Source: a virus (Duplodnaviria > Caudoviricetes). Taken from it: 64,000 nt of DNA. Positions 1 through 64,000 of the stretch are shown in pieces. The first letter of the stretch is position 1, and every line of letters begins with the position of its first letter. The translations under genes and the position numbers were made by a program. The notes beneath the pieces were generated by a model that made no database searches, had not been told where the DNA came from, and was given only the letters and a program-made list of their open reading frames with translations. The stretch is from IMG/VR virus record IMGVR_UViG_3300046780_000888, positions 1 through 64,000 of that record, one strand, 5' to 3'.

Positions 1-1080
1 AACGACGACATCGAGCTTCAACCGGATGCGCTCGAGAAATTCGCGGACGCATTCGAGTCCGGGCACGCGTTCATCGGCGCCTGCGGTAGCTGGGCGCTCT
101 TCGGCCAAGCGCCCTCCGTTGCGGAGAAGATCGGTCTCTACGACGAGAACTTCGGCATGGCGTACTATGAGGACTGCGACTACTTGCTCCGTCTCCGCGC
201 TGCCGGCATTCCCGTTCACGACCTCGGCTACATCGGGGCGCACGTCGGGAACGCTTCGACCCATGGCGGGACAGCGGAGGAGCAGGCTCTCGTCGCTCAT
301 AGCCGGGAGCGGAACTACGCCTACTTCGTCGCGAAGTGGGGCGCCGATAGCCCGCGCTGGGGCAATCCTCACGTGAAGAACTTCGCTGAGCCGTTTGATG
401 GCATGCCTCCGCGCGGCTGGGCCAACAGGACGAACATGCGCGACATCATTGCGCCGATGCGCTGGGATGTCCTGAACTACATCGCGAAGAAGATCGGCGC
501 GAAACGGTATCTCGAAATCGGAGTCGCGGACGGCTCTTGCATGCGTCGGATCGAGGTCGAAGAGAAATGGGGGGTCGATCCCAATCCGCAGCCGGGAGCC
601 GTGTCCGCCTCGACGATATTCGTGCCCCGAACGAGCGACTTTTTCTTCGAGCGGCTTGCCTCGACATCGGGGCAATTCGATCTCGTCTTCATCGACGGCG
701 ACCATCGTGCCGAGCAGGTCTATCGGGAGGTACATGCAGCGGTGACGGTCCTGAGCCCGAAGGGCGTCATCTGTCTCCACGACTGTAACCCGCACTCGGA
801 AGAGATGCAGCAGGTGCCGCTCGCCTCCGGATGGCAATGGACGGGTGATGTCTGGAAAGCCATCGCGCGTCTTCGGAGCGAGGAGGAGCACCGCGTACGA
901 GTCATCCCGTCGGACTACGGAATCGGGATTGTGCTCCCCGGACGCCCTTGTTCTGCACCAAAGCTCCCTGCCGAATGGGACCGGTTGCTCTGGCGAGATC
1001 TCGTTGCGGGGCGCCGGGAGATCCTCGGTCTCATCGCTCCAGGGGAATGGCGTGAATACCTGGACAGTCAGCTCCAGTAG
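1..1080 (+). CDS. GT2 glycosyltransferase fused to class I SAM-dependent methyltransferase (5' partial)
   Basis: Frame 1 is open from base 1: NDDIEL...GLYDENFGMAYYEDCDY (GT2 motifs), then YLEIGVADG, FDLVFIDGDH, ICLHDCNP, WTGDVWKAI (Methyltransf_24-like). Confidence 0.85.
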   Translation, partial: NDDIELQPDALEKFADAFESGHAFIGACGSWALFGQAPSVAEKIGLYDENFGMAYYEDCDYLLRLRAAGIPVHDLGYIGAHVGNASTHGGTAEEQALVAHSRERNYAYFVAKWGADSPRWGNPHVKNFAEPFDGMPPRGWANRTNMRDIIAPMRWDVLNYIAKKIGAKRYLEIGVADGSCMRRIEVEEKWGVDPNPQPGAVSASTIFVPRTSDFFFERLASTSGQFDLVFIDGDHRAEQVYREVHAAVTVLSPKGVICLHDCNPHSEEMQQVPLASGWQWTGDVWKAIARLRSEEEHRVRVIPSDYGIGIVLPGRPCSAPKLPAEWDRLLWRDLVAGRREILGLIAPGEWREYLDSQLQ

Positions 1081-4286
<3,206 letters not shown>

Positions 4287-4290
4287 CCGA

Positions 4291-5115
4291 TCACTCCTTC
4301 ACGAGCACGGATACCCCGATCTTGCCCTCGGCGTGGTTCTCGACCAGCGCCAAAAACCGTCCATCCGACGTCTCCTCTTTTGTCCCGAGCTTGAACTTGT
4401 CCGAGGCGGCGCTCAGCCCAGCAATCAGCGACACGGCCTCGTCGCTGAATTCGCTCGGCAGCGCTCGCCGGTACCCCTTCACCGGGCTCCGATCCGGGCG
4501 GAGCGCAATCGCCGCGTTCCATTTGTCGGCGCGAGCCCAGTCGCGTTCGCTCGGACGGCAGTTGCCCCCGGTCGCATAGGCCGCAAATACCTTGGCGACC
4601 TTCGCTCGATCTGCGCGCTGCCCAGACCAAACCCCGCACTGCCGCGCCTGCGCGACCCAAATCCGCGCCGTCGCTGCTGCACACAATTCAATCGCCTCGT
4701 CGGCCGTTCCGACCATCTTGTTCCACTCTTCTTCTGGCACCAGTTGCGAGACGTGGATCTGACCGAAGCAGTGCGCCTTGCCGTTGTCCTGCGTCCATTT
4801 GGGATGCTTGACTCCGGCCTGCACGCGCTCATCGAACAGCGTCTCCGCGTGCCAGAGCTCCAGCATCGCGAGCGAGAACTCTGTCGCGGTCCAGGCTTGC
4901 CCATTTGCATACGGCTCTGTCGCGTGAGCGAGCGCCGTCGTCATTCCCTGAAGCCTCATCTTGTACTCGGCCCGGGTTTCTCCAGGCGCCGACGAATGCG
5001 GCATCTTTTCCGCGGTTGCATAGAGCCACACGGCAAGCTTGTTCGGAGACGTCGCCGTCGCCTCGAATGCGACCAGGGCGATTGCCAGAGCGAGCAGAAC
5101 TGTAATGCGCTTCAT
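4291..5115 (-). CDS. Secreted protein, possible lysozyme/SLT-like muralytic enzyme
   Basis: Signal peptide MKRITVLLALAIALVAFEATA. The segment HAETLFD...DNGKAHCFGQIH resembles the SLT ES...GxxQI motifs. Confidence 0.45.
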   Translation of the reverse strand: MKRITVLLALAIALVAFEATATSPNKLAVWLYATAEKMPHSSAPGETRAEYKMRLQGMTTALAHATEPYANGQAWTATEFSLAMLELWHAETLFDERVQAGVKHPKWTQDNGKAHCFGQIHVSQLVPEEEWNKMVGTADEAIELCAAATARIWVAQARQCGVWSGQRADRAKVAKVFAAYATGGNCRPSERDWARADKWNAAIALRPDRSPVKGYRRALPSEFSDEAVSLIAGLSAASDKFKLGTKEETSDGRFLALVENHAEGKIGVSVLVKE

Positions 5116-5149
5116 GACGCGAAGCCTTGCACGTCTTCGCTGAGCCTGT

Positions 5150-5704
5150 CTACTTTCTGCTGCGCTTGGATTTTATCGGTTTGCCTAGCTGGTTACCAAA
5201 CTGAATCCATCCTCGTCGCCGCTTCCGCGCGAAGAGCTCCACGTGCGGACCTTTCGTCAGCTTCTTCACGATCTTGTAGAACTCGTCGGGCTTCTCCGAG
5301 TGCGCGCCGAGCGGGGCATCGAACATCGAACGGATACTGCGGTTCGTCACCTTCCCCTTCCCGCGGCGGCCGATCAGGCACACCTCGTGACACATGCGTG
5401 TGTAGCGCCCCATGCCGAAGGCGAGCTTCCCGCTCTTCGTGAGCTTCCTCCACACAATCTCGGACTTCGGAGTGAACCCCCAGGCCCGCATCACCGCGTA
5501 GGCCTCCTCTCCCATCGCGGATACGCGCCAAAGAAAGAGGATGGCGTCATCCGCGATCTTGATCTCAGGATGGTCCGTCAGGAACGTGAGGATACGACCA
5601 TGCTTCTGCGTCCTGTAGTTCTTGGCAGCCCCACGCGTCTTTCCTGGCAGCTTGTCGCCGAACTGCCACGCCGGATCTGCAACGACAACCTTCGCGCGCC
5701 TCAA
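5150..5704 (-). CDS. MT-A70 family N6-adenine methyltransferase
   Basis: VVVADPAW (DPPW-like), LFLW, WGF, HSEKPDEFY, ELFARKRRRGW..GNQ. Confidence 0.9.
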   Translation of the reverse strand: MRRAKVVVADPAWQFGDKLPGKTRGAAKNYRTQKHGRILTFLTDHPEIKIADDAILFLWRVSAMGEEAYAVMRAWGFTPKSEIVWRKLTKSGKLAFGMGRYTRMCHEVCLIGRRGKGKVTNRSIRSMFDAPLGAHSEKPDEFYKIVKKLTKGPHVELFARKRRRGWIQFGNQLGKPIKSKRSRK

Positions 5705-5868
5705 TGCCCCGTCCCCTTGTAGGCGAAGAACACGAGGACGAAGAGAAGCTCACCGGGATGTAGTCCGCGGCGCCAAGTGCTGCACTTCTGGCAGATTTTC
5801 AGATCTCCTCGACGCACGAACTCGTGGGCGCACGCTTCCTGCTCTGGCGTCTCCTTGATCCACTTCAT
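5701..5868 (-). CDS. Small hypothetical protein with CxH/CxxC motifs
   Basis: MKWIKETPEQEACAHEF...ICQKC; overlaps both neighbours by 4 nt. Confidence 0.45.
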   Translation of the reverse strand: MKWIKETPEQEACAHEFVRRGDLKICQKCSTWRRGLHPGELLFVLVFFAYKGTGH

Positions 5869-6140
5869 GGCCACTCCGAGCACGCGATCACGCGCGGCGA
5901 GCGTCCTGTCAGGAACTCTCCCCACATCGAGCGAGATTCGCCGTTGCTTCCGTTGAAGCGCAGGCGCTCCGCTCGCTCTGTCTCGCATTCCACGATAATG
6001 GCCTCCTCGATATCCTCCGGATCGGAACCCTGCTCCTCCCCCGTCTCGTACAATAGTTCCAGCACGTGCCGCGGGTGCAGCGCCGAGACCCAATACGTGG
6101 CGCCCCCGACCTTCGCCTCGTAAAGCTTCGTTTCGACCAT
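5865..6140 (-). CDS. Hypothetical protein
   Basis: 91-aa acidic ORF in a translationally coupled array. Confidence 0.6.
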   Translation of the reverse strand: MVETKLYEAKVGGATYWVSALHPRHVLELLYETGEEQGSDPEDIEEAIIVECETERAERLRFNGSNGESRSMWGEFLTGRSPRVIACSEWP

Positions 6141-6445
6141 CAGCCGATCTCCCCCCAGCTCAGGTGTCCGCGTCCATGCTTCGCGATCCAGTCGCGGACC
6201 GGCCCGCTCTCGTCGTCCTCCTCCCCCTCATCGACGGTCAGGATCTCGTCCGGCCCGAGCGTCTGCCACGTCCAATCCGGTGGGTCGTATCCCTCCTGCC
6301 GTTCCGCTTCGGAAAAGCCTTCTTTTTCTCGATACTCGGCCAGCAGCTTCTCGGCTGCCTCCTGGCTCTCCGCGATCACCCAGTGCGCCTCGTAGATGTC
6401 GTGATCGTGCGCGACGAACATCTGAAGTTCGAGAGCGTCGGTCAT
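6140..6445 (-). CDS. Hypothetical protein
   Basis: 101-aa acidic ORF with coupled stop/start. Confidence 0.65.
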   Translation of the reverse strand: MTDALELQMFVAHDHDIYEAHWVIAESQEAAEKLLAEYREKEGFSEAERQEGYDPPDWTWQTLGPDEILTVDEGEEDDESGPVRDWIAKHGRGHLSWGEIG

Positions 6446-6849
6446 CCGAGCGTCCTCGGTAGGGTCCCGGAGAGCGGAAGAGGGAGCGGCTTGATTCGTC
6501 CCTCAGCCAGATCATCTACGCCGACCGGCTTCGAGCCGATGAATTTGCGATCCCACTCGCATTCGAGTTCGTGAAATAAGTGCCACGCCACCCGCTCGAG
6601 ATTCACGGCCGACAGAGGCAGCAGGAGATTCCATCGCAGGCACTCTTCGCCTTCGGCGAGACCAAAATACACCACGCGCGCGCCGAGCCGGATGAGCTCC
6701 TCTCTATCCGCAGTGAGGACGTCGTAGTCCCCGGTGTCTCGCAATCGCTGGTAGCACGTACGACATCGAATCCGCAGGACATCGAAGTGCTCGTACGGGA
6801 TCTCGATCGACAGCCATCGGGCACCGAAAAAATCGCCAAGGTCCATCAC
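6442..6849 (-). CDS. Hypothetical protein
   Basis: 135 aa; GTGA overlap preceded by AAGGAG. Confidence 0.6.
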   Translation of the reverse strand: MMDLGDFFGARWLSIEIPYEHFDVLRIRCRTCYQRLRDTGDYDVLTADREELIRLGARVVYFGLAEGEECLRWNLLLPLSAVNLERVAWHLFHELECEWDRKFIGSKPVGVDDLAEGRIKPLPLPLSGTLPRTLG

Positions 6850-7127
6850 GGTTTCTCCTTCATGCTGCTCTCCCCCAGCGTTGATTCCCTCGGTCCGAAG
6901 ACGTGGCGCCGGTGATCCTCGAGCGCGGCGATCAAACTATCCAGCGTTCCCGGGCCTTTGAATCGAAAGACGACCTTCGCGCCTGCGAGCGGGAAATGGA
7001 GATGCACCTGCGTGGGCGGCACCGTCGGGGCTGGCGTGGGGCACCAGGAGAACACCTCGATGCTTTCGATCTTCCCCTCGTAGTAGTCGAACTTGTGTCG
7101 CGTCGAATCCCTAGGCAGTTTGTCCAT
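6846..7127 (-). CDS. Hypothetical protein
   Basis: 93 aa; AGAGGAG RBS. Confidence 0.65.
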   Translation of the reverse strand: MDKLPRDSTRHKFDYYEGKIESIEVFSWCPTPAPTVPPTQVHLHFPLAGAKVVFRFKGPGTLDSLIAALEDHRRHVFGPRESTLGESSMKEKP

Positions 7128-7443
7128 CGGTCTCCTCTTTCTTCTGTGGGGTCGTGTCCTCTTCGTCCAGCGACCGGCGCATCGCTCGCAGCTGCGAGAT
7201 GGCGTACTCCGTTCCGCACGGGTGCGTCATCAGGTGATGATACGACGCGAAGGCCTCGCAGAGCAGGTATGCCTGCGCTTGCGTGAGCCGATTCAGGGCG
7301 TACCGCGCGGTGTGTGCTGCCTCGTGCAGCGGTTCGTACTCCGGATCCGTCATGCTCCACCCGTACGGACCTTCGTTGAACCGGATCCACCCGTGCCGCC
7401 GCATCCGAACGACGTCTGGCTTTCTTTTATCGGACATTTTCAC
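7111..7443 (-). CDS. Hypothetical protein
   Basis: 110-aa ORF in the array. Confidence 0.6.
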   Translation of the reverse strand: MKMSDKRKPDVVRMRRHGWIRFNEGPYGWSMTDPEYEPLHEAAHTARYALNRLTQAQAYLLCEAFASYHHLMTHPCGTEYAISQLRAMRRSLDEEDTTPQKKEETDGQTA

Positions 7444-7624
7444 CGTTCTCCCCGTTCAGAAAACTGAGGACTTTCCTTCGCCAGCACTCAAGGCGCTCCC
7501 TGGTGTTCTGGATCTCCGTCGGCGTCGGAAAGAGCCCGTATCGCGGAACCGGATGAAGCACCGCCTGCACAATCGCGAGGCCCTCGATGAGTAGCGTTCG
7601 CTCTCTGTTAACGTCAGCCGACAT
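7427..7624 (-). CDS. Hypothetical protein
   Basis: 65-aa ORF filling the gap in the array. Confidence 0.5.
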   Translation of the reverse strand: MSADVNRERTLLIEGLAIVQAVLHPVPRYGLFPTPTEIQNTRERLECWRRKVLSFLNGENGENVR

Positions 7625-8189
7625 GTTCCCTCAGTGGAGCTGCGAAGCGCTCCCAAGCCTCTACGTCCTCCTCGAGCACCTGCACCTCTTCCTCCCCGAT
7701 CGTCCATCCGACCGGATACTTCCCGCCGGGAAATTTGAACTGCACGGTGACAGACCGGAGCGCCGCGAAGATCCGTAGCTCGTTGCTCCCTGGATACCTA
7801 TCCGTGACGACCTTGGCCGCATTCCAGATCCGCATCCGCTGCTCGCGGTCGCCCCTCAATCGTTTGAGACAGCACTTCGCCGAGCAGTACACGTCTCCAT
7901 CGCGGAGCACGTACGGGGCTGCCATGTGTGTCTCGTCGTAACCCTCGCCCTCCTCGGCACGGACTTGTCTGTCGCATCCCATGCACCCGAACCACCAGCC
8001 AGCGGCAAGCTGGGCGCGAATCAGATCGTCCCCGGCGAGCCCGTCGAATTCCGGGGCGCGAGTGGCCCGACGGGAGAGAAACTCGATATCCAGACTGGTA
8101 TTGTTCTTCGCCTCGGAGCGGGTAGCCGCATGCACGATCTCCGCGTGACCTTCGTCGTCCCAGGGATCCTCGATCTTCCAGGCTTTCAT
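7614..8189 (-). CDS. Hypothetical phage protein with Cys motifs
   Basis: MKAWKI...RAPEFD...GWWFGCMGC...YCSAKC...FKFPGG. Confidence 0.65.
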   Translation of the reverse strand: MKAWKIEDPWDDEGHAEIVHAATRSEAKNNTSLDIEFLSRRATRAPEFDGLAGDDLIRAQLAAGWWFGCMGCDRQVRAEEGEGYDETHMAAPYVLRDGDVYCSAKCCLKRLRGDREQRMRIWNAAKVVTDRYPGSNELRIFAALRSVTVQFKFPGGKYPVGWTIGEEEVQVLEEDVEAWERFAAPLREHVG

Positions 8190-8485
8190 GGCTCCGGGCC
8201 CCATTCTGAACAGCTATCCACAGCGACGCGCATCTCGTATCCCTGAGAGCGATGAAAGCTCGAGGTGAGCCAGACGTCGCCGAGGCGACTCGCGCCGGTT
8301 ACGCGGTAGCGCTTTCTCGCGTACGTACAGAACAGCCGCGACTTGATAAATTTGCGCGCCAAGATCTGGTGTATCGCAGGCAACCGGAAATGAAGGAACA
8401 TCCAGCGCGCGTAGTCGTCGTTGCGCGGATTGTCGACCCAGTCGTCGATGTGGGTTCCAGTAAAGCCCTCGAACTCTTCCGTCAT
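8186..8485 (-). CDS. Hypothetical phage protein
   Basis: LFCTY..KRYRVTGASRLGDVWLT...GYEMRV; coupled to neighbours. Confidence 0.7.
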   Translation of the reverse strand: MTEEFEGFTGTHIDDWVDNPRNDDYARWMFLHFRLPAIHQILARKFIKSRLFCTYARKRYRVTGASRLGDVWLTSSFHRSQGYEMRVAVDSCSEWGPEP

Positions 8486-8910
8486 CGTTCCTCTCTCCTG
8501 AACCTGCGCTCGAGGATGGCCCGTTCCTTTGCCGTCAACAGGTCTTTGATAGACTCCGTGTACTTCCGTAGCGCTCCCTCCGCATTGTCGAGCTTCTTGC
8601 CGAGCGCGCGCACTTCTGGATCTATCCGCTCTAGCTCCGCGAGGGACGCTTCGAGCTGTGGAGCCAGATCAGCCACCTGCTCGAACGTCACGGGCCTCGG
8701 CTCATCATTCCAGAGCAGCACGGCTTCTTCCTTCGGATCAATCGGCCCGTCTTCCTCTTCGTCGGACCACGCCGCTGGCCCCTGACAAAAGCAGCTCTTG
8801 CAACATACGTAGACTCTGGTTTCCAGAGCATCGTCCATCACCTCGAGCTCCATGCCACTGCACCACGGGCACGGACGAGTAATGGCCGGGAGCTTGCGCT
8901 CCTCCGTCAT
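8482..8910 (-). CDS. Lar-family restriction alleviation-like Zn-finger protein with coiled coil
   Basis: PCPWC...VCCKSCFCQGP...EAVLLWN is the Lar pattern. Confidence 0.7.
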   Translation of the reverse strand: MTEERKLPAITRPCPWCSGMELEVMDDALETRVYVCCKSCFCQGPAAWSDEEEDGPIDPKEEAVLLWNDEPRPVTFEQVADLAPQLEASLAELERIDPEVRALGKKLDNAEGALRKYTESIKDLLTAKERAILERRFRREER

Positions 8911-9179
8911 GGCGGCGGCACCGTGTCTTTCAGCGCGTCAAGAGCCTGCTGCAACTCCGCCCGCCGCGCCTCTGCGGCCTCTCGCGTCGCATGCAACTTG
9001 TCCGCCTTGACGCCATCCATATGGATGCCCGAGCCGCGGCGCGACCGGACGAGCCACCCGACCTCTGCCGGCGCAGCCTCGACCTCGACCACCTCGTAGT
9101 CGCCACCGGCACGGCTATGCACGATGCCATACATCTTTCGCCATCGCTCTTCTGACATGTTTTCCTTTGACACCTTCAT
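8907..9179 (-). CDS. Hypothetical protein
   Basis: MKVSKENMSEE...; ATGA overlaps. Confidence 0.55.
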   Translation of the reverse strand: MKVSKENMSEERWRKMYGIVHSRAGGDYEVVEVEAAPAEVGWLVRSRRGSGIHMDGVKADKLHATREAAEARRAELQQALDALKDTVPPP

Positions 9180-10114
9180 AACGCCACCTGCATCAACGGC
9201 CCAAGCAGGGCATTTGCTTTGACGCACAGGTCTCGAAATTCGTCCTGATACGAACCGTCGTGCACACACAGCTGCATCCGACGAAGAAAGGTCACTCCGA
9301 AGTTGTCCTGCTCGTTCTCGATGTCCGCGCCCGCTGCGAGCACAAGCCGAGAGGCGTCCTCTTTATCCCCGAGCGACACCAGCACGAGAGCGAGCCCCCA
9401 GAGCATCTGTTGCTCGTGCGTATACTGCCACCAGTCGGTTGGCGCCTGCGCTGGCCACCGGAGAATGCTTTTCATCAAGGGAGGAAGGAGCGGCGGCATC
9501 ACCGTCGCGACGAACGTCTGTTGCGCCGCGTCCATGGCTTCATCACGGAGGAGCTCCGAGCAGCACGATACCCAGAGTTGCGCCCGCCTCTTCTGGGAAG
9601 AGGTCCACTCGATCCCATCGGAGCCGCCGAGCAGAGCTGATTCCATCGAGCCCTGTAACAGCAAAGGCAACCTAGTCGCCCAGTAAAATGCAATTCCGCT
9701 CGGGCTTACTGAGGCGGCTTTCGTGTACACGCCCGTCTCGTGCAACACCGGCGCCATCACATCCACGTATCGGGCGGGGTTACCTAGCAGACAGCAGTGA
9801 AGGAGAAGCTGCGCGTAACCCGATCGCGCCGTCACGCCAAGACCACCGAGCGCCAAGATCCCTGGCCCACAACAATGCACCTGATCGACGTTGCTGCCGG
9901 CGCATGCACACGCAACCGAGAACACGGCTTCCCAGAAGCCCGGGTGCCCGGTCAGCCGCGGCTTCCTCGCTCCGATGGCGTACCAGCCCGAGTACTGTCC
10001 GTGCTTCGCCCAGCGCACCCATGGTCGACCGTCCTTTGTGCGCGCAGGACCGTCCGTCGTGACTTCAAGAGCATCGAAGTCCGGACGACCGGAAGCCCGA
10101 AGAGGTGAGGTCAC
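9176..10114 (-). CDS. Hypothetical protein
   Basis: About 312-aa ORF; its GTG start overlaps the upstream stop. Confidence 0.6.
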   Translation of the reverse strand: MTSPLRASGRPDFDALEVTTDGPARTKDGRPWVRWAKHGQYSGWYAIGARKPRLTGHPGFWEAVFSVACACAGSNVDQVHCCGPGILALGGLGVTARSGYAQLLLHCCLLGNPARYVDVMAPVLHETGVYTKAASVSPSGIAFYWATRLPLLLQGSMESALLGGSDGIEWTSSQKRRAQLWVSCCSELLRDEAMDAAQQTFVATVMPPLLPPLMKSILRWPAQAPTDWWQYTHEQQMLWGLALVLVSLGDKEDASRLVLAAGADIENEQDNFGVTFLRRMQLCVHDGSYQDEFRDLCVKANALLGPLMQVAL

Positions 10115-10308
10115 TCCCTCACCTCGCGCTCCCAGATAAAGAAGAGCAGAGCACACATCGGTTCGTTACGTAGATTGCCGCTGCGGCTTCCCGTCGCAGC
10201 CGCGACATGCGCCAACCGCCAGCCCTCCCCAGGTGGGGACACTGGGGCGGGGGCGGGGAAGCCATCCATGAACTGACGGCGCGTTGTTTTGCGCTCTATC
10301 ACGGCCAT
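10111..10308 (-). CDS. Small hypothetical protein
   Basis: MAVIERK...PGEGWRLAHV...FIWERE. Confidence 0.5.
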   Translation of the reverse strand: MAVIERKTTRRQFMDGFPAPAPVSPPGEGWRLAHVAAATGSRSGNLRNEPMCALLFFIWEREVRE

Positions 10309-10502
10309 TCTCGTCTCCATATTTCTCCGTGCTGCGCGCCGATCATGGAGCCACACGACTCCTTGTCTCGCGGAACCATCGGCCCGAATCGTTTCACGCA
10401 CTCGTTGTATTCGCGCTGAATCGCAACGGCCTGCCCGACGCAGTAGCCGGCATTCAGCCCGAGCATCAGGAAGCCGACGACTGCAACGAGGAACCGTGTC
10501 AC
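10299..10502 (-). CDS. Small membrane/secreted protein
   Basis: Hydrophobic N-terminus MTRFLVAVVGFLMLGLNAGY. Confidence 0.5.
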   Translation of the reverse strand: MTRFLVAVVGFLMLGLNAGYCVGQAVAIQREYNECVKRFGPMVPRDKESCGSMIGAQHGEIWRREWP

Positions 10503-10813
10503 GGTTTCTCCCCGGGCCCAGAGTTTCCGTCCACGTCGCGCCCACGGAAGAACATCTCGGGCGTGGGCGATTCCTCGGCAGCAATGGCCTCGTAGTGAGC
10601 GATCTGCTCCGCGAGCCCTCGCAGCTTTGCGCGCACTTCAGCTAGAGTTGCGGCGGCGGCCTCGAACGCGGCTTTTGCGTCGATGTATTGCTCGTGCGCC
10701 TCTTCAAGCTCTGCGCTGTATTGCCTCCTCGCGTTCGTCAACGTTGTCGCACGGTCCTTCGCCAGAAACCGAATCGTCTCCGGGTTGTTCCAGTCGAACG
10801 GATCTGGTTTCAT
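10499..10813 (-). CDS. Coiled-coil hypothetical protein
   Basis: MKPDPFDWNN... followed by an Ala/Glu-rich helix. Confidence 0.6.
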   Translation of the reverse strand: MKPDPFDWNNPETIRFLAKDRATTLTNARRQYSAELEEAHEQYIDAKAAFEAAAATLAEVRAKLRGLAEQIAHYEAIAAEESPTPEMFFRGRDVDGNSGPGEKP

Positions 10814-10983
10814 GGCTGCTGCCGCCACGGTTTCTTGCCGCCTAGTTGGCGCGCCACTAGCTCTTCGAGGAGCTCGTACACGAAGGCGCCGCGTTCCGCA
10901 GAGCGCTGTTTCAGCCAGGAACCGAAGTCCCGCCGCACCTTGATGGATATGGTGGGTGGCCGACGCGATGGACGAGCGGTCAT
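10810..10983 (-). CDS. Small ribbon-helix-helix-like DNA-binding protein (not in the ORF track)
   Basis: Manual translation gives MTARPSRRPPTISIKVRRDFGSWLKQRSAERGAFVYELLEELVARQLGGKKPWRQQP. It has ATGA overlaps with hicA and the downstream gene. Confidence 0.6.
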   Translation of the reverse strand: MTARPSRRPPTISIKVRRDFGSWLKQRSAERGAFVYELLEELVARQLGGKKPWRQQP

Positions 10984-11171
10984 CCGCCCTCGTCGAGGCC
11001 GGCATCCCGAAGGATCGACAGGTACGTACCGCGCGGTAGATCCGTTGCGTGCCTGGGTACGATGACACGTCGCCCGGCACTGTTCTCATAGATGTCGTGC
11101 CGTTTGCCGTGACGCGCTAAGTAAAAGCCAGCTCGCTTCAGGCGCCGAACCAACGCAGAAACCTTTTCCAT
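10980..11171 (-). CDS. hicA: HicA family toxin (mRNA interferase)
   Basis: MEKVSALVRRLKRAGFYLARHGKRHDIY....RRVIVPRHATDLPRGTYLSILRDAGL. Confidence 0.9.
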   Translation of the reverse strand: MEKVSALVRRLKRAGFYLARHGKRHDIYENSAGRRVIVPRHATDLPRGTYLSILRDAGLDEGG

Positions 11172-11173
11172 GC

Positions 11174-11383
11174 TCAGAGCCGGAGTTCGCCCGTGCGAAT
11201 AGCTGCGGCGGGAGGGAGCTTCTCGCCAAGCTCGGACAGATAATCGTCGAGCTCGTAAAGAGCATCCTTCAAGTCCGCCACGGCCTGAGCCGACGTAGCG
11301 CCGAGACCGTAGGCCCCCGGGATCGCGGGACAGTGAGCGGTCCATACGCCTTCTTCTCTCCAGGAAACGTAGTCGTACACCAT
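11174..11383 (-). CDS. hicB: HicB family antitoxin (short form lacking a DNA-binding domain)
   Basis: EEGVWTAHCPAIPGAYGLGAT...AVADLKDAL...GEKLP. Confidence 0.85.
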   Translation of the reverse strand: MVYDYVSWREEGVWTAHCPAIPGAYGLGATSAQAVADLKDALYELDDYLSELGEKLPPAAAIRTGELRL

Positions 11384-11472
11384 GGTGGATAAGTCTACCG
11401 GCTACGCGGGCGGCGTCAAGCGACTCCCTGGACAGGAAACACGAGCGCACAGAACCTGCTGTTCAGACTGCC

Positions 11473-11748
11473 TCACGTTCCTGGATCCTTTCCAGATTCG
11501 TTTCCGTGCTCCTGTCGGCCGTCTCCAACATAGAGGAGCCGGTAGAGCGCCTGCTGTAGATCCACGATGTCTAGCCCGTGCGGCGTCTCGAACCCATGGC
11601 GTTGCAGCACATCGGCCACGTCAATCACTAGCCCAATCGTGAAGCGGGAATCGTGCTCCGGAGTGGGACGAATCGGGTAGCTGCGCTTCGACACCGTAGA
11701 TTCGATCGGAGCGACCTTCTCGGTACTCTCTTTTTCAGACTGCCTCAC
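11473..11748 (-). CDS. MRQS-cassette hypothetical protein
   Basis: MRQSEKESTEKVAPIES...YPIRPTPEHDSRFTIGLVIDVADVLQRHGF. Confidence 0.7.
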   Translation of the reverse strand: MRQSEKESTEKVAPIESTVSKRSYPIRPTPEHDSRFTIGLVIDVADVLQRHGFETPHGLDIVDLQQALYRLLYVGDGRQEHGNESGKDPGT

Positions 11749-12059
11749 GGTTTGCTCCTGACGCTAGGGTCGTTTCTGCCTACCCGAGCCATCGCCTGCT
11801 CCGCCCTCATGAGCGCAGCTTCGATTCCGCGCTTTTGCTGAGTCGTCCAGCGCACCTCATCCTTGAGCGCGAGAAGCACGCCGGAGCACGTCGCGAGCGC
11901 GAGGTGTAGTTCCTGCACCTGACCCTCTCGAATCGGCAGCGGGTCCAGTGAACAGTCGTGCCCGCTCGGACACGCGCCATCGACCAGCGCTCGGTAGCAG
12001 GAACGGCAATACTCAGGTTTCGCCACCTTCGCGAGACTCTGCTTCTTGGACTGCCTCAC
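11745..12059 (-). CDS. MRQS-cassette protein with Zn-ribbon-like motif
   Basis: MRQSKKQSLAKVAKPEYCRSC...GACPSGHDC. Confidence 0.65.
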   Translation of the reverse strand: MRQSKKQSLAKVAKPEYCRSCYRALVDGACPSGHDCSLDPLPIREGQVQELHLALATCSGVLLALKDEVRWTTQQKRGIEAALMRAEQAMARVGRNDPSVRSKP

Positions 12060-12220
12060 GGTCGAGGGTCCTTTCTGTGCTGCAAACGAATGTCACCCAC
12101 GTAGAACTTCTTCCGACACCGGTAACAGTGAATGAGCGGTTCTCCGCCGGAATCGGGAGACCAGCCTCCGGGCACGTGACCCCGAAAGAAGCACAGAATC
12201 GAAGCGACAAACTGCCTCAC
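12056..12220 (-). CDS. MRQ-cassette small Zn-finger protein (DUF1660-like; not in the ORF track)
   Basis: Manual translation gives MRQFVASILCFFRGHVPGGWSPDSGGEPLIHCYRCRKKFYVGDIRLQHRKDPRP, exactly bounded by two junction motifs. Confidence 0.65.
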   Translation of the reverse strand: MRQFVASILCFFRGHVPGGWSPDSGGEPLIHCYRCRKKFYVGDIRLQHRKDPRP

Positions 12221-12561
12221 GGTTTCACCCTGAGGCTACGGTCGATTCTATCCACCACTAGCCTAGCGCGCCGAATCTCCCCGTCCGTGATGTAGTGACC
12301 AGAAATGGCGCGGTCGTCATCTTCAGAGGCGCAGGGAAGTTCCGCGAACGAGGCGAGTACCCGTCTCGCATCACCGAGCAACTCCTCTATCTTCTCGTAC
12401 GTCGGTCCGGCCTCGAATGTCTCATAGCTGTCGTAGAAGCACTGACCGATGAACCCACCACCGTTATGCTCGGCCTCAACCTGCCCGCAGTTGCGACACG
12501 TCTGCTGGTCGGAACCGATCGGAACCACCTTCGGCGGGACGTGGTTTTCAGACTGCCTCAC
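12217..12561 (-). CDS. MRQS-cassette hypothetical protein
   Basis: MRQSENHVPPKVVPIGSDQQTCRNCGQVEAEH... Confidence 0.65.
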   Translation of the reverse strand: MRQSENHVPPKVVPIGSDQQTCRNCGQVEAEHNGGGFIGQCFYDSYETFEAGPTYEKIEELLGDARRVLASFAELPCASEDDDRAISGHYITDGEIRRARLVVDRIDRSLRVKP

Positions 12562-12779
12562 GGTCGCGCCTCGCTTCCAGAATCGTTTCTGTCTACCGGA
12601 GGACTCGGCAAGTGCGTCCACCAGTCGATGTGCCACGGGTAGCTGCCGCCCACCCATCTGCTGGTTTCGTGGTGAAACAGGGCGACCCGGTACTCGCCGT
12701 CGATGTCCGAATACGCGAGGACCCGCGCATCCGTAGGTGGAGGACTATTCGCCGGAAACCACTCGACAGACTGCCTCAC
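12558..12779 (-). CDS. MRQS-cassette protein, DUF551-like
   Basis: W.P...PP....VLA...WWTHLPSPP is a DUF551-type pattern. Confidence 0.65.
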   Translation of the reverse strand: MRQSVEWFPANSPPPTDARVLAYSDIDGEYRVALFHHETSRWVGGSYPWHIDWWTHLPSPPVDRNDSGSEARP

Positions 12780-13441
12780 GGCCGCGCCTCGATTCTGTCC
12801 ACCATCGACATGTCCGGCTTCCCGTGCCAGCGCGCCCATTCTCCCCAGATGAGCCGCCACGCCTCGATATCGATCCCCAGCTCTCGGAGCCGTCGCATCG
12901 CGTGGTCCGTCGCGAACATCGGCATCGGCCCGGCTCGGTTGAATGCCGCTCCGTCACGCTGTGAAGGGGGCGCGAAGCCACGCGCAGGGCCCCAGGGGGC
13001 GAGGATGACCTCCTCGAAACCCCACGCTTGCCACTCGCGCTCGCCGTCGTGCCCGATCTCGCTCTCGGACAAGCCGTAGTTGCGAAGCGCACGCTCCTTC
13101 GGAGTCGCGGCAACAAAATGCCCGACCTCATGGAGCAGCCATTCCATCGCACCCTCCGGAACCGAAACGGACAGCGTCTTCTTGGCGGGGATTGCTGGTT
13201 CTTCGCCAAGCTCGTCTTGCTCCTCTGGAAAGATGTGAATCGCCGGGCGCTCGCGCCGCTGACGCCGCTCACGTTTGAGGGTCTCTTCCGAGCTCTCGCC
13301 GCCTCCGCCACCACAGGCCCATATAGTGCCGTCCGCCAGTGGTAGCTTGGGCAAGTAGGCCATGCCGGTAGTAGCCGAGGCGAGCGCCAGCGCTTGGCTC
13401 CAGAGCTCAGGTCTCTCTGCGGTTAGAGCATTGCCGATCAT
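12776..13441 (-). CDS. HExxH motif protein (possible metallopeptidase)
   Basis: WLLHEVGHFVA with downstream E residues (EREWQAWGFEE). Confidence 0.55.
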   Translation of the reverse strand: MIGNALTAERPELWSQALALASATTGMAYLPKLPLADGTIWACGGGGGESSEETLKRERRQRRERPAIHIFPEEQDELGEEPAIPAKKTLSVSVPEGAMEWLLHEVGHFVAATPKERALRNYGLSESEIGHDGEREWQAWGFEEVILAPWGPARGFAPPSQRDGAAFNRAGPMPMFATDHAMRRLRELGIDIEAWRLIWGEWARWHGKPDMSMVDRIEARP

Positions 13442-13758
13442 CTGCCATCCACCTCATCCACCGCGGACTTGCCCTCCACGGCCATTCGGATCGCGATGGC
13501 GGCCGGCAGTAACCCGGCTTCCACGAATGGCAGGAACGAGCGGTGCCGCCGAATCGCAAACTCGGCCTGACCTTCGTCGTAGAACTCGCCGATGAAATCC
13601 TCGTCAACTTCGTCGGGATTGCTATCGTGTCGCTGCCGTTTTCGGGATTGTGCCGACAAGCGCGCTTCGGCCGCTGCGATGATGCGACGGTACTTGGCGC
13701 CCTCCGAGCTGGTTGCCTCCGTGCTGGTTGCCTTTGGTGTCGTCTTCTGTGATTTCAT
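13438..13758 (-). CDS. Hypothetical protein
   Basis: MKSQKTTPK...; ATGA overlap with the recombinase stop. Confidence 0.5.
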   Translation of the reverse strand: MKSQKTTPKATSTEATSSEGAKYRRIIAAAEARLSAQSRKRQRHDSNPDEVDEDFIGEFYDEGQAEFAIRRHRSFLPFVEAGLLPAAIAIRMAVEGKSAVDEVDGR

Positions 13759-14705
13759 AGCCCCATATCCTCCGTTGCGTTGCGTTTCGAGAGGTCGGCG
13801 ATCCGAATGTACCGCCGCACCATGTTCGCGTTCGCGTGCCCGGTGTGCCGCATGATCTCGCTCTCGGTGTGACCCTTGAGCGCGGCCTCGGTGACGAACC
13901 CGGCCCGGAGCGAGTGCGCGCCGTAGCCATTCGAGTCGATGCCCGCGAGCGTCATCAGTCGCTTCACGACCTTCTCGATGTACTGCGGCCAGAGGGCGAC
14001 CTTCTCGCCGTACTGCACCACGCGGTTCCACCGGGAGACGGGACGGAAGATCGGACCCGAATCGATCTTCGCGGTCGCGAGCCACTGCTTCAGGAGCAGG
14101 ACAGGATCCGTCTCCGGGTTCTTCCCGAAGAGGACCATCTTCTCGAAGCCGTTGCCCTCCTGGTCCTCTTTCCCGCGCACCACGAGCACCGTCATGCCCT
14201 TCTCGTGGAACGTCACGTGCTCCACGAGGCAGTCGGCGATCTCGTGCCGGCGCATCGCGCAGGCCCAACCGAACGAGACGATCGCACGGTCCCGAATATT
14301 CATCAGGGTGGTCGGCGGGCACGCCGCTAGCATCGCAATCACGTGCTTCGCGAGGAGCGGCTTCATGCCCTCGGCGCGGACCTTCTTCGTGCGGCGGACC
14401 CCGCGCCAGACCTGCTGGACGGCGGCCTCGAAGCGGGGGCTCTTGTGTCCGACCGCCTCGTGCGCCTCGCCGATGGCCGAGAGGAACTGAGAGATGGTGC
14501 TCACAGAGAGACCGTCCTCGGCCATCTTCGCGATGTAGAGCCGGACGGTCTCCGGCTTCGCGGGGACGGCCTGCTCCCCGACAGTCGCGCACCAGTCCTT
14601 GAACTGACGCATCTTGGTTTCGTAGGCGTCGCGCGTGCCCGGCGCGCGTGAATGTTGGGCGTACTTGAGCGCTGCGACCGCGAGGTCGCTGTGTTTCTCC
14701 TGCAT
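13755..14705 (-). CDS. Tyrosine recombinase/integrase (Cre-like, with N-terminal SAM-like domain)
   Basis: RDRAIVSFGWACAMRRHEI, GKEDQEG, AHSLRAGFVT, RHTGH, MVRRY carry the catalytic R-K-H-R-H-Y residues. Confidence 0.95.
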   Translation of the reverse strand: MQEKHSDLAVAALKYAQHSRAPGTRDAYETKMRQFKDWCATVGEQAVPAKPETVRLYIAKMAEDGLSVSTISQFLSAIGEAHEAVGHKSPRFEAAVQQVWRGVRRTKKVRAEGMKPLLAKHVIAMLAACPPTTLMNIRDRAIVSFGWACAMRRHEIADCLVEHVTFHEKGMTVLVVRGKEDQEGNGFEKMVLFGKNPETDPVLLLKQWLATAKIDSGPIFRPVSRWNRVVQYGEKVALWPQYIEKVVKRLMTLAGIDSNGYGAHSLRAGFVTEAALKGHTESEIMRHTGHANANMVRRYIRIADLSKRNATEDMGL

Positions 14706-14754
14706 GGTCCGTCAGACGGAGACAGCTCGCGGATATTCACGCCTCGCTCCTGCC

Positions 14755-15189
14755 TCATCCGGATCTCCTGACCGCGCGCTCGCTGGTTCTTGAGCGACGC
14801 CGCCGGTCTTTTCGTTCGAGATATGCAAGCGAGTCGCGCGCATCGACGCGGTCCAACAAGTCGAGCAGTTCGCTGGCCTTCACGGCGAGCTCTGCGGAAT
14901 CGAATTCCATCAACTCATGCACGGTCTCGCCCTTCTCAGCGATGAGCGTTTCGATTCCATTGCGGAGTTCCTCGGCCTCTCTCCCGTTGAGAGAGCTCGC
15001 GTGCCGCGGAGGCTTGCACGCCGAACACTTGCAGAGGCACGACGGCCGCTGCTCGTTGTAGTTGTCGCACCCTGGGCCTCGACAGTGCTTGCCCCAGAGG
15101 AGCGGCTTCGTCGCATACGGGTCGGACTCAGGTTTCGCGACCTTTGCCGGACGCGATCGTTTCGTAGCCTTGTGGCGTGTCTGCCTCAC
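14755..15189 (-). CDS. MRQ-cassette hypothetical protein with Cys cluster
   Basis: MRQTRHKATKRSRPAKVAKPESD...HCRGPGC...CLCKCSAC. Confidence 0.6.
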   Translation of the reverse strand: MRQTRHKATKRSRPAKVAKPESDPYATKPLLWGKHCRGPGCDNYNEQRPSCLCKCSACKPPRHASSLNGREAEELRNGIETLIAEKGETVHELMEFDSAELAVKASELLDLLDRVDARDSLAYLERKDRRRRSRTSERAVRRSG

Positions 15190-15404
15190 TTCGGCACCGC
15201 GCTTCCGTGAGCCAATCGGAGGCGCCGAAGTACCTCGTCCTTCATTGCCACGAGGTTCTGACGGAACGTCTCGCTCATTGGGTCGAAGCAGATTCCGCTC
15301 GCGCCCGGAGCCCACCGCGCCGTCGCGTCGATAAGGCGCCTTACAACCTCGTCATCCGTCAGGTGGTCGTACTTACCTCGCGGCTTCTTATTTGAATCAG
15401 CCAT
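15186..15404 (-). CDS. Hypothetical protein
   Basis: 72 aa, coupled to neighbours. Confidence 0.55.
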   Translation of the reverse strand: MADSNKKPRGKYDHLTDDEVVRRLIDATARWAPGASGICFDPMSETFRQNLVAMKDEVLRRLRLAHGSAVPK

Positions 15405-15597
15405 CGGATTTCTCCACCCGCTCGACGCGCCACTCGCTCCGTTCGGCGCTTACCAGCCACTCGGCGAACAGGTCGCCGATGCGCATGTCGAAATTCGACG
15501 CCGCGACCCTGCCGTCCACGACTAGCACGAGTTGCGGGTTGTGCTTGCTGCTGCTCGCAGTCGTGACGCGGTACCAGCCGTCTCGCTCGTGCCTCAT
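15397..15597 (-). CDS. Hypothetical protein
   Basis: MRHERDGWYRV...; starts in an ATGAGGCA junction. Confidence 0.5.
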   Translation of the reverse strand: MRHERDGWYRVTTASSSKHNPQLVLVVDGRVAASNFDMRIGDLFAEWLVSAERSEWRVERVEKSDG

Positions 15598-15809
15598 TTT
15601 GCATGGTCCTTTCTTGAAGCCCTGCGGTCGCGAAGAATCATTGTGAGGACCACAGGCAGCATGAACGGCCACCACGTGCCGAGAGCCATAGCGGGCCCCC
15701 ATGCGTCCGGAATTCCTCGCCGTCGCCACGACGTTTGGACAAGCACTCCGGTCACGAGCGACATCACAAAGTATAGTCCCAGAAATATATACAGCTCACG
15801 CTCCGTCAT
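15594..15809 (-). CDS. Small two-TM membrane protein
   Basis: LYIFLGLYFVMSLVTGVLV...ALGTWWPFMLPVVLTMIL. Confidence 0.65.
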   Translation of the reverse strand: MTERELYIFLGLYFVMSLVTGVLVQTSWRRRGIPDAWGPAMALGTWWPFMLPVVLTMILRDRRASRKDHAK

Positions 15810-16072
15810 AGCGCCCCCTGGAGCATCTCGATTGCCTTAGCGGCCAATCCAGCCACCGGCTCCGAGTGCTGGTGCGACAAACGCAGGGCCTTGATCGCCA
15901 GCGCCGCCCCTTCTCTCAACTTCGCTGCCTCCCGACACTCGGCGATCAGGACGCGCCCCGCATCAACCAACGCGTCGCAATACGCGAACCGCGTTTCCGG
16001 CCGGTGCCCGTCGCGTTCTGCCTGGGCGATCAAGCGATCGAGCTCGTCGAGGATAGGGATGATGTCGGGCAT
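15806..16072 (-). CDS. Hypothetical protein
   Basis: MPDIIPILDELDRL...; GGGGAG RBS. Confidence 0.55.
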   Translation of the reverse strand: MPDIIPILDELDRLIAQAERDGHRPETRFAYCDALVDAGRVLIAECREAAKLREGAALAIKALRLSHQHSEPVAGLAAKAIEMLQGAL

Positions 16073-16074
16073 CG

Positions 16075-16362
16075 CTACTCCCCGCACCTGTCGCAGACCA
16101 TGATGGCCCCGCCCGGCGCTTGCGTCCGCCTCAGTTTCCCGCCGCACTCGCAGTCGAGTCCAGGATTTGGATGTACCCGCCAATTCGCGGCGCGAACGTC
16201 GATCACGTCGGCTGCCCTGCCGATGAAGTCGCGGCCCCGTCGTCCCCTGATGCTGGCGATCGTGCGCTCGCTCGTGCGATTCAGCGCCACCGCGGCGCGG
16301 ATCAGGAGCGCATCCAGGTATCGGCTCGCCGTCACGGGAGCTCCTTTTCTTGGGTCGGTCAT
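16075..16362 (-). CDS. Hypothetical Zn-ribbon protein, first gene of the leftward array
   Basis: CECGG...VCDRCGE; start codon uncertain. Confidence 0.5.
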   Translation of the reverse strand: MTDPRKGAPVTASRYLDALLIRAAVALNRTSERTIASIRGRRGRDFIGRAADVIDVRAANWRVHPNPGLDCECGGKLRRTQAPGGAIMVCDRCGE

Positions 16363-16444
16363 CTGAAAGAAGTGAGCGTGCCGGCGGGGCTCCCCGATCG
16401 CCGGAGGGATCGGCATCAGGGTCGCCGGCACGCTCTGAGTCCTG

Positions 16445-16510
16445 TGGCTATCATGGCTAGCCAATTGTGTCAACCGGGCTTGACCAGGGGCTGGTAGGCG
16501 CCCAGATTGG
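16445..16510. promoter_or_regulatory. Divergent promoter region with a 21-bp operator-like element
   Basis: TGGCTATCATGGCTAGCCAAT (16445-16465); TTGACA on the minus strand at about 16468-16473; TTGACC on the plus strand at 16480. This is the strand-switch point. Confidence 0.6.
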
Positions 16511-16552
16511 GCTTGTTGGCGCACTACAATCACCTGCGAGGGCGAGGCTAAG

Positions 16553-17275
16553 TTGCCGCGGCGCATGGCGGGCACGCTGTCGCCGGTGCAGATGTCGCAC
16601 GCGGCGCGCGTTGGGCACGACCGCTACGTCGCTCGCGGGCAGACGATGCGGCCGGAGATCCTCGACGTGCAGACCGCGCAAGCGGAGCAAGCCGTCGCGT
16701 TCGCGCTCAATCGGGAATGGGTCGGCGACTTCGTTCGGGTGAGCGAATGGAAGATCTGGCGAACGATGACGAAGGATGTGCGCGGCATGCAGGTGCGCAT
16801 GACGGCGCTGCCCCTCGGCGGACTCGCGCTCGACGAGAGCGATGCGGACGATCACGCCTTCGTGCTCGTCATCAATCGTGACAGTCCGCACTTCGTTGTC
16901 GCGGGTTGGATCCTTGGTCGAGACGCGAAGCAAGAAAAGTTTCGCGACACGGAAGAGACGCTCGGTCCGCCACGCTTCCTTGTTCCGCAAACAGAACTCC
17001 TTCCGTGTTGGGAGCTCAAGCGAGAGCCCGAGCACCGGAAGCGCGGTGAGCGGACGAAGGATCCGGCGAAGGACTTCGGCGGGACCGGTCGCTTCCCGCA
17101 GCGGCGCTACGCCGACACCGGCGAGCACCCAAGCAAGTACGGAAACATCATCCGCTCGAAGTTCGATCTGCCGTGTTGCCGTTGCCAGACGATCATCCCC
17201 GCTGGGATGCTTTGTGGAGGCAGCCTGGTGACGGGCAACATCCACGGAGATCCGGCGGACTGCAAAAAATCTTAG
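16553..17275 (+). CDS. Hypothetical phage protein (possible nuclease-like fold)
   Basis: AEQAVAFAL...DVRGMQVR...FVLV...VAGWI.G.DAK; C-terminal CxxC motif. Confidence 0.55.
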   Translation: MPRRMAGTLSPVQMSHAARVGHDRYVARGQTMRPEILDVQTAQAEQAVAFALNREWVGDFVRVSEWKIWRTMTKDVRGMQVRMTALPLGGLALDESDADDHAFVLVINRDSPHFVVAGWILGRDAKQEKFRDTEETLGPPRFLVPQTELLPCWELKREPEHRKRGERTKDPAKDFGGTGRFPQRRYADTGEHPSKYGNIIRSKFDLPCCRCQTIIPAGMLCGGSLVTGNIHGDPADCKKS

Positions 17276-17316
17276 CGACCTTCCCAGGCTTCCCGCGGTT
17301 TGCCGGAAGAACCACG

Positions 17317-17346
17317 TTGACATCCCGGATTGGGTTTTGATAGACC
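17317..17346 (+). promoter_or_regulatory. Putative sigma70-type promoter for the replication operon
   Basis: TTGACA at 17317 with a weak -10 (TAGACC) just before ATG 17357. Confidence 0.45.
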
Positions 17347-17356
17347 CATCGATCCG

Positions 17357-17536
17357 ATGTCCGAACCAATCAAAACCTCTCGACGCATGGACCTCATGCT
17401 CGATGCCGAAGACGGCAAGCTCTTGTCGCGCGTGTCGCGGCACGAAAAACTCTCGAAAGCCGACATTCTACGGCGCGCTCTTCGGGAGTACGCCAAGAAG
17501 TCGCTCCCTGTAGAAGCTCAATCAAAAGTCGCTTAG
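17357..17536 (+). CDS. CopG/ribbon-helix-helix regulator
   Basis: RRMDLMLDAEDGKLLSRVSRHEKLSKADILRRALREY. Confidence 0.8.
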   Translation: MSEPIKTSRRMDLMLDAEDGKLLSRVSRHEKLSKADILRRALREYAKKSLPVEAQSKVA

Positions 17537-17560
17537 TCGTAACCGCACGGGGAGTTCCGT

Positions 17561-18673
17561 ATGCGTTACGACATCGACTCGTTGATGCACGAGGACGAGA
17601 AATTCGTCCTGCTCTCAGACGCGGCGCAAGCGTTGTGGACGCTTCTATTGACCGGACCACAGCGGCGGCGGCTCCCTGGTTTGCAGTACACCACGCTCGC
17701 CCAGCTTGCTGGGATCCGACGACGCTCACCAGAGCTCGTGAAAGAAGCGCTGCACGAACTCGTCGAGGCGGGGATGCTCAAACACGACGAGAAAGCGCGC
17801 GTCATCCTCCTTCCGAATCAGCCCTTCTACAACCAAACGCCCAACGGCAACATCATCCGCGGTTGGTTCACTGATTGGCGCGGGATCCCTGAGTCACCAC
17901 TGAAACAGGAGTTCGTTCAGCTACTCCTCCAGGCCATCGATTTTAAGTCCCCCAAGGGGTCCAGCGACCGCATCCAGGCATGGGCCGAGACCTTCGGTGC
18001 CATCGGAACCCGACCCAAGAAGGGGGTCACACCGAGCCAGAGCCCCGGGGGCGAACCCCCACAATCCGGCCCGGTTGCTGAGGAAGGGTTCCCCCCGTCA
18101 CGGGTAACTGTTCCCCCCCTAAAAACACCCCCAAAAACACCCCCTTTAACCCTTACCCAAAAAACAGGGAACGGTTCCAGCCGTCCGCCGCCTAATAATA
18201 GCAGCCAAGTGCCTGCAACTAGCGACGAAATCTCGTCACTGCTTCCTTCTCTTGGATTGGGGGCTGAGCAACAACGACTGAAAGGGTTGGGGAACCCTTT
18301 GGATCTGGATCTGGATCTGGATCGTAGTAGTATGGACTCTGGATCTGATCTGAAATCTGGATCTGATCCGAGAGGGGGTGCAGGGGGAGAGGGCGCGGGC
18401 CGGATTCCGTGCCCAGTGAAACTTTGGGACCTGATGCCGGAGCCGACGAAGGCCTCGCTCGACACGAGCCTGATCCCTCGCGCCGCGCAGGAGTTTTTAT
18501 GCAAGGGCTTCACGGCTCGGTTCGCCGGGCGCTTGGAACACGAACGCTCGTTCAACGAGTGGGTCTCGAGTGCCGTACGCGCGATTCAGTACGACTATCA
18601 CGATCCGAAGAAGCGACCACCCGTATTGCCAGAGAAACCGAAGCCGCTGAAGTTTAGAAAGTGGGACGATTGA
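17561..18673 (+). CDS. Putative replication initiator (replisome organiser, N-terminal wHTH)
   Basis: DEKFVLLSDAAQALW.LLL....PGL...LAQL...VKEALHELVEAGML; low-complexity linker; lies directly upstream of the DnaC-like and DnaB genes. Confidence 0.7.
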   Translation: MRYDIDSLMHEDEKFVLLSDAAQALWTLLLTGPQRRRLPGLQYTTLAQLAGIRRRSPELVKEALHELVEAGMLKHDEKARVILLPNQPFYNQTPNGNIIRGWFTDWRGIPESPLKQEFVQLLLQAIDFKSPKGSSDRIQAWAETFGAIGTRPKKGVTPSQSPGGEPPQSGPVAEEGFPPSRVTVPPLKTPPKTPPLTLTQKTGNGSSRPPPNNSSQVPATSDEISSLLPSLGLGAEQQRLKGLGNPLDLDLDLDRSSMDSGSDLKSGSDPRGGAGGEGAGRIPCPVKLWDLMPEPTKASLDTSLIPRAAQEFLCKGFTARFAGRLEHERSFNEWVSSAVRAIQYDYHDPKKRPPVLPEKPKPLKFRKWDD

Positions 18674-19611
18674 AAACTCTAGGCGACGTCGCACGGAACC
18701 TCGAAGAAGATCTTCGGCACTTCACCGAGAAGCGTGAAGCGGACGTCACAGAACGCGCTCGAGGTAGAACGATCAGAAAATTCCTGATCGAAGAACACGG
18801 TGAAGCGCTCACGAAGTTGCTTCCCAAAAACTTCACGTTCGACGACTACATCACGAAGACGAACGAAGGAACGATCGCCACAGCGAAGCAGCGACTCGCG
18901 CTCTGTGCGACATGTCCGCCGCACGGTGGGGGGTGTGCATCCGAGTACGAACAGCTTCGCGGTCGCGCGCCATGCTGGACGAAAGAACGCGGACTGCACA
19001 TGGACTGGTGCGAGCGGTGGCGCGGATATCTCGTGCGCGAGAAACTAAAAATTATCGGTGTCGGCGACGTCATGCTCGGCTCGCGCTTCGAGACGTACGT
19101 GCCGGTGACACCGAAGCAGCAGAACGCACTCGAACGATGCAAGAAGTACGCAGCGGAGTTTCGGCGGCAGACGACGCGGAGTAATTTGCTACTCACAGGC
19201 CCAAGCTACGGCGTCGGGAAAACACACCTGGCCATTTCGGTGGTCGCAGCCCTGCTCTCGGCGCATCGTCTCCGCACGGCGTACTTCGCGTACGTCCCCG
19301 AGTTCTTCGAGCGCGTCCGGCGTTCGTACGACGATCCGAGTGAGAGGAACTGGCTCGACCGAGCGTGCACGACGGATCTTCTGGTGCTCGATGATCTCGC
19401 GGCGCAGCGAACAACCGACTGGGTGCGCGAGCAGATGAACCTGATCTCGAACGCTCGCTGGAGCAACGGGCGCCCGACGATCGTCACGACGAACGCGGAC
19501 GAAACCGGCGAGGAGCTCACGCTCACGCTCGGGCAGCGTGCGACGAGTCGGTTCTTTGGAAACGCATACGCCGTCGATGTCGATGGCGAAGACAAGCGAC
19601 AGGTTACGTGA
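18661..19611 (+). CDS. DnaC/IstB-like helicase loader ATPase
   Basis: Walker A GPSYGVGKTHL, Walker B DLLVLDDL, PTIVTTN, N-terminal Cys motif. Confidence 0.9.
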   Translation: MGRLKTLGDVARNLEEDLRHFTEKREADVTERARGRTIRKFLIEEHGEALTKLLPKNFTFDDYITKTNEGTIATAKQRLALCATCPPHGGGCASEYEQLRGRAPCWTKERGLHMDWCERWRGYLVREKLKIIGVGDVMLGSRFETYVPVTPKQQNALERCKKYAAEFRRQTTRSNLLLTGPSYGVGKTHLAISVVAALLSAHRLRTAYFAYVPEFFERVRRSYDDPSERNWLDRACTTDLLVLDDLAAQRTTDWVREQMNLISNARWSNGRPTIVTTNADETGEELTLTLGQRATSRFFGNAYAVDVDGEDKRQVT

Positions 19612-21029
19612 TGGCCGAAGTCGTTCGGATCCACGAACAGCCGCCCCCGTGCGACCTCGACGCCGAGGGCGCGATGCTGTCGGCGATCCTGAACGACCAG
19701 ACGAAGTACGACGACGTAATCTCCGTCGCTCACCCGGAGATGTGTTACTCGGATGCGAACCGACGCGTCTTCGACGCCATCGCGGAACTCCGGGAAGCAG
19801 GGAAACCGCTCGACGTCGTGACCGTTGCGCACACGCTTAACGCAGCCGGGCGTCTCGCGCAGATCGGCGGCACGCAGTACCTCGCGCAGCTCATCGACGC
19901 AGTTCCGCACGTCGCGAACGTCGTGGAGTACGCGACGATTGTGCGGGAGCAGTGGCGGCTCCGGCAGGCGATGGCGCGAGCACAGGTCGTCATCGCGACG
20001 ATCCGAGCGGGCAAGATAGCGAGCGATGACGTGCAAGCGGTGCTCGAGGAAGCGGAGACCGCGTTCGGGCTCATTGCGCACCAGCAGCAATCGAAATTCC
20101 TGGTGCCGATCAAAGAGTCACTCGACGAGGCGTGCCAGGCCCTCCGGTTGATGATCGAGCGCGGTGAAACGATCACCGGCACTCCGATTCTCTTCAAGCC
20201 GCTCGACGAAGCGATGAGCGGACTTCACGAGGGCGATCTGTACATCGTCGCGGGACGCCCCGGGATGGGCAAGACGGCGTTCGCGATGGGCATTGGAGAG
20301 AACGTTGCGAAGCAAGACGAGGGCGTTGCGGTGTTCTCGCTCGAGATGCCGGACTCACAGCTGGTGACGCGCATGCTGGCGTCGCACACGAGGATCGACG
20401 TCACGACGTTTCGCAAACCTCGCGAGCTCGCTGATAAGTGGGCCGAGATCGTGGTCGCGCTCGGCGAGATGGAAAAACTTCCGATATGGATCGATGACAC
20501 GGGCGGGATCTCTATTTCGGAAATTCGTGCCCGCGTACGAAAGTTGAAATCCGACATCGCGCACAATCGAGTGGGCGACGTGAAGTGCAAGCGCCTCCGG
20601 CTCGTCATCGTCGACTACATGCAGCTCGTCTCGGGGACGCGGGGCAACAATCAGAATCGAGAGCAGGAGATCGCGTTCATCTCGCGTTCGTTGAAGTTGC
20701 TCGCGAAGCAAGAGAGCGTCGCCGTGATCGCGCTCTCGCAACTGAATCGAAACACCGAGAGTCGGAAGGGCACGGACAAGCGCCCGCAGCTGGCGGACTT
20801 GCGCGAGTCGGGCGCGATCGAGCAAGACGCGGACGCGGTTTTGTTCGTGTATCGCCCGTCGTTGTACTCGGACGAACCGGAGTTCGAGGGCATCGCCGAG
20901 ATCATCATCGGCAAGCAGCGGCAGGGTCCGACGGGGATCCATCGGCTCGCCTTCGAGGACAAATGCGTGCGATTTAGCCTGCTAGAACGCAACGAGTTTG
21001 ACGAGTACGACGGATTCGAGGATAAATAA
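19608..21029 (+). CDS. dnaB: Replicative DNA helicase DnaB
   Basis: PPCDLDAEGAML, AGRPGMGKTAF, FSLEM, IVDYMQL, ALSQLNR, DLRESGAIEQDAD, KQRQGPTG. Confidence 0.97.
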   Translation: MMAEVVRIHEQPPPCDLDAEGAMLSAILNDQTKYDDVISVAHPEMCYSDANRRVFDAIAELREAGKPLDVVTVAHTLNAAGRLAQIGGTQYLAQLIDAVPHVANVVEYATIVREQWRLRQAMARAQVVIATIRAGKIASDDVQAVLEEAETAFGLIAHQQQSKFLVPIKESLDEACQALRLMIERGETITGTPILFKPLDEAMSGLHEGDLYIVAGRPGMGKTAFAMGIGENVAKQDEGVAVFSLEMPDSQLVTRMLASHTRIDVTTFRKPRELADKWAEIVVALGEMEKLPIWIDDTGGISISEIRARVRKLKSDIAHNRVGDVKCKRLRLVIVDYMQLVSGTRGNNQNREQEIAFISRSLKLLAKQESVAVIALSQLNRNTESRKGTDKRPQLADLRESGAIEQDADAVLFVYRPSLYSDEPEFEGIAEIIIGKQRQGPTGIHRLAFEDKCVRFSLLERNEFDEYDGFEDK

Positions 21030-21046
21030 CTCCTCCGGTACCGCCG

Positions 21047-22774
21047 ATGCCCAAGCGCGCTCCCGACCTCGACGACATCACGCTGTACGACCTGGCGCCG
21101 CAGTTCCAGGAGCGAATGCTCAAGTGGCTCTCGAAGAACGCGACGGCGATCGAGATCAGCGTCGAGCCTGACGGATCGTTTCATGTCGCGGGTGGCGCAT
21201 CGGAGGCGCGCAGTGCGCTGCTCGAGGAAGCTCTCAACGGCGTCATGCATTCACGCGCCGACCTCGGGTTGCTGGATCCAGAGTTCCAGACTCGCGTACT
21301 CGAATTTCTCACGGAGTACTCCGCTGCGATTCTCGTGTCGGCTGCGGACACTCCGGACGGTCCTGGTTTTCAGGTGGCGGTGCTGAGCGACGACGCGGAG
21401 GGGAAAGACGCAGACGTCGACTTCGAGATCGCACTCGTGCTTGCCGAAGAAAAATTCCTGACCGCGTTGCCGTCGAGTCGATTGCCGGCCGAAGAGCGCG
21501 CATCGCTCGAACATGCGCTTGTGCCGCCGGCGCAGCGCGAGGAAGAAGCCGAGGAACGACACGAGCGACTACGGCGAGCGCTGATGGAACCGCGAGCGGA
21601 GCTCGAGGCGAATCGCCAGCACGTCACCTATGCGCGTTGGCGCACGGAGATCGACGAGGGGCTGCGCGTCCGAGGTATGAGCGTCGCGGACGCGCCCGAG
21701 GAGTACTGGCGCACGTTGTATCTTGCCGGCTTCAGTCCGTCGGCTGCGGGGAACGAATTCACGTCGCAGTCTACCCCCGGTGCTTGGCTCACGGAGAACC
21801 GAGCGTCGCTCGACGCTAATCACCAGCCCGTCGGATATGCGCGTTGGCACATAACGATCGACGAAACGCTTCGATCGCGCGGTATGAGCGTCTCGGAGGC
21901 GTCGCCGGAGTATTGGCGGACGTTGTATCTCGCCGGTTTCAGTCCGTCGGATGCGGTGAAAGAGTTCACGTCGCAGACCTCGAGCGCGACCGGTGATTTT
22001 CGCGCCGCGTGGCTCACGAGGAACCGAGCGAGCGACGAAAAACGCATTCGTGTAGCCTACGAAGTTGTCACGCCGGAGAGTGCCGGGGCGGGCGATGCGG
22101 AGGACCGCGGATGGGTGGACGAAGAAGGCATCGAGGTCGATGATCTCGTGGAAGCCGCGCGATTGATTCAGCACGACGTGGGAACCCCGGAGCCGTCGAG
22201 TTCGCAGTTTCACAAGGGCGTCTGGTACACCGGGCTTTACAACGAAGACTACCGCTCCGGCGCGGACACGTTTCGTTCGTACCACCCGTACGGATTCACC
22301 GAGGCGGAAGAGCGAGAGCTCTACGGGATTCTGACCAACTACCGAGGCATTCACCGGCGACGCAATGGCGAGCGTCCGCCGCCGCCTCCGCGGCCTCGGC
22401 ATACCGACACGCTCCGGCACGTTCGTCGGATGGTGCGCGAGCACGACAAGCCGTTCGACCCTGAGGCGCCGCGAGAGCACTATGCGCGGTCACATCACTT
22501 CGCTGTCAATCACCATGACCTCGTTGGATTCAACGAGTGGCGCGGAGTCCTCGAGTACGCCGAAACCGGCGGGCCCTTGTACTACCAGGCCCCCCTCGAT
22601 CGCGGGCCAGAGTTGCTACGACCCGGAAAGAACGAGCCGTACTCCTACGAAGTGCGAGCGCGCACGATTCGGATCTGGCCTCCCGGATCGGTCGGGCGTG
22701 GACGCAACCGAACGAGCGACGCATTCACCGCCGATGCGGGGCACCTCGAGCGGTTCTCTCGACCGGGGCACTAG
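21047..22774 (+). CDS. Modular hypothetical protein with internal duplications
   Basis: 575 aa with a duplicated unit YARW...ID..LR.RGMSV..A..EYWRTLYLAGFSPS.A..EFTSQ. Confidence 0.75.
   Translation: MPKRAPDLDDITLYDLAPQFQERMLKWLSKNATAIEISVEPDGSFHVAGGASEARSALLEEALNGVMHSRADLGLLDPEFQTRVLEFLTEYSAAILVSAADTPDGPGFQVAVLSDDAEGKDADVDFEIALVLAEEKFLTALPSSRLPAEERASLEHALVPPAQREEEAEERHERLRRALMEPRAELEANRQHVTYARWRTEIDEGLRVRGMSVADAPEEYWRTLYLAGFSPSAAGNEFTSQSTPGAWLTENRASLDANHQPVGYARWHITIDETLRSRGMSVSEASPEYWRTLYLAGFSPSDAVKEFTSQTSSATGDFRAAWLTRNRASDEKRIRVAYEVVTPESAGAGDAEDRGWVDEEGIEVDDLVEAARLIQHDVGTPEPSSSQFHKGVWYTGLYNEDYRSGADTFRSYHPYGFTEAEERELYGILTNYRGIHRRRNGERPPPPPRPRHTDTLRHVRRMVREHDKPFDPEAPREHYARSHHFAVNHHDLVGFNEWRGVLEYAETGGPLYYQAPLDRGPELLRPGKNEPYSYEVRARTIRIWPPGSVGRGRNRTSDAFTADAGHLERFSRPGH
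21608..22030 (+). repeat. Imperfect tandem duplication of about 200 bp inside the CDS
   Basis: About 21608-21805 versus 21815-22030; they share TATGCGCGTTGGC, GGTATGAGCGTC, ACGTTGTATCT, TTCAGTCCGTCGG and TTCACGTCGCAG. Confidence 0.9.
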
Positions 22775-22776
22775 CC

Positions 22777-22995
22777 GTGAGTCTTGAGTTCTGGCAGGTC
22801 GTGTGCCCTGACGGTCTCGTTCGTCACTTCCCGTACGTGAACGACACGGTAGCTCGGTACGACGCGCGGGAGCGAACCAAGCACGGTTGTCGTCTCAGTC
22901 CGAGGATGAACAAGCTCGAGGCTGCGCATCCGCCATGCCCGGGAGGCGAGCACACGATCCGTCCCGTGCCACAGCCGCCCCCCGAGGCCGCGTGA
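22777..22995 (+). CDS. Small hypothetical protein
   Basis: MSLEFWQVVCPDGLVRHFPY...PPCPGGEH. Confidence 0.55.
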   Translation: MSLEFWQVVCPDGLVRHFPYVNDTVARYDARERTKHGCRLSPRMNKLEAAHPPCPGGEHTIRPVPQPPPEAA

Positions 22996-23822
22996 GAAGA
23001 AGAGCGTGGATCGATGAGCTTCTCACGAAGCGGACGCGCATCGAAACCGCGCTCGGTGCGCCGCTCGGAAAGATGCTCGGGTGCGGACACTTCGGTTGCG
23101 TATTCGAGAGCACGCCGCCGTGGGTCGTGAAGTTTTCGATCGATCCAACGGAGGGGCCCATCTGGTCGAAGATCGTGGGGCTAATCAACGAGGAGGCCTA
23201 TGGCGCACTCGGCTTCCCGGAGATCAAGAGCATCACGCGGTTGACGCCCGACGTGCCGTACGGTGGACGAAAGAAGAAGGTCTGGGCGATCGTGCGCGAG
23301 GGTGTGGAGCCGGTGTACCGGACGAGCGCGGAACTCTACACGGACTTCTCTCGCGCGAAGTTCGGGCTGCCGGTGGGCAGCGGGCGCTTCGACCGGATAG
23401 GCGGTGACTCGCAACTGCCCGAGGACTTTCTGTCTGCGATCTACGGCTTGAGTCTGTACCAAACGTACGCCCGCGCGTGGCACGCGTTCACGTATTCGCC
23501 GCGCCGGTCGAGTGAGTATTCGCGTACGCTTCGCGCGGAGTATCACTCGCGTGATGCGGTCGAGATGAAGATCGAAGGAATCCTGAATCGCGAGTTTCAT
23601 GGGCCTCTCGCTGGCGGCCTTGGCGAGTCGCTCTCGATGCTCGCGTCCAATGGCGTGTACCTGCGGGACGTACATCGCGGCAACATCGGCTGGCACGTCG
23701 CGGCCCCTGGGGACGGCAATGACTGGGACCGCCTCGTGATCTTCGACCCCGGTCACACCCCGACGGGCCCCGCGACGGACATCCCGGAAGCGCTCATCGA
23801 GAACGGTCGCGACCCTCTCTAA
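22992..23822 (+). CDS. Protein kinase-like enzyme (Ser/Thr kinase fold)
   Basis: Gly loop LGCGHFGCVF, VVKF..D.TE, catalytic loop YLRDVHRGNIG, IFDPG. Confidence 0.8.
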   Translation: MRRRAWIDELLTKRTRIETALGAPLGKMLGCGHFGCVFESTPPWVVKFSIDPTEGPIWSKIVGLINEEAYGALGFPEIKSITRLTPDVPYGGRKKKVWAIVREGVEPVYRTSAELYTDFSRAKFGLPVGSGRFDRIGGDSQLPEDFLSAIYGLSLYQTYARAWHAFTYSPRRSSEYSRTLRAEYHSRDAVEMKIEGILNREFHGPLAGGLGESLSMLASNGVYLRDVHRGNIGWHVAAPGDGNDWDRLVIFDPGHTPTGPATDIPEALIENGRDPL

Positions 23823-23856
23823 AACGCCAGGAAACAGCCCCCCGAGAAGTTCTCGG

Positions 23857-23895
23857 TTGACGAGGTAGCCCGGCTGGCTATCATGGCTAGCCAAT
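23857..23895 (+). promoter_or_regulatory. Sigma70-like promoter overlapping the second copy of the 21-bp element
   Basis: TTGACG-16 nt-TATCAT. TGGCTATCATGGCTAGCCAAT at 23875-23895 is identical to 16445-16465. Confidence 0.65.
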
Positions 23896-24118
23896 GTCGA
23901 AGCCGGCGACGCCAGTGCCCATGCGGGGATGGGGAGAGGTGATCTCTGAATCCGAGAGGGATATTTTGGAGCGACTGGTATTCGCCAAGCCGATCTTCCC
24001 GTCGGCGTGGGACGATCCTGATTGTGCCGCGGATATTCTGCGCTGCGTGAACGCAGGCGTCATGCCGCCGCAGGAATCGATCGACTGGTTCGTTCGTCGG
24101 TTTCGGAGTGAGCCATGA
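23894..24118 (+). CDS. Hypothetical protein
   Basis: 74 aa; probably near-leaderless after the promoter. Confidence 0.55.
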   Translation: MSKPATPVPMRGWGEVISESERDILERLVFAKPIFPSAWDDPDCAADILRCVNAGVMPPQESIDWFVRRFRSEP

Positions 24119-24705
24119 TGGGACCACGAGACGAGCGGCAGAGCGCGGTGTATCGATGGGTGGGTGAGACCTTTGGCGTCGCCAACCTCGAGACCCAAGA
24201 GCGGTGCAAGCGCTTCGTTGAGGAAGCAGTCGAGTTGGCGCAGGCGGAGGGGCTCACCGCGGAGGAGGTCTCCGCGATCGTCGCGTACGTCTACTCCAAG
24301 TCCCCGGGGGAGGTGTTCCAGGAAGCGGGAGGAGTTGGGACGACGCTTCTTGCGTACTGCGAAGCGAGGGGTATCTCCGCAGACGACGCAGAGGACACGG
24401 AGTTCCGACGAGTCGTGGAGCTCAACCCGGAGCACTTCAGACGGCGTCACAACATCAAGGCCGCGGCGGGCATCGCGAACACCGCTCCCAGCACTCAATC
24501 GACCAATGGAGTGGTGGTGGAGTTGCGGGACGAAGCTCGCGTCCTGGATCTCACTAAGCAGCTGCTGCCTGATGATGCTGAGGAATTGTATCCGCGCCTG
24601 GCTCTTGTTGTCCATGACGGTGAACTGGGAACGGAGCTCGCGAGGCTTCTCGTGAACGCATATGAAATCGGACGCCGGTCGATGAAGGCGCGGCGCAAGC
24701 GATGA
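24115..24705 (+). CDS. MazG-like nucleotide pyrophosphohydrolase
   Basis: WVGETFG...ERCKRFVEEAVELAQA...GEVFQEAGGV. Confidence 0.65.
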   Translation: MMGPRDERQSAVYRWVGETFGVANLETQERCKRFVEEAVELAQAEGLTAEEVSAIVAYVYSKSPGEVFQEAGGVGTTLLAYCEARGISADDAEDTEFRRVVELNPEHFRRRHNIKAAAGIANTAPSTQSTNGVVVELRDEARVLDLTKQLLPDDAEELYPRLALVVHDGELGTELARLLVNAYEIGRRSMKARRKR

Positions 24706-25226
24706 TCCGAATTGCCATCGGGATCGATCCTGGGATCCGAGCGTTCGGGTTCGGGATCATCAAGCGGGACGCGGAGCAGCGCTGGGTCGCGCATCACGTC
24801 GAGACGGTTCGGTCGCTGCCATCCTTGTCGCTACATGATCGTCTCGCACGAATTTTCAAAGCCGTCGATCTGAAGGTGGTGGAGGCGCTCCAGGAGTGTC
24901 CTTTGGGCGAGGCTATCATCGCTTGTGAGAATCAGGTCGGGGTACAGGAAGGCAAACGCGCCCGCGGCGAGACGAACAAGGACGCCGTCCTGGTGCAGCA
25001 GGTCGTCGGTATGATGCGGGTCATCGCCTTCGACTGCGAGCAGCGGTTCGTCGAGCCGAGCCCTGCGCAGGCGAAGGCTGTGCTGCTTGGGATCAGGCGA
25101 ACCGCGAGCAAGGCGCAGGTGCAGCGCGCGGTGCGCGCAATGGTGAAGGATTGCCCGAAGGTCATGAGCGAGCACGCGAGCGACGCGCTGGCGAACGCGC
25201 TCGCGGGCGCCAGGATGGTGAATTAG
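24702..25226 (+). CDS. ruvC: Holliday junction resolvase RuvC
   Basis: IGIDPGIRAFGFGII, IACEN, SPAQAKA...ASKAQVQRAV, EHASDALANAL. Confidence 0.9.
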   Translation: MIRIAIGIDPGIRAFGFGIIKRDAEQRWVAHHVETVRSLPSLSLHDRLARIFKAVDLKVVEALQECPLGEAIIACENQVGVQEGKRARGETNKDAVLVQQVVGMMRVIAFDCEQRFVEPSPAQAKAVLLGIRRTASKAQVQRAVRAMVKDCPKVMSEHASDALANALAGARMVN

Positions 25227-25898
25227 ATGATTCCGGTCGACATGCACTATGTCGATGCCTTCAACAGGATCTACTACGGGGACTGGAACGCGCCGGGCGT
25301 GGCGCCGCCGTTCGCGACGCTGACGTGGCGCGGGGTGCGCATTCTGAAGTGCCCGGAAGATCTCTTCATGTATCAGGAGATCGTCCATCACACGAAGCCG
25401 GACTTCATCATCGAGACGGGCGTCGCATTCGGGGGAAGCACGTTGTACCTAGCGGACCTGTGCGCGACGGTTGGTCGCGGCGTCGTGATCGGGATCGATG
25501 TTACGCTGGATCATGTCTCACCGGTGACGTGGGGCAACCAGCGCAAGGTTTTGCTCAGGGGCGACTCGGCGTCGGTTGACACCAAGGGGCGGGTGCTTGC
25601 TCTTCTCACTCCGCAAGACCCGCACGTGCGCGTGATGGTCATTCTGGATTCGGACCATGCGAAGGCGCACGTGCTGAAGGAACTCGAGCTGTATGCGCCC
25701 CTCGTCACCCCTGGCTGCTATCTCATCGTGGAGGACACCAACATTAACGGCCATCCCGTGGCGCCGGGATGGGGGGACGGACCGTACGAGGCCGTAGAGG
25801 AGTTCCTGTCGACGCATCCGGAGTTCGAGCGGGATGCCAACTGCGAACGCTTGCTCGTGACGTTCAACCCGGGCGGGTACCTGCGGAGGAAGCCATGA
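25227..25898 (+). CDS. CmcI/cephalosporin hydroxylase family (rhamnosyl O-)methyltransferase
   Basis: TWRGVRILKCPEDLFMYQEI...KPDFIIETGVAFGGS, VILDSDH, YLIVEDT, TFNPGGYLRR. Confidence 0.9.
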   Translation: MIPVDMHYVDAFNRIYYGDWNAPGVAPPFATLTWRGVRILKCPEDLFMYQEIVHHTKPDFIIETGVAFGGSTLYLADLCATVGRGVVIGIDVTLDHVSPVTWGNQRKVLLRGDSASVDTKGRVLALLTPQDPHVRVMVILDSDHAKAHVLKELELYAPLVTPGCYLIVEDTNINGHPVAPGWGDGPYEAVEEFLSTHPEFERDANCERLLVTFNPGGYLRRKP

Positions 25899-26266
25899 GG
25901 CGCCGGACAGAGAAGCCTGTCCCGCCTCTCCCTTCGCCCCTTCAGAAGCGCCCGGGCGCCTGGAAGCGCACGCCCGTGACTCCTCCCCTGAAGACCAACG
26001 TGCCCGGGAAGCCGTCGGGCAATCTGGAGCGCTACCTCGTGAGTCACCGTGAGACTCGTGGTGTTCTTGGGGTTGTCTGGGACTACTCGTGGTTCCTGGC
26101 GAGAGAGCGAGCGGCGCAGACCCATACGATCTCTCGCGAACTTCTCTACATCGAGCTGATGCCACTGTTTCCTGATGAGACAGACGGCAGGCTGTCCGGC
26201 AAGCAGATCGCGGAGCGACTCGGTCGGACATTGCACGCAAGCCCGCTCAATGGAAAACCCAAATGA
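25895..26266 (+). CDS. Hypothetical protein
   Basis: Coupled ORF. Confidence 0.5.
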   Translation: MRRRTEKPVPPLPSPLQKRPGAWKRTPVTPPLKTNVPGKPSGNLERYLVSHRETRGVLGVVWDYSWFLARERAAQTHTISRELLYIELMPLFPDETDGRLSGKQIAERLGRTLHASPLNGKPK

Positions 26267-26577
26267 GCGAGGTTGATGGCAGCCCAACCGCGTTTGAGGC
26301 GGCGATCGAGACGTGCTTCGTGTCGCGAATGCGAGCGGACAACAGCTTCTGCCGAGAGCTCTGGAGCGCGCTCACCCGGATCGAATGGATCCATGAGGAC
26401 GGCCGGAGCGCCCTCTACAGCGTTCGCGCTGCGGCAGAGCTGATCGCACGCATCCTCGGCGAAGGGGACTACACGGATTGGTATTGCTGCGGACCGACCG
26501 GCGTGCTCTCGGACGAGATTCGCGGCGCTTTGAAAGCAAAAGGATGGGTCCCCGTGATCCAGGCATTCATCGTATGA
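26263..26577 (+). CDS. Hypothetical phage protein
   Basis: ELWSAL...W...S.RAAA.LIA...GEGDYTDWYC...G...DEIR..LK.KGW. Confidence 0.7.
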   Translation: MSEVDGSPTAFEAAIETCFVSRMRADNSFCRELWSALTRIEWIHEDGRSALYSVRAAAELIARILGEGDYTDWYCCGPTGVLSDEIRGALKAKGWVPVIQAFIV

Positions 26578-26879
26578 ACTGGCTCTCCGGTAGCATTCTG
26601 GTGGCTGTGGTTGTGGCTGCGTCGGCGCCCGCTTGGTACTTGATCGGGCGGTCCCTAGGAGTCGACACGGGGCGACTGCGGGCGGAGCGGGCGAAGACGG
26701 CGCGTCTGCGATGGGCGCTAGGTGAGGCCGAAGCGCTGGTGGGCGCCGAGCGGCATCGATACCTGGCCGCTCTCGAGAAAGATCCTGCTGCGCCATACGA
26801 CAATGGCGCGATCGCGGAGGCGTACGGCATGTTATCCGAAGCAGTGAAGCAATCCCTGAAGGAAGAGACCCAGCCATGA
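26574..26879 (+). CDS. Hypothetical protein with N-terminal TM helix
   Basis: MNWLSGSILVAVVVAASAPAWYLIG. Confidence 0.55.
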   Translation: MNWLSGSILVAVVVAASAPAWYLIGRSLGVDTGRLRAERAKTARLRWALGEAEALVGAERHRYLAALEKDPAAPYDNGAIAEAYGMLSEAVKQSLKEETQP

Positions 26880-27718
26880 TCAAGATCCTCAAAGAAGAAC
26901 CAGTCGTTGCCGTGCTCGCCGCGATGGCGCTCCAAGGTCCCGGGCTCCGCGAGATGGCGGAGTGGGTGCGAGCCCGCCGCCCCGAGTGCATGCCGGACGA
27001 GTACGACCGGAGCAAGCTGGACTGCTGGACGACGCTTGTTCCGCATCCGCTGGTTGAGGAGGATAGGATTCTGTCGAGCAACGAAGTGCTCGTCGAGCTG
27101 GCCGGGCGCAAGTGCTACGACTCCTTCGGGCTGAAGGCGGGCCGCAAAACCAACCGCGAGTACATCGCGAACACGCAGGCGGGCGACGTCCCGCACGGCT
27201 CCATCATGTATCACGCGAAGATGACGTTCTTCATCGGAGGCGTCTCGCGCCGCGTCTCGCACGAACTGATCCGGCACTACGTCGGCGCCGATCGCACGGA
27301 GGAAGGCTCACCGTCCCAGGAGTCAACGCGGTACGTCGAACACTCGGGGTACTACATCGCGCATCCAGCGATCCTGGACAACGCGGACGAATTGTCGGTC
27401 TTCGCAAGCGCGATGGATGTCAACTATGCCGAGTATCGCGGCTACATCACGCGACGAAGCGAGGAGTTCGCGAGGGCTCATGGGAAGCCTCCTTCGGGAA
27501 TGGATCGCAAGCGCATCTTCGAGAGCGCTAGCCCGTACCTGTCGCATGCCTGCGAGACGTCATTCATTTGGACCTCGAACCCGATCGCGCTCGCCAAGAT
27601 GTTCAAGGAGCGGGACAACGAGGCGGCGGATCTGGAATACCTGCGGCTCGCGAGAAAGTGGAAGCGGGTCTGTAAGGAGCACTGGCCCAACCTCTTCCCC
27701 CAACCGTGGATGCAATGA
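26876..27718 (+). CDS. thyX: Flavin-dependent thymidylate synthase ThyX
   Basis: ELAGRKCYDSF, HGSI, GVSRRVSHELIRH, SQESTRYV. Confidence 0.9.
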   Translation: MIKILKEEPVVAVLAAMALQGPGLREMAEWVRARRPECMPDEYDRSKLDCWTTLVPHPLVEEDRILSSNEVLVELAGRKCYDSFGLKAGRKTNREYIANTQAGDVPHGSIMYHAKMTFFIGGVSRRVSHELIRHYVGADRTEEGSPSQESTRYVEHSGYYIAHPAILDNADELSVFASAMDVNYAEYRGYITRRSEEFARAHGKPPSGMDRKRIFESASPYLSHACETSFIWTSNPIALAKMFKERDNEAADLEYLRLARKWKRVCKEHWPNLFPQPWMQ

Positions 27719-28041
27719 TGGACTCGAGATACACCGAGGTGGACGCTCTCGGGCCCCCGCTCATCGCCCAGCGTCCTGATCGATCGGAGATGTTGCGGGA
27801 GGAATGCCGGAAGATCGGAGACATGCTGGCGGAAAAAAATCGAGCGTACGGGGACTCAGCGCTGAATCCGATCCGGTGCTTCTCGAAGGTCGACAAGCTG
27901 GAGCAGATCAAGGTGCGCATCGACGACAAGCTCTCGCGCCTCATGCGAGGCAACGAGGCGGGCGAAGACGTCATCTTCGACTTGATCGGCTATCTCGTGC
28001 TCCTGCGCGTGGCGATGAGGGAACAGGGAGAGACGGCGTGA
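27715..28041 (+). CDS. Nucleotide modification associated domain 1 (DUF1599-like)
   Basis: EKNRAYGDSALNPIRCFSK...IKVRIDDKLSR...DLIGYLVL. Confidence 0.8.
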   Translation: MMDSRYTEVDALGPPLIAQRPDRSEMLREECRKIGDMLAEKNRAYGDSALNPIRCFSKVDKLEQIKVRIDDKLSRLMRGNEAGEDVIFDLIGYLVLLRVAMREQGETA

Positions 28042-28391
28042 CCACCGTCAAGATCCAGCGGTGGAGCGTGGTCGGGCGCGAGGCGGATGCGGCGGGGCGC
28101 TTGACCAGGGACGCGAAGAGCTACAAGCGCACGCGGGCTCCGCAGTTTGAGCGCGAGGAACAAGTCATCCGCTTCGTTAACCGCGGGCGGGTGACACTGA
28201 GCTTCGGCGGCGTGCCAATCGTAGCGAGTGCCGACTTCATGTTGAAGTCAGGGCGGTGCGTCGGGAACCCGGACTGGGTGCTCACGGACAGTGAGCTGCC
28301 GGCGCTTCGGAAGCTTGCGCGGGCACAGTTTCCGAGAAAGAAAAAAGCAAAGGACGCCGCGCCGCCGGAATCTCCCGTCCCTGACGTTTGA
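28038..28391 (+). CDS. Hypothetical protein
   Basis: Coupled ORF with GGAG RBS. Confidence 0.55.
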   Translation: MTTVKIQRWSVVGREADAAGRLTRDAKSYKRTRAPQFEREEQVIRFVNRGRVTLSFGGVPIVASADFMLKSGRCVGNPDWVLTDSELPALRKLARAQFPRKKKAKDAAPPESPVPDV

Positions 28392-28447
28392 TGCCTTGCA
28401 CGTTGCCTCATGAGGCGCGATTCTTGGAGCTGAAGGAGCCCACGAGC

Positions 28448-29005
28448 ATGTCCGACGACTTCGAGGCTGCGTTGCAGGCTATCGCCAAGGTGAGGGGGAT
28501 ATCTGTCGCCGAGCTGAAAAAGGAGATGCTCGAGAAGGCGATAGGGCTCGGAGGTGCCGAGCCGCCGCGAGCGCCTCGCCGCGAGATCACGCGCGTTAGT
28601 TCGGGGGACGCCAGTGGAGCGTCGCGCTCGCGCTCCGAGGCGATCCAAGCGCACCACGCGCAAGAATTTCCCGGGTCCCCCGTCGTTCGCTACCGGGACG
28701 ACGACGAGACCCCGGAGGAGGCAGAGGAGCGATGGTACGCGGAGGAAGCGGAACTCCCGGACGGGGTCCATGGTCTCGGCGGTTCGACGGCCGGCGGAAT
28801 ATTCGGAGACGGGGCGATTGCTACGAATATCTACGACCCGGGCGCGATGGCCCGTGGCGACTCTCGCGTTGGCCAGCAGGCAAACATCAAGCTCCTCGGT
28901 CTTGTGGAGCGACTGGCGGAGCGGCTGGAGGAGCGCGAGCGCCGCGGGTCGACGCACGTGCTGCCAGGCGGTCCTCGGCGTCGTCTCGGGCCGGGTCAGA
29001 AGTGA
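28448..29005 (+). CDS. Hypothetical protein
   Basis: AAGGAG RBS, then MSDDFEAAL. Confidence 0.6.
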   Translation: MSDDFEAALQAIAKVRGISVAELKKEMLEKAIGLGGAEPPRAPRREITRVSSGDASGASRSRSEAIQAHHAQEFPGSPVVRYRDDDETPEEAEERWYAEEAELPDGVHGLGGSTAGGIFGDGAIATNIYDPGAMARGDSRVGQQANIKLLGLVERLAERLEERERRGSTHVLPGGPRRRLGPGQK

Positions 29006-29050
29006 CCGGACCAATGATTGCCGCTACATAGCCACGTTGCACGTGACACA

Positions 29051-29491
29051 ATGACCATCCGCCGCGCCGCCGGAACACTTCTCGTTGCCGAAACCAGCGG
29101 GCGGATCCTGCTGCTCTATCGCGCGGACGGGGAGGGATGGGCGACGCCTGGCGGCATGGCGGAGCCTGGCGAGACGCCCGCCGAGACGGCGCAGCGTGAG
29201 CTCGACGAGGAGACGGGGCTCGCGTCGATCTTCACGGACTGCGTTGTCGATTATCAGTTCGCGCTCCTCGCGGATGGCACCGTGGTTGAGGCGTCAGCGG
29301 AGCGCCTCCCCGCCGACACGAGGTTGCTCTACGACATGTTCGTGTGCACGGTGCGAGAGGAGTTCGTCCCCACGCTCAACGCGGAGCACAGGGCGTGGCG
29401 CTGGGTACGGCCGAGCGAAGTTGGGGGGCCAGTACATCTACATCCAGGTGCGGCCTGTGCGATTCAACGACTCATGAAGGATTACGGATGA
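29051..29491 (+). CDS. NUDIX hydrolase
   Basis: Nudix box [25 protein letters not shown]. Confidence 0.92.
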
Positions 29492-30018
29492 CGATAACTC
29501 AAGTACTTATCGCGCTCGCGACGGTCGGCGCCGCCGCCTGGCTTGGTATTCGTAGATCGATTCTCCGGTACCGGGAAATATTGCGATTCAAGCAGGCGGC
29601 GGCTGACGCATGGAAAGCTGCGGAGGCGGCGAAGGAGGCCGCCGACAAGCTCGGCGCTCTTGCGACGCTTCACGAGCGCCGCGCGTCCGAATTTCTCAGT
29701 ATTATCTCTGGCATAGAGAAGGAGCGCGACGGGTGGCAGAAGTTTTACCAGGATTCGAGCCATGCGGCGGGGGTCGCGCAAGCCTGGCTCGCCCGGGACC
29801 TGCAGCGGGTGCTCGATGCCTCGAATCGGATGGCAGCAAAGTTGCGAGTACTGGGGCAGTCCGTGGCGGATGTTCGGGCCGATCCAGGTCTCGAGGCGGT
29901 CCTGGCTCATTTTACCGAGGTTCACGGGCCAGGGCAGGCGACTCTCCCGCGAGCGCCAGGGATGGAAGCGGCTGAAAAAGTCGAAAAATCGCTCCCTCCA
30001 ACCACAGTAACCACCTAA
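29488..30018 (+). CDS. N-terminally anchored coiled-coil membrane protein
   Basis: TM helix followed by an Ala/Lys helix. Confidence 0.6.
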
Positions 30019-30069
30019 CGGTGTCGGCCCCTTGCTCCGCGGGGGTCATGTGCTTACCGTAGGGCGTAC

Positions 30070-30804
30070 ATGTCCGACGATAGCGAGTCCCGCGACGCCG
30101 CGGAGCCGAAGGATGCCGTTATCGAAGGTCCCGAGGCGAGCGAGGATGCGGAGACGGAGTTCAATCCGTTTTCCGAGGTAGCCGACGAGTTTCAGCCGGG
30201 CCCTGCGGTTCGGGTTATGGGACCGGACGGGCTGCCGCAAACGGTCGACACGACAACACCGAGCGACATCCCGGCGCTCTCGAAAGAGACACTCGTGTGC
30301 ATGGGCGACTTCTCGAAGTTCGTCTGTCGGGACAAATGGGGGTGCACGACGGCGGAATTCGAGCCGAGCGAGGTGACCCGGATGCCGAATGGCGAATGGG
30401 TCGCACCGATGCGGCTAGTCGTGGAGCGTCTGAAGCCGAGACCCCACTGGTCGTTTTTGGATCAAACCAGCGACTATCACCCCGTTTCCCCGATCCGTCC
30501 GCCGTGCCGTCACTACGTGCGGCAGCTCGGCAGCTTCGAGCACAATGCCCAGAACAAGGCGACGTATCGTCTCTGCGCCGCTCGCCGCACAACGGAAGGC
30601 ACGTTCATGAGTCTCCGCGACACGGGGCTCTGGGGGTGCGACATGCGAGAGCCCTACGACGCTGCGAGCGTGAAGGCGATCGATGACTTCGACGCGCAGA
30701 AGATCGCCGAGGGCGCTCGCCGCCAGCACCTTCCGATGTTTCAAGGATACGGCGGTGGGATCTTCGACACGACCACGCCACAGAGTGAGCCGAAGGAGAA
30801 TTGA
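30070..30804 (+). CDS. Hypothetical protein
   Basis: 244 aa with scattered Cys residues. Confidence 0.7.
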   Translation: MSDDSESRDAAEPKDAVIEGPEASEDAETEFNPFSEVADEFQPGPAVRVMGPDGLPQTVDTTTPSDIPALSKETLVCMGDFSKFVCRDKWGCTTAEFEPSEVTRMPNGEWVAPMRLVVERLKPRPHWSFLDQTSDYHPVSPIRPPCRHYVRQLGSFEHNAQNKATYRLCAARRTTEGTFMSLRDTGLWGCDMREPYDAASVKAIDDFDAQKIAEGARRQHLPMFQGYGGGIFDTTTPQSEPKEN

Positions 30805-30807
30805 ACG

Positions 30808-31344
30808 ATGCCCGAGCCGACCCAAATGCAGACGACCGAACCAGAGGGTGATGACGTGGACACGGAGGCAGAGTTTCGGTCGCTCTGGACTGACGCCGAC
30901 GAGGGCCGCGCTCGATTCGAGTCGCTAGCGAAGGCAGCCGACACGGCGGGACAGGCGGACATCGCGAAGGTCTATCGCGAGGTTGCCGGCACGGTCATGA
31001 CGCTGATGGCAGATCTCGCCGCAGCGACCGGAGGGGCGATCTCTCACGTCGAAGCAGAGCTCGACGAGATGCCTGCGGGCGGAGCCGCCGACGGCTCGCA
31101 GCTCTTGCCGGAAGATGCGGAGAAGTACCTGCAGCTATTCGAGCAGTACATCCGATTGCTGGATGGTCTCGAGCAGGTAGTCCCGTCGGGAACGGAGGGG
31201 GACACGCAGCGCGAGATCTTCGCGACCTTGCGGCGTCTGACGGAAGGCATGAGCGAATTCACTCGTTCGATCACCCTGCTGGACGACGATGACGATGATG
31301 ACGACGAGCCGGAGGACGATCCGGAAGAAACCCCGGACGCATGA
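30808..31344 (+). CDS. Acidic helical hypothetical protein
   Basis: AAGGAG RBS; poly-Asp C-terminus. Confidence 0.7.
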   Translation: MPEPTQMQTTEPEGDDVDTEAEFRSLWTDADEGRARFESLAKAADTAGQADIAKVYREVAGTVMTLMADLAAATGGAISHVEAELDEMPAGGAADGSQLLPEDAEKYLQLFEQYIRLLDGLEQVVPSGTEGDTQREIFATLRRLTEGMSEFTRSITLLDDDDDDDDEPEDDPEETPDA

Positions 31345-33884
31345 GCGAGGTCGCCCAAGAGCCCGCGGCTACGGCGCAGATCGATCGGCAGCTTCTCGCT
31401 GAGTCGAGATTGTACGACGTGCCCTACAAGGCCTACGCGGAGATGACCCCGCGGATGCGTGGAGCGGTGAAGGGCCGATGGGTGGCGGCGCTCCGGCTCG
31501 AGGCGAAGCGCCGCGGCATCGATCCGGATGAGTTCGTTGCAATGGACGAAGAGGGGCGGGCGCGGGCCCGAGAGGAGAACCCGGAACGCCCGAAGCCCGC
31601 CTCGCGGCGAGAGAGTTCGGGCACGATCCGATCGTTCGAGGAGGTGATGAGTCGCCATCCTGACCCTTCGGAGAAACGCGCGCCACGCGCCGTTGAGGTC
31701 GCCCCCGTGTACGACCAGGGACTGACGGATGGAGATCCGGACGATGGCGAGCCGCACTCACCCATGAACGAGGTGCCGCCAACGGAGGGCGACCCGAGGA
31801 TGCGCGATCGCGCGACGCTTGGTGAAGTGCGGCCTACTGACAACGAAGATCTCGCTGGCTGGAAGCAACCGCGGAATCTGCTCGACGTGTACGCTCGCTA
31901 CTCCGTCGGAGACGGGCAGCACTTCGTGCGAGTCGAGCGCGTCGAGCCGAAGGTGTGGCAAGGGATCCCGTGCTCTGGTTACCTGGGCGAGATCCGTCTT
32001 CCGATCACCGAGGTCGAGTTTCAGGCCTGGTATGGCGGACGCGTCTATCAGCTCACCGTCTACGGCCCCGATCCTCGGGGACGCCGCGATCCGACAACGG
32101 GCTTGCCTGTGATCAAGGCCAAGACCGAACCGTTTCGATACATAGTCCCTGTGCAGCCGAACCTGGCGCTGCGACCGGGCATCAATCCGAGCAAACAACC
32201 GCATGGAGAGCGCCCGATGATGCAGAGCCCATTTGGATTCCCAACGAGCGCTCCGGCAACGCCGGCCGACGCTTCGATGCACAAGACGACCATCGACTTT
32301 CTGGCGAGCACGCTGAACAACGCGCAAGCGGAGATGCGGCGTCTGCGCGACGAGCAGAGTAATGCCAACCGGCCAGACAAGGATGTCCTTTCGATCGTTA
32401 CCGGGGCGAACGACAAAGCTCTCGAGCAGGCCACGCAGGCAGCTGCGAAGAGGGAGGAGGCTCTCCAAGAGCAGCTCCGCGAATCGCGCGAGAACATGAA
32501 GCGGCTCGAGGCGCGACTCGAGAAAGAGGCGGAAGAACGCCGGCAGCAGCCCGCTCGCAGCGCGGCTCAGGAAACGAAGGAGCTGCTCCAGGTCGTTCAG
32601 CCAGGAAAGAACGCCGAGGAAGAGCTTGCGCGCCTCAGGAGCTCGTTCAGGGAGGATATGGACCGCGCACTCAGTGCGCACAAGGAGGAATGCAACAGGA
32701 TTCGCGAGTCGCACAAGGAGTCGATGGCTGCTCTGAAGGAGCGGCAAGAAGACGAGATGAAGCGGACGAAGGAGCGACTCGAAGACAGCGAGCGCCGCGC
32801 CCGCGAGCGCGAGACCGATCTCGATCGCAGTAAGCGCGAGCAGGAGGCAGAGCTCCGGCGACAGATGGACCAGGTTCGGTCGGACGAGCGCGCCGCGGCA
32901 ACGGCGCGCGTTCAGGAAACGGTGGCGCGCTTCGAGGAGCGGATCAAGGACATGAAGGATTCGCATGCGCGCGAGCTCCGGATGCAGGGGGAGCAGCACG
33001 CGACGCGCATCGACACGACGAAGAGTAATCTCGACATGCAGCTCGCCGCCGCCAAAGAGCGAGTGACGAAGCTCGAGGAAGAGCTCGAACAAGCTCGAGA
33101 GGAAGCGGAGACGGCCAAGGATCCGGTGGCCGTCATCAAGAAAGCGGAGGCCACCGCCGAAGCGATGGGCTTCAAGAAGGAAGATAACGGCCCCATCACT
33201 GCCTGGGAGCGCTTCGCTGCGATGAGCGGCACTGGGCTCGCCAAGGCGCTCGAGACGATCGATCAGTGGTTGCCGAGAGCGATGGAGGCGCGAGCGCAGC
33301 GCCCGGCGTTGCCGGCGGGGCCGCCCCCGCGGCAGCTCGCTCAGGGGGCACCGGCTCAGGACCCGCGGGTCATCCGGCAACCGAGCAGGCGTTCGGTGTC
33401 CTTCGCAACGCAGGGCTCCGTTCCGGTCGCGGGGCATCATCCGACGATCCCGCCGTCGTCGCAGGCTCCGTTCGCTCCTGCGCCTCCGCCCGTTCAGGCG
33501 GCGCCGCCTCAAGCCGCGCCGCAACCCCAGCCTCCCGAGCCGACGCCGCAGCAGCAGCCTGTTCCGACGAACGGGCAGTCCCTCGGCGGAGCGGTTCCCG
33601 ACGAAGCAATCGCGGCGTTCAGAGCGGAGGTGGAGCGATCGATCAACGGCAGCTTCCCAGCGGAGATCTTCGCGCAGCAGTTCGTCGAGGCGTACCCGGA
33701 GCCGAGTCGTGCCCTGGTGACGATGTACAAGCCGGAGAACTTCATCGAGCTCGTGCGAGCGATGCCGGGCGGAGCGGAATCAGTGATCTTGCGGCGTGAT
33801 GGGAAGAAGTGGGTCGAGAAACTGTGGCAGCAGATCGTGGCGCAGCATCAGGCGATTGCTGCACCGCAGCCGTCGCCGTCATGA
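31341..33884 (+). CDS. Large coiled-coil protein with Pro-rich linker (possible assembly/scaffold factor)
   Basis: 847 aa; long E/R/K heptad region, Pro/Gln-rich segment, helical C-domain. Confidence 0.75.
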   Translation: MSEVAQEPAATAQIDRQLLAESRLYDVPYKAYAEMTPRMRGAVKGRWVAALRLEAKRRGIDPDEFVAMDEEGRARAREENPERPKPASRRESSGTIRSFEEVMSRHPDPSEKRAPRAVEVAPVYDQGLTDGDPDDGEPHSPMNEVPPTEGDPRMRDRATLGEVRPTDNEDLAGWKQPRNLLDVYARYSVGDGQHFVRVERVEPKVWQGIPCSGYLGEIRLPITEVEFQAWYGGRVYQLTVYGPDPRGRRDPTTGLPVIKAKTEPFRYIVPVQPNLALRPGINPSKQPHGERPMMQSPFGFPTSAPATPADASMHKTTIDFLASTLNNAQAEMRRLRDEQSNANRPDKDVLSIVTGANDKALEQATQAAAKREEALQEQLRESRENMKRLEARLEKEAEERRQQPARSAAQETKELLQVVQPGKNAEEELARLRSSFREDMDRALSAHKEECNRIRESHKESMAALKERQEDEMKRTKERLEDSERRARERETDLDRSKREQEAELRRQMDQVRSDERAAATARVQETVARFEERIKDMKDSHARELRMQGEQHATRIDTTKSNLDMQLAAAKERVTKLEEELEQAREEAETAKDPVAVIKKAEATAEAMGFKKEDNGPITAWERFAAMSGTGLAKALETIDQWLPRAMEARAQRPALPAGPPPRQLAQGAPAQDPRVIRQPSRRSVSFATQGSVPVAGHHPTIPPSSQAPFAPAPPPVQAAPPQAAPQPQPPEPTPQQQPVPTNGQSLGGAVPDEAIAAFRAEVERSINGSFPAEIFAQQFVEAYPEPSRALVTMYKPENFIELVRAMPGGAESVILRRDGKKWVEKLWQQIVAQHQAIAAPQPSPS

Positions 33885-34072
33885 AAGGAAAACCCCGACT
33901 TTAGTCCCGGTGAAGCGCTTTCCCTGCCCGGGTGCAGGGTCGAAAGGCGTCCCTGAGGAATAACCAAAAACTCAGGGACTCCCGCGCGACGAGCGGCTTC
34001 TGCATCGTGACCGCGAGGCCTGGTACTCACGATACTTGATTGCTCCCCGTGCTGCCAGGTAGACTGGCTCTC

Positions 34073-34552
34073 ATGTTCCACGGCACCGGACTCGGACGAG
34101 GCGGCGGAGGTGGAGGCCACGGCGGTGGCGGCGGGCATCACGGTGGAGGCGGAGGGGGCCACCACGGTGGCGGGGGTGGCGGACACCGTGGCGGAGGAGG
34201 CCGCCGCGGGGGCGGCACGGTCGTAGTTCAGGGAGGAGGCTGGGGTCCCGGGTGGTACGGAGGCGACGCCTCGTACCCGTACCCGTACCCGTACCCGGTC
34301 GTGGTCGAACCAGACTGCCCGGTGATCGATACCTACGGCAACTGCGTCTGTCAGCTCGTCGACAACAGCGGTCGCTGCGTTGCTGGGCTCGGTGACGACG
34401 CGGCGGCGCCGCCGCCGGCGCCGCTCGAGGCCGCGGCGACCGGCGCGTCGTCCACGACGTGGATCACCGGCGGTCTCATCATCCTTATCGCGTTCGGGGT
34501 GATGGCGCTTGACAAGAAGGGCCCAGCTCCGATTCGGAGCCGAGCGGCCTAG
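34073..34552 (+). CDS. Gly/His-rich tail-anchored membrane protein
   Basis: GGGHHGGG repeats, YPYPYPYP, Cys cluster, AGLGDD, C-terminal TM helix. Confidence 0.7.
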   Translation: MFHGTGLGRGGGGGGHGGGGGHHGGGGGGHHGGGGGGHRGGGGRRGGGTVVVQGGGWGPGWYGGDASYPYPYPYPVVVEPDCPVIDTYGNCVCQLVDNSGRCVAGLGDDAAAPPPAPLEAAATGASSTTWITGGLIILIAFGVMALDKKGPAPIRSRAA

Positions 34553-34554
34553 GG

Positions 34555-34680
34555 TTACCGCGGAAAAATCTTCAGCGCTGCGCAGAGGATTGCCACGACG
34601 GCGAGCCCAGTCGAGATCCAGTTGCCCTTGGATTGGACGATGATGGCGGTGCCGAGAAAAACCGTAATGACGAGGAGCAT
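34555..34680 (-). CDS. Possible small two-TM protein on the antisense strand
   Basis: MLLVITVFLGTAIIVQSKGNWISTGLAVVAILCAALKIFPR fills an otherwise empty gap. Confidence 0.4.
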   Translation of the reverse strand: MLLVITVFLGTAIIVQSKGNWISTGLAVVAILCAALKIFPR

Positions 34681-34794
34681 CCCGGTACTGTAGCGCCTTT
34701 TCGGCCAAGAAAACCGAGCGCTTGAGTTACTGGGCCACCGCAAGTACAGTTCCCAGTGCAGGGCGCTTCCCGACCCCCGGCTCGGGATTCGTCT

Positions 34795-35349
34795 ATGCTC
34801 GCCGCCAACCCCCCGCACGTCACTTCCGGGTTTCAAGGTCACCCGGACACGCTGCGTACCATGGTGCGACAGGCGCAGGGGCCGCGAGGAGAGCAGAGCT
34901 TGCTCGTTCGCCGCATGACCGAAGAGGTCATCCGCCGAGTGCAGCCGAAGGACTACCTCGGAGAGATCCTCGCTCTACGGTATTGGGTCACCGAGAAGGT
35001 GCGGTACACGAACGATCCTCTCCACGTCGAACTCGTGCGTGATCCGGAAGCGCTCGTCGAAGAGATCGATCAGCACGGAGTCGTCACGGCGGACTGCGAC
35101 GAAAGCGCAGAGCTCATCGCCACGATGGCACTTCAGCTCGGTCGCGTCGCCGAGTACGTGGTCGTCGGGTTCGGTGAGCCTGGACAGTACAGCCACGTCT
35201 TCGCTCGAGTGCAGGAGCCGCGCACTGGAAAATGGATCGTGACGGATAACGTCGCGGGTTCGGACGAGCGGGGCATGCTCGATCGGGTGACGACGTTCTA
35301 CACGGTGAGCCTCGATGAGCCTCCGGGAGCGATGAGAAACATCACATGA
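34795..35349 (+). CDS. Transglutaminase-fold cysteine protease (candidate maturation protease)
   Basis: VRYTNDP..VELV..P, ADCDE (Cys), YSHVF (His), WIVTD (Asp). Confidence 0.8.
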   Translation: MLAANPPHVTSGFQGHPDTLRTMVRQAQGPRGEQSLLVRRMTEEVIRRVQPKDYLGEILALRYWVTEKVRYTNDPLHVELVRDPEALVEEIDQHGVVTADCDESAELIATMALQLGRVAEYVVVGFGEPGQYSHVFARVQEPRTGKWIVTDNVAGSDERGMLDRVTTFYTVSLDEPPGAMRNIT

Positions 35350-36050
35350 GCGCACGCTACCGAAATCGCCGTCCACCGTACCCAGTGTACGCATCGCAAC
35401 CGATGTTCGGCGGCGATCTTCCGACCATCGACGAGATCGGGCCGCCAGATATGCGGGCGAGCGGGTTGAACCCGTACTACGACCTCAATAGCGGCGCGCA
35501 CGGCCGCAACTTCGCGGGCCTTGGAGGCAACATGCAGAGCGCTGACGTCGGCATCCAGAACTACCCCAACGAGCTCGACCTTCTCGCCGCGGCGGACGAC
35601 GTGCAGGGCAATGGCGTCTTCGACCCGGCAGGGACGCAAGGCAACATCCATCCGGACTACGGGGTGTTCGCGGATCACGAGAACCTCCCCGGGTACCTCG
35701 TCCGCGATCAGATGTATCAACCGAGCCAGGTCATCGACGGCACGACGGGCGAGCCGGTGCTCTACGTTCCGGGCGGCGCCGTCGCGATCGACCAGAGTCA
35801 GTTCGATACCATCCGCGCCCGCCAGCTCCTGTGGGAGCTCCCGCCCGGAGTAAGCCCCGAGCCGACGCAGGAGCCGAACGACGGAGAGACCTGGATCCCG
35901 AACGAGGATTCGTGGGCGGTCAACGGGCTCGGCGACGAGGCCATTGCGGCGCCGTCTGGCGGCACGTCCTCGAGAACGGGGCTCATCGCGGGCTTTGCCA
36001 TCGTCGGGCTCTCGATCGGCATCTTGGCCGCGACGCTGATGAAGAAGTAG
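35346..36050 (+). CDS. Tail-anchored virion membrane protein
   Basis: AGLGG and NGLGDE motifs; C-terminal TM helix plus KK. Confidence 0.7.
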   Translation: MSARYRNRRPPYPVYASQPMFGGDLPTIDEIGPPDMRASGLNPYYDLNSGAHGRNFAGLGGNMQSADVGIQNYPNELDLLAAADDVQGNGVFDPAGTQGNIHPDYGVFADHENLPGYLVRDQMYQPSQVIDGTTGEPVLYVPGGAVAIDQSQFDTIRARQLLWELPPGVSPEPTQEPNDGETWIPNEDSWAVNGLGDEAIAAPSGGTSSRTGLIAGFAIVGLSIGILAATLMKK

Positions 36051-36064
36051 GAGAGGCTCCCATC

Positions 36065-36466
36065 ATGGATCGCATGCAGGACTTTCGGACCATTCTTCCC
36101 ACGTTCAATACCATCGGCCCTTCGTCTGACGACGCGCCGATGTTCCCGAACAGAGAGGGGATCGGGAAGCTTCGGTTGTTCGCTCTGTCGCCCGTTGTCT
36201 CCGCAATGCGTGGGCTCGGCGACGATCCGGTGATCCCGGGCGCTCCCGCCACCCCGCTTATCGGTCGAGCGAGCGGCACCGACGTCGTCTGGGCGATGGT
36301 GATCCTTGGGCTCGTGGGAGCGGCGTCCTACCAGGCCGGCAAGGCCATCGCGCCGTCACACGACGCGCGGTCGACGTGGGGCTGGATCGGAGTTCCGGTC
36401 GGCCTCTTCACCGGCGTTCTCGGGCTTGGCATCATGGGCTACGTCGCCAACGGAAAGAAGGCCTGA
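36065..36466 (+). CDS. Membrane protein
   Basis: MRGLGDD followed by two TM helices and GKKA. Confidence 0.7.
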   Translation: MDRMQDFRTILPTFNTIGPSSDDAPMFPNREGIGKLRLFALSPVVSAMRGLGDDPVIPGAPATPLIGRASGTDVVWAMVILGLVGAASYQAGKAIAPSHDARSTWGWIGVPVGLFTGVLGLGIMGYVANGKKA

Positions 36467-36469
36467 TCG

Positions 36470-36826
36470 ATGGGCTGCGGATGCAACAACGGAGGAGGAA
36501 CCGGCATGCGAGGCCTTGGTCTGTCCATGAACACGTACAACGGCCCCGTTCCTCCCGGCGTGCCGAATCCGTTCACCGTGATGCTGCACAGCTACCCGAC
36601 GCGGTACCACGGGCCGATCTACACGCGTCCGATGTACGATCTGCCATGGGCGGAGCGCCCGAACGACTTCGGTCTCGAGCCGCAGATGAACGGCCTCGGG
36701 ATCGAACCGGCGGACGTCACGATCAAGCCGATGGAGCCCTGGAAGGTTGCCGTGGGCATCGCGGCGGCCATCGGCATCGTCTACGTCGCCATGCAAATGG
36801 GAGGGCCGCACCGTGTACGTGCGTGA
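36470..36826 (+). CDS. Tail-anchored membrane protein
   Basis: MGCGC start, MRGLG and MNGLG motifs, C-terminal TM helix. Confidence 0.7.
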   Translation: MGCGCNNGGGTGMRGLGLSMNTYNGPVPPGVPNPFTVMLHSYPTRYHGPIYTRPMYDLPWAERPNDFGLEPQMNGLGIEPADVTIKPMEPWKVAVGIAAAIGIVYVAMQMGGPHRVRA

Positions 36827-37157
36827 CGGACAGAGAATGCCGGAGCCCGAGGAGGGCGCCGCGTTTTTCGAGCCGATTCGGTTCGATGTCGGCATGGTTC
36901 CGCCCCGCACGATGGGGCTCGAGACCGGGATGCTGACGCGCGGATACAATCTCCGCGGGCTCGGTCAGTTCATGGCGGACTCGGCCGCCTCGGAGCCATC
37001 GCCGGCCCCGGCCCCTTCCGCGCCCTCTTCGGTTCCGGTCGTGGCCTCAGCCGTGCCGCCGAGCACGAGTCCGTCTGCCGATCACGTTCCGTGGCTCTTC
37101 GGCATCGGAGCTGCGATCGGCGGCTTCATCTTGTTCAGCAGGAAGCGGAAAAGGTAA
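36813..37157 (+). CDS. Tail-anchored membrane protein
   Basis: LRGLGQ, Pro/Ser linker, TM helix plus RKRKR; start uncertain. Confidence 0.65.
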   Translation: MYVRDGQRMPEPEEGAAFFEPIRFDVGMVPPRTMGLETGMLTRGYNLRGLGQFMADSAASEPSPAPAPSAPSSVPVVASAVPPSTSPSADHVPWLFGIGAAIGGFILFSRKRKR

Positions 37158-37669
37158 TGGACGTTCAAACTCGCGAAGGCATCTTTGGCGGAGGCGCGTA
37201 CGGCGGCGGCGTGTTCGACGGATCGAACATGGGCTTCGGCGCGCTCGGGGGCCTCGGTGTGTTCCCGCCTCCGAGCAAATACCCCGCAGGGTACCCCTCG
37301 CCGACCTACACGGCGAAGGCCGGCGAGACGGGGACCACGATCGCTCGCGACATCACCGGGAACGGGAACCGGTGGACCGAACTCGTTACGGCGAACCCGG
37401 AGACGAAGGACGCGACCATCGGGATGCGGTTCAATCCAGGAAAATCGCTGAAGCTACCCACGTCATGGGTGGCCGCCGCGGGCGTGACGGCGACTCCGGA
37501 CAGCCCGACGAGCATCGCGCCCGCTCCGGGTACAGCAGCAAGCGCGACAGCTGTTACGTCTACGTCGGCCTCGTCGCCGGCAGAATCCGGTATGTCGACC
37601 GGCATGGTCGTCGCAGGTCTCGTTGGTGTGGCGGTGATCGCCGGCATCTTCATCATGAGGAACAAGTAA
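37157..37669 (+). CDS. LysM-domain tail-anchored protein
   Basis: YTAKAGETGTTIARDITGNGNRWTELVTANP...PGKSLKLP (LysM); TM helix plus RNK. Confidence 0.8.
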   Translation: MDVQTREGIFGGGAYGGGVFDGSNMGFGALGGLGVFPPPSKYPAGYPSPTYTAKAGETGTTIARDITGNGNRWTELVTANPETKDATIGMRFNPGKSLKLPTSWVAAAGVTATPDSPTSIAPAPGTAASATAVTSTSASSPAESGMSTGMVVAGLVGVAVIAGIFIMRNK

Positions 37670-37670
37670 G

Positions 37671-38417
37671 ATGTACTCAGGAGTAGGATTCAGTGGGCAG
37701 AGCGGTCTCGGCGGCGACGCGTGGCAATGGATGTCATCGACGCCAGATCCGCTTTTGGTTCGTTTCCAGAAGGCGCTGAACACGGAGCTCACGAAGCGAG
37801 GGTTCAAGCCGATTGCGACCGACGGGAAGATGGGTCCTGGGACCTGTGGTGCGTGGGCGTGGCTTGGAACGCTTCACGATGTCGATTTCTCCGCCAATCC
37901 GGATCTGAATCTCGAGAGTTACTTCGTAAGCGGGGACGGAGATAACGCCTCGCAGACGAACCCATGCAAGGGGTTCACGTATCCGACGAAGGTCGGCGGC
38001 GGCGTGTACACCCCGCCCTCGACGTTCTCTGATCAGCTCCCCTGGTGCTCGCACGACAGCCGGGTGGCTGCGGTGCAGCTCAATGTGAATGAGCAGCTCG
38101 ACGCCCACGGGTACGAAACGGGGCCGACAGATGGAATGATGTGCGAGGAGACGTGCGGCGGGATGAAGCTCGCGTCCGATCTCTGGGGCGTCAACTTCAT
38201 GTCTGCGTACGGGCAGAACTGCAAGAGCTTCGCGACGCCAGCGAAAAAAGCGGTAGCTGCGCCTCCCCCTGTGTCCACCCTCGCGCCTTCGACGACTCCG
38301 GTCACCTCGTCGTTCCCAACGAAGAAGACCGGTTCGAGCCAGGCGTGGATGGTGGGTGGCCTCATCGGCGCTGCGGCGCTTGCCGGGCTTTACGCCGCGA
38401 CGAAGAAAAAGAAGTAA
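37671..38417 (+). CDS. Protein with two peptidoglycan-binding-like domains, tail-anchored
   Basis: FQKALN..L...G...IATDGKMGPGTCGA, a second similar unit, TM helix plus KKKK. Confidence 0.7.
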   Translation: MYSGVGFSGQSGLGGDAWQWMSSTPDPLLVRFQKALNTELTKRGFKPIATDGKMGPGTCGAWAWLGTLHDVDFSANPDLNLESYFVSGDGDNASQTNPCKGFTYPTKVGGGVYTPPSTFSDQLPWCSHDSRVAAVQLNVNEQLDAHGYETGPTDGMMCEETCGGMKLASDLWGVNFMSAYGQNCKSFATPAKKAVAAPPPVSTLAPSTTPVTSSFPTKKTGSSQAWMVGGLIGAAALAGLYAATKKKK

Positions 38418-38423
38418 CGGTTC

Positions 38424-39050
38424 ATGCAGAACTACGGCAACATCGCGTACGACGATTTCTCCCACTTGAACGCCCAGTGGCAACAGGAGCGCCCTCCCAT
38501 GGCAGGACTAGGAGCAGCATACGGTCAGCATCAGTACAGGGATGTGTCGTACCTGAACGCACGCCTTCGTCCGATTCTGCCTGCGCAGGTAGGTCTGAGC
38601 CCGGACGGCATGGGCCTCTCGGGCGGCAGCTTGATGGGCAACAGCCTCGGCATCAGCACTGGCGATTTTACCAAAGCGCAGGTGATGGAGACGCAGGACA
38701 TCCTGAACGGCGCCCTCATCCAGGCCGGGTACGTACCGATCAAGGTGGATGGAGATCTCGGCCCCGCTACCTGCGGCGCGATCAACTGGTACCGAGAGAA
38801 CATTCATGCCGAGGGCGGCGAGTCCTTCATGTCGGCGTGCTCGACGGTTGCGGCGAAGCCCCCAACGAAGGCATCGGGCGGCACGGCGCCCTCATCCGTC
38901 GCAACGCGGTCCCCCTCGACGGGCGTGCGGCCCGTGACGTCCAGCGTGTTCGGCTCGGGCGGAGGGACCAACTGGATGCTCTGGGGAGGAGCGATCGCGG
39001 CCGTCGCGGTCGGTGGAGCGCTGATCTTCCGCGCATCGAAGAAGAGGTAA
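38424..39050 (+). CDS. Peptidoglycan-binding-like tail-anchored protein
   Basis: TQDILN..L..AGY.PIKVDGDLGPATCGAI; TM helix plus KKR. Confidence 0.7.
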   Translation: MQNYGNIAYDDFSHLNAQWQQERPPMAGLGAAYGQHQYRDVSYLNARLRPILPAQVGLSPDGMGLSGGSLMGNSLGISTGDFTKAQVMETQDILNGALIQAGYVPIKVDGDLGPATCGAINWYRENIHAEGGESFMSACSTVAAKPPTKASGGTAPSSVATRSPSTGVRPVTSSVFGSGGGTNWMLWGGAIAAVAVGGALIFRASKKR

Positions 39051-39057
39051 TTCCGGA

Positions 39058-39423
39058 ATGCCTACGGCCATCCAGCAGGTCCAGCAGCGTCTTGGCGTCC
39101 AGCAAAGTGGGCACTGGGACTCGGCGACGGACGGAGCGCTCATCGCCTACCAGCAGGCGGCGAAGGGCGCGTACGCCATGGACCCGAATGGCCATCCGGA
39201 TCCCGCGACGCTGGTGAACCTCGGGTACTACACGCCGGGGGATCTCTTCACGCAAGAGTGGTCGGACTACCTCACCGGGGGTGCGAAGCCCGGTCACTTT
39301 GGTCGGGACCTTCGATCTGCAATCGATCAAGTGCCCCGCTGGGCCTGGGGGACGCTCGCTGCCGGATTCGGGATCTTCGCCTACATGGCGTGGCGCACGG
39401 ACAAGAAGCGCGCGAAAGGCTGA
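39058..39423 (+). CDS. Peptidoglycan-binding-like tail-anchored protein
   Basis: IQQVQQRLGVQQSGHWDSATDGALIAYQ...G.PDPATL..LG; TM helix plus basic tail. Confidence 0.7.
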   Translation: MPTAIQQVQQRLGVQQSGHWDSATDGALIAYQQAAKGAYAMDPNGHPDPATLVNLGYYTPGDLFTQEWSDYLTGGAKPGHFGRDLRSAIDQVPRWAWGTLAAGFGIFAYMAWRTDKKRAKG

Positions 39424-39429
39424 GCCGCG

Positions 39430-40320
39430 ATGATCGACTACCTTGCCGGTATGTACGCGGATCTCGTCGAGACGCCCGGGATCCCATGGGATGGCCTGAC
39501 GGCGCAAGGGCACGCGATCACCGACAACGGCTACGACGCGGCCTACATGGACATCATGCTCCAGGAGGGCGCAAAGTTCTTCGGTGTTCTCGGTACGATG
39601 AGCCAAGAGTTTCGCGACAAATACACCAACCTGCGAGCGAACGAAGCGAAGGCTGCGATGACGCAGCTCATGGCGCTCATCGATCAAACAGGTGCCGACG
39701 TGTGGACCGCAGTGAAACACGGAGACTGGTCCTCCGCCACCCACTTTCCTCGAGCGGTCTCAGTCGATGCGCTCGCCTCCATGGCGGCGTCGGCCGTTAA
39801 CGGGGCGTACCTACACTACGATGGGGTCGTCGAGGCGGCGATACTCGCCGGGAAGCTCACGCCCGAGGAAGCCCAGGCGCACGCGCAGTCGCTCGTGCAG
39901 ACGTTTCAGACGTTCGTGACCCTTGACAAGAACGGCCACCTCGATCAGTTCAAGACGAGTCCGCCAGTCGCCGGAATGGGAGGGCCTGAGCTGCTCGCAG
40001 GCTGGGCGCTCGTCGCGCTCGGGGTAACCCTCGTGCTCGGGATCTGTTACCTCGTCTACGTCTTCAAGATTGCGGCTCCTATCCAGCAGAAGATCATCGA
40101 GTACTGTGACAAGATGAGCAAGAGCGGGAACCCCGACGACACGCGGGCCTGCGTGCAGTCGCTCGAGAGCATGCAGAAGAACGGAAACGCGGATCTCGCG
40201 TCGTTCATGGGGACCATTCTCAAACCAGTGATCATCGTCGCTGCTGTAGGCGCCGCGGCGTATCTCGGGTTTCTGTTCCTTCCTGGGCTTCTCAAGGGGA
40301 GTCGGAAGGCGGTCGCGTGA
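39430..40320 (+). CDS. Membrane protein (two TM helices)
   Basis: AGMGGPE precedes the first TM helix; C-terminal TM helix. Confidence 0.7.
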   Translation: MIDYLAGMYADLVETPGIPWDGLTAQGHAITDNGYDAAYMDIMLQEGAKFFGVLGTMSQEFRDKYTNLRANEAKAAMTQLMALIDQTGADVWTAVKHGDWSSATHFPRAVSVDALASMAASAVNGAYLHYDGVVEAAILAGKLTPEEAQAHAQSLVQTFQTFVTLDKNGHLDQFKTSPPVAGMGGPELLAGWALVALGVTLVLGICYLVYVFKIAAPIQQKIIEYCDKMSKSGNPDDTRACVQSLESMQKNGNADLASFMGTILKPVIIVAAVGAAAYLGFLFLPGLLKGSRKAVA

Positions 40321-40658
40321 TCTATTCCGAGTGGAAGCCTGACACTGGCGGCTTCATCTATTACGAGGCCAACGAGGCGCAGAACATCAACGACGATCTG
40401 CCGGCGCCGGAGTTGCGTGCGGCCTCGAAGATCGGAGTTCCGTCGATCGAGGCGGGCCGTCCCCTTCCGTCCGGCGCGAGGGTCGTCGGCGAAGGAGACG
40501 TGGCCGTCGGGATGATCGCTCCGGTGAATCCATCACGGATCGTCCGCCGCACCCGGTCTCTTGCTGGGGTGGCCGAGGCGATGCAGATGCAATCGGTCTG
40601 GGTCGGTATTGGAGCTGCGACGATCCTCGTCTGGTGGGTGTGGAAGAGCAACCGCTGA
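40317..40658 (+). CDS. Tail-anchored membrane protein
   Basis: C-terminal VWVGIGAATILVWWVWKSNR. Confidence 0.7.
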   Translation: MIYSEWKPDTGGFIYYEANEAQNINDDLPAPELRAASKIGVPSIEAGRPLPSGARVVGEGDVAVGMIAPVNPSRIVRRTRSLAGVAEAMQMQSVWVGIGAATILVWWVWKSNR

Positions 40659-41224
40659 TGGCCCTCCGAGTAGTCGAGACCAAGAAGCAGGCCGTGAAGA
40701 CGTACGAGACGTTCTACGCGCGGGCGCCTGCGCGCGAGATCGAGATGCCATTCGGCTGGCCGACGAAAATGCAAGAAGTCGGCGTCGGCGGAGCCGAGAT
40801 GTACCGCTCGAACAAGTGGCAGAAGAATCTATCGGAGCATGAGGACTACAAGCACGTCGCGGAGGGGTCGCGCACGGTGTTTGCGGAGCCCGGCTTTCTG
40901 CGCGAGTGGGGCTCGCCGCAGCGTCCGATCAAAGTCGTGGGCCCCGTGGTCCGGTTCGAGGAGCCGATGCCGAAGCACTTCACGCGGCTCGGACCGCTGC
41001 TCGGTGTCCAGGTGCAGCTCTATCAGGCGGGCAAGAATGGCAGCGTGGTCGTTCCGAAGGGCGACGAGGGGCGGTACGAGGTGACGGTCGCCCGCGCGAT
41101 GCTCGGAGCGGCGAAACACCCGAAGACCGGCGAAGTCTTCCTGTTCGTCTACACCCCAGAGGGCGTGCACATGATTCTCACTGGCGGCTCGCTCAAGATC
41201 GAAAAGGACGGGATCGCCGGCTGA
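40658..41224 (+). CDS. Hypothetical soluble protein (beta-rich C-half)
   Basis: YETFY...YRSNKW...YKH...LTGGSLKIEKDGIAG. Confidence 0.7.
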   Translation: MALRVVETKKQAVKTYETFYARAPAREIEMPFGWPTKMQEVGVGGAEMYRSNKWQKNLSEHEDYKHVAEGSRTVFAEPGFLREWGSPQRPIKVVGPVVRFEEPMPKHFTRLGPLLGVQVQLYQAGKNGSVVVPKGDEGRYEVTVARAMLGAAKHPKTGEVFLFVYTPEGVHMILTGGSLKIEKDGIAG

Positions 41225-43152
41225 TGTCATATTCGGGCGGCGGAGGACCGCATATCTGGGTCCCTCGCCGCCTCGGGCTCGGTGCCGCCCCGCCCGACGG
41301 GAAGTATCTCATTGATCGAGCGATGGGAACGACAGGCGCCGGGGTCTACGCGAAAAATGTAGCAGCGGGCGCGCAGGGGTACCTGTCGCAGCAGGCGGCC
41401 GACATGGCCCGATCGACGTTTCGACAAAACACCGGCATCGATCTGCCCTGGATCCCGACGAAGACGAGCCAGGTGGGTCCCTGGGCACAGCAGCAGTTCA
41501 AAGCGTGGAAGTCGACGGCGATCACAGAGGGCATCAAGCGCGGGCGCCAGATCTACAACGACAAGATGGGCGTCGATGCTCCCATTCAGTCGCTGATGAC
41601 CGAGAGTGAAATTGGAGATTGGGCGACGCGATACCTCGCGGGGCATCCAGATCTGTTGACGAATCCGACTCCTGCCGGCGCGATGGCGATGGCGCAGGCG
41701 TTCGTCATGACGAACTCGGACGCGCTCGGGCTTCCGCCGGAATTCATCGCTGCTGCTGGGCTCGTCGAGAACTTTCCGAGCACGGTCGAGAAGGCAGAGC
41801 AGTGGGGGATCTCGCTTGCGAGCGCGTACCTGTCGCAATTCGGCTTTCCGATCGTGACGAGCACGAACCCGTCGGCGTTCCTGAGTTCCTGCGGTCGCTG
41901 CGCGATTGCTCAGGTGGCCCCCGGGATCCCGTTCTCGCTCTGCGAAGCGACATACGGAGCTCTCAGCAATGGCTCCATCAACTTCGACGAGGCAGAAGGC
42001 CTGGTCATCGGCGCGTGCGCCTGGATCGGGGGAGCTGTCGGGCAAGCATTCGGGATCCCGGCACCGATCGGGGCTCTCCTCTCTCAAATCATTGCGAGCG
42101 CAATCGTTCCCATCATTGCGGACGCGCTCGGATTCGGTCCGAGCGACAGCGAGAAGCTGAACGCGGCCCAGCTCGCAGCAGCAAAGGCCGCAGCGGCGGC
42201 GACCGTCGTCTGCACGGATCTCGCCCGCGCCCTCTGGCTCCAGTATCAGCACTACTGGGAGTCGATGGAGGGGAACCTTCAGGGCCTCTACGTCGCGAAT
42301 GCCGAGTGGCTCACGCCGATGGGATGCGTCCCGGCAACCGGCGGCATCCGGGTGTTTCCGGAGACGATCCCGGGCGCCAATACCCTCGACATTGTTCTCG
42401 ATGCACATGGCGCCGCGATCGGGACGTCGCCGAATTACCTTCACTACCCGAAACCGATTTCGCGCGGCTGCGACGTCCTCCTTGGGTGCCCGTACCTGTC
42501 CTACGGGCTCCCGCAGCTCGCCCGCCGTTCGTCGTACGCACTCTCTCTCGCCGCCCTAAATACCACTCCGGACATCCGGCAGACTGTCCCAGGATGCGAC
42601 GCTCTGTCTGCGCTCTCCTTCTGGAATGCTCGCCGATACGTGACGCCGTATCAGATGTTGAATGAGATGTCCGGGGCGAAGCCGTGGGAGTGGCTTCGCC
42701 CGAACAGTACCGTGCAGGGCCAATTCGACAATAGGAACGCTCCATCATGGGAGAGCGTGCTGCACTCGGACGAGGAGTATCTCCAGGCGATCGGGGCCGT
42801 GCAGGTGGCGGGCGACGCTGGAGAGCGCGTCGGGGAATGCGGGACTCTTAGGTGGAGCGACTATCTTTCGGATTCGCTCCGTCAGGCCGCTGCGGCATCG
42901 GCGCTCGTGCAGCGAGATCTAACGCGCACCGTGTCGTCCGCGACGACGCAGTACCAGCTTCAGAAAGAGTTGGCAGGCACCGACCAGGCTACCGCTGTGC
43001 GAATGGCGACCGTTCGGGCCGCCACCTTCCGGTCAGCAATCGAGGAAGCGAAGCGTCGCGGGACGCGACGAAGCGACATGCTGAATTACAGCCTCCTGGC
43101 GGCCGGCGGTGCGGCGCTGGCTGGCTGGGCGCTAGGGACGAGGAGGCGCTGA
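41224..43152 (+). CDS. Large membrane-associated protein (possible DNA-entry/pilot protein)
   Basis: LGLGAA near the N-terminus; internal hydrophobic Gly/Ala helices (GAVGQAFGIPAPIGALL); C-terminal TM helix plus RRR. Confidence 0.7.
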   Translation: MSYSGGGGPHIWVPRRLGLGAAPPDGKYLIDRAMGTTGAGVYAKNVAAGAQGYLSQQAADMARSTFRQNTGIDLPWIPTKTSQVGPWAQQQFKAWKSTAITEGIKRGRQIYNDKMGVDAPIQSLMTESEIGDWATRYLAGHPDLLTNPTPAGAMAMAQAFVMTNSDALGLPPEFIAAAGLVENFPSTVEKAEQWGISLASAYLSQFGFPIVTSTNPSAFLSSCGRCAIAQVAPGIPFSLCEATYGALSNGSINFDEAEGLVIGACAWIGGAVGQAFGIPAPIGALLSQIIASAIVPIIADALGFGPSDSEKLNAAQLAAAKAAAAATVVCTDLARALWLQYQHYWESMEGNLQGLYVANAEWLTPMGCVPATGGIRVFPETIPGANTLDIVLDAHGAAIGTSPNYLHYPKPISRGCDVLLGCPYLSYGLPQLARRSSYALSLAALNTTPDIRQTVPGCDALSALSFWNARRYVTPYQMLNEMSGAKPWEWLRPNSTVQGQFDNRNAPSWESVLHSDEEYLQAIGAVQVAGDAGERVGECGTLRWSDYLSDSLRQAAAASALVQRDLTRTVSSATTQYQLQKELAGTDQATAVRMATVRAATFRSAIEEAKRRGTRRSDMLNYSLLAAGGAALAGWALGTRRR

Positions 43153-43358
43153 TGAACAGTCTCGGCGTCGCTCAAGCCTTGGAGCCTCCGAAGAAGAAGC
43201 CGAAACCCGTCGCGCTGACGGCCGAGCAGACCCAGCTCTTGCAGGTGGCGAAGATCTTGTCGGATCAGGAGCGGGCTCAACTCCGCATCGGGATCGCGGG
43301 CGCCGTGGGCGTGGTGTTACTCTGTACGACGGGGTATTTGATCTGGGGGCGCAGATGA
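43152..43358 (+). CDS. Small tail-anchored protein
   Basis: MNSLG start; TM helix plus GRR. Confidence 0.6.
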   Translation: MNSLGVAQALEPPKKKPKPVALTAEQTQLLQVAKILSDQERAQLRIGIAGAVGVVLLCTTGYLIWGRR

Positions 43359-44395
43359 GCTTCTCGAGCCTATCGAGCGACGGTCTGGTGTCGTCGGTGC
43401 CAATACCGACTGACTTCGACTACATGAACAACGGCGTCGGCATGGCGGAGCTGGAGCGCATTGGCGCCCAGACGGCGTCCGCGCTCATCGCCGGGGGCGC
43501 GTATGTCGCGATGATTCGGACTCCGTCGGGGCAGGCCGCTGCGGCGCTGTGGGTGTCACCGAACGAGACGATTGCTGCAGTCTGGGGAGGGGAGCCTGTG
43601 CTCGCCGCCGTTCTGGCGAGCGTTGTCGTGCACACGATCATAGCGGAAGAGCGAGCGAAGCCGGCTAACACGCGAGTTACTGCGTACTATCTTGCGAATT
43701 CCGTCGTTCAGCGGGTGACCGAGAAACTCCTGAACGGAGGAGATCCGGCGATCTGTCAGATCAACTTCCGGGCATCACTCGACTCCTGGAAGGCCGTTTA
43801 TCCGGTCATTCGAGTGCCGGCCGGCTACACGTCGACAGGATGGTGCGAGCGCGATCTGGTCTTCGGTCCGGTCTTCGGGTCGACCGAGCCCTGTCAGCTC
43901 ATTTCGATCTGCAAATGGCTTACCGGGCCGAGTGGGGTCGCAAAGGCCGTGGCGGCAGATCCGCCACCGGCAGGAGCTCCGCTCGGGCCGAGCGCCGCGT
44001 CCTCCTCTACGGCGCAGCCGCCGCCGACGCATGCAGAGCTCGACGCGGCAGCGGCGAGCGACGAGAACGCACGCGAGCTGACGGAATTCGCGACCTACAT
44101 GGCGGCGATGACGCAAGGTCGTGACTGGCTGACGCTCGCGCTCGGGATCCCGAAGACTGCAAAGGACGACGAGCTCTGGCGGGCGCTCGGTGCGCGAGGG
44201 ATCGCGCCGGGGGAAGCTCTCGATTGGTTCAATGGATGCAATGCGGATCTCGACTGCTTCCGGCAGCGAATGAATCTGGCGCTCGGTGAGGCTGATCAGC
44301 GAGCAGAAGATCGCCGCACGAAGCTCATCGTTGGTGTTGCTGTGCTGGGAGCCGCTCTATTTGCGTGGCGCGTGTACAGAGGAGGAGGCAAGTGA
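43355..44395 (+). CDS. Tail-anchored protein
   Basis: 346 aa; C-terminal LIVGVAVLGAALFAWRVYR. Confidence 0.7.
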   Translation: MSFSSLSSDGLVSSVPIPTDFDYMNNGVGMAELERIGAQTASALIAGGAYVAMIRTPSGQAAAALWVSPNETIAAVWGGEPVLAAVLASVVVHTIIAEERAKPANTRVTAYYLANSVVQRVTEKLLNGGDPAICQINFRASLDSWKAVYPVIRVPAGYTSTGWCERDLVFGPVFGSTEPCQLISICKWLTGPSGVAKAVAADPPPAGAPLGPSAASSSTAQPPPTHAELDAAAASDENARELTEFATYMAAMTQGRDWLTLALGIPKTAKDDELWRALGARGIAPGEALDWFNGCNADLDCFRQRMNLALGEADQRAEDRRTKLIVGVAVLGAALFAWRVYRGGGK

Positions 44396-44736
44396 CCGAT
44401 GTTCGTGATCCTCCTGCCGTGCGCGACGCGCGCCGGTGGCAGTACCTGTTGATCCTTCTCCAGGAAGCGAAGGTCGATCCGAAAAAGGTTCCGCAAGATC
44501 AGTTGATGTTTGATCTCCTCTCGCCGTACGAACGGCTCGGCTATACGCAGCACGACATCGACGGTTGGATCGCCGTCTGCGATCCGGAGATCAAGCCCGC
44601 ATGGGACGAGGTGGAGTGCTTCCGAGCGAAGGCGCGGGCCGCGCTGAAACCTCGCCCGGGCCTCGGATTGCCGGTGGCGCTCGCGGCGGGGGTCGCATTT
44701 TTGGCGTCTTTTGCCCTTACCAGGCGGCATCACTAG
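44392..44736 (+). CDS. Tail-anchored protein
   Basis: C-terminal TM helix plus RRHH. Confidence 0.6.
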   Translation: MTDVRDPPAVRDARRWQYLLILLQEAKVDPKKVPQDQLMFDLLSPYERLGYTQHDIDGWIAVCDPEIKPAWDEVECFRAKARAALKPRPGLGLPVALAAGVAFLASFALTRRHH

Positions 44737-44743
44737 CTTTTTC

Positions 44744-44772
44744 TTGACCGGGGGATGGCCCACCGATAGGCT
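44744..44772 (+). promoter_or_regulatory. Sigma70-like promoter of the core/capsid operon
   Basis: TTGACC-17 nt-TAGGCT. Confidence 0.55.
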
Positions 44773-44840
44773 CCTCTAGTTAGCAAAGCGCCTTCTCGAC
44801 GCCTTGCAGGGCCACAGGTCCGCAAACTGAGTCGAGAAGA

Positions 44841-47384
44841 GTGGCAAGTCGCAAAGCAATCGGTCGAGCGTTCCCTATCCGCAAAGCGGATGTGGGGTCG
44901 TACCGTTCTGCGCGTCCGAACGCAGGCGGTTACCGGTCAAACCCGATGGGTGTCACGGCACTGACTTCGGTCAACGGCCGTGGCGCATACGCGCGCGCTC
45001 ACGGAAGTGCTCGCGCAGCGACCGAGAATCTCACACGCGCGGAGCGGGTCGCGAGGGCTCGCCGCTTGATGGCTGGAAGGAGTGGAAGCATGACGTCCAA
45101 TGGAGTCCATCGCGCCGCATTCGTGCGCCGCATGAAGAAGAACAGCGGCACCCGGATGGGGAGCTCCGCCGCCCGAAAGCGCGCCGGCAAGCGCCTCGCT
45201 GCATTCAACGCGGCACGGAAGCGCGGGCTGACCGTTGCGGGAGCCAAGCGCGCTTCCGGCATGGGAACCAAGAAGACGACGAGTCGTCGCCGCGCGGCGA
45301 AGCGACGCATGCGCCCGAATCTTTCTCGTTCGATGTCGCGCCCGCAGTCGAAGGCGTACTCCTCCGGGTACGCGGCGACGTTCGGGAAAAAGAAGAAGCG
45401 CCGCAAGGTAAAGTCGAAGCGGTCGCGGGTGACGAAGCACCGAGCGGCTCCACGCCGCAAGACGCGGCGTGGGACCCCCGAGCAGATGGCTGCTCGGAAG
45501 GCAAAGCGCCAGGCGATGAGCGCCAAGAAGAAGGCCCGCCGAGCGGCAATATCCGCACGGAAGAAGGAAGCGAGCGCGAAGAAGAAGGCGCGGCTCGCGG
45601 CACGGCGCGCACGAATGAACACGCCCGAGGCACGGCGGCGCCGCGCGAAGGCGAAGCGCCGGTCGGCGTGGCCGAAACAGGTCCGGTCGACGCGAACGAA
45701 GAAGCGCGCCCGCGTGGCGTACGGTCCGTACAAGCGAGCGCGCGTGTTCAACGCCCGCACCGGTCGGTACTCGTACAGCTACATGACGAGGGCCAAAGGA
45801 AAACTTCGGCGGATCCCACAATGGGCCGTCGCCGGAGCGATGAGCGCCAAGGACTACAAATCCTCGGCGGAGTACACCGCCGCTCGCGAGCGTATCGCGA
45901 AGCGTCGGAGGGCTGCAGCCGCGCGCATCGAGCGCGGCGGTGATGCGTTCACCCCAAACGCGGGAGCAAAAAAAGTGGCAAGAGCGAAGAAGAGACGAGC
46001 CAAGAAGCGCGGCTCCCGTAAGGGGCGTCGCCGAACGAAGGGCACGAAGCGGCGAGCGAGCCGGGGACGTCGCGCGAGCGCAGCCCCGAAGCGTCGGCGT
46101 CGTAAGAGCGCGAAGGCCACGACGACTCGTCGTCGCCGGAAGCGCAAGACAAAGGCGGCGGCTCCGAAGCGTCGTCGCCGGAAGTCCGCGAAGGCTACGA
46201 CTCATCGTCGTCGCCGGAAGTCCTCGAAGCGTCGATCGAGCAAGCGCAGGGCGCCCCGCAGGATCGGTAAGCGGAAAGTCCGTCGGTTGCGGAAAGGCCT
46301 GTACATGGTTGCGAACCGCCGTCATCGGCGAAAGCACCACAGGGCGAATCGCCGTCACGGGCGGCGCCACATGCGTCGTAACGGGCGGCGGTACATCCGG
46401 AACGGCTTCAAGTCGGACATCGGCTCGTTGCTGAAGACGGGTGCACTCGTCCTCGTCGGCTTCTTCTCGCACAAGGCCCTCACGGGTGTGGCGATCAAAA
46501 TGCTGACGTCGGCGGACGGAACCACGGTTGCGGGCATGGCCATCGTCAACGCGGACGGAACGCCCTCGATGGTCGCTCAGTGGCAGAAGCCCATCGCGGG
46601 TTTCGTCGTCGGCGGCCTCGAGATCGGTCTCCTGTCCTGGTCGGCGGTGCCGCTCAAGACCGAGACGAAGATGGCCATCGGCGCCGGTGTGATGGTCTCC
46701 TTCTTGGAGTCCCTCGTCAAAACGGCGCTCACCGTCGCGAACCAGCCGCAGGTGCTCTCCTACCTCGAAGGCTATTCAAACAGTGCGGCGTACTCGCTGC
46801 GCGGTGCGCGTGGTCGTCGGCGGCACGGGGTGCGCGGTCTCGGTATGGCCCGGAACGCGACCTCTCTCATGCCCAAGTACGCACCCATCGGAGCATTCCG
46901 ACAGGCAGCGGCTGGCATGGGCGAGTACTTCAAGCCCGCAAGCGGGATGGGCGAATACTTCGCCGGTCCTGGAGTCCAGGGAGTCGGGCACTACGAGAAG
47001 GCGGGAACGCTCGCCCTCGCACCGTCCCGGTCGCACATGGGGAATCTCCCCGTGGACGACGGCATCCGTCCGGATGCGAACCTCGACCACATCATGGACC
47101 TCGCGGAATCGGCCGCTGGTCTCGGGCAGGGGTTCCAGCAGGCGGCTGCGGGAACTGGCCAGTACCAGCAGGCAGCTGCTGGAATGCGAGGAATGGGCGA
47201 GTTCTTCACGGCGACGCCCTCTAATGGCGACTTCGTGGACAGCACGGTTCCGACGCAGGACCAGTGGATCCCGAACGGGCCTCTCTGGGCCGGTTCGACG
47301 TCTGCTGAAGCCGCGTACACGGAGTCCGAGCTTCCGGCCGGCGTCCTTCAGGGACCTGGCGGGAACGGGGTGCTGAGCGGCTGA
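44841..47384 (+). CDS. Arg/Lys-rich DNA-condensing core-like polyprotein with TM segments and GMG repeats
   Basis: About 520 aa of protamine-like R/K tracts, then hydrophobic helices, then AGMGEYF/GMGEFF repeats. Lies immediately upstream of the capsid candidate. Confidence 0.7.
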   Translation: MASRKAIGRAFPIRKADVGSYRSARPNAGGYRSNPMGVTALTSVNGRGAYARAHGSARAATENLTRAERVARARRLMAGRSGSMTSNGVHRAAFVRRMKKNSGTRMGSSAARKRAGKRLAAFNAARKRGLTVAGAKRASGMGTKKTTSRRRAAKRRMRPNLSRSMSRPQSKAYSSGYAATFGKKKKRRKVKSKRSRVTKHRAAPRRKTRRGTPEQMAARKAKRQAMSAKKKARRAAISARKKEASAKKKARLAARRARMNTPEARRRRAKAKRRSAWPKQVRSTRTKKRARVAYGPYKRARVFNARTGRYSYSYMTRAKGKLRRIPQWAVAGAMSAKDYKSSAEYTAARERIAKRRRAAAARIERGGDAFTPNAGAKKVARAKKRRAKKRGSRKGRRRTKGTKRRASRGRRASAAPKRRRRKSAKATTTRRRRKRKTKAAAPKRRRRKSAKATTHRRRRKSSKRRSSKRRAPRRIGKRKVRRLRKGLYMVANRRHRRKHHRANRRHGRRHMRRNGRRYIRNGFKSDIGSLLKTGALVLVGFFSHKALTGVAIKMLTSADGTTVAGMAIVNADGTPSMVAQWQKPIAGFVVGGLEIGLLSWSAVPLKTETKMAIGAGVMVSFLESLVKTALTVANQPQVLSYLEGYSNSAAYSLRGARGRRRHGVRGLGMARNATSLMPKYAPIGAFRQAAAGMGEYFKPASGMGEYFAGPGVQGVGHYEKAGTLALAPSRSHMGNLPVDDGIRPDANLDHIMDLAESAAGLGQGFQQAAAGTGQYQQAAAGMRGMGEFFTATPSNGDFVDSTVPTQDQWIPNGPLWAGSTSAEAAYTESELPAGVLQGPGGNGVLSG

Positions 47385-47538
47385 CGCTTAGTCCCTCTCC
47401 TCACGCCCCGGTAGGCGTCGCGACAGCGACAGACCCCGGGGCGCGGGGCGTTGAACCGCTTCAGGAATTCTAAAGGGACGACACCCTTACCAAAAACAGA
47501 TCCTGGGGCACCAACCGATCTCCAAAGGAGAATTTCAC

Positions 47539-48354
47539 ATGGCAAAACTGACGAACGTCAGAGAACGCGTCCACCAGCCGTTCTACGACACCCTCATCCG
47601 CACCTCGGGCCTCGGCGGGAACATCCAGCCGATCAATCAGCAGCAGAAGCTGTTCACCAACCAAGCGCGCCAGGACGACATCAACGCCCTGACGAACTTG
47701 CAGAACGGTGCAACGCTGCCCTCCGATCAGAGCCACGTGACGCTCGCCCTCCGCGTGTTCACCTGGTTCCGCAATCCGCAGATCCGGGCAGCCGGGTTCG
47801 CGAACGGCTCGATCAAGGAAAACGGCGACTTCTCCCAGGCGGGCGCTGCGGCGTTTTTCGCTCAGGGTACGGTCGGCGGTGTGGTCGATCCGAACGGCGC
47901 GACCGCGGGTCCCGGTGCGTTCAATTACCCGGGCTCGATCGAGGACGTGTACCGCTTGTACTGGCAAGCGGAGGAGCAGCTTCACTGGAGCTACGGCACC
48001 GGCGAGAAGTTCTCCATCACGAACATGGCCACGAAGTACTTCCCGGACGGCGGCGGCCTCTGGGGTGACCTCGGCGGCTCCTCGGACCTCATCCACTTCA
48101 ACAACGGCACGCCGGACCACACGGCGATCCTGCGGCTCGCCCGCGCCATCCTTCTGCCTCCCCGGCAGAACGTGGCGTGCACGGCGCAGATCAGCCCGTT
48201 GCCCGATGGAGGGAACGGCACCCTCTGGGGCGTGATCGTGAGCGGCAACGGCCGCAACATGCTCTCGCTGAAGGACAACCTGAACGCCACGGACGGCATC
48301 AACAAGGTGATTCAGTTCACCTTCGACGGCCTGTTCGCTCGCGACGTTCAGTGA
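47539..48354 (+). CDS. Candidate major capsid protein (jelly-roll type, inferred)
   Basis: Strong AAGGAG RBS and structured leader. Soluble and N/G/T-rich with a beta pattern (QPFYDTL...LF...TNLQNGATLP...FPDGGG...KVIQFTFDG). No TM helix, no HK97 features. Confidence 0.5.
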   Translation: MAKLTNVRERVHQPFYDTLIRTSGLGGNIQPINQQQKLFTNQARQDDINALTNLQNGATLPSDQSHVTLALRVFTWFRNPQIRAAGFANGSIKENGDFSQAGAAAFFAQGTVGGVVDPNGATAGPGAFNYPGSIEDVYRLYWQAEEQLHWSYGTGEKFSITNMATKYFPDGGGLWGDLGGSSDLIHFNNGTPDHTAILRLARAILLPPRQNVACTAQISPLPDGGNGTLWGVIVSGNGRNMLSLKDNLNATDGINKVIQFTFDGLFARDVQ

Positions 48355-48517
48355 ACGCCGACGCTGCGCGGTAGCGCGCGGCAACGAGATTCCCTCGGCA
48401 GTCACAAATCGTGCTGCCGAGGGACTCGAGACACGGACGGCGGACGGAGAAGAGTTCGAGGATTCACGGCACGGGCAGCATCCGCTGCTCGGTACTCCAA
48501 ACGGAGGCACGAGATAA

Positions 48518-49489
48518 GTGGCAGACATTCAGACGATCATCGACCAGCTTCAGCGAAGCGCTGGCTGGGCAGCGGGGCAAGCGCGGGACGCAGTAACGCG
48601 CGTGGGCGGAGTCGAGGGCGCGGTCGCCCAGGTCCGTCAAGAGCAAGCGCGCTTCGCACGCGATCTCGAGACGCTCTCGAGCTCCTTGCAGAGCGTCGGA
48701 GCGAAGAGCTTCGGGGGCGGCAACGTCAACGACCACGTTCGCTTCATCGAGTCGATCCCGGGCCGCCGAGTGCCCTTCGACTTCATGGTGTCGATCCCCA
48801 TCGGGGCGACTACGATTTCCGAACAGCAGGGCACGCGCACCGTCTCTCAGGACGGCCCGTTCATTGCCGTGTCTCGAGCTGCGGCATTCCAGTCCGCGTT
48901 CCAGTTTGCGTCGATCGATCCGGTGACGCAGGCCGCTGCGGCGTTCCAGGGGCGCTCCTTCGGGCGGTTCCGCCCGATTCATTCGGCGTGGGACTTGAAT
49001 GACGGCCAGGCTGGCTACCAGCCCATCGTGGGAGTCGCGGCCCCAGGTACGGGAGTGCCGATCTACGCGAGCCCCTCGAACCACTCGTCCTTCCGGACGA
49101 TGGAGTTCGATGCGGTCATCACGATGCTGAACCAGGGGGCGGCGTATCCCCGGTCGAACGATCCGATCCCGTCGGCGTGGTACTCTGAATCGATCAATTC
49201 GCCATGGCAGCTCGGGGCCCTCGACTTTTTCGAGCGCGGAGAAACCATCCAGTGGAAGGTGACCCCGACGCACGTGAACAATCCCCCGGCAGGGAACGTC
49301 TCCGGCTTCGCCGCTGGCGGCACCTTCCCGTTCCTCGCAAGCCAGTACGACGTGCACGAGGGGGTCAAGGATCCGCTCGTCAGCGACGTGACTGTCGACC
49401 CGATCACTCGTCTTCCGGACGGGATCCTCTACCTGATGCTCCACGGATTCCGGATCATTCAACCCCCGGGTCCGGTTCGTCTGACCTGA
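48518..49489 (+). CDS. Candidate second capsid protein (N-terminal helix plus beta-sandwich)
   Basis: PFDFMVSI...TVSQDGPFIAV...FFERGETIQWKVTP...YLMLHGFRI. Confidence 0.45.
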   Translation: MADIQTIIDQLQRSAGWAAGQARDAVTRVGGVEGAVAQVRQEQARFARDLETLSSSLQSVGAKSFGGGNVNDHVRFIESIPGRRVPFDFMVSIPIGATTISEQQGTRTVSQDGPFIAVSRAAAFQSAFQFASIDPVTQAAAAFQGRSFGRFRPIHSAWDLNDGQAGYQPIVGVAAPGTGVPIYASPSNHSSFRTMEFDAVITMLNQGAAYPRSNDPIPSAWYSESINSPWQLGALDFFERGETIQWKVTPTHVNNPPAGNVSGFAAGGTFPFLASQYDVHEGVKDPLVSDVTVDPITRLPDGILYLMLHGFRIIQPPGPVRLT

Positions 49490-49499
49490 AGGAGGCCGC

Positions 49500-50402
49500 A
49501 TGAACTGGCCTCTGCATCTGACGCCAAGGCAGATCAAGGGGCTGGGCATCCCTCCGGTCCAGCCTCCTCTCGAGCCCGCGCCGTATCTTCTGCCCGGTGA
49601 GGACGAAGGTCCGCCCCCGTCCGGGTACGGAGGGCAGGGGTCGACCCTCGGTTGCAACGCGCATCGCGTGCAACTCGCCGGCGGCGCGCTCGGCTCACTG
49701 ATGGTGAACCCGAACGTGGTGCCGTTCGAGCAGCTCTACCGGCGCCTCCCGGAGGAAGGCATGTTCCTCGACAGCGTCAGTCCCGAGACGCCGTTCGCGT
49801 TCGAGCTCGGCGCGTTCCGGGTGCCGCTGAACTTCGTTCTGATGCTTTTCGATCTGCGGCCAGACGTCTATCGGTTCAGCGGTGTCGACGCTGGGGACAC
49901 CGTGCCAGTCGAGGCGCGGCGGTTCTCGTCCATCATGGGGTTTCAGATCTCGGTGGACCAGCAGCAGCCGGGGAATCTCCTCTACCAGCTCGACCCAGTT
50001 CCCATTCAGCGGGCGACGCAGGCGTTCACGACGCCAGGGGCGGGCGTCGCGGAGCTGCCTCCGGCGCTCGCAGCGGCCATCGGGCTCGGGCAGTCGCGCT
50101 TCAACATCGCGGCGGCCTCGAGCTTCGCGAGCCCGGCCGGGGGAGGGATGTCGCTTCTCCCGCAGCGGCCCACGCGCTACGGGCCTCTCAGCGTCCCCTT
50201 CACGCTGTACGTCCGCAGCAATCAGACGGTGCAGATCCGGTGCGTGATCTTCCAGCCAATTCCGTCGCCCATTGCGTTCATAGAGTACGATATCGCCGGG
50301 ATGCTGATGCCGGAAGAATACGTCGACTCCCTCACGGAGTGTATGAAGCCCCTCACGAACGCGAGCCTCGGTCCTGGCTCACTCGGTCCGGGGGGAAGAT
50401 GA
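49500..50402 (+). CDS. Candidate minor capsid/penton-like beta protein
   Basis: FELGAFRVP..FVLML...FTLYVRSNQTVQIRC...EYDIAG; IKGLG near the N-terminus. Confidence 0.4.
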   Translation: MNWPLHLTPRQIKGLGIPPVQPPLEPAPYLLPGEDEGPPPSGYGGQGSTLGCNAHRVQLAGGALGSLMVNPNVVPFEQLYRRLPEEGMFLDSVSPETPFAFELGAFRVPLNFVLMLFDLRPDVYRFSGVDAGDTVPVEARRFSSIMGFQISVDQQQPGNLLYQLDPVPIQRATQAFTTPGAGVAELPPALAAAIGLGQSRFNIAAASSFASPAGGGMSLLPQRPTRYGPLSVPFTLYVRSNQTVQIRCVIFQPIPSPIAFIEYDIAGMLMPEEYVDSLTECMKPLTNASLGPGSLGPGGR

Positions 50403-50406
50403 GGTC

Positions 50407-50533
50407 TTCACTCACAGAAGCCAGCCGGTCGTTGTCGCTTTTTCGGCGGGTATCGATGAACGCCCTCGCGTCGGACATGCGGGACGCCAAGTCGTACTCG
50501 GGAAACGGCGACCGGCTGGCTTCTGTGAGTGAA
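50407..50533. repeat. 25-bp perfect inverted repeat enclosing 77 nt
   Basis: TTCACTCACAGAAGCCAGCCGGTCG (50407-50431) and CGACCGGCTGGCTTCTGTGAGTGAA (50509-50533). Confidence 0.95.
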
Positions 50534-50553
50534 CAGACGGCGACGGAGGCATC

Positions 50554-51369
50554 ATGGTGATGCAGCAATACATGGAGCACGGCGGCTCGGGGCTTCCCTG
50601 GGACGAGATGCCCATGATCCCGGCTCCTCCCGGTACGTCGCTCGGGCAGATGCAGGCGCAGGGGATGTTCGCGGAGTTGGCGAACGCGCTCGGGCTTCAG
50701 GCGCTCGGCATCTACACGCCGTGGGCGACCCGCACCGGCGACACGTCGTGGGAGGAGATCCGCAACACGGACTCCAACATCGTGCTCTGGAGTCTCACGG
50801 ACGCGCAGGTACGGGCCGTGCCCGAGATGACCTACGGCTCCCCGCTGCCCTTCGTCGCGATCATCACGAAGCGCCCGATGACGGAGTCCGAGGTCGCTCA
50901 GATGTGGAGCGGGACGGCCTACAAGTCGTACGAGACGCAGGCGGTCTATCGTCAGGACGACGCGAAGCCCGTTCCGACGATCGCGTTCCTTCATTGGGGA
51001 GAGAACATCGACGTCTCGGAGCTCCCGAAGCAGACGCTGGCTCTTGAGCAGAAGGCGGCGGCCGTCGGCGGGACCTTGGTCTTCGCAGCCCAGATCCCGT
51101 CCCAGGGATCGACGACGCGGGATCTTCCGGCGGCGCCGTCCTTTCAAGCGGCGCTCGAGTCGCAGCTCACGGCGGCGACGCCGGTGACCGCTCCCGCAAC
51201 GGTCGTGATGCCGCCATCGCAAGGGCCAGGTCCGATCACGACCGCGGCGCCGAGTCCTGGGCTTGCCCCAGCGCCTGCGGCGAGTGGCAAGACGAACCTG
51301 AGCTTACCTATCGCCGTCGGTCTCGGTGCGGCGGCGCTCGGGTTCGTTCTCTGGAGGAAGTCGCGATGA
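50554..51369 (+). CDS. Tail-anchored protein
   Basis: Pro/Ala/Thr linker; TM helix plus RKSR. Confidence 0.7.
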   Translation: MVMQQYMEHGGSGLPWDEMPMIPAPPGTSLGQMQAQGMFAELANALGLQALGIYTPWATRTGDTSWEEIRNTDSNIVLWSLTDAQVRAVPEMTYGSPLPFVAIITKRPMTESEVAQMWSGTAYKSYETQAVYRQDDAKPVPTIAFLHWGENIDVSELPKQTLALEQKAAAVGGTLVFAAQIPSQGSTTRDLPAAPSFQAALESQLTAATPVTAPATVVMPPSQGPGPITTAAPSPGLAPAPAASGKTNLSLPIAVGLGAAALGFVLWRKSR

Positions 51370-52142
51370 CCTATCGAACCATGCACGGGCTCGGGGCTAC
51401 GCCTCCGCCTCCGACACTCAGCGACGCGTCTCTCGCGCTCTTTCTGAAGGGCTACCTGGCAACCGGTGGCTGTGCGACGCCGGCAGTGAAAGCGAACTTC
51501 GACGCGCTCAGCTGCTTGAACAACCAACTCGTCCAGATCGGGGGAGCCTGTTACCTCGGCCGTACACCGACGGGGCTCACCGATTTAGAGTTTGCTAGTG
51601 CGTGCATGGATCTCGCCAAGTGCGGAGTCTTCACGAAGCCGGGCTGCCCCGCGGACTCCGCGCCGTATCTCAGCTCGGTGCCGAAGTGCCTGAACGCGGA
51701 CGTCGGACCGCTGGTGGACTACTGCCGGCAGTATCCGCAGTTCAACGGCGACAACAAACAGGCCAACGCAGCATGCTGGGCGATGTCCCGCTATCAGGAC
51801 GTTTACCAGAAGGTGATGGCGCTCGGTCCGTGCCCATCCCCGTCCGTCACGGTCGCGCCCCCGGTGTATCAACCGGCTCCTCCTCCCCCGTCGGCCGCGC
51901 CACCGGCGTATCAGCCGCCGCCTCCATCCGACATGCCGCCTCCCCAGCAATCGTCGGCTCCTCCCGGCTCGCCCGAGGCGACGCCAGGACCGATCGATGT
52001 CGCTCCTCCGGACTCCGGTTCAAGCGTGACGACGGATGCCGGGGCGCCGCCCCCTGCGCCCCAAAAATCCAACATGATGATGTGGGGCCTCGCGGGCGCT
52101 GCGGCGCTCGGTGTGGGGTACCTCATTTTCAGAAAGAAGTAG
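51366..52142 (+). CDS. Cys-rich tail-anchored protein (paralog of 52146)
   Basis: MHGLGA; YCRQYPQFNGDNKQANAACWA; Pro-rich stalk; TM helix plus RKK. Confidence 0.75.
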   Translation: MTYRTMHGLGATPPPPTLSDASLALFLKGYLATGGCATPAVKANFDALSCLNNQLVQIGGACYLGRTPTGLTDLEFASACMDLAKCGVFTKPGCPADSAPYLSSVPKCLNADVGPLVDYCRQYPQFNGDNKQANAACWAMSRYQDVYQKVMALGPCPSPSVTVAPPVYQPAPPPPSAAPPAYQPPPPSDMPPPQQSSAPPGSPEATPGPIDVAPPDSGSSVTTDAGAPPPAPQKSNMMMWGLAGAAALGVGYLIFRKK

Positions 52143-52145
52143 ACG

Positions 52146-52865
52146 ATGTACAGCGGAGTAGGACTGCTTGAATCAACGGCGACGGGCGTTCGATCTGTCC
52201 CGCGTCCAACGTGCATCACTCCGGATGAGCGAGCGGAGGCTAACGCGAAGTGCCCTCACGTGGTGCTCCGCGGCGTCGGACTGGGGCAGGCAACGGCCCC
52301 GATGTCCGGTCGCCTGGCCGCGTTCTCGGCGTGCGACGTAAAGGATCTTCCGGATTGCGCCACGCCGACGTGTCTCGATCAGTACACCGCAGGGCTTATC
52401 GCGGGATGCATTGCAGGTACGCCTGGGGATCCTGACTTCGATTGCACGTCGCTCTACACGTACGCGCTCTCGCGCCTTCCGTTCTGCACCGGCGGCGGCG
52501 TCCTTCCTCCGCTTCCGACCTGCCTCACGCCGGATGTCGTGGCGATCATCCAGTACTGCCGGCAGTACCCCGCGGCGAACGGTCCGAACAAAGCGGCGAA
52601 CGCGGCGTGTTGGGCCATCACGCATGATTCCAGGTACTGGACCGCCCTCCAGGCGCTACCCGCGTGCGGAACGGGACAGGCTCTCGAACCCCCGAGGCAC
52701 GTGACGCCGCCGCCTGCGATGCCGCCGCCGTCGCCCCCGGTCGCTCAGGGCCCCGGTGCTGCAGCGCCCAAAACCGAAGCGTCGATGTCCGGCATGTTCG
52801 GGATCCTGGCGCTCGTTGCTGTCGCTGGCGGCGGGTTCTACATGTACCGGAAGTACAAGAAATAG
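52146..52865 (+). CDS. Cys-rich tail-anchored protein (paralog of 51366)
   Basis: YCRQYPAANGPNKAANAACWA; TM helix plus RKYKK. Confidence 0.75.
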   Translation: MYSGVGLLESTATGVRSVPRPTCITPDERAEANAKCPHVVLRGVGLGQATAPMSGRLAAFSACDVKDLPDCATPTCLDQYTAGLIAGCIAGTPGDPDFDCTSLYTYALSRLPFCTGGGVLPPLPTCLTPDVVAIIQYCRQYPAANGPNKAANAACWAITHDSRYWTALQALPACGTGQALEPPRHVTPPPAMPPPSPPVAQGPGAAAPKTEASMSGMFGILALVAVAGGGFYMYRKYKK

Positions 52866-52870
52866 CGTCC

Positions 52871-53092
52871 ATGAACATGAACCTCGTCGCCATCGCCGGC
52901 GTGCCGCCGGTTTCGGACATGTCCGGAAAGCTCGTCGGCGTCGGCGGTTGCGGGTGTACGGGCTTCGGCGACACGCCACCGACGGAGGAGCAGCGGAATG
53001 CTCTCAACTGGACGGCCCTTGTCTTCTTCGGGGTCGCGCTCGGGATTGGATATTTCCTGCTCCGTGAGCCCTCGGGCAGGAGAACGCGGTAG
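52871..53092 (+). CDS. Small tail-anchored protein
   Basis: GCGCTGFGDT, then a TM helix. Confidence 0.6.
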   Translation: MNMNLVAIAGVPPVSDMSGKLVGVGGCGCTGFGDTPPTEEQRNALNWTALVFFGVALGIGYFLLREPSGRRTR

Positions 53093-53313
53093 TGGATAAC
53101 ATGAAGGCTGCCGTGAACGCGGCCGAGGCCCTCGGGCCCACGCTCGATACCGTCGGCGGGCCCCTCGGGCTCGTCGGGCGCGCCATCGGGCTCGGAGCTG
53201 ACGAACTCGACGCCGGGGTACCGAAGTGGGCCTGGCTCGGGATTGGGGTCGTAGCGGGCGGGATTGCCATGTACTTTTTGCGGCCTCGCGTCGAGGCTTT
53301 CGTCGGCGACTGA
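53092..53313 (+). CDS. Small tail-anchored protein
   Basis: IGLGADE, then WAWLGIGVVAGGIAMYFLR. Confidence 0.65.
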   Translation: MDNMKAAVNAAEALGPTLDTVGGPLGLVGRAIGLGADELDAGVPKWAWLGIGVVAGGIAMYFLRPRVEAFVGD

Positions 53314-53349
53314 GCCGGAGTACCCTTTTGGGTAGAAACAGAGGATCAC

Positions 53350-54474
53350 ATGCTCGGAGCGTATTTCGGCAGCACGACAATCACCCAGGGCGCAGGCGGC
53401 TTGGGTCAGGACGGCCCACTCATGGCGTACGCGGACGGTGTGGTCGGCGGGAACGCGGAGAGCGCGGACACGCCGGGTCCTCTCTTCGCTTACCAGGATG
53501 GCTCACTCGGTGCGACGGCGCTCGCGGTTCCAGCGTCCATTCAGGCAGCAGTGCGAGCGAGGAAAGCGAAGACTCTGATCGAGCAGTACATGCAGCGCTG
53601 CATCGCGGCGCATGCACCATCAGCGACGCGTGCCCAGAAATGCGGGACGATGGCCTATATGTGGGCCCGACAAAACGGACTATTGGCCCAATCGCGTCTT
53701 CCGCGAAGCTTCTTCGGTTTGACCGGCCTCGGGCAAGACGGTCCGCTCATGGCGTACGCGGACGGAGTCGTCGGCGGCCAAGCCGCAGATGCGGACATGC
53801 CCGGGCCAATCGTTGCGTACCACGACGGCTCGCTCGGCGATGCTGGGGACGACGATGCGACGCCCGTCGATGCCTTCCACGATGGCGTTCTCGGCCCGCA
53901 CTATGATGGGATGGACACGTTCGGGCCGCTCATGGCGTACCACGACGGATCGCTCGGCGCGACGCAGGTCTCGCTTGATCTCGGCGACCAGTCGGCGCTG
54001 ACCGAGGTGAAGTCGATGATGGCGCTCCTCGCTCCGGAGCAGACGCTGACGGCGGACGGGCAGAAGGTGTACACGCCTGATTGGTACACGAGCGGGATCT
54101 GGGATCCGCAGGCTTCTCTCCTCTGGCAGTACATCGTCTCGAAGACGGCGGCATTCAGCGGCAAGGACGTGAGCGTCACGGCCGGTGACCAGACCTATCC
54201 GAACGCAACAGCCATCGGGTTCATGGTCTCGACGATCGGCGCCCCGACCGCGTCGAGCTACGGTCCGGACTACCTGAAGAAGAACTTCCCGATCCTTTCG
54301 GCGTGGTTCTCCGCAGGCGGCGGTCCCGTGCTCGCGCCCTACCTCTCGCTCGCGGACAAGACGCGGGAAGAGCGTGCGGGCGCAGGCGGCGGCACCAAGA
54401 TGAGCACGATGGCGATGTACGGCCTCGGCGCCGTGGCTCTCCTCGGGCTTGCGCTCGTGTTCCGGAGGAAATGA
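53350..54474 (+). CDS. Repeat-containing tail-anchored protein
   Basis: Repeats GLGQDGPLMAYADGVVGG and AYxDGSLG; TM helix plus RRK. Confidence 0.75.
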   Translation: MLGAYFGSTTITQGAGGLGQDGPLMAYADGVVGGNAESADTPGPLFAYQDGSLGATALAVPASIQAAVRARKAKTLIEQYMQRCIAAHAPSATRAQKCGTMAYMWARQNGLLAQSRLPRSFFGLTGLGQDGPLMAYADGVVGGQAADADMPGPIVAYHDGSLGDAGDDDATPVDAFHDGVLGPHYDGMDTFGPLMAYHDGSLGATQVSLDLGDQSALTEVKSMMALLAPEQTLTADGQKVYTPDWYTSGIWDPQASLLWQYIVSKTAAFSGKDVSVTAGDQTYPNATAIGFMVSTIGAPTASSYGPDYLKKNFPILSAWFSAGGGPVLAPYLSLADKTREERAGAGGGTKMSTMAMYGLGAVALLGLALVFRRK

Positions 54475-54477
54475 GTC

Positions 54478-54666
54478 ATGGGCTACCGCACCGATCAGAA
54501 CCAGTGGGCCATGGGCGAGTACTTCGCGGCGAGCGGCGGCCTCGGCGAGACCCTCGCCGCTGAAGGGACCACGACTGACGACGAGTCCTGGAAGAAGCCG
54601 TGGTTCTTCGGACTCTTCGTTGGGGCGCTGGTCGGGTACTCGTTCGCTCATCTGACGAAGAAGTAG
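54478..54666 (+). CDS. Small tail-anchored protein
   Basis: AMGEYF..SGGLGET; TM helix plus KK. Confidence 0.65.
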   Translation: MGYRTDQNQWAMGEYFAASGGLGETLAAEGTTTDDESWKKPWFFGLFVGALVGYSFAHLTKK

Positions 54667-54673
54667 AGGCTCC

Positions 54674-55294
54674 ATGGTGGACCTCTTCGAGCGCATCCGC
54701 CGAGTGACCGGTGACATTCAGTGGGGGTCGTTCGTTGCCGTGATGGCGAGGAACGTGGGGGAGTCGTCCGACGCGGCGCACGAGGTCGTCGAGCAGCTGA
54801 AAGAGTGGGGCTCGCATCTCACGCGAAACGCGCTCTTGAAATGGACGATGGCGATCGCGGCGCCGACACCGTGCGCCTGTCCGGGCGTTGCTAGCGGCGG
54901 CAAGACGAAGCCTTGCGAGTGGATCGCGATCGTCAAGTGCGACGCGTGCGGGCGACCCTGCTGCCTCGCGCATGCGCGAGTGGACTACGCGGCAGAAGCG
55001 ATCTGTGCCGTCTGCATCGTGGGAGCAAAGGCGCGGGCTCAGAGCTACGCGAATGTAGACGCGCAAGCGCCCGGGCGTCCGGGTGTCATGACGCGGTCGC
55101 AAGCTCTCAAGACACTCCGCCTTTCGGCGACGGCGGAGTGGGCGCAGATCAAGAAGCAGTACTACCGGCTCGCGATGAAGTACAACCCGGACCGACCCGG
55201 CAAGCAGCAAGCGGCGAACACCGAGCGGATGAAGAAGATCAACGCGGCGTTCGAGGTGCTCCGGGAAGAGCACGAGCGGAAGGCGGCAGCGTGA
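54674..55294 (+). CDS. Zn-finger plus C-terminal J-domain protein (HPD replaced by NPD)
   Basis: CDACGRPCCLAH...CAVC; ALKTLRL...IKKQYYRLAMKYNPDR...MKKINAAFEVL. Confidence 0.8.
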   Translation: MVDLFERIRRVTGDIQWGSFVAVMARNVGESSDAAHEVVEQLKEWGSHLTRNALLKWTMAIAAPTPCACPGVASGGKTKPCEWIAIVKCDACGRPCCLAHARVDYAAEAICAVCIVGAKARAQSYANVDAQAPGRPGVMTRSQALKTLRLSATAEWAQIKKQYYRLAMKYNPDRPGKQQAANTERMKKINAAFEVLREEHERKAAA

Positions 55295-55674
55295 CGTACC
55301 GAGCAGTGGGAGCCGGCCCAGGTCCGGTCGAGAAGTACAAGATCGACGCGCCGTTCCCGTGGGGCGACAACACGGAGATCGCAGTCCCCATGCAGCAGAT
55401 GGTGGACGACGCGTGGCAGGCGATCTCCCCGAAGATCGATGCGCTCGAGGCGAAGCTCATACAGGACATGGAGGGCGAGATGGAGATCTACGCTCCGGTT
55501 CTGGTGAAGCAGGTCATGGATGAGGTCGTGCGTCCCGAGATCGCGAAGCAGATGGAAGTCGCCTTCGCCGAGGTCGGCCTCGTGAAGGACGATGCGATCA
55601 AGGGGATGCTTGCGCTCACTGGCATGGTCGTTCTCTCGGTCGGCATCGCCGCCTGGTGGGTGAAGAAGGGCTGA
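55291..55674 (+). CDS. Tail-anchored protein (paralog of 55676)
   Basis: MTYRAVGAGPGP...PFPWGDNTEI.VPM..MV.DAW..ISP. Confidence 0.7.
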   Translation: MTYRAVGAGPGPVEKYKIDAPFPWGDNTEIAVPMQQMVDDAWQAISPKIDALEAKLIQDMEGEMEIYAPVLVKQVMDEVVRPEIAKQMEVAFAEVGLVKDDAIKGMLALTGMVVLSVGIAAWWVKKG

Positions 55675-55675
55675 C

Positions 55676-55912
55676 ATGAGCTACCGCGCAATGGGCGCAG
55701 GCCCCGGCCCCACGACCACTTACATGGTGGATCTGCCGCTCCCGTGGGGGCGCGACACGGAGGTGACGCTTCCGATGGACGCGCTCGTTCAGGATGCGTG
55801 GACGGCGATGTCGCCACGGATGGACGTGGCGATCGCCAAGGGGTCGATCGCCGTCGCGGCGTCTGTGGCGGTCGTCATCGGTCTTGCCGCCTACTGGATG
55901 AAGTCGAAATGA
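55676..55912 (+). CDS. Tail-anchored protein (paralog of 55291)
   Basis: MSYRAMGAGPGP...PLPWGRDTEV.LPM..LV.DAW..MSP. Confidence 0.7.
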   Translation: MSYRAMGAGPGPTTTYMVDLPLPWGRDTEVTLPMDALVQDAWTAMSPRMDVAIAKGSIAVAASVAVVIGLAAYWMKSK

Positions 55913-56148
55913 GGCATACGTGGCGCCTCGTCGTGGATATCTTCGAGGCGGGTATCGGGTTCGAGTACCCGGTGGTTCGCCACGTCTTCGCCGGGCGAAC
56001 GAAGGAGGAGGCCTTCGGCTACTTCGAGGCCCACCTCGGAACCGACGAGTTTTTGAGGGACTGCGAGCGGCAAGGCCAATGGGACGGCGTAACTTGCAGT
56101 CTTCGGACGAGGTGGGTTGCCCCCGGGCAGCAGATCGGCGAGGATTAG
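55909..56148 (+). CDS. Hypothetical protein
   Basis: MRHTWRLVVDIFE...H.F.G.T.EEA..YF.AH..TD.FLR.C. Confidence 0.6.
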   Translation: MRHTWRLVVDIFEAGIGFEYPVVRHVFAGRTKEEAFGYFEAHLGTDEFLRDCERQGQWDGVTCSLRTRWVAPGQQIGED

Positions 56149-56153
56149 ACCGC

Positions 56154-56327
56154 ATGCAACCGCCCCGCGTCGCGTACTGGGACGAGAGCCTCGGGCGTCT
56201 CGTCGAGTCCGAAGAGCCGGACTTCGACGCCGAGCGCTTTAGTGCGATGATGGCGGCGGGCTGCGATGTGACGGAGCGGGACACCATGCCGGCACCACCG
56301 CCCGTGCCTGAGGAGTACGACCGATGA
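56154..56327 (+). CDS. Small hypothetical protein
   Basis: MQPPRVAYWDESLG...; coupled to the next gene. Confidence 0.45.
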   Translation: MQPPRVAYWDESLGRLVESEEPDFDAERFSAMMAAGCDVTERDTMPAPPPVPEEYDR

Positions 56328-56749
56328 TGCGTCCAGTCGGCAGCTATTGGAACGTTCCTGATTCGGACTATCAGGAGCTGCCCGTCGGCACTCCCGGCTG
56401 GCAGGACGCGCCGGTCCCTGGCTGGGGAATCAACCCGTTACGGGCGGGGCCCATGCGAGTGGGCATCGGGCTCGGTGGCGGGATCTGGGACGAAGACGGT
56501 CCCCTCCCTCGATACACGCCCATCGGGAGCCTCGGAGATCACTTCTCGGAGGATGCCGAGACGCTGCACTACGGTGGCAGCATCCCGTGGCAGGACGCGG
56601 TGCTGCCGAATTACTTCCCGCTCGGCGCCGATCCGGAAGCGGCGTATCACGAGACGAGCTACGGCGTCGTCGCCGGGGGCATGGCGATTGGCATCGGACT
56701 CGGGATCCTGTTCGGGTACGCATGGTGGGGACAGAAGCACACCAGCTGA
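56324..56749 (+). CDS. Tail-anchored protein
   Basis: IGLGG, GSLGD and PLGAD motifs; C-terminal TM helix. Confidence 0.65.
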   Translation: MMRPVGSYWNVPDSDYQELPVGTPGWQDAPVPGWGINPLRAGPMRVGIGLGGGIWDEDGPLPRYTPIGSLGDHFSEDAETLHYGGSIPWQDAVLPNYFPLGADPEAAYHETSYGVVAGGMAIGIGLGILFGYAWWGQKHTS

Positions 56750-56777
56750 TTTTTTTTCAAAAACAACGGAGAACGAC

Positions 56778-57200
56778 ATGACTCAATATGCAACCGCAGA
56801 ACTCTCGGACGTGACGAACAGCTTCATTCAAGCAGCGGAAGCCAGCGAGCTTGCGGCGCGCCTGAATGCGGTGCTGCAGGACACTGGCGGAGGAAGCGCC
56901 GTCCTCTCACTCCATCTCGCGGGAGGCGGAGATGGACATACGTTCGTTGTCGCCATCGAGCGCTCGGAGAGCGTGACAGGGGGCACAGCGCTGACCGACG
57001 AGAATCTCATCGGGTGCTACCTCGCGGCCTCCGAGAGTGAGCTCGCGGTGGCGAAAGACGCGTGTGTCGCCGCAATGCTGGCACTACCTCCCCCGTCCGG
57101 GGGAGAGACGCTCGCCGTGGTGGATGATCAGATCGCCGGCGCCTCAAAGGGCACGCGCTTCATGGGGATGATCGTCGCTATCTATCACGGTGGCGGCTGA
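56778..57200 (+). CDS. Stand-alone spike-anchor domain protein
   Basis: LSLHLAGGGDGHTFVV.IE...CYLA...QIAGASKGTRFMGMIV is homologous to the N-termini of 57830 and 3936. Confidence 0.7.
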   Translation: MTQYATAELSDVTNSFIQAAEASELAARLNAVLQDTGGGSAVLSLHLAGGGDGHTFVVAIERSESVTGGTALTDENLIGCYLAASESELAVAKDACVAAMLALPPPSGGETLAVVDDQIAGASKGTRFMGMIVAIYHGGG

Positions 57201-57214
57201 GATCTCGGATCTAG

Positions 57215-57538
57215 GTGATGCGCAAAAACACCCATCTCCCGAGCAGAGACTACCTCGAGCCTGAAGACCTCGGGGAGACGCTGCTTGAGGAGATGGACGA
57301 GCTCGCGGCCGATGCCCTCGACGTCGAGGCCGAGCATGTGGAGGTCTCGCTGTTCTGCCGGAAGGGCGCCGAGGGCGGCGACGACTGCTACGGGTACGAG
57401 ATCTTGATCCGTGGCGAGCACCGCCGCGTGGACGACGAGTTCGCGTCGATCCTCGCCGCGATCGAATCCTTCGAGGAGTGGTGCGAGCAGCGACTTGGTG
57501 ACTCTCAGGACGCCGCCGCAGACGCCGATGAGGATTGA
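57215..57538 (+). CDS. Acidic hypothetical protein
   Basis: 107 aa, D/E-rich. Confidence 0.6.
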   Translation: MMRKNTHLPSRDYLEPEDLGETLLEEMDELAADALDVEAEHVEVSLFCRKGAEGGDDCYGYEILIRGEHRRVDDEFASILAAIESFEEWCEQRLGDSQDAAADADED

Positions 57539-57541
57539 TCG

Positions 57542-57814
57542 ATGCTCGGCTACGTCGGCTACCTCAGGGCAACGGGCGCCGTAGAGACGCGTCAGGCGGT
57601 CGTGTCGTGCCCGACGTGCACGTATCTGGAGGACGGGACCTGCGTCGTCTGTGTGTCGCCGGATGACCACCCGGCGTGTGACGGGTGCCGCAACGGCCAG
57701 GTCATCTGGTATCGCAGGCCTCTGTTCGTGTCGGTCGTCATGGCGGTGACCGTCTCCTTGATCGCTGGCCTCGCGGTGAGTCAGATCAAGAAACGGACCG
57801 ACTTTTTCGACTGA
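57542..57814 (+). CDS. Small Cys-rich tail-anchored protein
   Basis: CPTC..CVVC..CDGC; TM helix plus KKR. Confidence 0.6.
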   Translation: MLGYVGYLRATGAVETRQAVVSCPTCTYLEDGTCVVCVSPDDHPACDGCRNGQVIWYRRPLFVSVVMAVTVSLIAGLAVSQIKKRTDFFD

Positions 57815-57829
57815 AGGAGAGAGAGCATC

Positions 57830-58990
57830 ATGTCTAGGTATGGCAGCATTGCAGTGACGGTCCCGGCGTCGGTCATTACTAGGATCGTAGAGAGCTCCGA
57901 TCCGGCAGATCTGCAAGCTCGGGTCAATGCCGCGATTGCAGCGCTTCCGGGCGGAAGCGTAGTTACGGCGCTCACCCTGGCGGGCGCCGGGGATGGTGCG
58001 CTCTTTACGGTCACGATCGAGGCCGGAGCCGCGGCGGACGTGACAGGAGGCTTCGCGAGCCCACCGTCGGTGGTCTGCTTCCTGGGTTCCAATGCAGAGA
58101 GCATGCTCATTGCTCACGGCATCGTCGGCAACGGTGCGTTCGCGGACGTGCAGGTGGCGGGAGCCTCGAAGGGCACCCGGTTCATGGGGATGCTGGTGAC
58201 GGGTACGGTGGTAGAGGGTGGCGGCGGGACCATCAGTCCGTTTTCTGCTCTCGCGTATGTGGACCCTGGGACAACCACGCCGGGACCGGATCAGACCGGG
58301 TCTGTGGCGGCGCCGTTTAGCACTGTCCAGGCAGCGCTCGATGCTGGTTTCAGTCACGTGTACCTGACTGCGACCTCATTAGAGGACGTCGTGGCCCCCG
58401 GGTTCGTGTTTCTGACGGGCACCGATCGGGTTGTCGGGATCCGGTCGCTGACGCTGCCGGATGACAGCGGTGCGATTCTCGATAATGTCAGCGTGGCCCC
58501 TGGGAGCCTCGTGGCGGGTGACCGATGCCAAGTCATCACCAATGCGTCGGTGAGAACAGCGGTCTTTGGAGACAATGGGTTTCTGGTCCTGAACGGGCCC
58601 GGAGCGTTGAGCTTCGTGTTCCTTACGTCTCAGTTGACGCTAGGGGCCCTGACGATGGGAGCGAGTGGGACCGTCCTTGCGACGAATACGCTCTGCACCT
58701 CAGGGACAACTATCTCGGCCAACGCCGTCGAGATGTTTGGGTGCACATGCCGCTCGAGTGTGACAGCGAATTCGTTCGAGGCGCAGAGTTCGCACCTCAC
58801 CATAGGTACCTACACGACGACGGGGCCAGTGAATTTGCAGAACGTCAAGTGTAGCGCCGGCGTCGCGTTCGATAACGCGCTCGGGCAAGCCTTCAACCTG
58901 GATGGGTTCTCGAACTACTGGATCAAGACGAACGGCGTCACGCTCACCAATGCCGGAGAGAAGGTCATCACCGATGACCTGACCCCGTGA
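57830..58990 (+). CDS. Spike/receptor-binding protein: anchor domain plus beta-helix-like domain
   Basis: Shared N-terminal domain. YVDPG...GSVAAPFSTVQAALD precedes beta-solenoid-like sequence. Confidence 0.7.
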   Translation: MSRYGSIAVTVPASVITRIVESSDPADLQARVNAAIAALPGGSVVTALTLAGAGDGALFTVTIEAGAAADVTGGFASPPSVVCFLGSNAESMLIAHGIVGNGAFADVQVAGASKGTRFMGMLVTGTVVEGGGGTISPFSALAYVDPGTTTPGPDQTGSVAAPFSTVQAALDAGFSHVYLTATSLEDVVAPGFVFLTGTDRVVGIRSLTLPDDSGAILDNVSVAPGSLVAGDRCQVITNASVRTAVFGDNGFLVLNGPGALSFVFLTSQLTLGALTMGASGTVLATNTLCTSGTTISANAVEMFGCTCRSSVTANSFEAQSSHLTIGTYTTTGPVNLQNVKCSAGVAFDNALGQAFNLDGFSNYWIKTNGVTLTNAGEKVITDDLTP

Positions 58991-59298
58991 TGGGTGACGT
59001 TACGCTCCTTCCGGAGACTCCAGCTCAGAGTCAGATGGCGGTACTCGCCTTCGCGAGCATTCTCGGCGGCGGGCTCGTGGCCTACGAGGTGGGGAACGCA
59101 ATCAAGGATGGAGATCTCTTCAAAACGGATGCCGTCCCGGAGAATCCCAAGGCCGGCTTCGTGGCCATGACGGGAGGCCTCGTAATGCTGGGGTTTATGA
59201 TGAACGAAGCTGTCAAGGAAGTCGGCTGGAAACCACTCGCGCTCGGCTCGCTCGGGATCTTCGCCATCGCTGCCGTGGCGACCGCTGCCCGTCGTTGA
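58987..59298 (+). CDS. Three-TM small membrane protein (holin-like candidate)
   Basis: Three hydrophobic segments; ends in ARR. Confidence 0.5.
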   Translation: MMGDVTLLPETPAQSQMAVLAFASILGGGLVAYEVGNAIKDGDLFKTDAVPENPKAGFVAMTGGLVMLGFMMNEAVKEVGWKPLALGSLGIFAIAAVATAARR

Positions 59299-59331
59299 CT
59301 CGGGCGGCTAGCTGGGCTATCAGGGATAGCC
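59295..59331 (+). promoter_or_regulatory. Putative promoter with GGCTATC-N3-GATAGCC palindrome
   Basis: TTGACT-17 nt-TATCAG; shares GGCTATCA with the 16445/23875 element. Confidence 0.5.
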
Positions 59332-59946
59332 ATGTCCGACGACCTTCCGAAGGAAGGTGCCTCCACCATAGGCGCTAGCCCCCTCACGATCATCGTGAAG
59401 GGCGGCACGACCTCGAGCGCCCTCGATAAGACGCGAGCCCAGCAGACGGCGCGGGCCGAGGCTGGGCGCGAGCATCAGGAGAAGCAGGAGCGGGCGGCAA
59501 AGTTCGGGGCAGGGATGACGCCCGGGGGGTTCGTCCATTCGAGTCTCACGTCGATGCGCATGATGGACAACGGCTCCCCGCGAGTCGTCTTCTTCTACCT
59601 GAACAAGGACAAGACGGTTCGTCAGGAATGCGTCGGTGAAATCGTGATGCTGCCGGACGGCGACGAGGTCGTGACCCTCGTGTGCCCCCGGTGTCTCGAG
59701 AGTGGGGAGGTCCACGGTTCGGCGCAAGTGATGATCAAAAAGTCGCACCGGAAGTTCTATCTCGACACGCGGACGCCGGCGCAGGGCGGCAAGGCGGGGA
59801 CGCTGGTGCAGCTGGTCGATCCGGACCGGAAGCCGTTTCACGTGCGGGTCTGCGGCACGGTCTTCGTGGACGACATCATCCGGTGCTCGAACGTCGGGTG
59901 CCAATGGGCGGTGCGGATCTCGGACAGCAAGGTGGAGGAGGCCTGA
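59332..59946 (+). CDS. Hypothetical Zn-binding protein
   Basis: LVCPRC...IRCSNVGCQW.V.I. Confidence 0.65.
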   Translation: MSDDLPKEGASTIGASPLTIIVKGGTTSSALDKTRAQQTARAEAGREHQEKQERAAKFGAGMTPGGFVHSSLTSMRMMDNGSPRVVFFYLNKDKTVRQECVGEIVMLPDGDEVVTLVCPRCLESGEVHGSAQVMIKKSHRKFYLDTRTPAQGGKAGTLVQLVDPDRKPFHVRVCGTVFVDDIIRCSNVGCQWAVRISDSKVEEA

Positions 59947-59958
59947 GGGCACAACGCG

Positions 59959-60162
59959 ATGGCTATGAAGCAACAGGGGACGTGGTGGTCCGCCGAACGG
60001 TTGAAGGATCGCGCTGCGGTCGATGCGCTGCGGGCGGTCCTTGGGCTGGATCCTCTCTACAATCAGAAGAGACCGCGGCAGTACACGTGGCTGAACGATG
60101 TCCGGGACGCCTATTACGATTCCGGAGTGGTGAAGAGACTGGGTCTGCCAAGAGCAGGGTAA
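59959..60162 (+). CDS. Small hypothetical protein
   Basis: VDALRAVLGLDPLY. Confidence 0.5.
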   Translation: MAMKQQGTWWSAERLKDRAAVDALRAVLGLDPLYNQKRPRQYTWLNDVRDAYYDSGVVKRLGLPRAG

Positions 60163-60180
60163 GCGAAAGGTGAAGCGCGA

Positions 60181-60474
60181 ATGAAAATCCGTCCACTAGG
60201 TAACCGCGTAGTTGTCCAACGGGACCCGCCCTCCGAGAAACTCGGAAGCATCATCATTCCCGAGGTCGCCCGGGAGAAGCTCACGCGGGGGACAGTGCTG
60301 TCTGCCGGGCGCGGGAAGATGATGGACACGGGCCGCTTCATCGAGACGACGGTGAAGGAAGGAGACCGGGTCGTCTTCGGGAAGTACTCCGGCTTCGAGA
60401 TCGAGCATCACGGAGCGCCGGAATGCATCTGCATGACGGAAGACGACATCGTCGGGATACTCGAGGACGAGTGA
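60181..60474 (+). CDS. groES: Co-chaperonin GroES
   Basis: MKIRPLGNRVVVQR...IIIPEVAREK..RGTVLSAGRG...VKEGDRVVFGKYSG...EDDIVGILE. Confidence 0.95.
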   Translation: MKIRPLGNRVVVQRDPPSEKLGSIIIPEVAREKLTRGTVLSAGRGKMMDTGRFIETTVKEGDRVVFGKYSGFEIEHHGAPECICMTEDDIVGILEDE

Positions 60475-60482
60475 GCTGAGAC

Positions 60483-60788
60483 GTGCAGCAATCGTCGACC
60501 GTGGCTACGAGGCTCAGGAGTGTTCTTGGATGCTGCTTCCTGAGCGCGTGCAACTCCGGCCCAACCGTTGAGAACGGTGGCTGCCACGATGCACTGTTCA
60601 ACCTAGGGCGTTGGGAGTCCGTTATGTGTCCCAATGCTCAGCAGAAAATGACGGTCGGAGCTTGGGTAGTGGTCAATGACGGTTGGGGGCGTGCAGATCG
60701 TCGCGACATAACCTGCCGGTGCGAACGAGAGACGCTGGTCGCAGCCCCTGACGCTGGCGCGGCTCCAGGAAGTGGGGCCTCGAAGTGA
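60483..60788 (+). CDS. Putative small lipoprotein
   Basis: Lipobox-like FLSAC; Cys-containing. Confidence 0.4.
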   Translation: MQQSSTVATRLRSVLGCCFLSACNSGPTVENGGCHDALFNLGRWESVMCPNAQQKMTVGAWVVVNDGWGRADRRDITCRCERETLVAAPDAGAAPGSGASK

Positions 60789-62137
60789 CCGATCTGGCTG
60801 AGCGCCTCGCGCCATTCTCTGCCACAACCTCTGCTCTCGAGGGCGACGGAGGGGATCTGCCGCCCTCTGACCAAGAGATCATGGAGCGCCCCATCGTTGC
60901 CCCAGGCAGCGACGCGCTCTTGCCGTACGCGATCGAGTATCAGGCGCCATGGGACCAGCTCGAGGACGGCCTTGCCCGGCACTCGCGCTCGCAGGTACGG
61001 GCACTGTCGCGAGCAGGGCTTCCGGTCGTTCTCCGGCGCCTCAGTCGCCCGAAGTTCATGCTGGAAGACGAGGTCGACACGCGAGTACGGGCGAGCGTCG
61101 GGTATCTACGGGACACGTCTGCCGCCTCGATCCCGATCGCGATTCGGCAGCTTGTCATCCACAATGCGACCTTCCTCGAGAACACCGTGGCCCCCGCGGG
61201 GGCCCGCATGGCTGGGTTCGAGAACGAGCTCAACGTCTACCGCTCGACGATCGTGTACACACCCTGGGAGCGCACGACCGTGGCCCCCGCCATCGTCGAA
61301 GTCTTGAACCGATGCGCCGAGACATGGGTGCACGGCGAGTGGGTGGTCGACATCTTCAGGACCGCTGGGGTCGAGCGCGTTTACGCGATCCCGGTGGCCT
61401 ACGATCCGGACACGAGCCCGGCGTCCCACATCTCCGCTCCGCGGGGCTCTGAGTCGGTTCCCGATGGGCAGCGCTTCTATGCCATCGGCAAGTGGGAGCC
61501 ACGAAAGAATTACACCGCTCTGCTCGGGGCCTTTCTGCTCGAGTTCTCCTTGAAGGACAAGGCCTCGCTCTTTCTGAAGACCCACGAATGGGGGACATGG
61601 GCGGGCTACCCCTCGATCTCCGAAGCGCTCGATAAGTGGCTTTCGGACCCGGCCGTGCAAGCCAACGGCTGGACGCGTGCCAACTACAGGAAGCGCCTCC
61701 GGATCGTTGCGAAGAAGCTTCCAGAAGAAGAGATCACGAAGATTCATCGAGAGAACAACATCTACGTGTCCTGTTCGCACGCCGAAGGCTGGGACCTTCC
61801 TGCGTTCGAGGCGCGATGCGCCGGGAACCGGCTCGTCTATACGGGCTGGGGAGGCCCAACGGCGTTTTGTAGTCCGAACGATGTTCCGCTCTGGGCATTC
61901 CTTGAGCCAGTGCATCCTGGGTACGGGTGGGAAGCGGGCGCCGAATGGGCGTCCTGCCCCGTCGTGCTTCTTCGCGATGCGCTCCGCGCCGCACGACCAC
62001 CGGCGCGCCGCGTCCACCCGCCGGACTTCTATCAACGGTTTGGGCTCGCACCGGTCGGCGCAATGATGGCGGCGCGACTCAAGGAGCGATTTCCTGAGGC
62101 CATTCGCAAGCTCGTTTTGGCGGGGAACTTCGGATGA
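60785..62137 (+). CDS. GT4-family glycosyltransferase
   Basis: FYAIGKWEPRKNY..LL.AF..EF, YVSCSHAEGWDLPAFEA...G...TGWGGP. Confidence 0.88.
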   Translation: MTDLAERLAPFSATTSALEGDGGDLPPSDQEIMERPIVAPGSDALLPYAIEYQAPWDQLEDGLARHSRSQVRALSRAGLPVVLRRLSRPKFMLEDEVDTRVRASVGYLRDTSAASIPIAIRQLVIHNATFLENTVAPAGARMAGFENELNVYRSTIVYTPWERTTVAPAIVEVLNRCAETWVHGEWVVDIFRTAGVERVYAIPVAYDPDTSPASHISAPRGSESVPDGQRFYAIGKWEPRKNYTALLGAFLLEFSLKDKASLFLKTHEWGTWAGYPSISEALDKWLSDPAVQANGWTRANYRKRLRIVAKKLPEEEITKIHRENNIYVSCSHAEGWDLPAFEARCAGNRLVYTGWGGPTAFCSPNDVPLWAFLEPVHPGYGWEAGAEWASCPVVLLRDALRAARPPARRVHPPDFYQRFGLAPVGAMMAARLKERFPEAIRKLVLAGNFG

Positions 62138-62328
62138 AATTCGAGCTGCTCGTTCTTGGCATCGCAGGCTGTTGTATGCTTTTGATAATCGGAATGGCGG
62201 AAGCTTGCCAATCCGGTATCCACCGGGGGCGCTGTCTCGAGATCTGTGCGCCTGAGCCCCTCGAGACGACAACGACCAGCGGGTGCGTCTGCAGGAATGC
62301 GGTGAGGCCATTGAAGGGGGTACCGTGA
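62134..62328 (+). CDS. Small secreted Cys-rich protein
   Basis: Hydrophobic N-terminus; C...C...CVC. Confidence 0.45.
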   Translation: MKFELLVLGIAGCCMLLIIGMAEACQSGIHRGRCLEICAPEPLETTTTSGCVCRNAVRPLKGVP

Positions 62329-62828
62329 GATATTTTTTCGACACGGAGTTTATCGAGGACGGGAAAACCATCGACCTCATTTCGATTGGCATCGTGTGCG
62401 AGGACGATCGGGAGCTGTACTGCTGTAACGCAGAGGCGAAGCTTCATCTGGCGTCGGACTGGGTGATCCAGAATGTCCTGCCGAGTCTCCCTCCAAAGGA
62501 GTCCCCCACGTGGATGCCACGGGGCGAAATTGCTGACCTGGTGAAGGGATTCGTTCGGCAGTCCCTCATCAGCCCGACCCCTAAGATCGAATTCTGGGCG
62601 TACTACGCAGACTACGACTGGGTGGCGCTCTGTCAGCTCTTCGGAAGGATGATAGATCTACCGAAGCAATTTCCGAAGTACTGCATGGATTTGAAGCAGC
62701 TCTCGGTCATGCGGGGCAGTCCTACGCATCCGAAGCAGACCAGCGGGGAGCACAACGCGCTCGCGGATGCTCGATGGAACCGAGCCTTGTTCGAGTTCCT
62801 CGGCAGAGCGGACTGGGAACGGCGATGA
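62325..62828 (+). CDS. DEDD 3'-5' exonuclease (Rv2179c/DUF5051-like)
   Basis: MRYFFDTEFIEDGKTIDLISIG, WAYYADYDWV.LCQLFG.M, HNALADARW. Confidence 0.9.
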   Translation: MRYFFDTEFIEDGKTIDLISIGIVCEDDRELYCCNAEAKLHLASDWVIQNVLPSLPPKESPTWMPRGEIADLVKGFVRQSLISPTPKIEFWAYYADYDWVALCQLFGRMIDLPKQFPKYCMDLKQLSVMRGSPTHPKQTSGEHNALADARWNRALFEFLGRADWERR

Positions 62829-63082
62829 CGCACTGGAAGCTCTACTACCTGCTTGGCGCCGCCCTGTGGCTCGTTCTGAATCTGCGGAAGGTAGCGTCAT
62901 TCGTTACCGATGGCGCGCTGACATTTACGCCGCCGCCGACCGGGCTCCGCCTCGTCGCGATCGCAATCGCGATGTTCTGGAGCTACGTCTGTGGCGCAGC
63001 CCTATGGCCAGGAAGCCTGGTGGTCTGGGCACTGGTAACGCTTCTGCAGCGAACAGCAGGCCCGGACGACGAGGAGTTCTGA
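62825..63082 (+). CDS. Small membrane protein
   Basis: Two to three hydrophobic segments. Confidence 0.55.
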   Translation: MTHWKLYYLLGAALWLVLNLRKVASFVTDGALTFTPPPTGLRLVAIAIAMFWSYVCGAALWPGSLVVWALVTLLQRTAGPDDEEF

Positions 63083-63300
63083 TGAATAAGAACCTTCTGA
63101 TCACGGGTGCGTTCGCGGCGGCGATGGCGGCGGGCGGTTACCCGCCGCTCACAATTCGCCGAGCGGCGACGTGGTATCCGCCGGAGCCCTCACCAGCACA
63201 GAACGCTGCGAGGCGACAGGCCGCCGAAGAGAAGCGCAAACGGAAGGCCGCGAAGCTCGAGGCAGCGGCGATGCGTGGCGGGATCCGGAGGGCCCCGTGA
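63082..63300 (+). CDS. Small basic protein
   Basis: AAEEKRKRKAAK. Confidence 0.5.
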   Translation: MNKNLLITGAFAAAMAAGGYPPLTIRRAATWYPPEPSPAQNAARRQAAEEKRKRKAAKLEAAAMRGGIRRAP

Positions 63301-63524
63301 CGGCGACGCTCGAAGAAAAAGAGAACGAGACCGCCGAAGAGACGATCTCGAGGTGGCTCGATACTGAGTACGTCTTTGCAGAAGACAGGATGGAGATCCT
63401 TTTGGCATGCGTGGTTATGGAGCTCATCGGATTGTCCGATGCCGAGCGGGGGCAGATGTGGGTCGCGCTATCGGCGGTGGTCGAAAAGTACCAGACAGTC
63501 GAGAGCCGTGAGGACGCCAACTGA
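63297..63524 (+). CDS. Hypothetical protein
   Basis: Coupled 75-aa ORF. Confidence 0.5.
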   Translation: MTATLEEKENETAEETISRWLDTEYVFAEDRMEILLACVVMELIGLSDAERGQMWVALSAVVEKYQTVESREDAN

Positions 63525-64000
63525 TGGCGCCGCGCGTCCGGCTCTACGGGACCGGGAACGGAGAGGGTTCGTTCGTGCAGGTGACACGCGGCATGCGACG
63601 GGCACTCGAGGCGGCCGGCGAACTCGCGGGGTTTTGTGCGCTGGACGACGACGAGCAGACGGCGGGGGCGAGCGCAGCCGTCTCGCTCAACATCGGCAAC
63701 CCCAACCAGCTCCTCCGAGCGCATCGGGACGGAGAGCACAGGTCCCATTGGTTACTCCTTGCCCCAAACGGAGAAACGCTGCCGTTCGGGTTCATGGACG
63801 GTCTTCTGAAGCCGTCGAAGGTACTGCCGAGAGGGATGCTCACCGGGGGCCTCTTAGCGCCGAGTGCATGGGCCGCGTCCGTGCTCCGCCGCTACGTCCC
63901 AGCGACGCTGCCGGTCGTGGTGGCCCCGCACGGGGTGACGCCCGAGGTACACGTCCTCGACGTTGCGCTCCGTACGCAGGCGACGCTCGAGTATCGAGGC
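63524..64000 (+). CDS. Probable glycosyltransferase (GT4-like), 3' partial
   Basis: Manual translation MAPRVRLYG.GNGEGSFVQVTRGM...LLAPSAWAASVL...VVVAPHGV; open to the window end. Confidence 0.6.
   Translation, partial: MAPRVRLYGTGNGEGSFVQVTRGMRRALEAAGELAGFCALDDDEQTAGASAAVSLNIGNPNQLLRAHRDGEHRSHWLLLAPNGETLPFGFMDGLLKPSKVLPRGMLTGGLLAPSAWAASVLRRYVPATLPVVVAPHGVTPEVHVLDVALRTQATLEYRG

What the first reader, a model, noticed from the sequence alone, without database searches (positions are those of the whole stretch)
11464..15597. Cassette-like gene array joined by a conserved GTGAGGCAG junction, flanking a tyrosine recombinase
Seen: on the minus strand six consecutive gene boundaries carry CGTGAGGCAGT. 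Its TGA ends one gene (often ...KP* or ...RP*) and its GTG starts the next, so otherwise unrelated proteins begin MRQS or MRQF (starts at 12779, 12561, 12220, 12059, 11748 and a 24-aa stub at 11476). Three looser copies (15597, 15189, 14758) lie on the other side of the Cre-like recombinase; the last sits just upstream of it. Ordinary translational coupling needs only NTGA, so 11-14 conserved bases is far beyond that. Inference: a crossover site for acquiring or shuffling single-gene cassettes that automatically places each in frame and coupled. It would be integron-like in logic but has no attC hairpins or IntI.
Basis: partly seen in the sequence, partly recalled or inferred. Interest (0 to 1): 0.85.

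Follow-up and report, generated by a model that had tools for sequence, protein, structure and literature searches.

The report
Phage gene cassettes sharing one joint
A soil virus strings small unrelated genes together through one conserved stop/start joint, and in related viruses whole genes have been swapped, lost and duplicated exactly at that joint, so it looks like a built-in plug for exchanging accessory genes.

Summary
CGTGAGGCAGT occurs 6 times in the 130-kb virus record, all on the minus strand at 11467-12780. About 0.05 copies are expected by chance. Each copy is a stop/start overlap between small genes with no known family. Three looser copies ([AG]TGAGGCA) flank the Cre-like recombinase.

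The motif is the core of a longer joint. Related viruses carry the same design with the core CCGTGAAGCA: 7 further IMG/VR records and 16 metagenome contigs hold arrays. In them the next gene starts either at the core or exactly 57 nt later, after a 19-codon relay ORF.

Cassettes that are 92-100% identical sit in different arrays, and the identity switches on and off inside the 7 nt TGAAGCA. Of 41 homology ends inside arrays, 21 lie at a core in both partners. Deletion, reordering and duplication at cores are all seen. So the reading [quoted passage not shown] is supported, but only in the relatives. No close relative of this window's AGG variant was found.

The link to the recombinase is not shown. 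It has all its catalytic residues, but it is itself bounded by a core like a cassette, and several arrays have none nearby. No attC-like or lox-like site was found. I favour short-homology recombination at the core. Site-specific exchange is not excluded.

The parts
12770..12780 (-). Junction core 1 (CGTGAGGCAGT): the TGA ends the 221-aa ORF and the GTG starts the 73-aa cassette
12552..12562 (-). Junction core 2: ends the 73-aa cassette and starts the 114-aa cassette
12211..12221 (-). Junction core 3: ends the 114-aa cassette and starts the 54-aa cassette
12050..12060 (-). Junction core 4: ends the 54-aa cassette and starts the 104-aa cassette
11739..11749 (-). Junction core 5: ends the 104-aa cassette and starts the 91-aa cassette
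11467..11477 (-). Junction core 6 (end of the array): ends the 91-aa cassette and opens only a 24-codon stub
12558..12779 (-). Cassette ORF, 73 aa, no Pfam or PHROG family
12217..12561 (-). Cassette ORF, 114 aa, no family above threshold
12056..12220 (-). Cassette ORF, 54 aa, Cys-rich; starts directly at the core without a leader
11745..12059 (-). Cassette ORF, 104 aa; only a weak PHROG hit of unknown function
11473..11748 (-). Cassette ORF, 91 aa, no family
11402..11476 (-). 24-codon stub after the last core; it ends in TAG with no overlapping start
11392..11419 (-). The only sigma-70-like site on this strand in 10800-17800 (TTGACG, 16 nt, TAGACT). It lies just after the stub and before a weak HicB-like ORF
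   Evidence: a consensus match only (1 found, 1.2 expected)
12776..13441 (-). 221-aa ORF whose stop lies in core 1. Homologues in L068 and L069 are not followed by arrays
13438..13758 (-). 106-aa ORF, joined to its neighbours by plain ATGA overlaps without the core
13755..14705 (-). Cre-like tyrosine recombinase, 316 aa, with catalytic R, E, K, H, R, H, Y aligned to Cre
14750..14759 (-). Loose core (GGATGAGGCA): ends the 144-aa ORF. It is orthologous in position to the GATGAAGCA core upstream of the recombinase in G001
14755..15189 (-). 144-aa ORF starting VRQT.. at a loose core
15181..15190 (-). Loose core (AGTGAGGCA): ends the 72-aa ORF and starts the 144-aa ORF
15589..15598 (-). Loose core (AATGAGGCA): ends the 71-aa ORF and starts the 66-aa ORF

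Best explanation
The motif is the invariant core of a joint that links accessory-gene cassettes in the early leftward operon of a bacterial virus.

Shown: every core is a stop/start overlap. A ribosome finishing one cassette can restart on the next. A Shine-Dalgarno sits in the tail of the upstream cassette.

Shown in relatives: each cassette carries its own 5' leader and 3' tail. The leader is either fused to the protein or read as a separate relay ORF of exactly 19 codons that ends in TTGA, ATGA or GTGA on the next start. Cassettes move, drop out and duplicate as units bounded by cores, and the crossover falls inside the 7 nt TGAAGCA.

Inferred: exchange happens by short-homology recombination or replication slippage at the core, during co-infection or within one genome. 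Any exchange at the core automatically restores reading frame and coupling. A cassette with a mutated core leaves the mobile pool, which would keep the core invariant while leaders and tails drift. In this window all nine cores read AGG instead of AAG, which would make it a separate exchange pool. On this reading the Cre-like recombinase is one of the cassettes, not the engine.
For: Stop/start role
- Window.
- Family: of 102 dereplicated cores, 66 end an upstream frame of at least 35 codons at the core TGA. After the core, 55 open an ORF of at least 35 codons. Another 24 open an ORF of exactly 19 codons, and all 24 end in NTGA (19 TTGA, 4 ATGA, 1 GTGA).
- Orientation: 108 cores forward against 2 reverse inside arrays.

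Core versus flanks
- Positions -1 to +8 are 88-100% conserved in 40 copies, the flanks 60-80%. These copies were selected by their core.
- 77 of 94 copies are exactly CCGTGAAGCA.

Exchange at the core
- 31 HSPs of at least 90% identity and 150 nt between different contigs give 45 internal ends, 41 of them inside arrays. Of these, 21 lie within -3 to +12 of a core in both partners and 5 in one partner. About 4% of array positions fall in such a window.
- Alignments show identity switching on and off at the core. Examples: L112/L119 (445 nt, 99.3%), L111/L113 (299 nt, 99.3%), L113/L117 (297 nt, 99.0%), G006/L101 (356 nt, 83%).
- One cassette follows GATGAAGCA with one type of tail in L113 and CGTGAAGCA with another in L117. 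This confines the crossover to TGAAGCA.
- Array maps show deletion (L117 against L113), different neighbours for the same cassette (L105, L109, L111, L116) and an internal duplication (L113: 95% over 226 nt, bounded by cores).
- G001 and G007 share 85-87% identical flanks, and the differing block begins right after one core and ends at another.

The recombinase as a cassette
- A core variant precedes it in G000 and G001, and a weaker one in G002.
- It is 86-92% identical in nucleotides among G001-G003, and the flanks are unrelated from its stop codon onward.
- No homologue lies near the arrays of G004a, G005, G006, G007, L105 or L097.

Breakpoints outside the core
- Some ends lie at +20 and +59 in both partners. 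A homology-driven process can explain this; a fixed cleavage site cannot.

Cassette content
- 76 cassette proteins scanned. 10 Pfam families matched, each in a single member, among them Dam, RNA ligase, HTH families and ACT.
Against: - There is no direct evidence in this window. None of its five cassettes recurs elsewhere and no AGG-type array was found in IMG/VR.
- Profiles built from the relatives' joints do not detect the window's joints. Kinship rests on four things: 9 of 10 core bases, the same phase and architecture, the orthologous recombinase with the same upstream core, and one 14-nt identity in a leader.
- Seven to ten bases is very little homology for general recombination, yet many independent events use it. 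A dedicated enzyme would explain that more easily.
- A tyrosine-recombinase domain is found in all five near-complete genomes with arrays (G000-G004), next to the array in four of them and 2 kb from the second array in G004.
- The contigs compared are metagenome assemblies, many from one series of samples. The ends counted are not independent events, and chimeric joins cannot be wholly excluded.
- Selection for intact genes could also place surviving breakpoints at gene borders.
Confidence: 0.5

Rival explanations
1. Integron-like site-specific system. The Cre-like recombinase, or another dedicated enzyme acting in cis or in trans during co-infection, cuts and rejoins within the invariant 7-bp TGA[A/G]GCA. 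It excises cassettes as circles and inserts them at any core.
For: - The crossover is confined to 7 nt. From recalled knowledge, that is the size of the overlap region of tyrosine-recombinase sites.
- All nine cores of this genome changed together from AAG to AGG, and its recombinase is the most divergent one: 72-76% amino-acid identity to those of G001-G003, which are 93-98% identical to each other.
- The recombinase has all catalytic residues. It heads the array, in the same orientation, in G000-G003.
- Many independent exchanges use only 7-10 nt of identity.
- From recalled knowledge, integron cassette arrays without an integrase are also common, so arrays that lack the gene do not exclude action in trans.
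Against: - There is no dyad symmetry or pair of conserved arms around the core. Only one 10-nt block is conserved.
- No lox-like inverted repeat lies within 2 kb of the gene in G000, G001 or G002.
- Arrays hold 108 forward cores against 2 reverse, so there is no regular inverse core as attC sites would need, and the leader has no consensus hairpin (0 pairs).
- Arrays in G004a, G005, G006, G007, L105 and L097 have no homologue in the sequence held. G007 lacks it at the very locus where its close relative G001 has it.
- The gene is itself bounded by a core like any cassette.
- Some breakpoints lie at +20 and +59.
Confidence: 0.25
2. The core is primarily an RNA-level signal, and exchange at it is a by-product. 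It could be an optimised termination-reinitiation site, or the binding or cleavage site of a phage or host factor that co-regulates the early accessory genes. It would then be comparable to the start-associated sequences of Cluster K mycobacteriophages or to T4 RegA/RegB targets.
For: - Every core lies on the coding strand, in phase with a stop and a start.
- The relay ORF keeps exactly 19 codons in 24 copies despite sequence drift.
- A Shine-Dalgarno sits in the tails.
- The precedent of SAS: a 13-bp one-orientation motif at the starts of non-structural genes, function unknown (PMC3203893; passages read).
Against: - Other gene pairs in the same operon are coupled by plain ATGA without the core (13441 and 13758). 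Coupling alone therefore does not need it.
- Synonymous alternatives for the flanking Pro and Lys codons are almost never used. That is unexpected for a purely ribosomal signal.
- It does not by itself explain near-identical cassettes in unrelated contexts.
- No complementary copy of the motif exists in the genome, which speaks against an antisense RNA partner.
Confidence: 0.2
3. The array is a family of tandem paralogues. Their ends stayed alike because the shared N- and C-terminal peptides (MRQS.., ..KP) are functional tags, for example for targeting or packaging.
For: - Shared N-terminal stretches such as MRQSE...KVAPI and shared C-terminal ..RP or ..KP.
Against: - In relatives the same leader is often a separate 19-codon ORF that is not part of the protein (24 of 102).
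- The tail is read in different frames, or as the N-terminus of the next ORF.
- The cassette interiors share no detectable similarity.
- The conservation is at the nucleotide level.
Confidence: 0.04

Closest known systems
PeSL (promoter-early stem-loop) mobile regulatory cassettes of T4-type phages (PMC2839356 and PMC4122927; abstracts and outlines read)
   Same: Short conserved elements lie between mostly ORFan, non-essential genes in hyperplastic regions. Recombination between the elements gives insertions, deletions and replacements of single genes between close relatives.
   Different: A PeSL is an intergenic sigma-70 promoter plus a terminator hairpin. Here no promoter-like or terminator-like site lies at the joints on the coding strand. 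The joint is translated, its core is a stop/start overlap, and the exchange point is only 7-10 nt. Mini-circles were shown for PeSLs and are not shown here.
Integron (IntI, attI, attC cassette array); features recalled from general knowledge
   Same: An array of mostly promoterless single-gene cassettes in one orientation. There is a very short conserved crossover point at each cassette border and a tyrosine recombinase at the head of the array in some genomes. Cassette content is highly variable next to a conserved recombinase.
   Different: The recombinase is Cre-like, not IntI, and points the same way as the cassettes. There are no attC inverted repeats or hairpins. The joint lies inside coding sequence and enforces translational coupling. 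Some arrays have no recombinase nearby.
Start-associated sequences (SAS/ESAS) of Cluster K mycobacteriophages (PMC3203893; passages read)
   Same: An asymmetric, one-orientation motif of about 10-13 nt, restricted to non-structural genes. It sits at translation starts of unrelated gene families and sometimes contains the upstream stop codon. It is absent from the rest of the genome.
   Different: SAS lies 3-7 bp upstream of the start and contains the Shine-Dalgarno. Here the motif contains the start and stop codons themselves. SAS sites are scattered over half a genome, not in one tight array. No cassette exchange at SAS is mentioned in the passages I read.
Cre/loxP of phage P1
   Same: The enzyme aligns with Cre over nearly its full length (query 32-304 against chain 30-310, E 5.6e-12) and keeps the catalytic residues.
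   Different: No 13-8-13 lox-like site (architecture recalled) was found at the joints or within 2 kb of the gene. Its substrate is unknown.
Ordinary 4-nt stop/start overlaps (ATGA, GTGA) and translational coupling (review PMC12548453; seen in the search listing and abstract only)
   Same: The same overlap geometry and the presumed termination-reinitiation.
   Different: Ten invariant bases instead of four, embedded in a repeat of about 90-110 nt, with relay mini-ORFs of fixed length.

Membership tests
Integron | IntI-type integrase (tyrosine recombinase with the IntI-specific extra domain) | tested here: not met
   The PDB sequence search returns Cre chains and XerH only; no integron integrase at E <= 0.001. 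The best NCBIfam hit scores 54 bits against a cut-off of 220, and the integron-integrase model is not among the hits at E <= 0.01.
Integron | attC sites: imperfect inverted repeats with paired core and inverse-core sites at each cassette end | tested here: not met
   Cores are 108 forward against 2 reverse inside arrays. RNAalifold finds 0 consensus pairs in 13 leaders.
Integron | Cassettes gained, lost and reordered precisely at the conserved core | tested here: met
   Met in relatives: 21 of 41 homology ends lie at a core in both partners; see also the array maps and alignments. Not testable for the window's own AGG arrays, because no relatives were found.
Integron | Integrase divergent from the array, with a common promoter Pc | tested here: not met
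   The recombinase is on the same strand as the cassettes and lies inside the run of cassettes.
PeSL cassettes (T4-type phages) | Composite sigma-70 early promoter plus terminator stem-loop between ORFs | tested here: not met
   Scan of 10800-17800: the only promoter-like site on the coding strand lies after the array, and there is no terminator-like site at any joint on that strand. The joints have no intergenic space.
PeSL cassettes (T4-type phages) | Repeat-mediated indels and replacements of ORFan genes between close relatives | tested here: met
   in relatives.
PeSL cassettes (T4-type phages) | Excised mini-circles | not testable with these tools
   Only low-depth Logan contigs were available. 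No joints at the cores were seen.
Start-associated sequences (Cluster K mycobacteriophages) | The 13-bp SAS consensus, 3-7 bp upstream of the start codon | tested here: not met
   The motif and its position differ: here the core contains the start codon (SAS description read).
Cre-like tyrosine recombinase (the enzyme only) | Catalytic R-(E)-K-H-R-(H/W)-Y and the two-domain fold | tested here: met
   The alignment to Cre chain 1crx_A shows R, E, K, H..R, H (at the Trp position of Cre) and Y conserved (Cre residue roles are recalled). Pfam PF00589 and PF02899 are above their cut-offs.
Cre/lox-type site | Two inverted binding arms around a 6-8-bp spacer | tested here: not met
   Only one conserved block (-1 to +8) at the joint. 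No suitable inverted repeat within 2 kb of the gene in three genomes.

The most novel reading that the evidence does not exclude
This is a virus-borne, integron-like gene-capture system of a new type. A Cre-family recombinase, able to act in trans on arrays of co-infecting viruses, exchanges circular single-gene cassettes at a 7-bp overlap that is itself a stop/start codon pair. Every insertion is therefore instantly expressed by ribosome relay. Variants of the overlap (AAG against AGG) would define separate exchange communities.
Probability: 0.2. Interest if true: 0.9.

Novelty: new variant of a known kind. Interest (0 to 1): 0.68.

Why it matters
How viruses of bacteria acquire and reshuffle their many small accessory genes, often counter-defence genes, is a long-standing question. 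Mosaic borders at gene ends are usually put down to random illegitimate recombination followed by selection.

Here a family of uncultivated soil and sediment viruses shows a defined joint of 7-10 nt at which near-identical genes have been moved between otherwise unrelated contexts. The joint also guarantees expression through stop/start coupling and fixed-length relay ORFs. That makes cassette exchange testable with a short, defined sequence. It also suggests a natural plug-and-play design for polycistronic expression. If the neighbouring Cre-like enzyme proves to act on the joint, it would be a second, independent kind of integron.

Tried and rejected
Chance. Rejected: 6 exact 11-mers against 0.05 expected.

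Close relatives of the AGG variant.
- A 14-mer scan of IMG/VR gave 63 loci with one match each, none with several.
- A tail-plus-core pattern gave 12 loci, all single hits outside any array.

Homologues of the 221-aa neighbour (L068, L069) and of a gene downstream of the relatives' arrays (L094). None has an array.

Prophage or host search. The junction pattern found 4 loci in 185,579 species genomes. By inspection all 4 are single hits inside ordinary genes, with no leader similarity. The host remains unknown.

Conserved RNA structure in the leader. RNAalifold found 0 pairs in 13 sequences. My by-eye hairpins did not hold up.

Sigma-54 promoter reading of the tail and core. The GG/GC spacing fits only some copies (by eye). 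Dropped.

Programmed -1 frameshift at the core. There is no slippery sequence (by eye). Dropped.

Chi-like hotspot. Considered because the core is short, oriented and lineage-specific. Not tested, since the host is unknown. Thought unlikely because the core occurs only in the arrays.

Lox-like site near the recombinase. None found.

Profile homology between the window's joints and the relatives' joints. With the class-1 profile nhmmer gave 0 hits at E <= 10. With the class-2 profile it gave one irrelevant hit at E 0.63.

Sequencing runs.
- 24 runs hold the stretch, none on record as RNA: 'no RNA holder listed'.
- Logan contigs of 4 runs were laid on 10800-16200. One contig of 1,693 nt spans five joints without a difference. 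There are no joints at any core. The single joint, 13894 to 16038, has 14 foreign letters and a 21-nt side. Depth is about 2-7 and these are contigs, so rare rearrangements could not have been seen.

Limits.
- Supplements of the papers were not opened.
- The claim that such a joint is not yet described rests on searches only.

Full report
**What is in the window**

The window is the first 64 kb of a 130,395-bp IMG/VR virus record. On the minus strand, CGTGAGGCAGT occurs six times between 11467 and 12780 and nowhere else in the record. The shuffles expect 0.05 copies, and 0 of 100 shuffles reach 6.

Translation shows that each copy is a stop/start overlap. The TGA closes one ORF; five of the six ORFs end in Pro. 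The GTG opens the next ORF (VRQS.. or VRQF..). The cassettes are 73, 114, 54, 104 and 91 aa long, and after the sixth copy there is only a 24-codon stub. None has a Pfam or PHROG family above threshold.

Three looser copies, [AG]TGAGGCA, also sit at stop/start overlaps, at 15597, 15189 and 14758. The last lies 50 nt upstream of a 316-aa tyrosine recombinase (13755-14705).

It takes in about 40 nt of upstream tail, with a GAGG or AGGA Shine-Dalgarno 6-7 nt before the GTG, and up to about 50 nt of downstream leader.

The only promoter-like site on this strand in 10800-17800 lies just after the stub, and no terminator-like site lies at a joint on that strand. These are consensus matches at chance frequency.

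**Relatives carry the same design with a one-base different core**

The exact motif is not repeated in any other IMG/VR contig. Searching with the recombinase found three viruses with 72-76% identical enzymes: L064, L065 and L066, which lie in records G001-G003. Downstream of each enzyme lies an array of small ORFs joined by CCGTGAAGCA.

Pattern scans then found the same joint in more places:
- four further IMG/VR records;
- 23 metagenome loci, of which L102 is the contig already held as G007.

In all, 25 regions from 24 records hold two or more cores. The median spacing is 322 nt, and 108 cores are forward against 2 reverse. In each record the cores form one cluster, except G004, which has two.

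**Anatomy of the joint in relatives**

- Among 94 copies, 77 are exactly CCGTGAAGCA.
- In 40 copies, positions -1 to +8 are 88-100% conserved and the flanks 60-80%. These copies were picked by their core, so the contrast is partly built in.
- A tail of about 33 nt precedes the core. It usually encodes the C-terminus of the upstream protein. In some copies it is read in another frame, or as the N-terminus of the next ORF.
- After the core there are two solutions. Of 102 dereplicated cores, 55 open an ORF of at least 35 codons directly. Another 24 open an ORF of exactly 19 codons, and its stop overlaps the next start in all 24 (19 TTGA, 4 ATGA, 1 GTGA), behind a strong Shine-Dalgarno. The remaining 23 open short ORFs of other lengths, many of which also end on an overlapping start.
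- The leader has no conserved hairpin (0 consensus pairs).
- A second class of joint uses GATGAAGCA with a different tail.

Translation therefore runs through these arrays as an unbroken relay, and each cassette brings its own leader and tail.

**Cassettes are exchanged at the core**

Recombinases of G001-G003 are 93-98% identical in protein and 86-92% in DNA. Even so, the arrays behind them share almost no cassettes, and the DNA homology ends at the recombinase stop codon.

Among the metagenome contigs many cassettes recur at 92-100% identity in different company. Taking HSPs of at least 90% identity and 150 nt between different contigs:
- there are 31 HSPs with 45 internal ends, of which 41 lie inside arrays;
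- of these 41, 21 lie within -3 to +12 of a core in both partners and 5 in one partner;
- about 4% of array positions fall in such a window.

Side-by-side alignments show identity switching on or off exactly at the core. Examples are L112/L119 (445 nt, 99.3%), L111/L113 (299 nt, 99.3%), L113/L117 (297 nt, 99.0%) and G006/L101 (356 nt, 83%).

In L113 and L117 the same cassette follows GATGAAGCA with a class-2 tail in one and CGTGAAGCA with a class-1 tail in the other. The crossover therefore lies inside TGAAGCA.

Array maps show three kinds of change:
- a deletion of four cassettes between two cores (L117 against L113);
- the same cassette with different neighbours (L105, L109, L111, L116);
- a duplication inside L113, 95% over 226 nt and bounded by cores.

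G001 and G007 share 85-87% identical flanks. The differing block starts immediately after a GATGAAGCA core and ends at a core or core remnant.

Results that count against a strictly fixed crossover: five ends lie at +20 and three at +59 in both partners.

Caveats: these are metagenome assemblies, many from one sample series, so the ends are not independent events. Chimeric assembly at identical stretches of up to about 28-45 nt cannot be fully excluded.

**How the window's array relates to this family**

The links are:
- 9 of 10 core bases are the same;
- the phase and the array design are the same;
- the recombinase is orthologous, and at the same place upstream of it G000 has GGATGAGGCAGG where G001 has GGATGAAGCAGG, followed in both by a shared imperfect palindrome;
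- a 14-nt identity links the leader at 12779 to leaders of relatives.

Against this, nhmmer profiles built from the relatives' joints do not find the window's joints, and none of its cassettes recurs elsewhere.

All nine cores of this genome carry AGG. I read that as a separate exchange pool or a changed specificity. It is an inference.

**The recombinase**

It aligns with Cre over nearly its whole length (E 5.6e-12) and keeps the catalytic R, E, K, H, R, H and Y (residue roles are recalled). It is not an integron integrase by PDB or NCBIfam comparison.

I found no lox-like inverted repeat near it and no dyad symmetry at the joint.

A homologue is present next to the array in G000-G003 only, among 32 regions searched. 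G004's main array, G005, G006, G007, L105 and L097 have none in the sequence held. G007 lacks it at the locus where its close relative G001 has it.

On the other side, all five near-complete genomes with arrays hold some tyrosine-recombinase domain. In G004 it lies in a 1,279-aa frame 2 kb from the second array. Action in trans cannot be excluded.

**Reading**

Shown:
- the core is a stop/start coupler;
- in relatives, it is the point at which cassettes are exchanged.

Inferred: the mechanism of exchange. I favour short-homology recombination or slippage at the core, with the recombinase as a passenger cassette (0.5). The rivals are site-specific exchange by that enzyme (0.25) and a primarily RNA-level signal with exchange as a by-product (0.2).

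**Content and context**

Of 76 cassette proteins from all arrays, the Pfam scan matched 10 families, each in a single member. They include Dam, RNA ligase, several HTH families and ACT.

Downstream in the same operon of the window lie a weak HicB-like ORF, a weak Lar-like ORF and an MT-A70 methyltransferase. Across the divergent region lie DnaC-like and DnaB genes. This is compatible with an early accessory or counter-defence region, but that function is not tested.

**Comparison with known systems**

The closest by behaviour are the PeSL cassettes of T4-type phages (abstracts read) and integrons. The closest by appearance are the start-associated sequences of Cluster K mycobacteriophages (passages read).

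This system fails the defining features of each:
- it has no promoter/terminator composite;
- it has no IntI and no attC;
- the motif and its position differ from SAS.

My literature searches turned up no description of a translated stop/start joint serving as a cassette border. I therefore class it as a new variant of linker-mediated cassette shuffling.

Noticed in passing
window 1-9887, and record positions 120509-130395 (outside the window): The first 9,887 bases of the record are repeated at its end with 99.99% identity. The genome unit is therefore 120,508 bp, either circular or with a long terminal repeat, although the record is classed 'linear, no end repeats'.
   Followed up: partly
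window 31341-58990 (+): Eight large ORFs of the presumed virion module (31341-33884, 40906-43152, 43355-44395, 44841-47384, 48518-49489, 49500-50402, 53350-54474, 57830-58990) have no PHROG family. The five of them also scanned against Pfam have no Pfam family. No terminase, portal or capsid family was recognised, so the virus is far from described tailed phages.
   Followed up: partly
window 14711-14745 (-); L089 and L090 upstream of their recombinases: A conserved imperfect palindrome (GCGTGAATATC plus CGC) lies between the core and the recombinase start in G000, G001 and G002. It could be an operator or a binding site of the enzyme.
   Followed up: no
record G000 70568-70783 (-), outside the window; G004 122602-122814: Very large open frames (1,386 and 1,279 aa) carry only the C-terminal half of the Phage_integrase domain. 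In G004 the frame lies 2 kb downstream of the second array.
   Followed up: no
window 11174-11383 (-), 8482-8910 (-), 5150-5704 (-): Downstream of the array in the same direction lie a weak HicB-like ORF (E 0.0034, below the cut-off), a weak Lar-like restriction-alleviation ORF (E 0.00085, below the cut-off) and a clear MT-A70 methyltransferase (E 2.5e-20).
   Followed up: partly
window 1081-4005 (-): A 974-aa protein with collagen triple-helix repeats (Pfam Collagen, E 1.9e-59, 5 stretches) in a patch of 72% G+C.
   Followed up: no
L089 (G001) against L084 (G007): Two viruses with 85-87% identical flanks differ by a block of about 5 kb against one of about 1 kb, both bounded by cores. The larger block holds the recombinase and a 244-aa ORF that looks like a QueC-type enzyme by its N-terminal motif. 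That is my recollection of the motif and was not tested.
   Followed up: partly
L113 1578-1791 and 2681-2894: The same cassette occurs twice in one array (95% over 226 nt), once behind CGTGAAGCA and once behind CATGAAGCA.
   Followed up: yes

What the first reader, a model, noticed from the sequence alone, without database searches (positions are those of the whole stretch)
29488..59298. Large tailless, membrane-containing bacterial virus with a 30-kb virion module
Seen: no terminase, portal, HK97 capsid or tail genes. Instead there are about 25 genes ending in one hydrophobic helix plus a K/R tail, LysM and peptidoglycan-binding proteins, a protamine-like protein, three consecutive soluble beta-rich 270-320 aa proteins, and spikes. 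Established: characterised lipid-containing bacteriophages (tecti-, cortico-, P23-77-like) have genomes of roughly 10-20 kb. Inference: an undescribed, much larger lineage of jelly-roll viruses, probably temperate (recombinase, TA module), infecting a high-GC bacterium.
Basis: partly seen in the sequence, partly recalled or inferred. Interest (0 to 1): 0.85.

Follow-up and report, generated by a model that had tools for sequence, protein, structure and literature searches.

The report
Large tailless membrane-rich soil bacterial virus
This stretch is most likely the particle-building half of a 120-kb uncultured soil bacterial virus that has no head, tail or DNA-pumping genes of ordinary phages and instead seems to wrap its DNA with a very basic protein, a protein-packed membrane and a shell of small beta-sandwich proteins.

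Summary
The window is the first 64 kb of a 130,395-bp virus record whose ends repeat, giving a 120,508-bp unit. I found no terminase, portal, HK97 capsid or FtsK-type ATPase in it or in complete relatives. The only P-loops are DnaB and its loader.

The block at 30-59 kb holds:
- 17-22 of 35 called ORFs ending in a helix plus K/R tail, against 4 of 151 elsewhere;
- an 847-aa protein with 196 K/R in its first 520 residues;
- three conserved soluble proteins;
- a DnaJ protein, a protease-like core gene, and spikes with a shared N-terminal domain.

The core is syntenic in 15-22 of 22 related loci, from records of 38-182 kb.

Temperate lifestyle, a TA module and LysM were not confirmed, and the host is unknown.

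This scan reached the same reading earlier on related DNA. Four literature searches found no description.

The parts
30070..30804 (+). Core gene of unknown function (244 aa, Cys-rich), first conserved gene of the module
   Evidence: Homologue in 17 of 17 related virus records; no Pfam or PHROG family
30808..31344 (+). Acidic 178-aa protein with a poly-Asp tail; possible scaffold or chaperone for the basic core protein (inference)
   Evidence: Translation; no PHROG family
31341..33884 (+). 847-aa core protein with a long charged helical middle and a Pro/Gln-rich stretch; candidate scaffold or size-determining protein (inference)
   Evidence: Homologue in 17 of 17 related records, 24-59% identity; no Pfam or PHROG family
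34040..34552 (+). Gly/His-rich protein with a C-terminal anchor
34756..35349 (+). Transglutaminase-like (papain-type) cysteine protease candidate; probable maturation protease
   Evidence: Transglut_core E 0.001, 19.8 bits, under the cut-off of 23; homologue in 17 of 17 related records at 47-75% identity; Cys, His and Asp in the expected order, seen by eye
35346..40658 (+). Array of nine genes for C-terminally anchored membrane proteins (g055-g063); three carry weak peptidoglycan-binding-like motifs
   Evidence: anchors; PG_binding_1 E 0.0057, PG_binding_3 E 0.0097, both under cut-off; 40317-40658 is conserved in 17 of 22 loci
41224..43152 (+). Large (642 aa from 41224; ORF opens at 40906) C-terminally anchored protein of unknown function
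   Evidence: no Pfam or PHROG family; conserved in 9 of 22 loci
43355..44736 (+). Two more C-terminally anchored proteins (346 and 123 aa)
44841..47384 (+). Protamine-like core protein. Residues 1-520 are 38% K/R, followed by three hydrophobic segments (about 534-633) and a tail with GMGEYF-type repeats
   Evidence: 196 K/R against 11 D/E in residues 1-520, hydrophobic peaks; conserved in 19 of 22 loci; no Pfam or PHROG family
47539..48354 (+). Best-conserved gene; candidate major shell protein with a jelly-roll-like beta-sandwich
48518..49489 (+). Second shell candidate: 60-residue N-terminal helix plus an all-beta domain
49500..50402 (+). Third shell candidate (possible vertex protein, inference); fold not tested
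   Evidence: In 21 of 22 loci; closed family of 194 clusters at 50% identity; no PDB, Pfam or PHROG match
50407..50533 (.). Perfect 25-bp inverted repeat with a 77-nt interior, filling the gap after the three shell candidates
50554..54666 (+). Second array of C-terminally anchored proteins (g074-g079); g075 and g076 are paralogues
   Evidence: g074 in 16 and g077 in 15 of 22 loci
54674..55294 (+). Cys-rich protein with a C-terminal J domain; probably recruits host DnaK during assembly (inference)
   Evidence: DnaJ E 1.8e-13; in 17 of 22 loci
56324..56749 (+). C-terminally anchored protein
56778..57200 (+). Stand-alone copy of the spike N-terminal anchor domain
   Evidence: BLASTP to 57830-58990, E 4e-18
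57542..57814 (+). Small Cys-rich C-terminally anchored protein
57830..58990 (+). Spike or fibre candidate: shared anchor domain (about 1-130) plus a Thr/Gly/Val-rich beta-type body
   Evidence: no Pfam family
58987..59298 (+). Small membrane protein with two hydrophobic segments
1081..4005 (-). Collagen-repeat fibre carrying the same N-terminal anchor domain; lies outside the finding's range (probable start near 3936)
   Evidence: Collagen E 1.9e-59; 56% identity over 131 residues to 57830-58990, E 3e-38
60181..60474 (+). GroES (Cpn10) co-chaperonin just downstream of the module
   Evidence: Cpn10 E 3.2e-23

Best explanation
The window carries the virion module (about 30-59 kb) of a complete genome of about 120.5 kb with a circular map. 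It belongs to a widespread, uncultured lineage of bacterial viruses from soil that has neither tail nor DNA-packaging motor.

Proposed working; all of these steps are inferred:
1. The 847-aa protein condenses the DNA with its 38% K/R N-terminal part and is itself held in a membrane by its hydrophobic segments.
2. About twenty tail-anchored proteins fill that membrane. Their soluble parts point to the shell side and their short K/R tails point to the DNA side.
3. The three conserved soluble proteins (47539, 48518, 49500) form the outer shell over the membrane.
4. A papain-type protease (34756) trims virion proteins at G-L-G sites.
5. A J-domain protein and GroES help folding.
6. Fibres and spikes that share one docking domain bind the host.

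The genome would thus be enclosed by co-condensation and wrapping, as proposed for PM2 and seen in the build of SPV1, and not by pumping into a preformed head.

What is shown: the gene content, the conservation, the absence of hallmark genes and the enrichment of anchors and motifs.
For: - Virus record; the ends overlap, giving a 120,508-bp unit. Relatives of 111-179 kb carry 33-123-bp end overlaps and are rated 100% complete.
- No Terminase_6N, TerL_ATPase, GpA_ATPase, FtsK_SpoIIIE, Phage_portal or Phage_capsid in the record, nor in 3-4 relatives.
- The only P-loops are in DnaB and its loader.
- Of the 10 largest proteins in the rest of the genome, none is tail-like.
- 0 of 10 module proteins match a PHROG family.
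- Anchored proteins: 17 of 35 against 4 of 151.
- Basic protein: 196 K/R in 520 residues.
- The core genes are syntenic in 15-22 of 22 loci, and three more core genes occur in 17 of 17 records.
- The weak rows for 48518 are mostly jelly-roll capsids.
- G[LM]G occurs 33 times in the module; shuffles give 10.3+-3.3, and the rate elsewhere is seven times lower.
- The anchor domain is shared by five fibre or spike genes.
- SPV1 has the same three-layer build (PMC8459092, whole text).
- PM2 is proposed to enclose its DNA while membrane and shell form (PMC6356626, passages).
Against: - 48518 is modelled poorly (pLDDT 54). 49500 was not folded.
- The three proteins show no relation to each other by hhalign, nor to any PDB sequence.
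- No particle, lipid or virome evidence exists. All listed holders are bulk soil or rhizosphere metagenomes.
- Peptidoglycan-binding and protease assignments are below Pfam cut-offs.
- Atlas clusters of 48518 and 49500 relatives are labelled mostly Uroviricota by automatic taxonomy.
- Absence of hallmark genes rests on six Pfam models and a motif scan, not on an exhaustive profile search. Only 69 of about 186 proteins were scanned with Pfam and 20 with PHROGs.
Confidence: 0.55

Rival explanations
1. It is a virus with the same gene set but a different particle. The membrane would be an outer envelope or a pleomorphic vesicle studded with the anchored proteins, as in plasmaviruses, pleolipoviruses or enveloped eukaryotic viruses. 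The three soluble proteins would then be matrix, nucleocapsid or surface proteins, not an icosahedral shell.
For: About twenty single-pass proteins with short basic tails resemble envelope proteins with cytoplasmic tails. No packaging motor is present. The capsid-fold evidence is weak. Membrane-containing phages include enveloped and pleomorphic forms (PMC6356626, passages).
Against: The anchored proteins lack N-terminal signal peptides; 13 of the 17 strict cases have a single hydrophobic segment. Their large parts should therefore stay on the cytoplasmic side. The three soluble proteins are the best conserved genes, as shell proteins usually are. The best fold matches of 47539 include capsid jelly rolls.
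Confidence: 0.2
2. It is not a virus but a large plasmid-like element. It would remodel the cell envelope or spread in membrane vesicles that it helps to form, and it has been misclassified as viral by automatic tools.
For: No recognised capsid, portal or packaging gene. It carries plasmid-like functions: DnaB and loader, a XerC/D-type recombinase, methyltransferases and glycosyltransferases. Many membrane proteins are present. The record is known only from bulk metagenomes.
Against: No conjugation ATPase and no P-loop protein beyond the replication pair. There is an endolysin-like amidase with a PG-binding domain. Five fibre or spike genes share one docking domain. A protamine-like protein sits next to very conserved beta-sandwich proteins. 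Genome sizes are stable at 111-182 kb with a syntenic core. IMG/VR holds the records as viruses.
Confidence: 0.13
3. It is a tailed phage (Caudoviricetes) whose head, portal, terminase and tail genes are too divergent for the models used. 47539 would be a decoration or cement protein.
Against: No terminase-type ATPase motif appears anywhere in six frames. There were 0 matches at E<=1 for four ATPase families in 4 genomes. No large tail-type proteins are among the 10 largest proteins outside the window. 0 of 10 module proteins hit any PHROG. Neither model shows the mixed alpha/beta pattern of the HK97 fold.
Confidence: 0.07

Closest known systems
Portogloboviridae (Sulfolobus polyhedral virus 1, SPV1)
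   Different: SPV1 is an archaeal hyperthermophile virus of 20 kb. Here the genome is 120.5 kb and carries bacterial-type DnaB, DnaC and RuvC genes and a peptidoglycan amidase. No sequence similarity is detectable and the fold match is not significant. The core protein here is a huge membrane-anchored K/R-rich protein; homology to VP1 was not tested.
Bacterial viruses with two vertical single jelly-roll capsid proteins: Thermus phage P23-77 and Salisaeta phage SSIP-1
   Same: They are tailless, have an internal membrane and a circular dsDNA genome, and have two major capsid protein types (PMC6356626, passages). That the capsid genes lie side by side is my recall. They infect bacteria.
   Different: By my recall these viruses encode a packaging ATPase; none was found here. 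tblastn of 47539 against 50,697 phage records found no match, and 0 of 10 module proteins matched a PHROG.
Corticoviridae (PM2)
   Same: The genome is circular dsDNA. Encapsidation is proposed to occur together with formation of the membrane and shell, on a virus-specific membrane patch organised by transmembrane proteins (PMC6356626, passages).
   Different: By my recall PM2 has a 10-kb genome, a double jelly-roll capsid protein and a putative ATPase. Here the genome is twelve times larger, and a dedicated protamine-like protein is present.
Tectiviridae (PRD1)
   Same: The internal membrane is packed with viral proteins. The virion carries a muramidase and has vertex spikes (PMC6356626, passages).
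   Different: PRD1 pumps linear DNA into a procapsid with ATPase P9 through a unique vertex. No such ATPase is found here.
Adenovirus-type core and maturation (functional analogy only, from recall)
   Same: An arginine-rich core protein condenses the DNA. A viral cysteine protease cleaves many virion proteins at short glycine-containing sites.
   Different: The host domain differs, and the protease candidate here is transglutaminase or papain-like. No homology was tested. Cleavage at G-L-G is inferred only from motif enrichment.

Membership tests
Caudoviricetes (tailed phages, Duplodnaviria) | Terminase large subunit (ATPase-nuclease) | tested here: not met
   0 matches at E<=1 for Terminase_6N, TerL_ATPase and GpA_ATPase in the record and in 3-4 relatives. 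No Walker-A motif outside DnaB and its loader in six frames.
Caudoviricetes (tailed phages, Duplodnaviria) | Portal protein | tested here: inconclusive
   Only one model (Phage_portal, PF04860) was tried: 0 matches in 5 records. Other portal families were not searched.
Caudoviricetes (tailed phages, Duplodnaviria) | HK97-fold major capsid protein | tested here: inconclusive
   Phage_capsid: 0 matches in 5 records. The 47539 model is a beta-sandwich and the 48518 model is a helix plus all-beta at low confidence. 49500 and most other ORFs were not folded.
Bamfordvirae (PRD1, PM2, FLiP and kin) | [quoted passage not shown] | tested here: inconclusive
Bamfordvirae and Helvetiavirae (Varidnaviria) | FtsK/HerA-type genome packaging ATPase | tested here: not met
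   FtsK_SpoIIIE: 0 of 4 records at E<=1. No spare P-loop protein. A dedicated model of the viral A32/P9-type ATPase was not available to me.
Vertical single jelly-roll viruses (P23-77, SSIP-1, Sphaerolipoviridae) | Two adjacent single jelly-roll capsid proteins | tested here: inconclusive
Portogloboviridae | Single jelly-roll VP4/VP10-type shell proteins | tested here: inconclusive
Portogloboviridae | Archaeal (Sulfolobales) host and a genome of about 20 kb | tested here: not met
   120,508 bp. Bacterial-type DnaB, DnaC-like loader, RuvC and an amidase_2 lysin with PG_binding_1.
Portogloboviridae | VP1-type nucleocapsid protein forming a DNA-protein filament | not tested
   A basic protein is present, but no comparison with VP1 was made.
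Membrane-containing virus (any family) | Lipid in the particle | not testable with these tools
   Inferred only from 17-22 anchored proteins in the module.

The most novel reading that the evidence does not exclude
These genomes would represent a lineage of bacterial viruses at or near realm rank, unrelated to tailed phages and to the ATPase-bearing jelly-roll viruses. They reach 110-180 kb without any packaging motor. A membrane-anchored protamine-like protein condenses the DNA, a membrane loaded with about twenty tail-anchored proteins wraps it, and a shell is laid on top. Virion proteins would mature by proteome-wide cleavage at G-L-G. That assembly logic is otherwise seen in adenoviruses, poxviruses and archaeal SPV1.
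Probability: 0.35. Interest if true: 0.9.

Novelty: new variant of a known kind. Interest (0 to 1): 0.78.

Why it matters
Characterised membrane-containing bacterial viruses are small. ICTV abstracts give 16-19 kb for Simuloviridae and about 30 kbp for Sphaerolipoviridae (listing). PRD1, the best studied, fills its shell with a packaging ATPase.

A common soil lineage of 110-180 kb that does without any motor would change three things:
- It would raise the size limit for motor-less encapsidation about six-fold.
- It would give bacteria a counterpart of the archaeal SPV1 design.
- It would expose a large group that marker-based virus discovery mislabels or misses.

The lineage is broad: 691 homologues of the shell gene at 90% clustering, and 194 clusters at 50% identity for 49500. 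It also offers testable parts: a membrane-anchored DNA-condensing protein, a protease with a simple site, and a modular spike-docking domain.

Tried and rejected
- Profile searches of the three shell candidates against PDB sequences found only coiled-coil or chance rows; the best E-values were 0.037, 0.14 and 0.25.
- hhalign among the three families gave probabilities of 0.3% or less. They are therefore not detectably paralogous.
- Protein Atlas, 2 calls: the nearest clusters are unnamed 'hypothetical protein' clusters. There was no structure search because the Atlas holds no model.
- BFVD Foldseek for 47539: 0 hits at E<=0.001.
- Complex prediction with 47539, 48518 (residues 70-323) and 49500 (residues 55-300) returned 'no answer', score 0.00. 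This counts neither for nor against binding.
- Host search: 20 kb of the module (40001-60000) was compared with 401 genomes of the order of one Pirellulales MAG. Only that MAG's own viral contig matched. The other hits were 24-86-nt stretches of 72-100% identity at E 4e-6 to 0.01, and none looked like a CRISPR spacer. Only one sixth of the genome and one order were tried.
- The five MAG bins that hold relatives disagree on taxonomy: 2 Pirellulales, Pseudomonadota, Pseudomonadales and Methanomicrobiales. I assign no host.
- The look-up of sequencing runs listed no RNA holder. I did not lay reads.
- Promoter and terminator scan of 44-60 kb: 1 promoter-like site against 1.8 expected, and 15 terminator-like sites against 8.2+-3.1. 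I drew nothing from this.
- Literature: four searches found no description of tailless bacterial viruses above 100 kb. Supplements are closed and subscription journals are not held, so this is not proof of absence.
- TA module: no toxin-antitoxin family among the proteins scanned. Most small ORFs were not scanned.

Full report
WHAT THE DNA IS

The window is bases 1-64000 of a 130,395-bp IMG/VR virus record rated 96% complete. The last 9,887 bases repeat the first with one mismatch, so the unit genome is 120,508 bp. Two complete relatives have end overlaps of 123 and 33 bp. That is the signature of a circular or circularly permuted map, not of long terminal repeats. GC is 61-72%.

I called genes with a simple GC3-based script, which gave about 186 unique ORFs, a few of them certainly spurious.

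GENES OUTSIDE THE FINDING

Bases 17.5-28 kb hold a replication and nucleotide block: a DnaC-like loader, DnaB, RuvC, a CmcI-type methyltransferase and ThyX.

Upstream lie small minus-strand genes, an MT-A70 methyltransferase and a XerC/D-like tyrosine recombinase at 13755-14705.

The other half of the genome holds the following:
- a 1,359-aa protein with an integrase domain;
- an amidase_2 plus PG_binding_1 lysin;
- glycosyltransferases;
- a TnpB-like protein.

None of the ten largest proteins there is tail-like.

HALLMARK GENES

Six-frame searches of the whole record gave no match at E<=1 for Terminase_6N, Phage_portal and Phage_capsid. The same held for TerL_ATPase, GpA_ATPase and FtsK_SpoIIIE. 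Each model rang in control genomes.

The relatives were searched as follows:
- Terminase_6N, Phage_portal and Phage_capsid: G001-G004, of 136, 140, 179 and 182 kb; none found.
- TerL_ATPase, GpA_ATPase and FtsK_SpoIIIE: G001-G003 only; none found.

A six-frame motif scan found Walker-A boxes only in DnaB, plus chance hits in non-ATPase contexts. A looser scan added only the DnaC-like loader. The genome therefore seems to encode no DNA-translocating ATPase of any known viral kind.

The limits of this test are three. Six Pfam models were used. Only one portal model was tried. Only 69 distinct proteins went to Pfam and 20 to PHROGs.

THE MODULE

From 34.0 to 59.3 kb, 17 of 35 called ORFs end in a hydrophobic helix followed by K/R. 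Elsewhere the figure is 4 of 151. A looser rule gives 22 of 35. Thirteen of the 17 strict cases have that helix as their only hydrophobic segment. They are therefore tail-anchored proteins without signal peptides.

The other notable genes are these:
- **44841-47384.** Residues 1-520 hold 196 K/R against 11 D/E. Three hydrophobic segments follow, then a tail with GMGEYF-type repeats.
- **34756-35349.** Weak transglutaminase-core match, E 0.001, under the cut-off.
- **54674-55294.** Clear J domain, E 1.8e-13.
- **60181-60474.** GroES.
- **38424-39050 and 39058-39423.** Peptidoglycan-binding motifs, only weakly supported.
- **37091-37669.**
- **57830-58990.** Its first ~130 residues recur in the collagen fibre gene 1081-4005(-) (56% identity, E 3e-38), in 56778-57200 and in two genes in the other half of the genome. 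This is the pattern of exchangeable fibres that dock on one site.
- **G[LM]G motif.** It occurs 33 times in 7,700 residues of module ORFs against 17 in 28,205 elsewhere. Within-protein shuffles give 10.3+-3.3, with a maximum of 25 in 500. Many sites lie near N-termini, including residue 24 of 47539, where G24 is invariant in 42 sequences. This fits processing by the protease, but cleavage is not shown.

RELATIVES

47539 has 691 homologues at E<=0.001 in the 90%-clustered collection. The 120 listed are 59-92% identical and none is named or carries a Pfam domain. It has no match in 50,697 phage records.

Scans found 17 IMG/VR contigs of 38-182 kb and 5 MAG contigs. tblastn of my module proteins against these 22 loci (10 kb on each side of the gene) gave these counts:
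- 47539 in 22;
- 48518 and 49500 in 21 each;
- the basic protein in 19;
- 40317 and the J-domain protein in 17 each;
- 50554 in 16;
- 53092 in 15.

Further upstream, 30070, 31341 and 34756 each occur in 17 of 17 virus records, in the same order. The 49500 family is closed: 194 clusters at 50% identity, of which 178 are below E 1e-10.

Near-identical DNA is held by soil and rhizosphere metagenome runs. Leaving out six possible source runs, ten runs hold half or more of the sampled words.

FOLDS

47539, with a 42-sequence alignment, gave pLDDT 70.8 and pTM 0.73 with eight main strands and three helices.
- Foldseek found nothing at E<=0.001 in PDB or BFVD. Its first PDB row is SPV1 at E 0.13.
- Re-ranking Foldseek's list put TasA at 6.3 and SPV1 6oj0_A at 5.8.

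No profile links the three proteins to each other or to PDB sequences.

HOW IT MOST LIKELY WORKS (INFERENCE)

There is no motor, a membrane-anchored polycation sits next to the shell genes, and a membrane proteome of tail-anchored proteins is present. The simplest model is therefore condensation of the circular genome on a virus-modified patch of membrane, followed by wrapping and then coating by the three soluble proteins.

Tail-anchored topology would put the large domains between membrane and shell and the K/R tails next to the DNA. PM2 is thought to enclose its DNA in this concurrent way (PMC6356626, passages). SPV1 shows the three-layer result: jelly-roll shell, membrane with subcapsomer proteins, and nucleoprotein core. 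None of the nine SPV1 ORFs with assigned functions is a packaging ATPase (PMC8459092, whole text).

The peptidoglycan-binding-like domains on membrane proteins recall the virion-associated muramidase of PRD1 and would act at entry.

An enveloped or pleomorphic particle, a vesicle-spreading plasmid, and a very divergent tailed phage remain as rivals. I rate them 0.20, 0.13 and 0.07.

- 'Temperate' is not supported beyond the presence of integrase-family genes.
- I found no TA module.
- The only copies in 185,579 species genomes are on MAG contigs whose bins disagree in taxonomy.
- A trial against 401 Pirellulales genomes found no spacer-like match. The host is unknown.
- 'High-GC bacterium' is reasonable but unproven.

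NOVELTY

Four literature searches found no description of such viruses. Supplements and subscription journals could not be seen.

Within this scan the same lineage, or lineages like it, has been reported several times on other DNA with the same SPV1 or SSIP-1 comparison. Those are unchecked AI notes. My calls agree with them independently for the SPV1 match and for the absence of hallmark genes.

I class it as a new variant of a known kind: a membrane-containing jelly-roll-type virus. There is a real chance (0.35) that it is a separate high-rank lineage with its own assembly logic.

Noticed in passing
window 1-9887 and record 120509-130395: The record's two ends are the same 9,887 bases with 1 mismatch. 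The first 9.9 kb of the window (collagen fibre, MT-A70 and small genes) is therefore counted twice in the record. IMG/VR lists the record as linear.
   Followed up: yes
window 34040-59298 (module proteins): G[LM]G is seven-fold enriched in module proteins. Counts are 33 against 17 in nearly four times as many residues; shuffles give 10.3+-3.3. It often sits near N-termini and is invariant at G24 of 47539. This may be a protease site. It is also the subject of another note, e1-6247451.
   Followed up: partly
window 50407-50533: A perfect 25-bp inverted repeat with a 77-nt interior lies directly after the three shell candidates.
   Followed up: partly
relatives G004, G011, G016, G018: Homologues of 34756, 30070 and 31341 in these records each contain a single in-frame TGA. 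This could be recoding, a frameshift or an assembly error.
   Followed up: no
L018 10001-11192: The match to 47539 spans 1,192 bases here, against about 750-810 in the other loci. This fits an insertion such as the group I intron that earlier notes report in this gene.
   Followed up: no
record 68135-72214 (-), L002 4135-8214: A 1,359-aa protein has a tyrosine-integrase catalytic domain only at residues 478-549, with a long unexplained remainder.
   Followed up: no
window 13755-14705 (-): The XerC/D-like recombinase has GC3 of 0.90, the highest of any long gene here. It may be a recent capture from a host of higher GC.
   Followed up: no
window 22887-23822 and record 100109-101221: Two paralogous proteins of unknown function (29% identity over 310 residues, E 2e-27), one in each half of the genome.
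   Followed up: no
window 21047-22774: A 575-aa protein right after DnaB has no Pfam family and only a PHROG of unknown function (phrog_519, E 6e-12). No DNA polymerase or primase turned up among the 69 proteins scanned with Pfam or the 20 scanned with PHROGs.
   Followed up: no
G019 contig C77 14769-15197: The Pirellulales MAG that holds a related viral contig has a second, 40% identical copy of the protease-like domain. It lies inside a 396-aa frame on another contig.
   Followed up: no
window 44841-50402: Near-identical DNA is held by soil and rhizosphere metagenome runs of 2020 and 2023. Ten runs other than the possible sources hold half or more of the sampled words.
   Followed up: partly

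What the first reader, a model, noticed from the sequence alone, without database searches (positions are those of the whole stretch)
34073..56749. Proteome-wide G[LMV]G motif matching the adenovirus protease consensus, headed by a cysteine protease gene
Seen: some 20 structural-module proteins contain G[LMVF]G or SLG, typically near the N-terminus or just before the stalk/TM and followed by D, A, Q or E. Examples: MRGLGDD (36065), MRGLG and MNGLG (36470), LRGLGQ (36813), LGGLG (37157), MAGLGA (38424), MRGMGE (44841), IKGLG (49500), MHGLGA (51366), LRGVGLGQ (52146), LTGLGQ (53350), also AGLGDD, NGLGDE and AGMGEYF. It seems much rarer in the replication genes. Established: adenain cleaves (M/I/L)xGx/G and (M/I/L)xGG/x in virion precursors. 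A Cys-His-Asp transglutaminase-fold gene (34795..35349) lies at the head of the module. Inference: a bacterial virus with adenovirus/NCLDV-style maturation cleavage, carried out by a different protease fold. Alternatively the motif is a capsid-docking or sorting signal.
Basis: partly seen in the sequence, partly recalled or inferred. Interest (0 to 1): 0.9.

Follow-up and report, generated by a model that had tools for sequence, protein, structure and literature searches.

The report
Gly-Leu-Gly tag beside viral cysteine enzyme
Most membrane-anchored and core proteins of a large, undescribed, probably tailless bacterial virus carry a short Gly-Leu-Gly tag, always alongside a conserved cysteine enzyme, which looks like a cut-to-mature system like adenovirus's, though no cutting has been shown.

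Summary
In my 31 gene calls for 34-57 kb, GLG occurs 29 times against 6.9 expected from each protein's composition (0 of 2000 shuffles reach 29). The other 103 genes have 13 against 17.3. The signal lies in the peptide, not the DNA. It recurs in relatives: 15 of 16 usable loci are enriched, and in a 179-kb relative the excess sits only in the same module. About half the sites survive in orthologues while flanks drift, and about half lie in the first 60 residues. The gene at 34795-35349 has a transglutaminase-like fold with invariant Cys101, His134 and Asp151. It is present in 15 of 15 relatives tested and is homologous to gp34, an annotated structural protein of Salisaeta phage SSIP-1. No adenain-type protease was found. 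Cleavage is inferred, not shown, and a sorting or docking signal remains a live rival. The capsid candidates' own sites are not conserved. This scan had already noted the same tag-plus-enzyme pattern on other DNA. I found no description in print in four searches.

The parts
34795..35349 (+). Transglutaminase-like Cys-His-Asp enzyme (184 aa), the candidate protease. Cys101 is at 35095-35097, His134 at 35194-35196 and Asp151 at 35245-35247.
   Evidence: 230 homologues. C101, H134 and D151 are invariant in 25 sequences. AF2 mean pLDDT 87. Foldseek hits to putative proteases 3kd4 and 3isr, PNGase, TglA and LapG. Pfam PF01841 E 0.001, 19.8 bits, below the 23-bit cut-off. Homologous to SSIP-1 gp34.
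34040..34552 (+). Gly-rich tail-anchored protein with CVAGLGDD at residue 116 and a TM at 139-157.
35346..36050 (+). Tail-anchored protein whose start overlaps the enzyme's stop. AVNGLGDE at 194, TM at 213-231.
36065..36466 (+). Membrane protein with AMRGLGDD at 50, ahead of two TMs.
36470..36826 (+). Tail-anchored protein with GMRGLGLS at 15 and QMNGLGIE at 75.
36813..37157 (+). Small protein with NLRGLGQF at 49, a Pro/Ala/Ser linker and a hydrophobic, basic C-terminus.
37157..37669 (+). Tail-anchored protein with ALGGLGVF at 32.
37671..38417 (+). Tail-anchored protein with an MYSGVG start and QSGLGGD at 12.
   Evidence: The site is kept in 4 of 8 orthologues.
38424..39050 (+). Tail-anchored protein with PMAGLGAA at 28 and a weak PG-binding-domain hit.
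   Evidence: The site is kept in 5 of 7 orthologues.
39430..40320 (+). Two-TM protein with PVAGMGGPE at 182, directly before the first TM.
   Evidence: Kept in 4 of 5 orthologues.
41224..43152 (+). 642-aa membrane protein with the leader MSYSGGGGPHIWVPRRLGLGAAPP (site at 18).
   Evidence: Kept in 6 of 9 orthologues while flanks drift.
44365..44736 (+). Tail-anchored protein with RPGLGL at the start of its TM.
44841..47384 (+). 847-aa protein that looks like a polyprotein. It has a very basic N-terminal 60%, then a hydrophobic region, then VRGLG at 666, G[ML]GEYF repeats at 692, 702 and 784, and AAGLGQ at 760.
   Evidence: G666 and G668 and the GxGEYF glycines are invariant in 12 sequences. Sites 666, 702 and 714 are kept in 12 of 12 orthologues.
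47539..48354 (+). Best-conserved gene and a jelly-roll-like capsid candidate. Its GLG at 24 is not conserved.
   Evidence: 691 homologues. AF2 pLDDT 63. Jelly-roll matches reach only Z 5-6. The site is kept in 5 of 14 orthologues.
48518..49489 (+). Second conserved soluble beta-rich gene of the capsid-candidate trio, with no G[LM]G.
49500..50402 (+). Third gene of the trio. QIKGLGIPP at 14 is poorly conserved.
   Evidence: Kept in 4 of 14 orthologues.
51366..52142 (+). Cys-rich tail-anchored protein with the leader MTYRTMHGLGATPPPP (site at 8).
   Evidence: Kept in 4 of 5 orthologues, whose leaders vary from about 8 to about 60 residues.
52146..52865 (+). Paralogous Cys-rich tail-anchored protein with an MYSGVG start and LRGVGLGQ at 43-47.
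   Evidence: L-x-G-[LMV]-G is kept in 6 of 6 orthologues.
53092..53313 (+). 73-aa protein with GRAIGLGADE at 33.
   Evidence: Kept in 9 of 12 orthologues.
53350..54474 (+). Tail-anchored protein with QGAGGLGQDGPL at 17 and LTGLGQDGPL at 126.
   Evidence: Site 17 is kept in 6 of 6 orthologues and site 126 in 1 of 6.
54478..54666 (+). 62-aa protein with SGGLGETL at 21.
56324..56749 (+). Tail-anchored protein, the last gene of the stretch given. Its GIGLGGG at 49 is not conserved.
   Evidence: Kept in 0 of 4 orthologues.

Best explanation
G-[L>M>V/F/I]-G, often preceded two residues earlier by Met, Leu, Val or Ala, is a short linear peptide signal. It is shared by otherwise unrelated late proteins of an undescribed lineage of large (about 110-180 kb) bacterial viruses that are probably tailless and membrane-containing. 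It sits mostly in N-terminal leaders and at joints of tail-anchored membrane proteins. It also occurs in a protamine-like 847-aa protein that looks like a polyprotein.

The most likely reading is that it marks recognition and cutting sites for the conserved virus-encoded transglutaminase-fold Cys-His-Asp enzyme (34795-35349). That enzyme would trim leaders and separate domains while the particle matures. Leader and cut may also serve to sort proteins into the particle, as the capsid-targeting sequence does in phage T4.

Shown: the motif's excess, its peptide-level nature, its conservation, its N-terminal bias, the enzyme's fold and catalytic triad, and their constant co-occurrence. Inferred: that the enzyme is a protease, that the motif is its substrate, and where the scissile bond lies.
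For: 1. Enrichment is confined to the module: 29 against 6.9 in the module and 13 against 17.3 elsewhere; 0 of 2000 shuffles reach 29.
2. The excess is specific to a hydrophobic middle residue. Pooled over the window and 15 related loci (L008 dropped because my caller failed there, L014 dropped as a duplicate of L013): GLG 278 against 69.4, GMG 53 against 23.7, GVG 104 against 61.3, GFG 48 against 29.0. GAG (110 against 115.1) and GSG (55 against 58.1) are flat, and non-module GLG is 48 against 55.5. These loci are related, so the counts are not independent.
3. It is lineage-wide. 15 of 16 loci with usable calls are enriched at p<0.05; L009 is not (4 against 2.2). In G001, whose capsid candidate is 56% identical, 0-30 kb holds 29 against 5.7 and the other 150 kb holds 24 against 24.0. 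In G003, 30-50 kb holds 11 against 3.5.
4. Sites are conserved. Over 26 sites, the full G-hydrophobic-G is kept in 55% of orthologue cells, while flanking residues average 42% identity. Six sites are kept in all orthologues. In distant genomes, non-orthologous proteins carry the same tag near their starts.
5. There is an N-terminal bias in three diverged genomes: 17 of 30, 14 of 31 and 7 of 14 sites lie in the first 60 residues, against 22-28% of the sequence space. In orthologues of 51366 the leader varies from about 8 to about 60 residues while [LM][HR]G[LM]G stays.
6. The signal is at the peptide level.
7. The enzyme has an invariant triad and a confident model. Its fold neighbours include true or putative cysteine proteases: 3kd4, 3isr and LapG. 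It was found in 15 of 15 related records tested; 2 of the 17 loci were not tested. It lies 11-20 kb upstream of the capsid candidate, on the same strand in 13 of 15.
8. Its only cultured homologue, SSIP-1 gp34, is annotated as a structural protein. In SSIP-1, ORF36, gp37, ORF52 and gp53 have G[LM]G at residues 17-34.
9. Pfam scans of 79 of the 134 predicted proteins showed no other maturation-type protease, only cell-wall peptidases M15 and M23.
Against: No cleavage has been observed anywhere in this lineage.

The transglutaminase-like fold also houses non-proteases, and several rank close to the proteases: PNGase, Rad4/XPC, arylamine N-acetyltransferases, true transglutaminases and pseudomurein endoisopeptidases.

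Tandem GxGEYF repeats (up to four GLGEYFAQN units in G001) look more like a multivalent binding motif than like cut sites.

About half of the window's sites are not conserved, including those in all three capsid candidates.

SSIP-1's late genes show no GLG excess (4 against 4.0). They show only GMG at 5 against 1.2.

The window enzyme's Pfam score is below the curated cut-off.

My negatives for other protease families are weak. The same route missed PF01841 in this genome, and 55 of the 134 predicted proteins were not scanned with Pfam.
Confidence: 0.5

Rival explanations
1. The tag is a sorting or docking signal that is bound, not cut. It would recruit tail-anchored and core proteins to the assembling membrane and shell by binding a capsid, scaffold or chaperone component; a DnaJ-domain protein sits in the module. 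The transglutaminase-like enzyme would then do something else, for example cell-wall endopeptidase work at entry, or cross-linking.
For: The repeated GxGEYF units are invariant across the lineage, which suits multivalent binding. Residues after the motif are also biased: A at +1; D, Y and F at +2; P at +3. A DnaJ domain lies in the module. The pseudomurein endoisopeptidases PeiW and PeiP are among the fold neighbours.
Against: The genome already encodes SLT, M15 and amidase cell-wall enzymes, plus a weak M23 hit. That makes a further wall enzyme less necessary, though not excluded. The variable-length leaders ahead of a fixed tag fit removable propeptides as well as they fit docking tags. The enzyme's strict co-occurrence with the tag is left unexplained.
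Confidence: 0.25
2. The sites are cut, but by another protease, either a host enzyme or an unrecognised viral one. The transglutaminase-like enzyme would be unrelated to the tag.
For: 55 of the 134 predicted proteins were not scanned with Pfam, and many scanned ones have no family. Small-X-small also resembles the -3/-1 rule of signal peptidase I (recalled knowledge).
Against: The N-terminal tags are not preceded by a hydrophobic signal sequence. The hosts of the relatives appear diverse or unknown, whereas the enzyme travels with the tag in 15 of 15 records.
Confidence: 0.1
3. The tag is a purely structural hinge. G-hydrophobic-G would be a favoured turn or flexible joint in membrane-proximal, Gly-rich linkers, with no reader protein.
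For: GGG is also raised in the module (205 against 102.9). Many leaders are Gly-rich.
Against: GAG, GSG and GTG are not raised. The preference for Leu and Met in the middle and for Met at -2 is hard to explain by flexibility alone. So is the tag's conservation inside drifting flanks.
Confidence: 0.1
4. The pattern is chance or a composition artefact of Gly-rich, high-GC genes or of faulty gene calls.
For: My gene calls come from a simple home-made caller. The DNA is 64% GC.
Against: 0 of 2000 within-protein shuffles reach the observed count. The pattern occurs 29 times in frame against 5 times out of frame. Most module genes have orthologues. The enrichment is reproduced in relatives.
Confidence: 0.02

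Closest known systems
Adenovirus protease (adenain, MEROPS C5) and its precursor code (M/I/L)XGX|G and (M/I/L)XGG|X
   Same: One short Gly-based code is spread over many virion precursors of a jelly-roll-type virus, including a basic core protein. The protease is packaged or particle-associated. [MLIV]-x-G-[LM]-G formally fits the consensus in 15 of 30 sites.
   Different: The fold and triad order differ: transglutaminase-like Cys-His-Asp here, and no C5 or C48 match. The targets here are chiefly tail-anchored membrane proteins. Cutting is not shown, and the scissile bond is unknown.
[quoted passage not shown]
   Same: SSIP-1 is the only cultured virus with a detectable homologue of the enzyme (tblastn E 3e-6, 27% identity over 67% of the query; phmmer 7e-11). 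gp34 is annotated as a structural protein and heads a late module rich in tail-anchored proteins. Four of those proteins have G[LM]G at residues 17-34. A review describes SSIP-1 as membrane-containing with two capsid protein types (PMC6356626, passages read).
   Different: SSIP-1 is 44 kb, against about 120 kb here. gp34 has its own C-terminal TM, while the window enzyme has none. No other protein is detectably shared. The capsid candidates do not match gp45-47 by profile. SSIP-1 has no overall GLG excess.
LapG and other bacterial transglutaminase-like cysteine proteinases
   Same: The fold and Cys-His-Asp chemistry are the same (Foldseek E 2e-3 to 5e-3). LapG is a sequence-specific protease that cuts at a small-residue motif (recalled, not from a call).
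   Different: LapG is a periplasmic cellular enzyme with one adhesin substrate. There is no sequence-level match. It ranks below the putative proteases and PNGase.
Phage T4 capsid targeting sequence removed by the prohead protease gp21 (recalled)
   Same: A short N-terminal leader is shared by unrelated internal proteins. It both sorts them into the particle and is cut off at a fixed short motif.
   Different: T4 is a tailed phage with a serine protease and an L/I-x-E motif. No S78-type prohead protease was found here (a weak negative).

Membership tests
Adenain-type maturation system (MEROPS C5, clan CE) | Protease of the Peptidase_C5 or Ulp1-like fold | tested here: not met
   No PF00770 or PF02902 match in the genome. 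This route is weak, because it also missed PF01841. The enzyme that is present has Cys-His-Asp order and a transglutaminase-like fold.
Adenain-type maturation system (MEROPS C5, clan CE) | Consensus (M/I/L)XGX-G or (M/I/L)XGG-X in many virion precursors | tested here: inconclusive
   G[LM]G is present in 19 of 31 module proteins. Position -2 is M/L/I/V/F in 15 of 30 sites and Ala or other residues in the rest.
Adenain-type maturation system (MEROPS C5, clan CE) | Precursors are cut at the motif in the particle | not testable with these tools
   There are no proteomic data. The SSIP-1 paper is not held.
Transglutaminase-like superfamily (Pfam PF01841) | Cys, His and Asp catalytic residues in that order | tested here: met
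   C101, H134 and D151 are invariant in 25 sequences.
Transglutaminase-like superfamily (Pfam PF01841) | Score over Pfam's curated cut-off | tested here: inconclusive
   The window protein scores 19.8 bits against a cut-off of 23. Many homologues carry a precomputed PF01841 hit.
Transglutaminase-like superfamily (Pfam PF01841) | Fold | tested here: met
   The model has pLDDT 87. Six PDB matches have E<=0.001, all transglutaminase-like, and further ones rank below.
SSIP-1 gp34 family | Sequence homology to gp34 | tested here: met
   tblastn E 3e-6; phmmer 7e-11 against a small set.
SSIP-1 gp34 family | C-terminal membrane anchor on the enzyme | tested here: not met
   No TM in 34756-35349. gp34 ends in a hydrophobic stretch.
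Sortase / exosortase-type C-terminal sorting signals | Motif immediately followed by the TM helix and a basic tail | tested here: not met
   18 of 31 module proteins have a C-terminal TM. Only 3 of 30 sites lie within 60 residues before it, outside the first 60 residues, and the spacing varies.
Tailed-phage prohead protease systems (S78 and the like) | Prohead serine protease gene | tested here: inconclusive
   No PF04586 match, but the route has low sensitivity.
Single jelly-roll capsid viruses (Portogloboviridae, Sphaerolipoviridae and similar) | Capsid protein with a jelly-roll fold | tested here: inconclusive
   The model of 47539-48354 has pLDDT 63. The best matches are SPV1 at Z 5.9, PRD1 P3 at 4.9 and FLiP at 4.6, all under the tool's Z 8 guide value. 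Foldseek E values are 0.2 or higher.

The most novel reading that the evidence does not exclude
The transglutaminase-fold enzyme works like a sortase. It would cut at G-L-G through a thioester intermediate and pass the new end to an amine, either a lysine of a shell or core protein or the head group of a membrane lipid. The internal membrane, core and shell of a bacterial virus would then be stitched together covalently by one peptide code. Nothing here excludes this: the fold family contains both hydrolases and transferases, and the tag sits at leaders and joints.
Probability: 0.07. Interest if true: 0.9.

Novelty: new variant of a known kind. Interest (0 to 1): 0.72.

Why it matters
Maturation by a packaged protease that reads one short code on many precursors is a hallmark of adenoviruses, poxviruses, African swine fever virus and tailed phages. 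It has not been described for prokaryotic membrane-containing jelly-roll viruses.

If the tag is cut, this lineage has independently built such a system with a different protease fold and aimed it mainly at membrane proteins. The lineage is large: 691 homologues of its capsid candidate in public data.

The hypothesis is directly testable, because the enzyme, the catalytic cysteine and a list of short substrates are defined. It would also give a handle on how a virus with no recognisable packaging ATPase assembles.

Tried and rejected
**Chance or composition.** Rejected.

**DNA-level motif.** Rejected.

**C-terminal sorting signal of the sortase or exosortase kind.** Rejected, because the tag is not adjacent to the TM.

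**Signal peptidase I site.** Considered unlikely, because no hydrophobic signal sequence precedes the N-terminal tags.

**Complex prediction.** I submitted the enzyme with residues 652-712 of the 847-aa protein. The verdict was 'no answer' (score 0.01, controls not run), so it is not used either way.

**Sequence search of the enzyme profile against PDB.** Nothing below E 0.27.

**Capsid candidate.** No match in the phages collection by DNA or protein. No profile match to SSIP-1 gp45, gp46 or gp47. Fold matches are only weak.

**Host.** The five MAG hits carry conflicting labels: Pirellulales twice, Pseudomonadota, Pseudomonadales and Methanomicrobiales. The host stays unknown.

**Other protease families in the genome.** PF00770, PF02902 and PF04586 gave nothing. 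The same route also missed PF01841, so these negatives are weak.

**Literature.** Four searches found no description of this lineage or of a GLG code. I saw listings and abstracts only, except PMC6356626, where I read passages. Aalto et al. 2012 (PMC3344969) was not seen at all. Supplements were not consulted.

**Limits of the counts.** Gene calls are my own and approximate. Start codons of several small genes are uncertain. L008 gave no plus-strand calls and was dropped. L014 duplicates L013 and was dropped from the pooled counts.

Full report
**What the DNA is.**
The window is the first 64 kb of a 130,395-base IMG/VR virus record. Its first 9,887 bases recur at its end with one mismatch. The unique genome is therefore about 120.5 kb, either circular or terminally redundant.

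It encodes:
- a tyrosine integrase, a DnaC-like loader, a DnaB helicase and ThyX
- RuvC, NUDIX and several methyl- and glycosyl-transferases
- collagen-like fibres
- a set of cell-wall enzymes outside the window: SLT, M15 and amidase with a PG-binding domain, plus a weak M23 hit

These features point to a virus of a bacterium with peptidoglycan.

Across 79 of 134 predicted proteins scanned with Pfam, I found no tailed-phage head, portal or terminase family. The only canonical Walker A motif is in DnaB.

**The module.**
From about 34 to 57 kb, 31 plus-strand genes (my calls) run head to tail. 18 of them end in a hydrophobic helix followed by a basic tail, against 7 of 103 genes elsewhere.

Three soluble genes in the middle (47539, 48518, 49500) are the best conserved in relatives. 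The first has 691 homologues, all unnamed. Its model is mediocre (pLDDT 63). It resembles jelly-roll shell proteins only weakly: SPV1 Z 5.9, PRD1 P3 Z 4.9, FLiP Z 4.6, and Foldseek E values of 0.2 or higher. Earlier notes of this scan on relatives reached the same tentative reading.

I treat 'tailless, membrane-containing, jelly-roll capsid' as probable, not shown.

**Is the motif real?**
Yes.
- GLG occurs 29 times in the module against 6.9 expected from each protein's own composition. It occurs 13 times against 17.3 in all other genes.
- No within-protein shuffle out of 2000 reaches 29.
- Masking transmembrane segments (24 against 5.8) or also leaving out the repeat-bearing 847-aa protein (22 against 5.3) changes nothing.
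- Other G-x-G triplets are not raised: GAG, GSG, GTG and GDG.
- Pooled over the window and 15 related loci, the middle residue is preferred in the order L (4.0x), M (2.2x), V (1.7x), F (1.7x), I (1.4x). Small and polar residues sit at or below 1. Non-module genes give 0.86x for L. These loci are related, so the counts are not independent. L008 and L014 were dropped.
- Two residues before the first Gly, M/L/I/V/F occurs in 15 of 30 sites, and Met alone in 6 of 30. Over 263 distinct sites from all loci, Met is 4.2x enriched there. Ala follows the motif in 32% of sites.
- The 29 sites use 20 different 9-mers. The degenerate DNA pattern is in frame 29 times, out of frame 5 times and on the other strand 3 times. 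The signal therefore lies in the peptide.

**Is it kept in evolution?**
17 related IMG/VR loci were found, with the capsid candidate 52-87% identical. Of the 16 loci where my caller worked, 15 show a GLG excess at p<0.05. L009 does not.

In the 179-kb relative G001, the excess is confined to the first 30 kb, which hold the enzyme and the capsid candidate (29 against 5.7). The other 150 kb give 24 against 24.0. In G003 the module bins give 11 against 3.5.

In alignments of orthologues, 26 window sites were scored. The full G-hydrophobic-G is kept in 55% of orthologue cells, while neighbouring residues average 42% identity.

Six sites are kept in every orthologue: residues 666, 702 and 714 of the 847-aa protein, residues 4 and 43 of 52146, and residue 17 of 53350.

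Others are not kept at all: residue 140 of the 847-aa protein, 62 of 38424, 195 of 49500 and 49 of 56324.

The sites in the capsid candidates are poorly kept: 5 of 14, 4 of 14 and 0 of 14.

In 51366 the leader before [LM][HR]G[LM]G varies from about 8 to about 60 residues. In G001 and G003, non-orthologous tail-anchored proteins carry the tag near their starts.

About half of all non-TM sites lie in the first 60 residues in each of three diverged genomes, against 22-28% of the sequence space.

**The enzyme.**
The gene most likely starts at 34795, because the identical database protein has 184 aa. It has 230 homologues. Cys101, His134 and Asp151 are invariant in a 25-sequence alignment.

The model is confident (pLDDT 87). 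Its best structural neighbours are all transglutaminase-like:
- two 'putative protease' structures (3kd4, 3isr)
- PNGase and TglA
- the protease LapG
- Rad4/XPC
- pseudomurein endoisopeptidases
- arylamine N-acetyltransferases

The fold therefore allows a protease but does not prove one. Pfam's own score for the window protein is under the cut-off.

The enzyme was found in 15 of 15 related records tested, 11-20 kb upstream of the capsid candidate, and on the same strand in 13 of them. L002 and L014 were not tested.

Its only homologue among 50,697 phage records is gp34 of Salisaeta icosahedral phage 1. gp34 is annotated as a structural protein and heads a late module of tail-anchored proteins. 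Four SSIP-1 late proteins have G[LM]G at residues 17-34. However, SSIP-1 shows no overall GLG excess: 4 against 4.0, with GMG at 5 against 1.2.

**How it most likely works.**
The enzyme has no signal peptide or TM. The tagged proteins are tail-anchored with their bulk N-terminal to the anchor, so enzyme and tags would share one side of the membrane. This is an inference.

I read the tag as the enzyme's recognition site. On that reading, leaders are trimmed and the 847-aa protein is divided. That protein has a basic domain, a membrane domain and a repeat-rich tail, with an invariant G-x-G at 666-668 between them.

Which bond is cut cannot be said. G-L-G|X would put Leu at P2, as papain-like enzymes prefer. 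G-L|G would mimic adenain's second consensus. Both statements rest on recalled knowledge.

I put this reading at 0.5.

**Main rival.**
The main rival (0.25) is a bound, uncut sorting or docking tag. The invariant, tandem GxGEYF units favour it. The two readings are not exclusive: T4's capsid-targeting sequence does both (recalled).

**Comparison with what is known.**
The logic is that of adenain and of T4's targeting sequence. The enzyme belongs to neither family. It is a member of the transglutaminase-like superfamily and a homologue of SSIP-1 gp34.

I found nothing in print on this lineage or this code. The scan itself had already noted the same pattern on other genomes, and one of those notes gave me the SSIP-1 lead, which I then tested.

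**Verdict.**
This is a new variant of a known kind of system, worth a bench test.

Noticed in passing
window 1-9887 and G000 120509-130395: The two ends of the record are the same 9,887 bases with one mismatch. The unique genome is about 120.5 kb, circular or terminally redundant, although IMG/VR classes it as linear.
   Followed up: yes
window 54674-55294: A DnaJ (J-domain) protein sits inside the virion-like module (Pfam E 1.8e-13). It may be a chaperone recruiter for assembly.
   Followed up: partly
window 37671-38417 and 52146-52865: Two unrelated tail-anchored proteins start with the same MYSGVG. In 52146 this start is kept in 6 of 6 orthologues. It may be a second N-terminal tag.
   Followed up: partly
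window 38424-39050 and 39058-39423: There are weak, sub-threshold peptidoglycan-binding-domain hits in membrane-anchored module proteins. This hints at cell-wall contact at entry.
   Followed up: partly
G000 102026-112367 (loci L046, L047): A cluster of cell-wall enzymes lies among collagen-like fibre genes: SLT transglycosylase, M15 peptidase, Amidase_2 with PG_binding_1, and a weak M23 hit.
   Followed up: partly
whole G000: Among 134 predicted proteins, the only canonical Walker A motif is in DnaB. No packaging ATPase or terminase is recognisable.
   Followed up: partly
G000 68135-72214 and 96025-97776: A 1359-aa protein carries a tyrosine-recombinase domain in the middle (Pfam 7e-18). A 583-aa protein has a weak Cas12f/TnpB-like zinc-finger hit.
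   Followed up: no
window 31341-33884: An 847-aa protein just upstream of the module is Glu/Arg-rich, looks coiled-coil and ends in a Pro/Gln-rich tail. It has no family hit and may be a scaffold.
   Followed up: no
loci L039-L043: MAG contigs carrying this virus's capsid-candidate gene are binned to Pirellulales (twice), Pseudomonadota, Pseudomonadales and a methanogen. These are probably binning artefacts. One contig of 122,730 bases looks like a whole viral genome.
   Followed up: no
window 35167-35175 (enzyme residues 125-127): The enzyme itself has an invariant G-F-G in the core strand before the catalytic His. It is probably structural rather than a site.
   Followed up: no
G000 116298-116819: A two-TM protein far from the module carries PDGLGAY, SGMGAY and NGMGGE. 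The tag therefore also occurs in a second late region next to the fibre genes.
   Followed up: no
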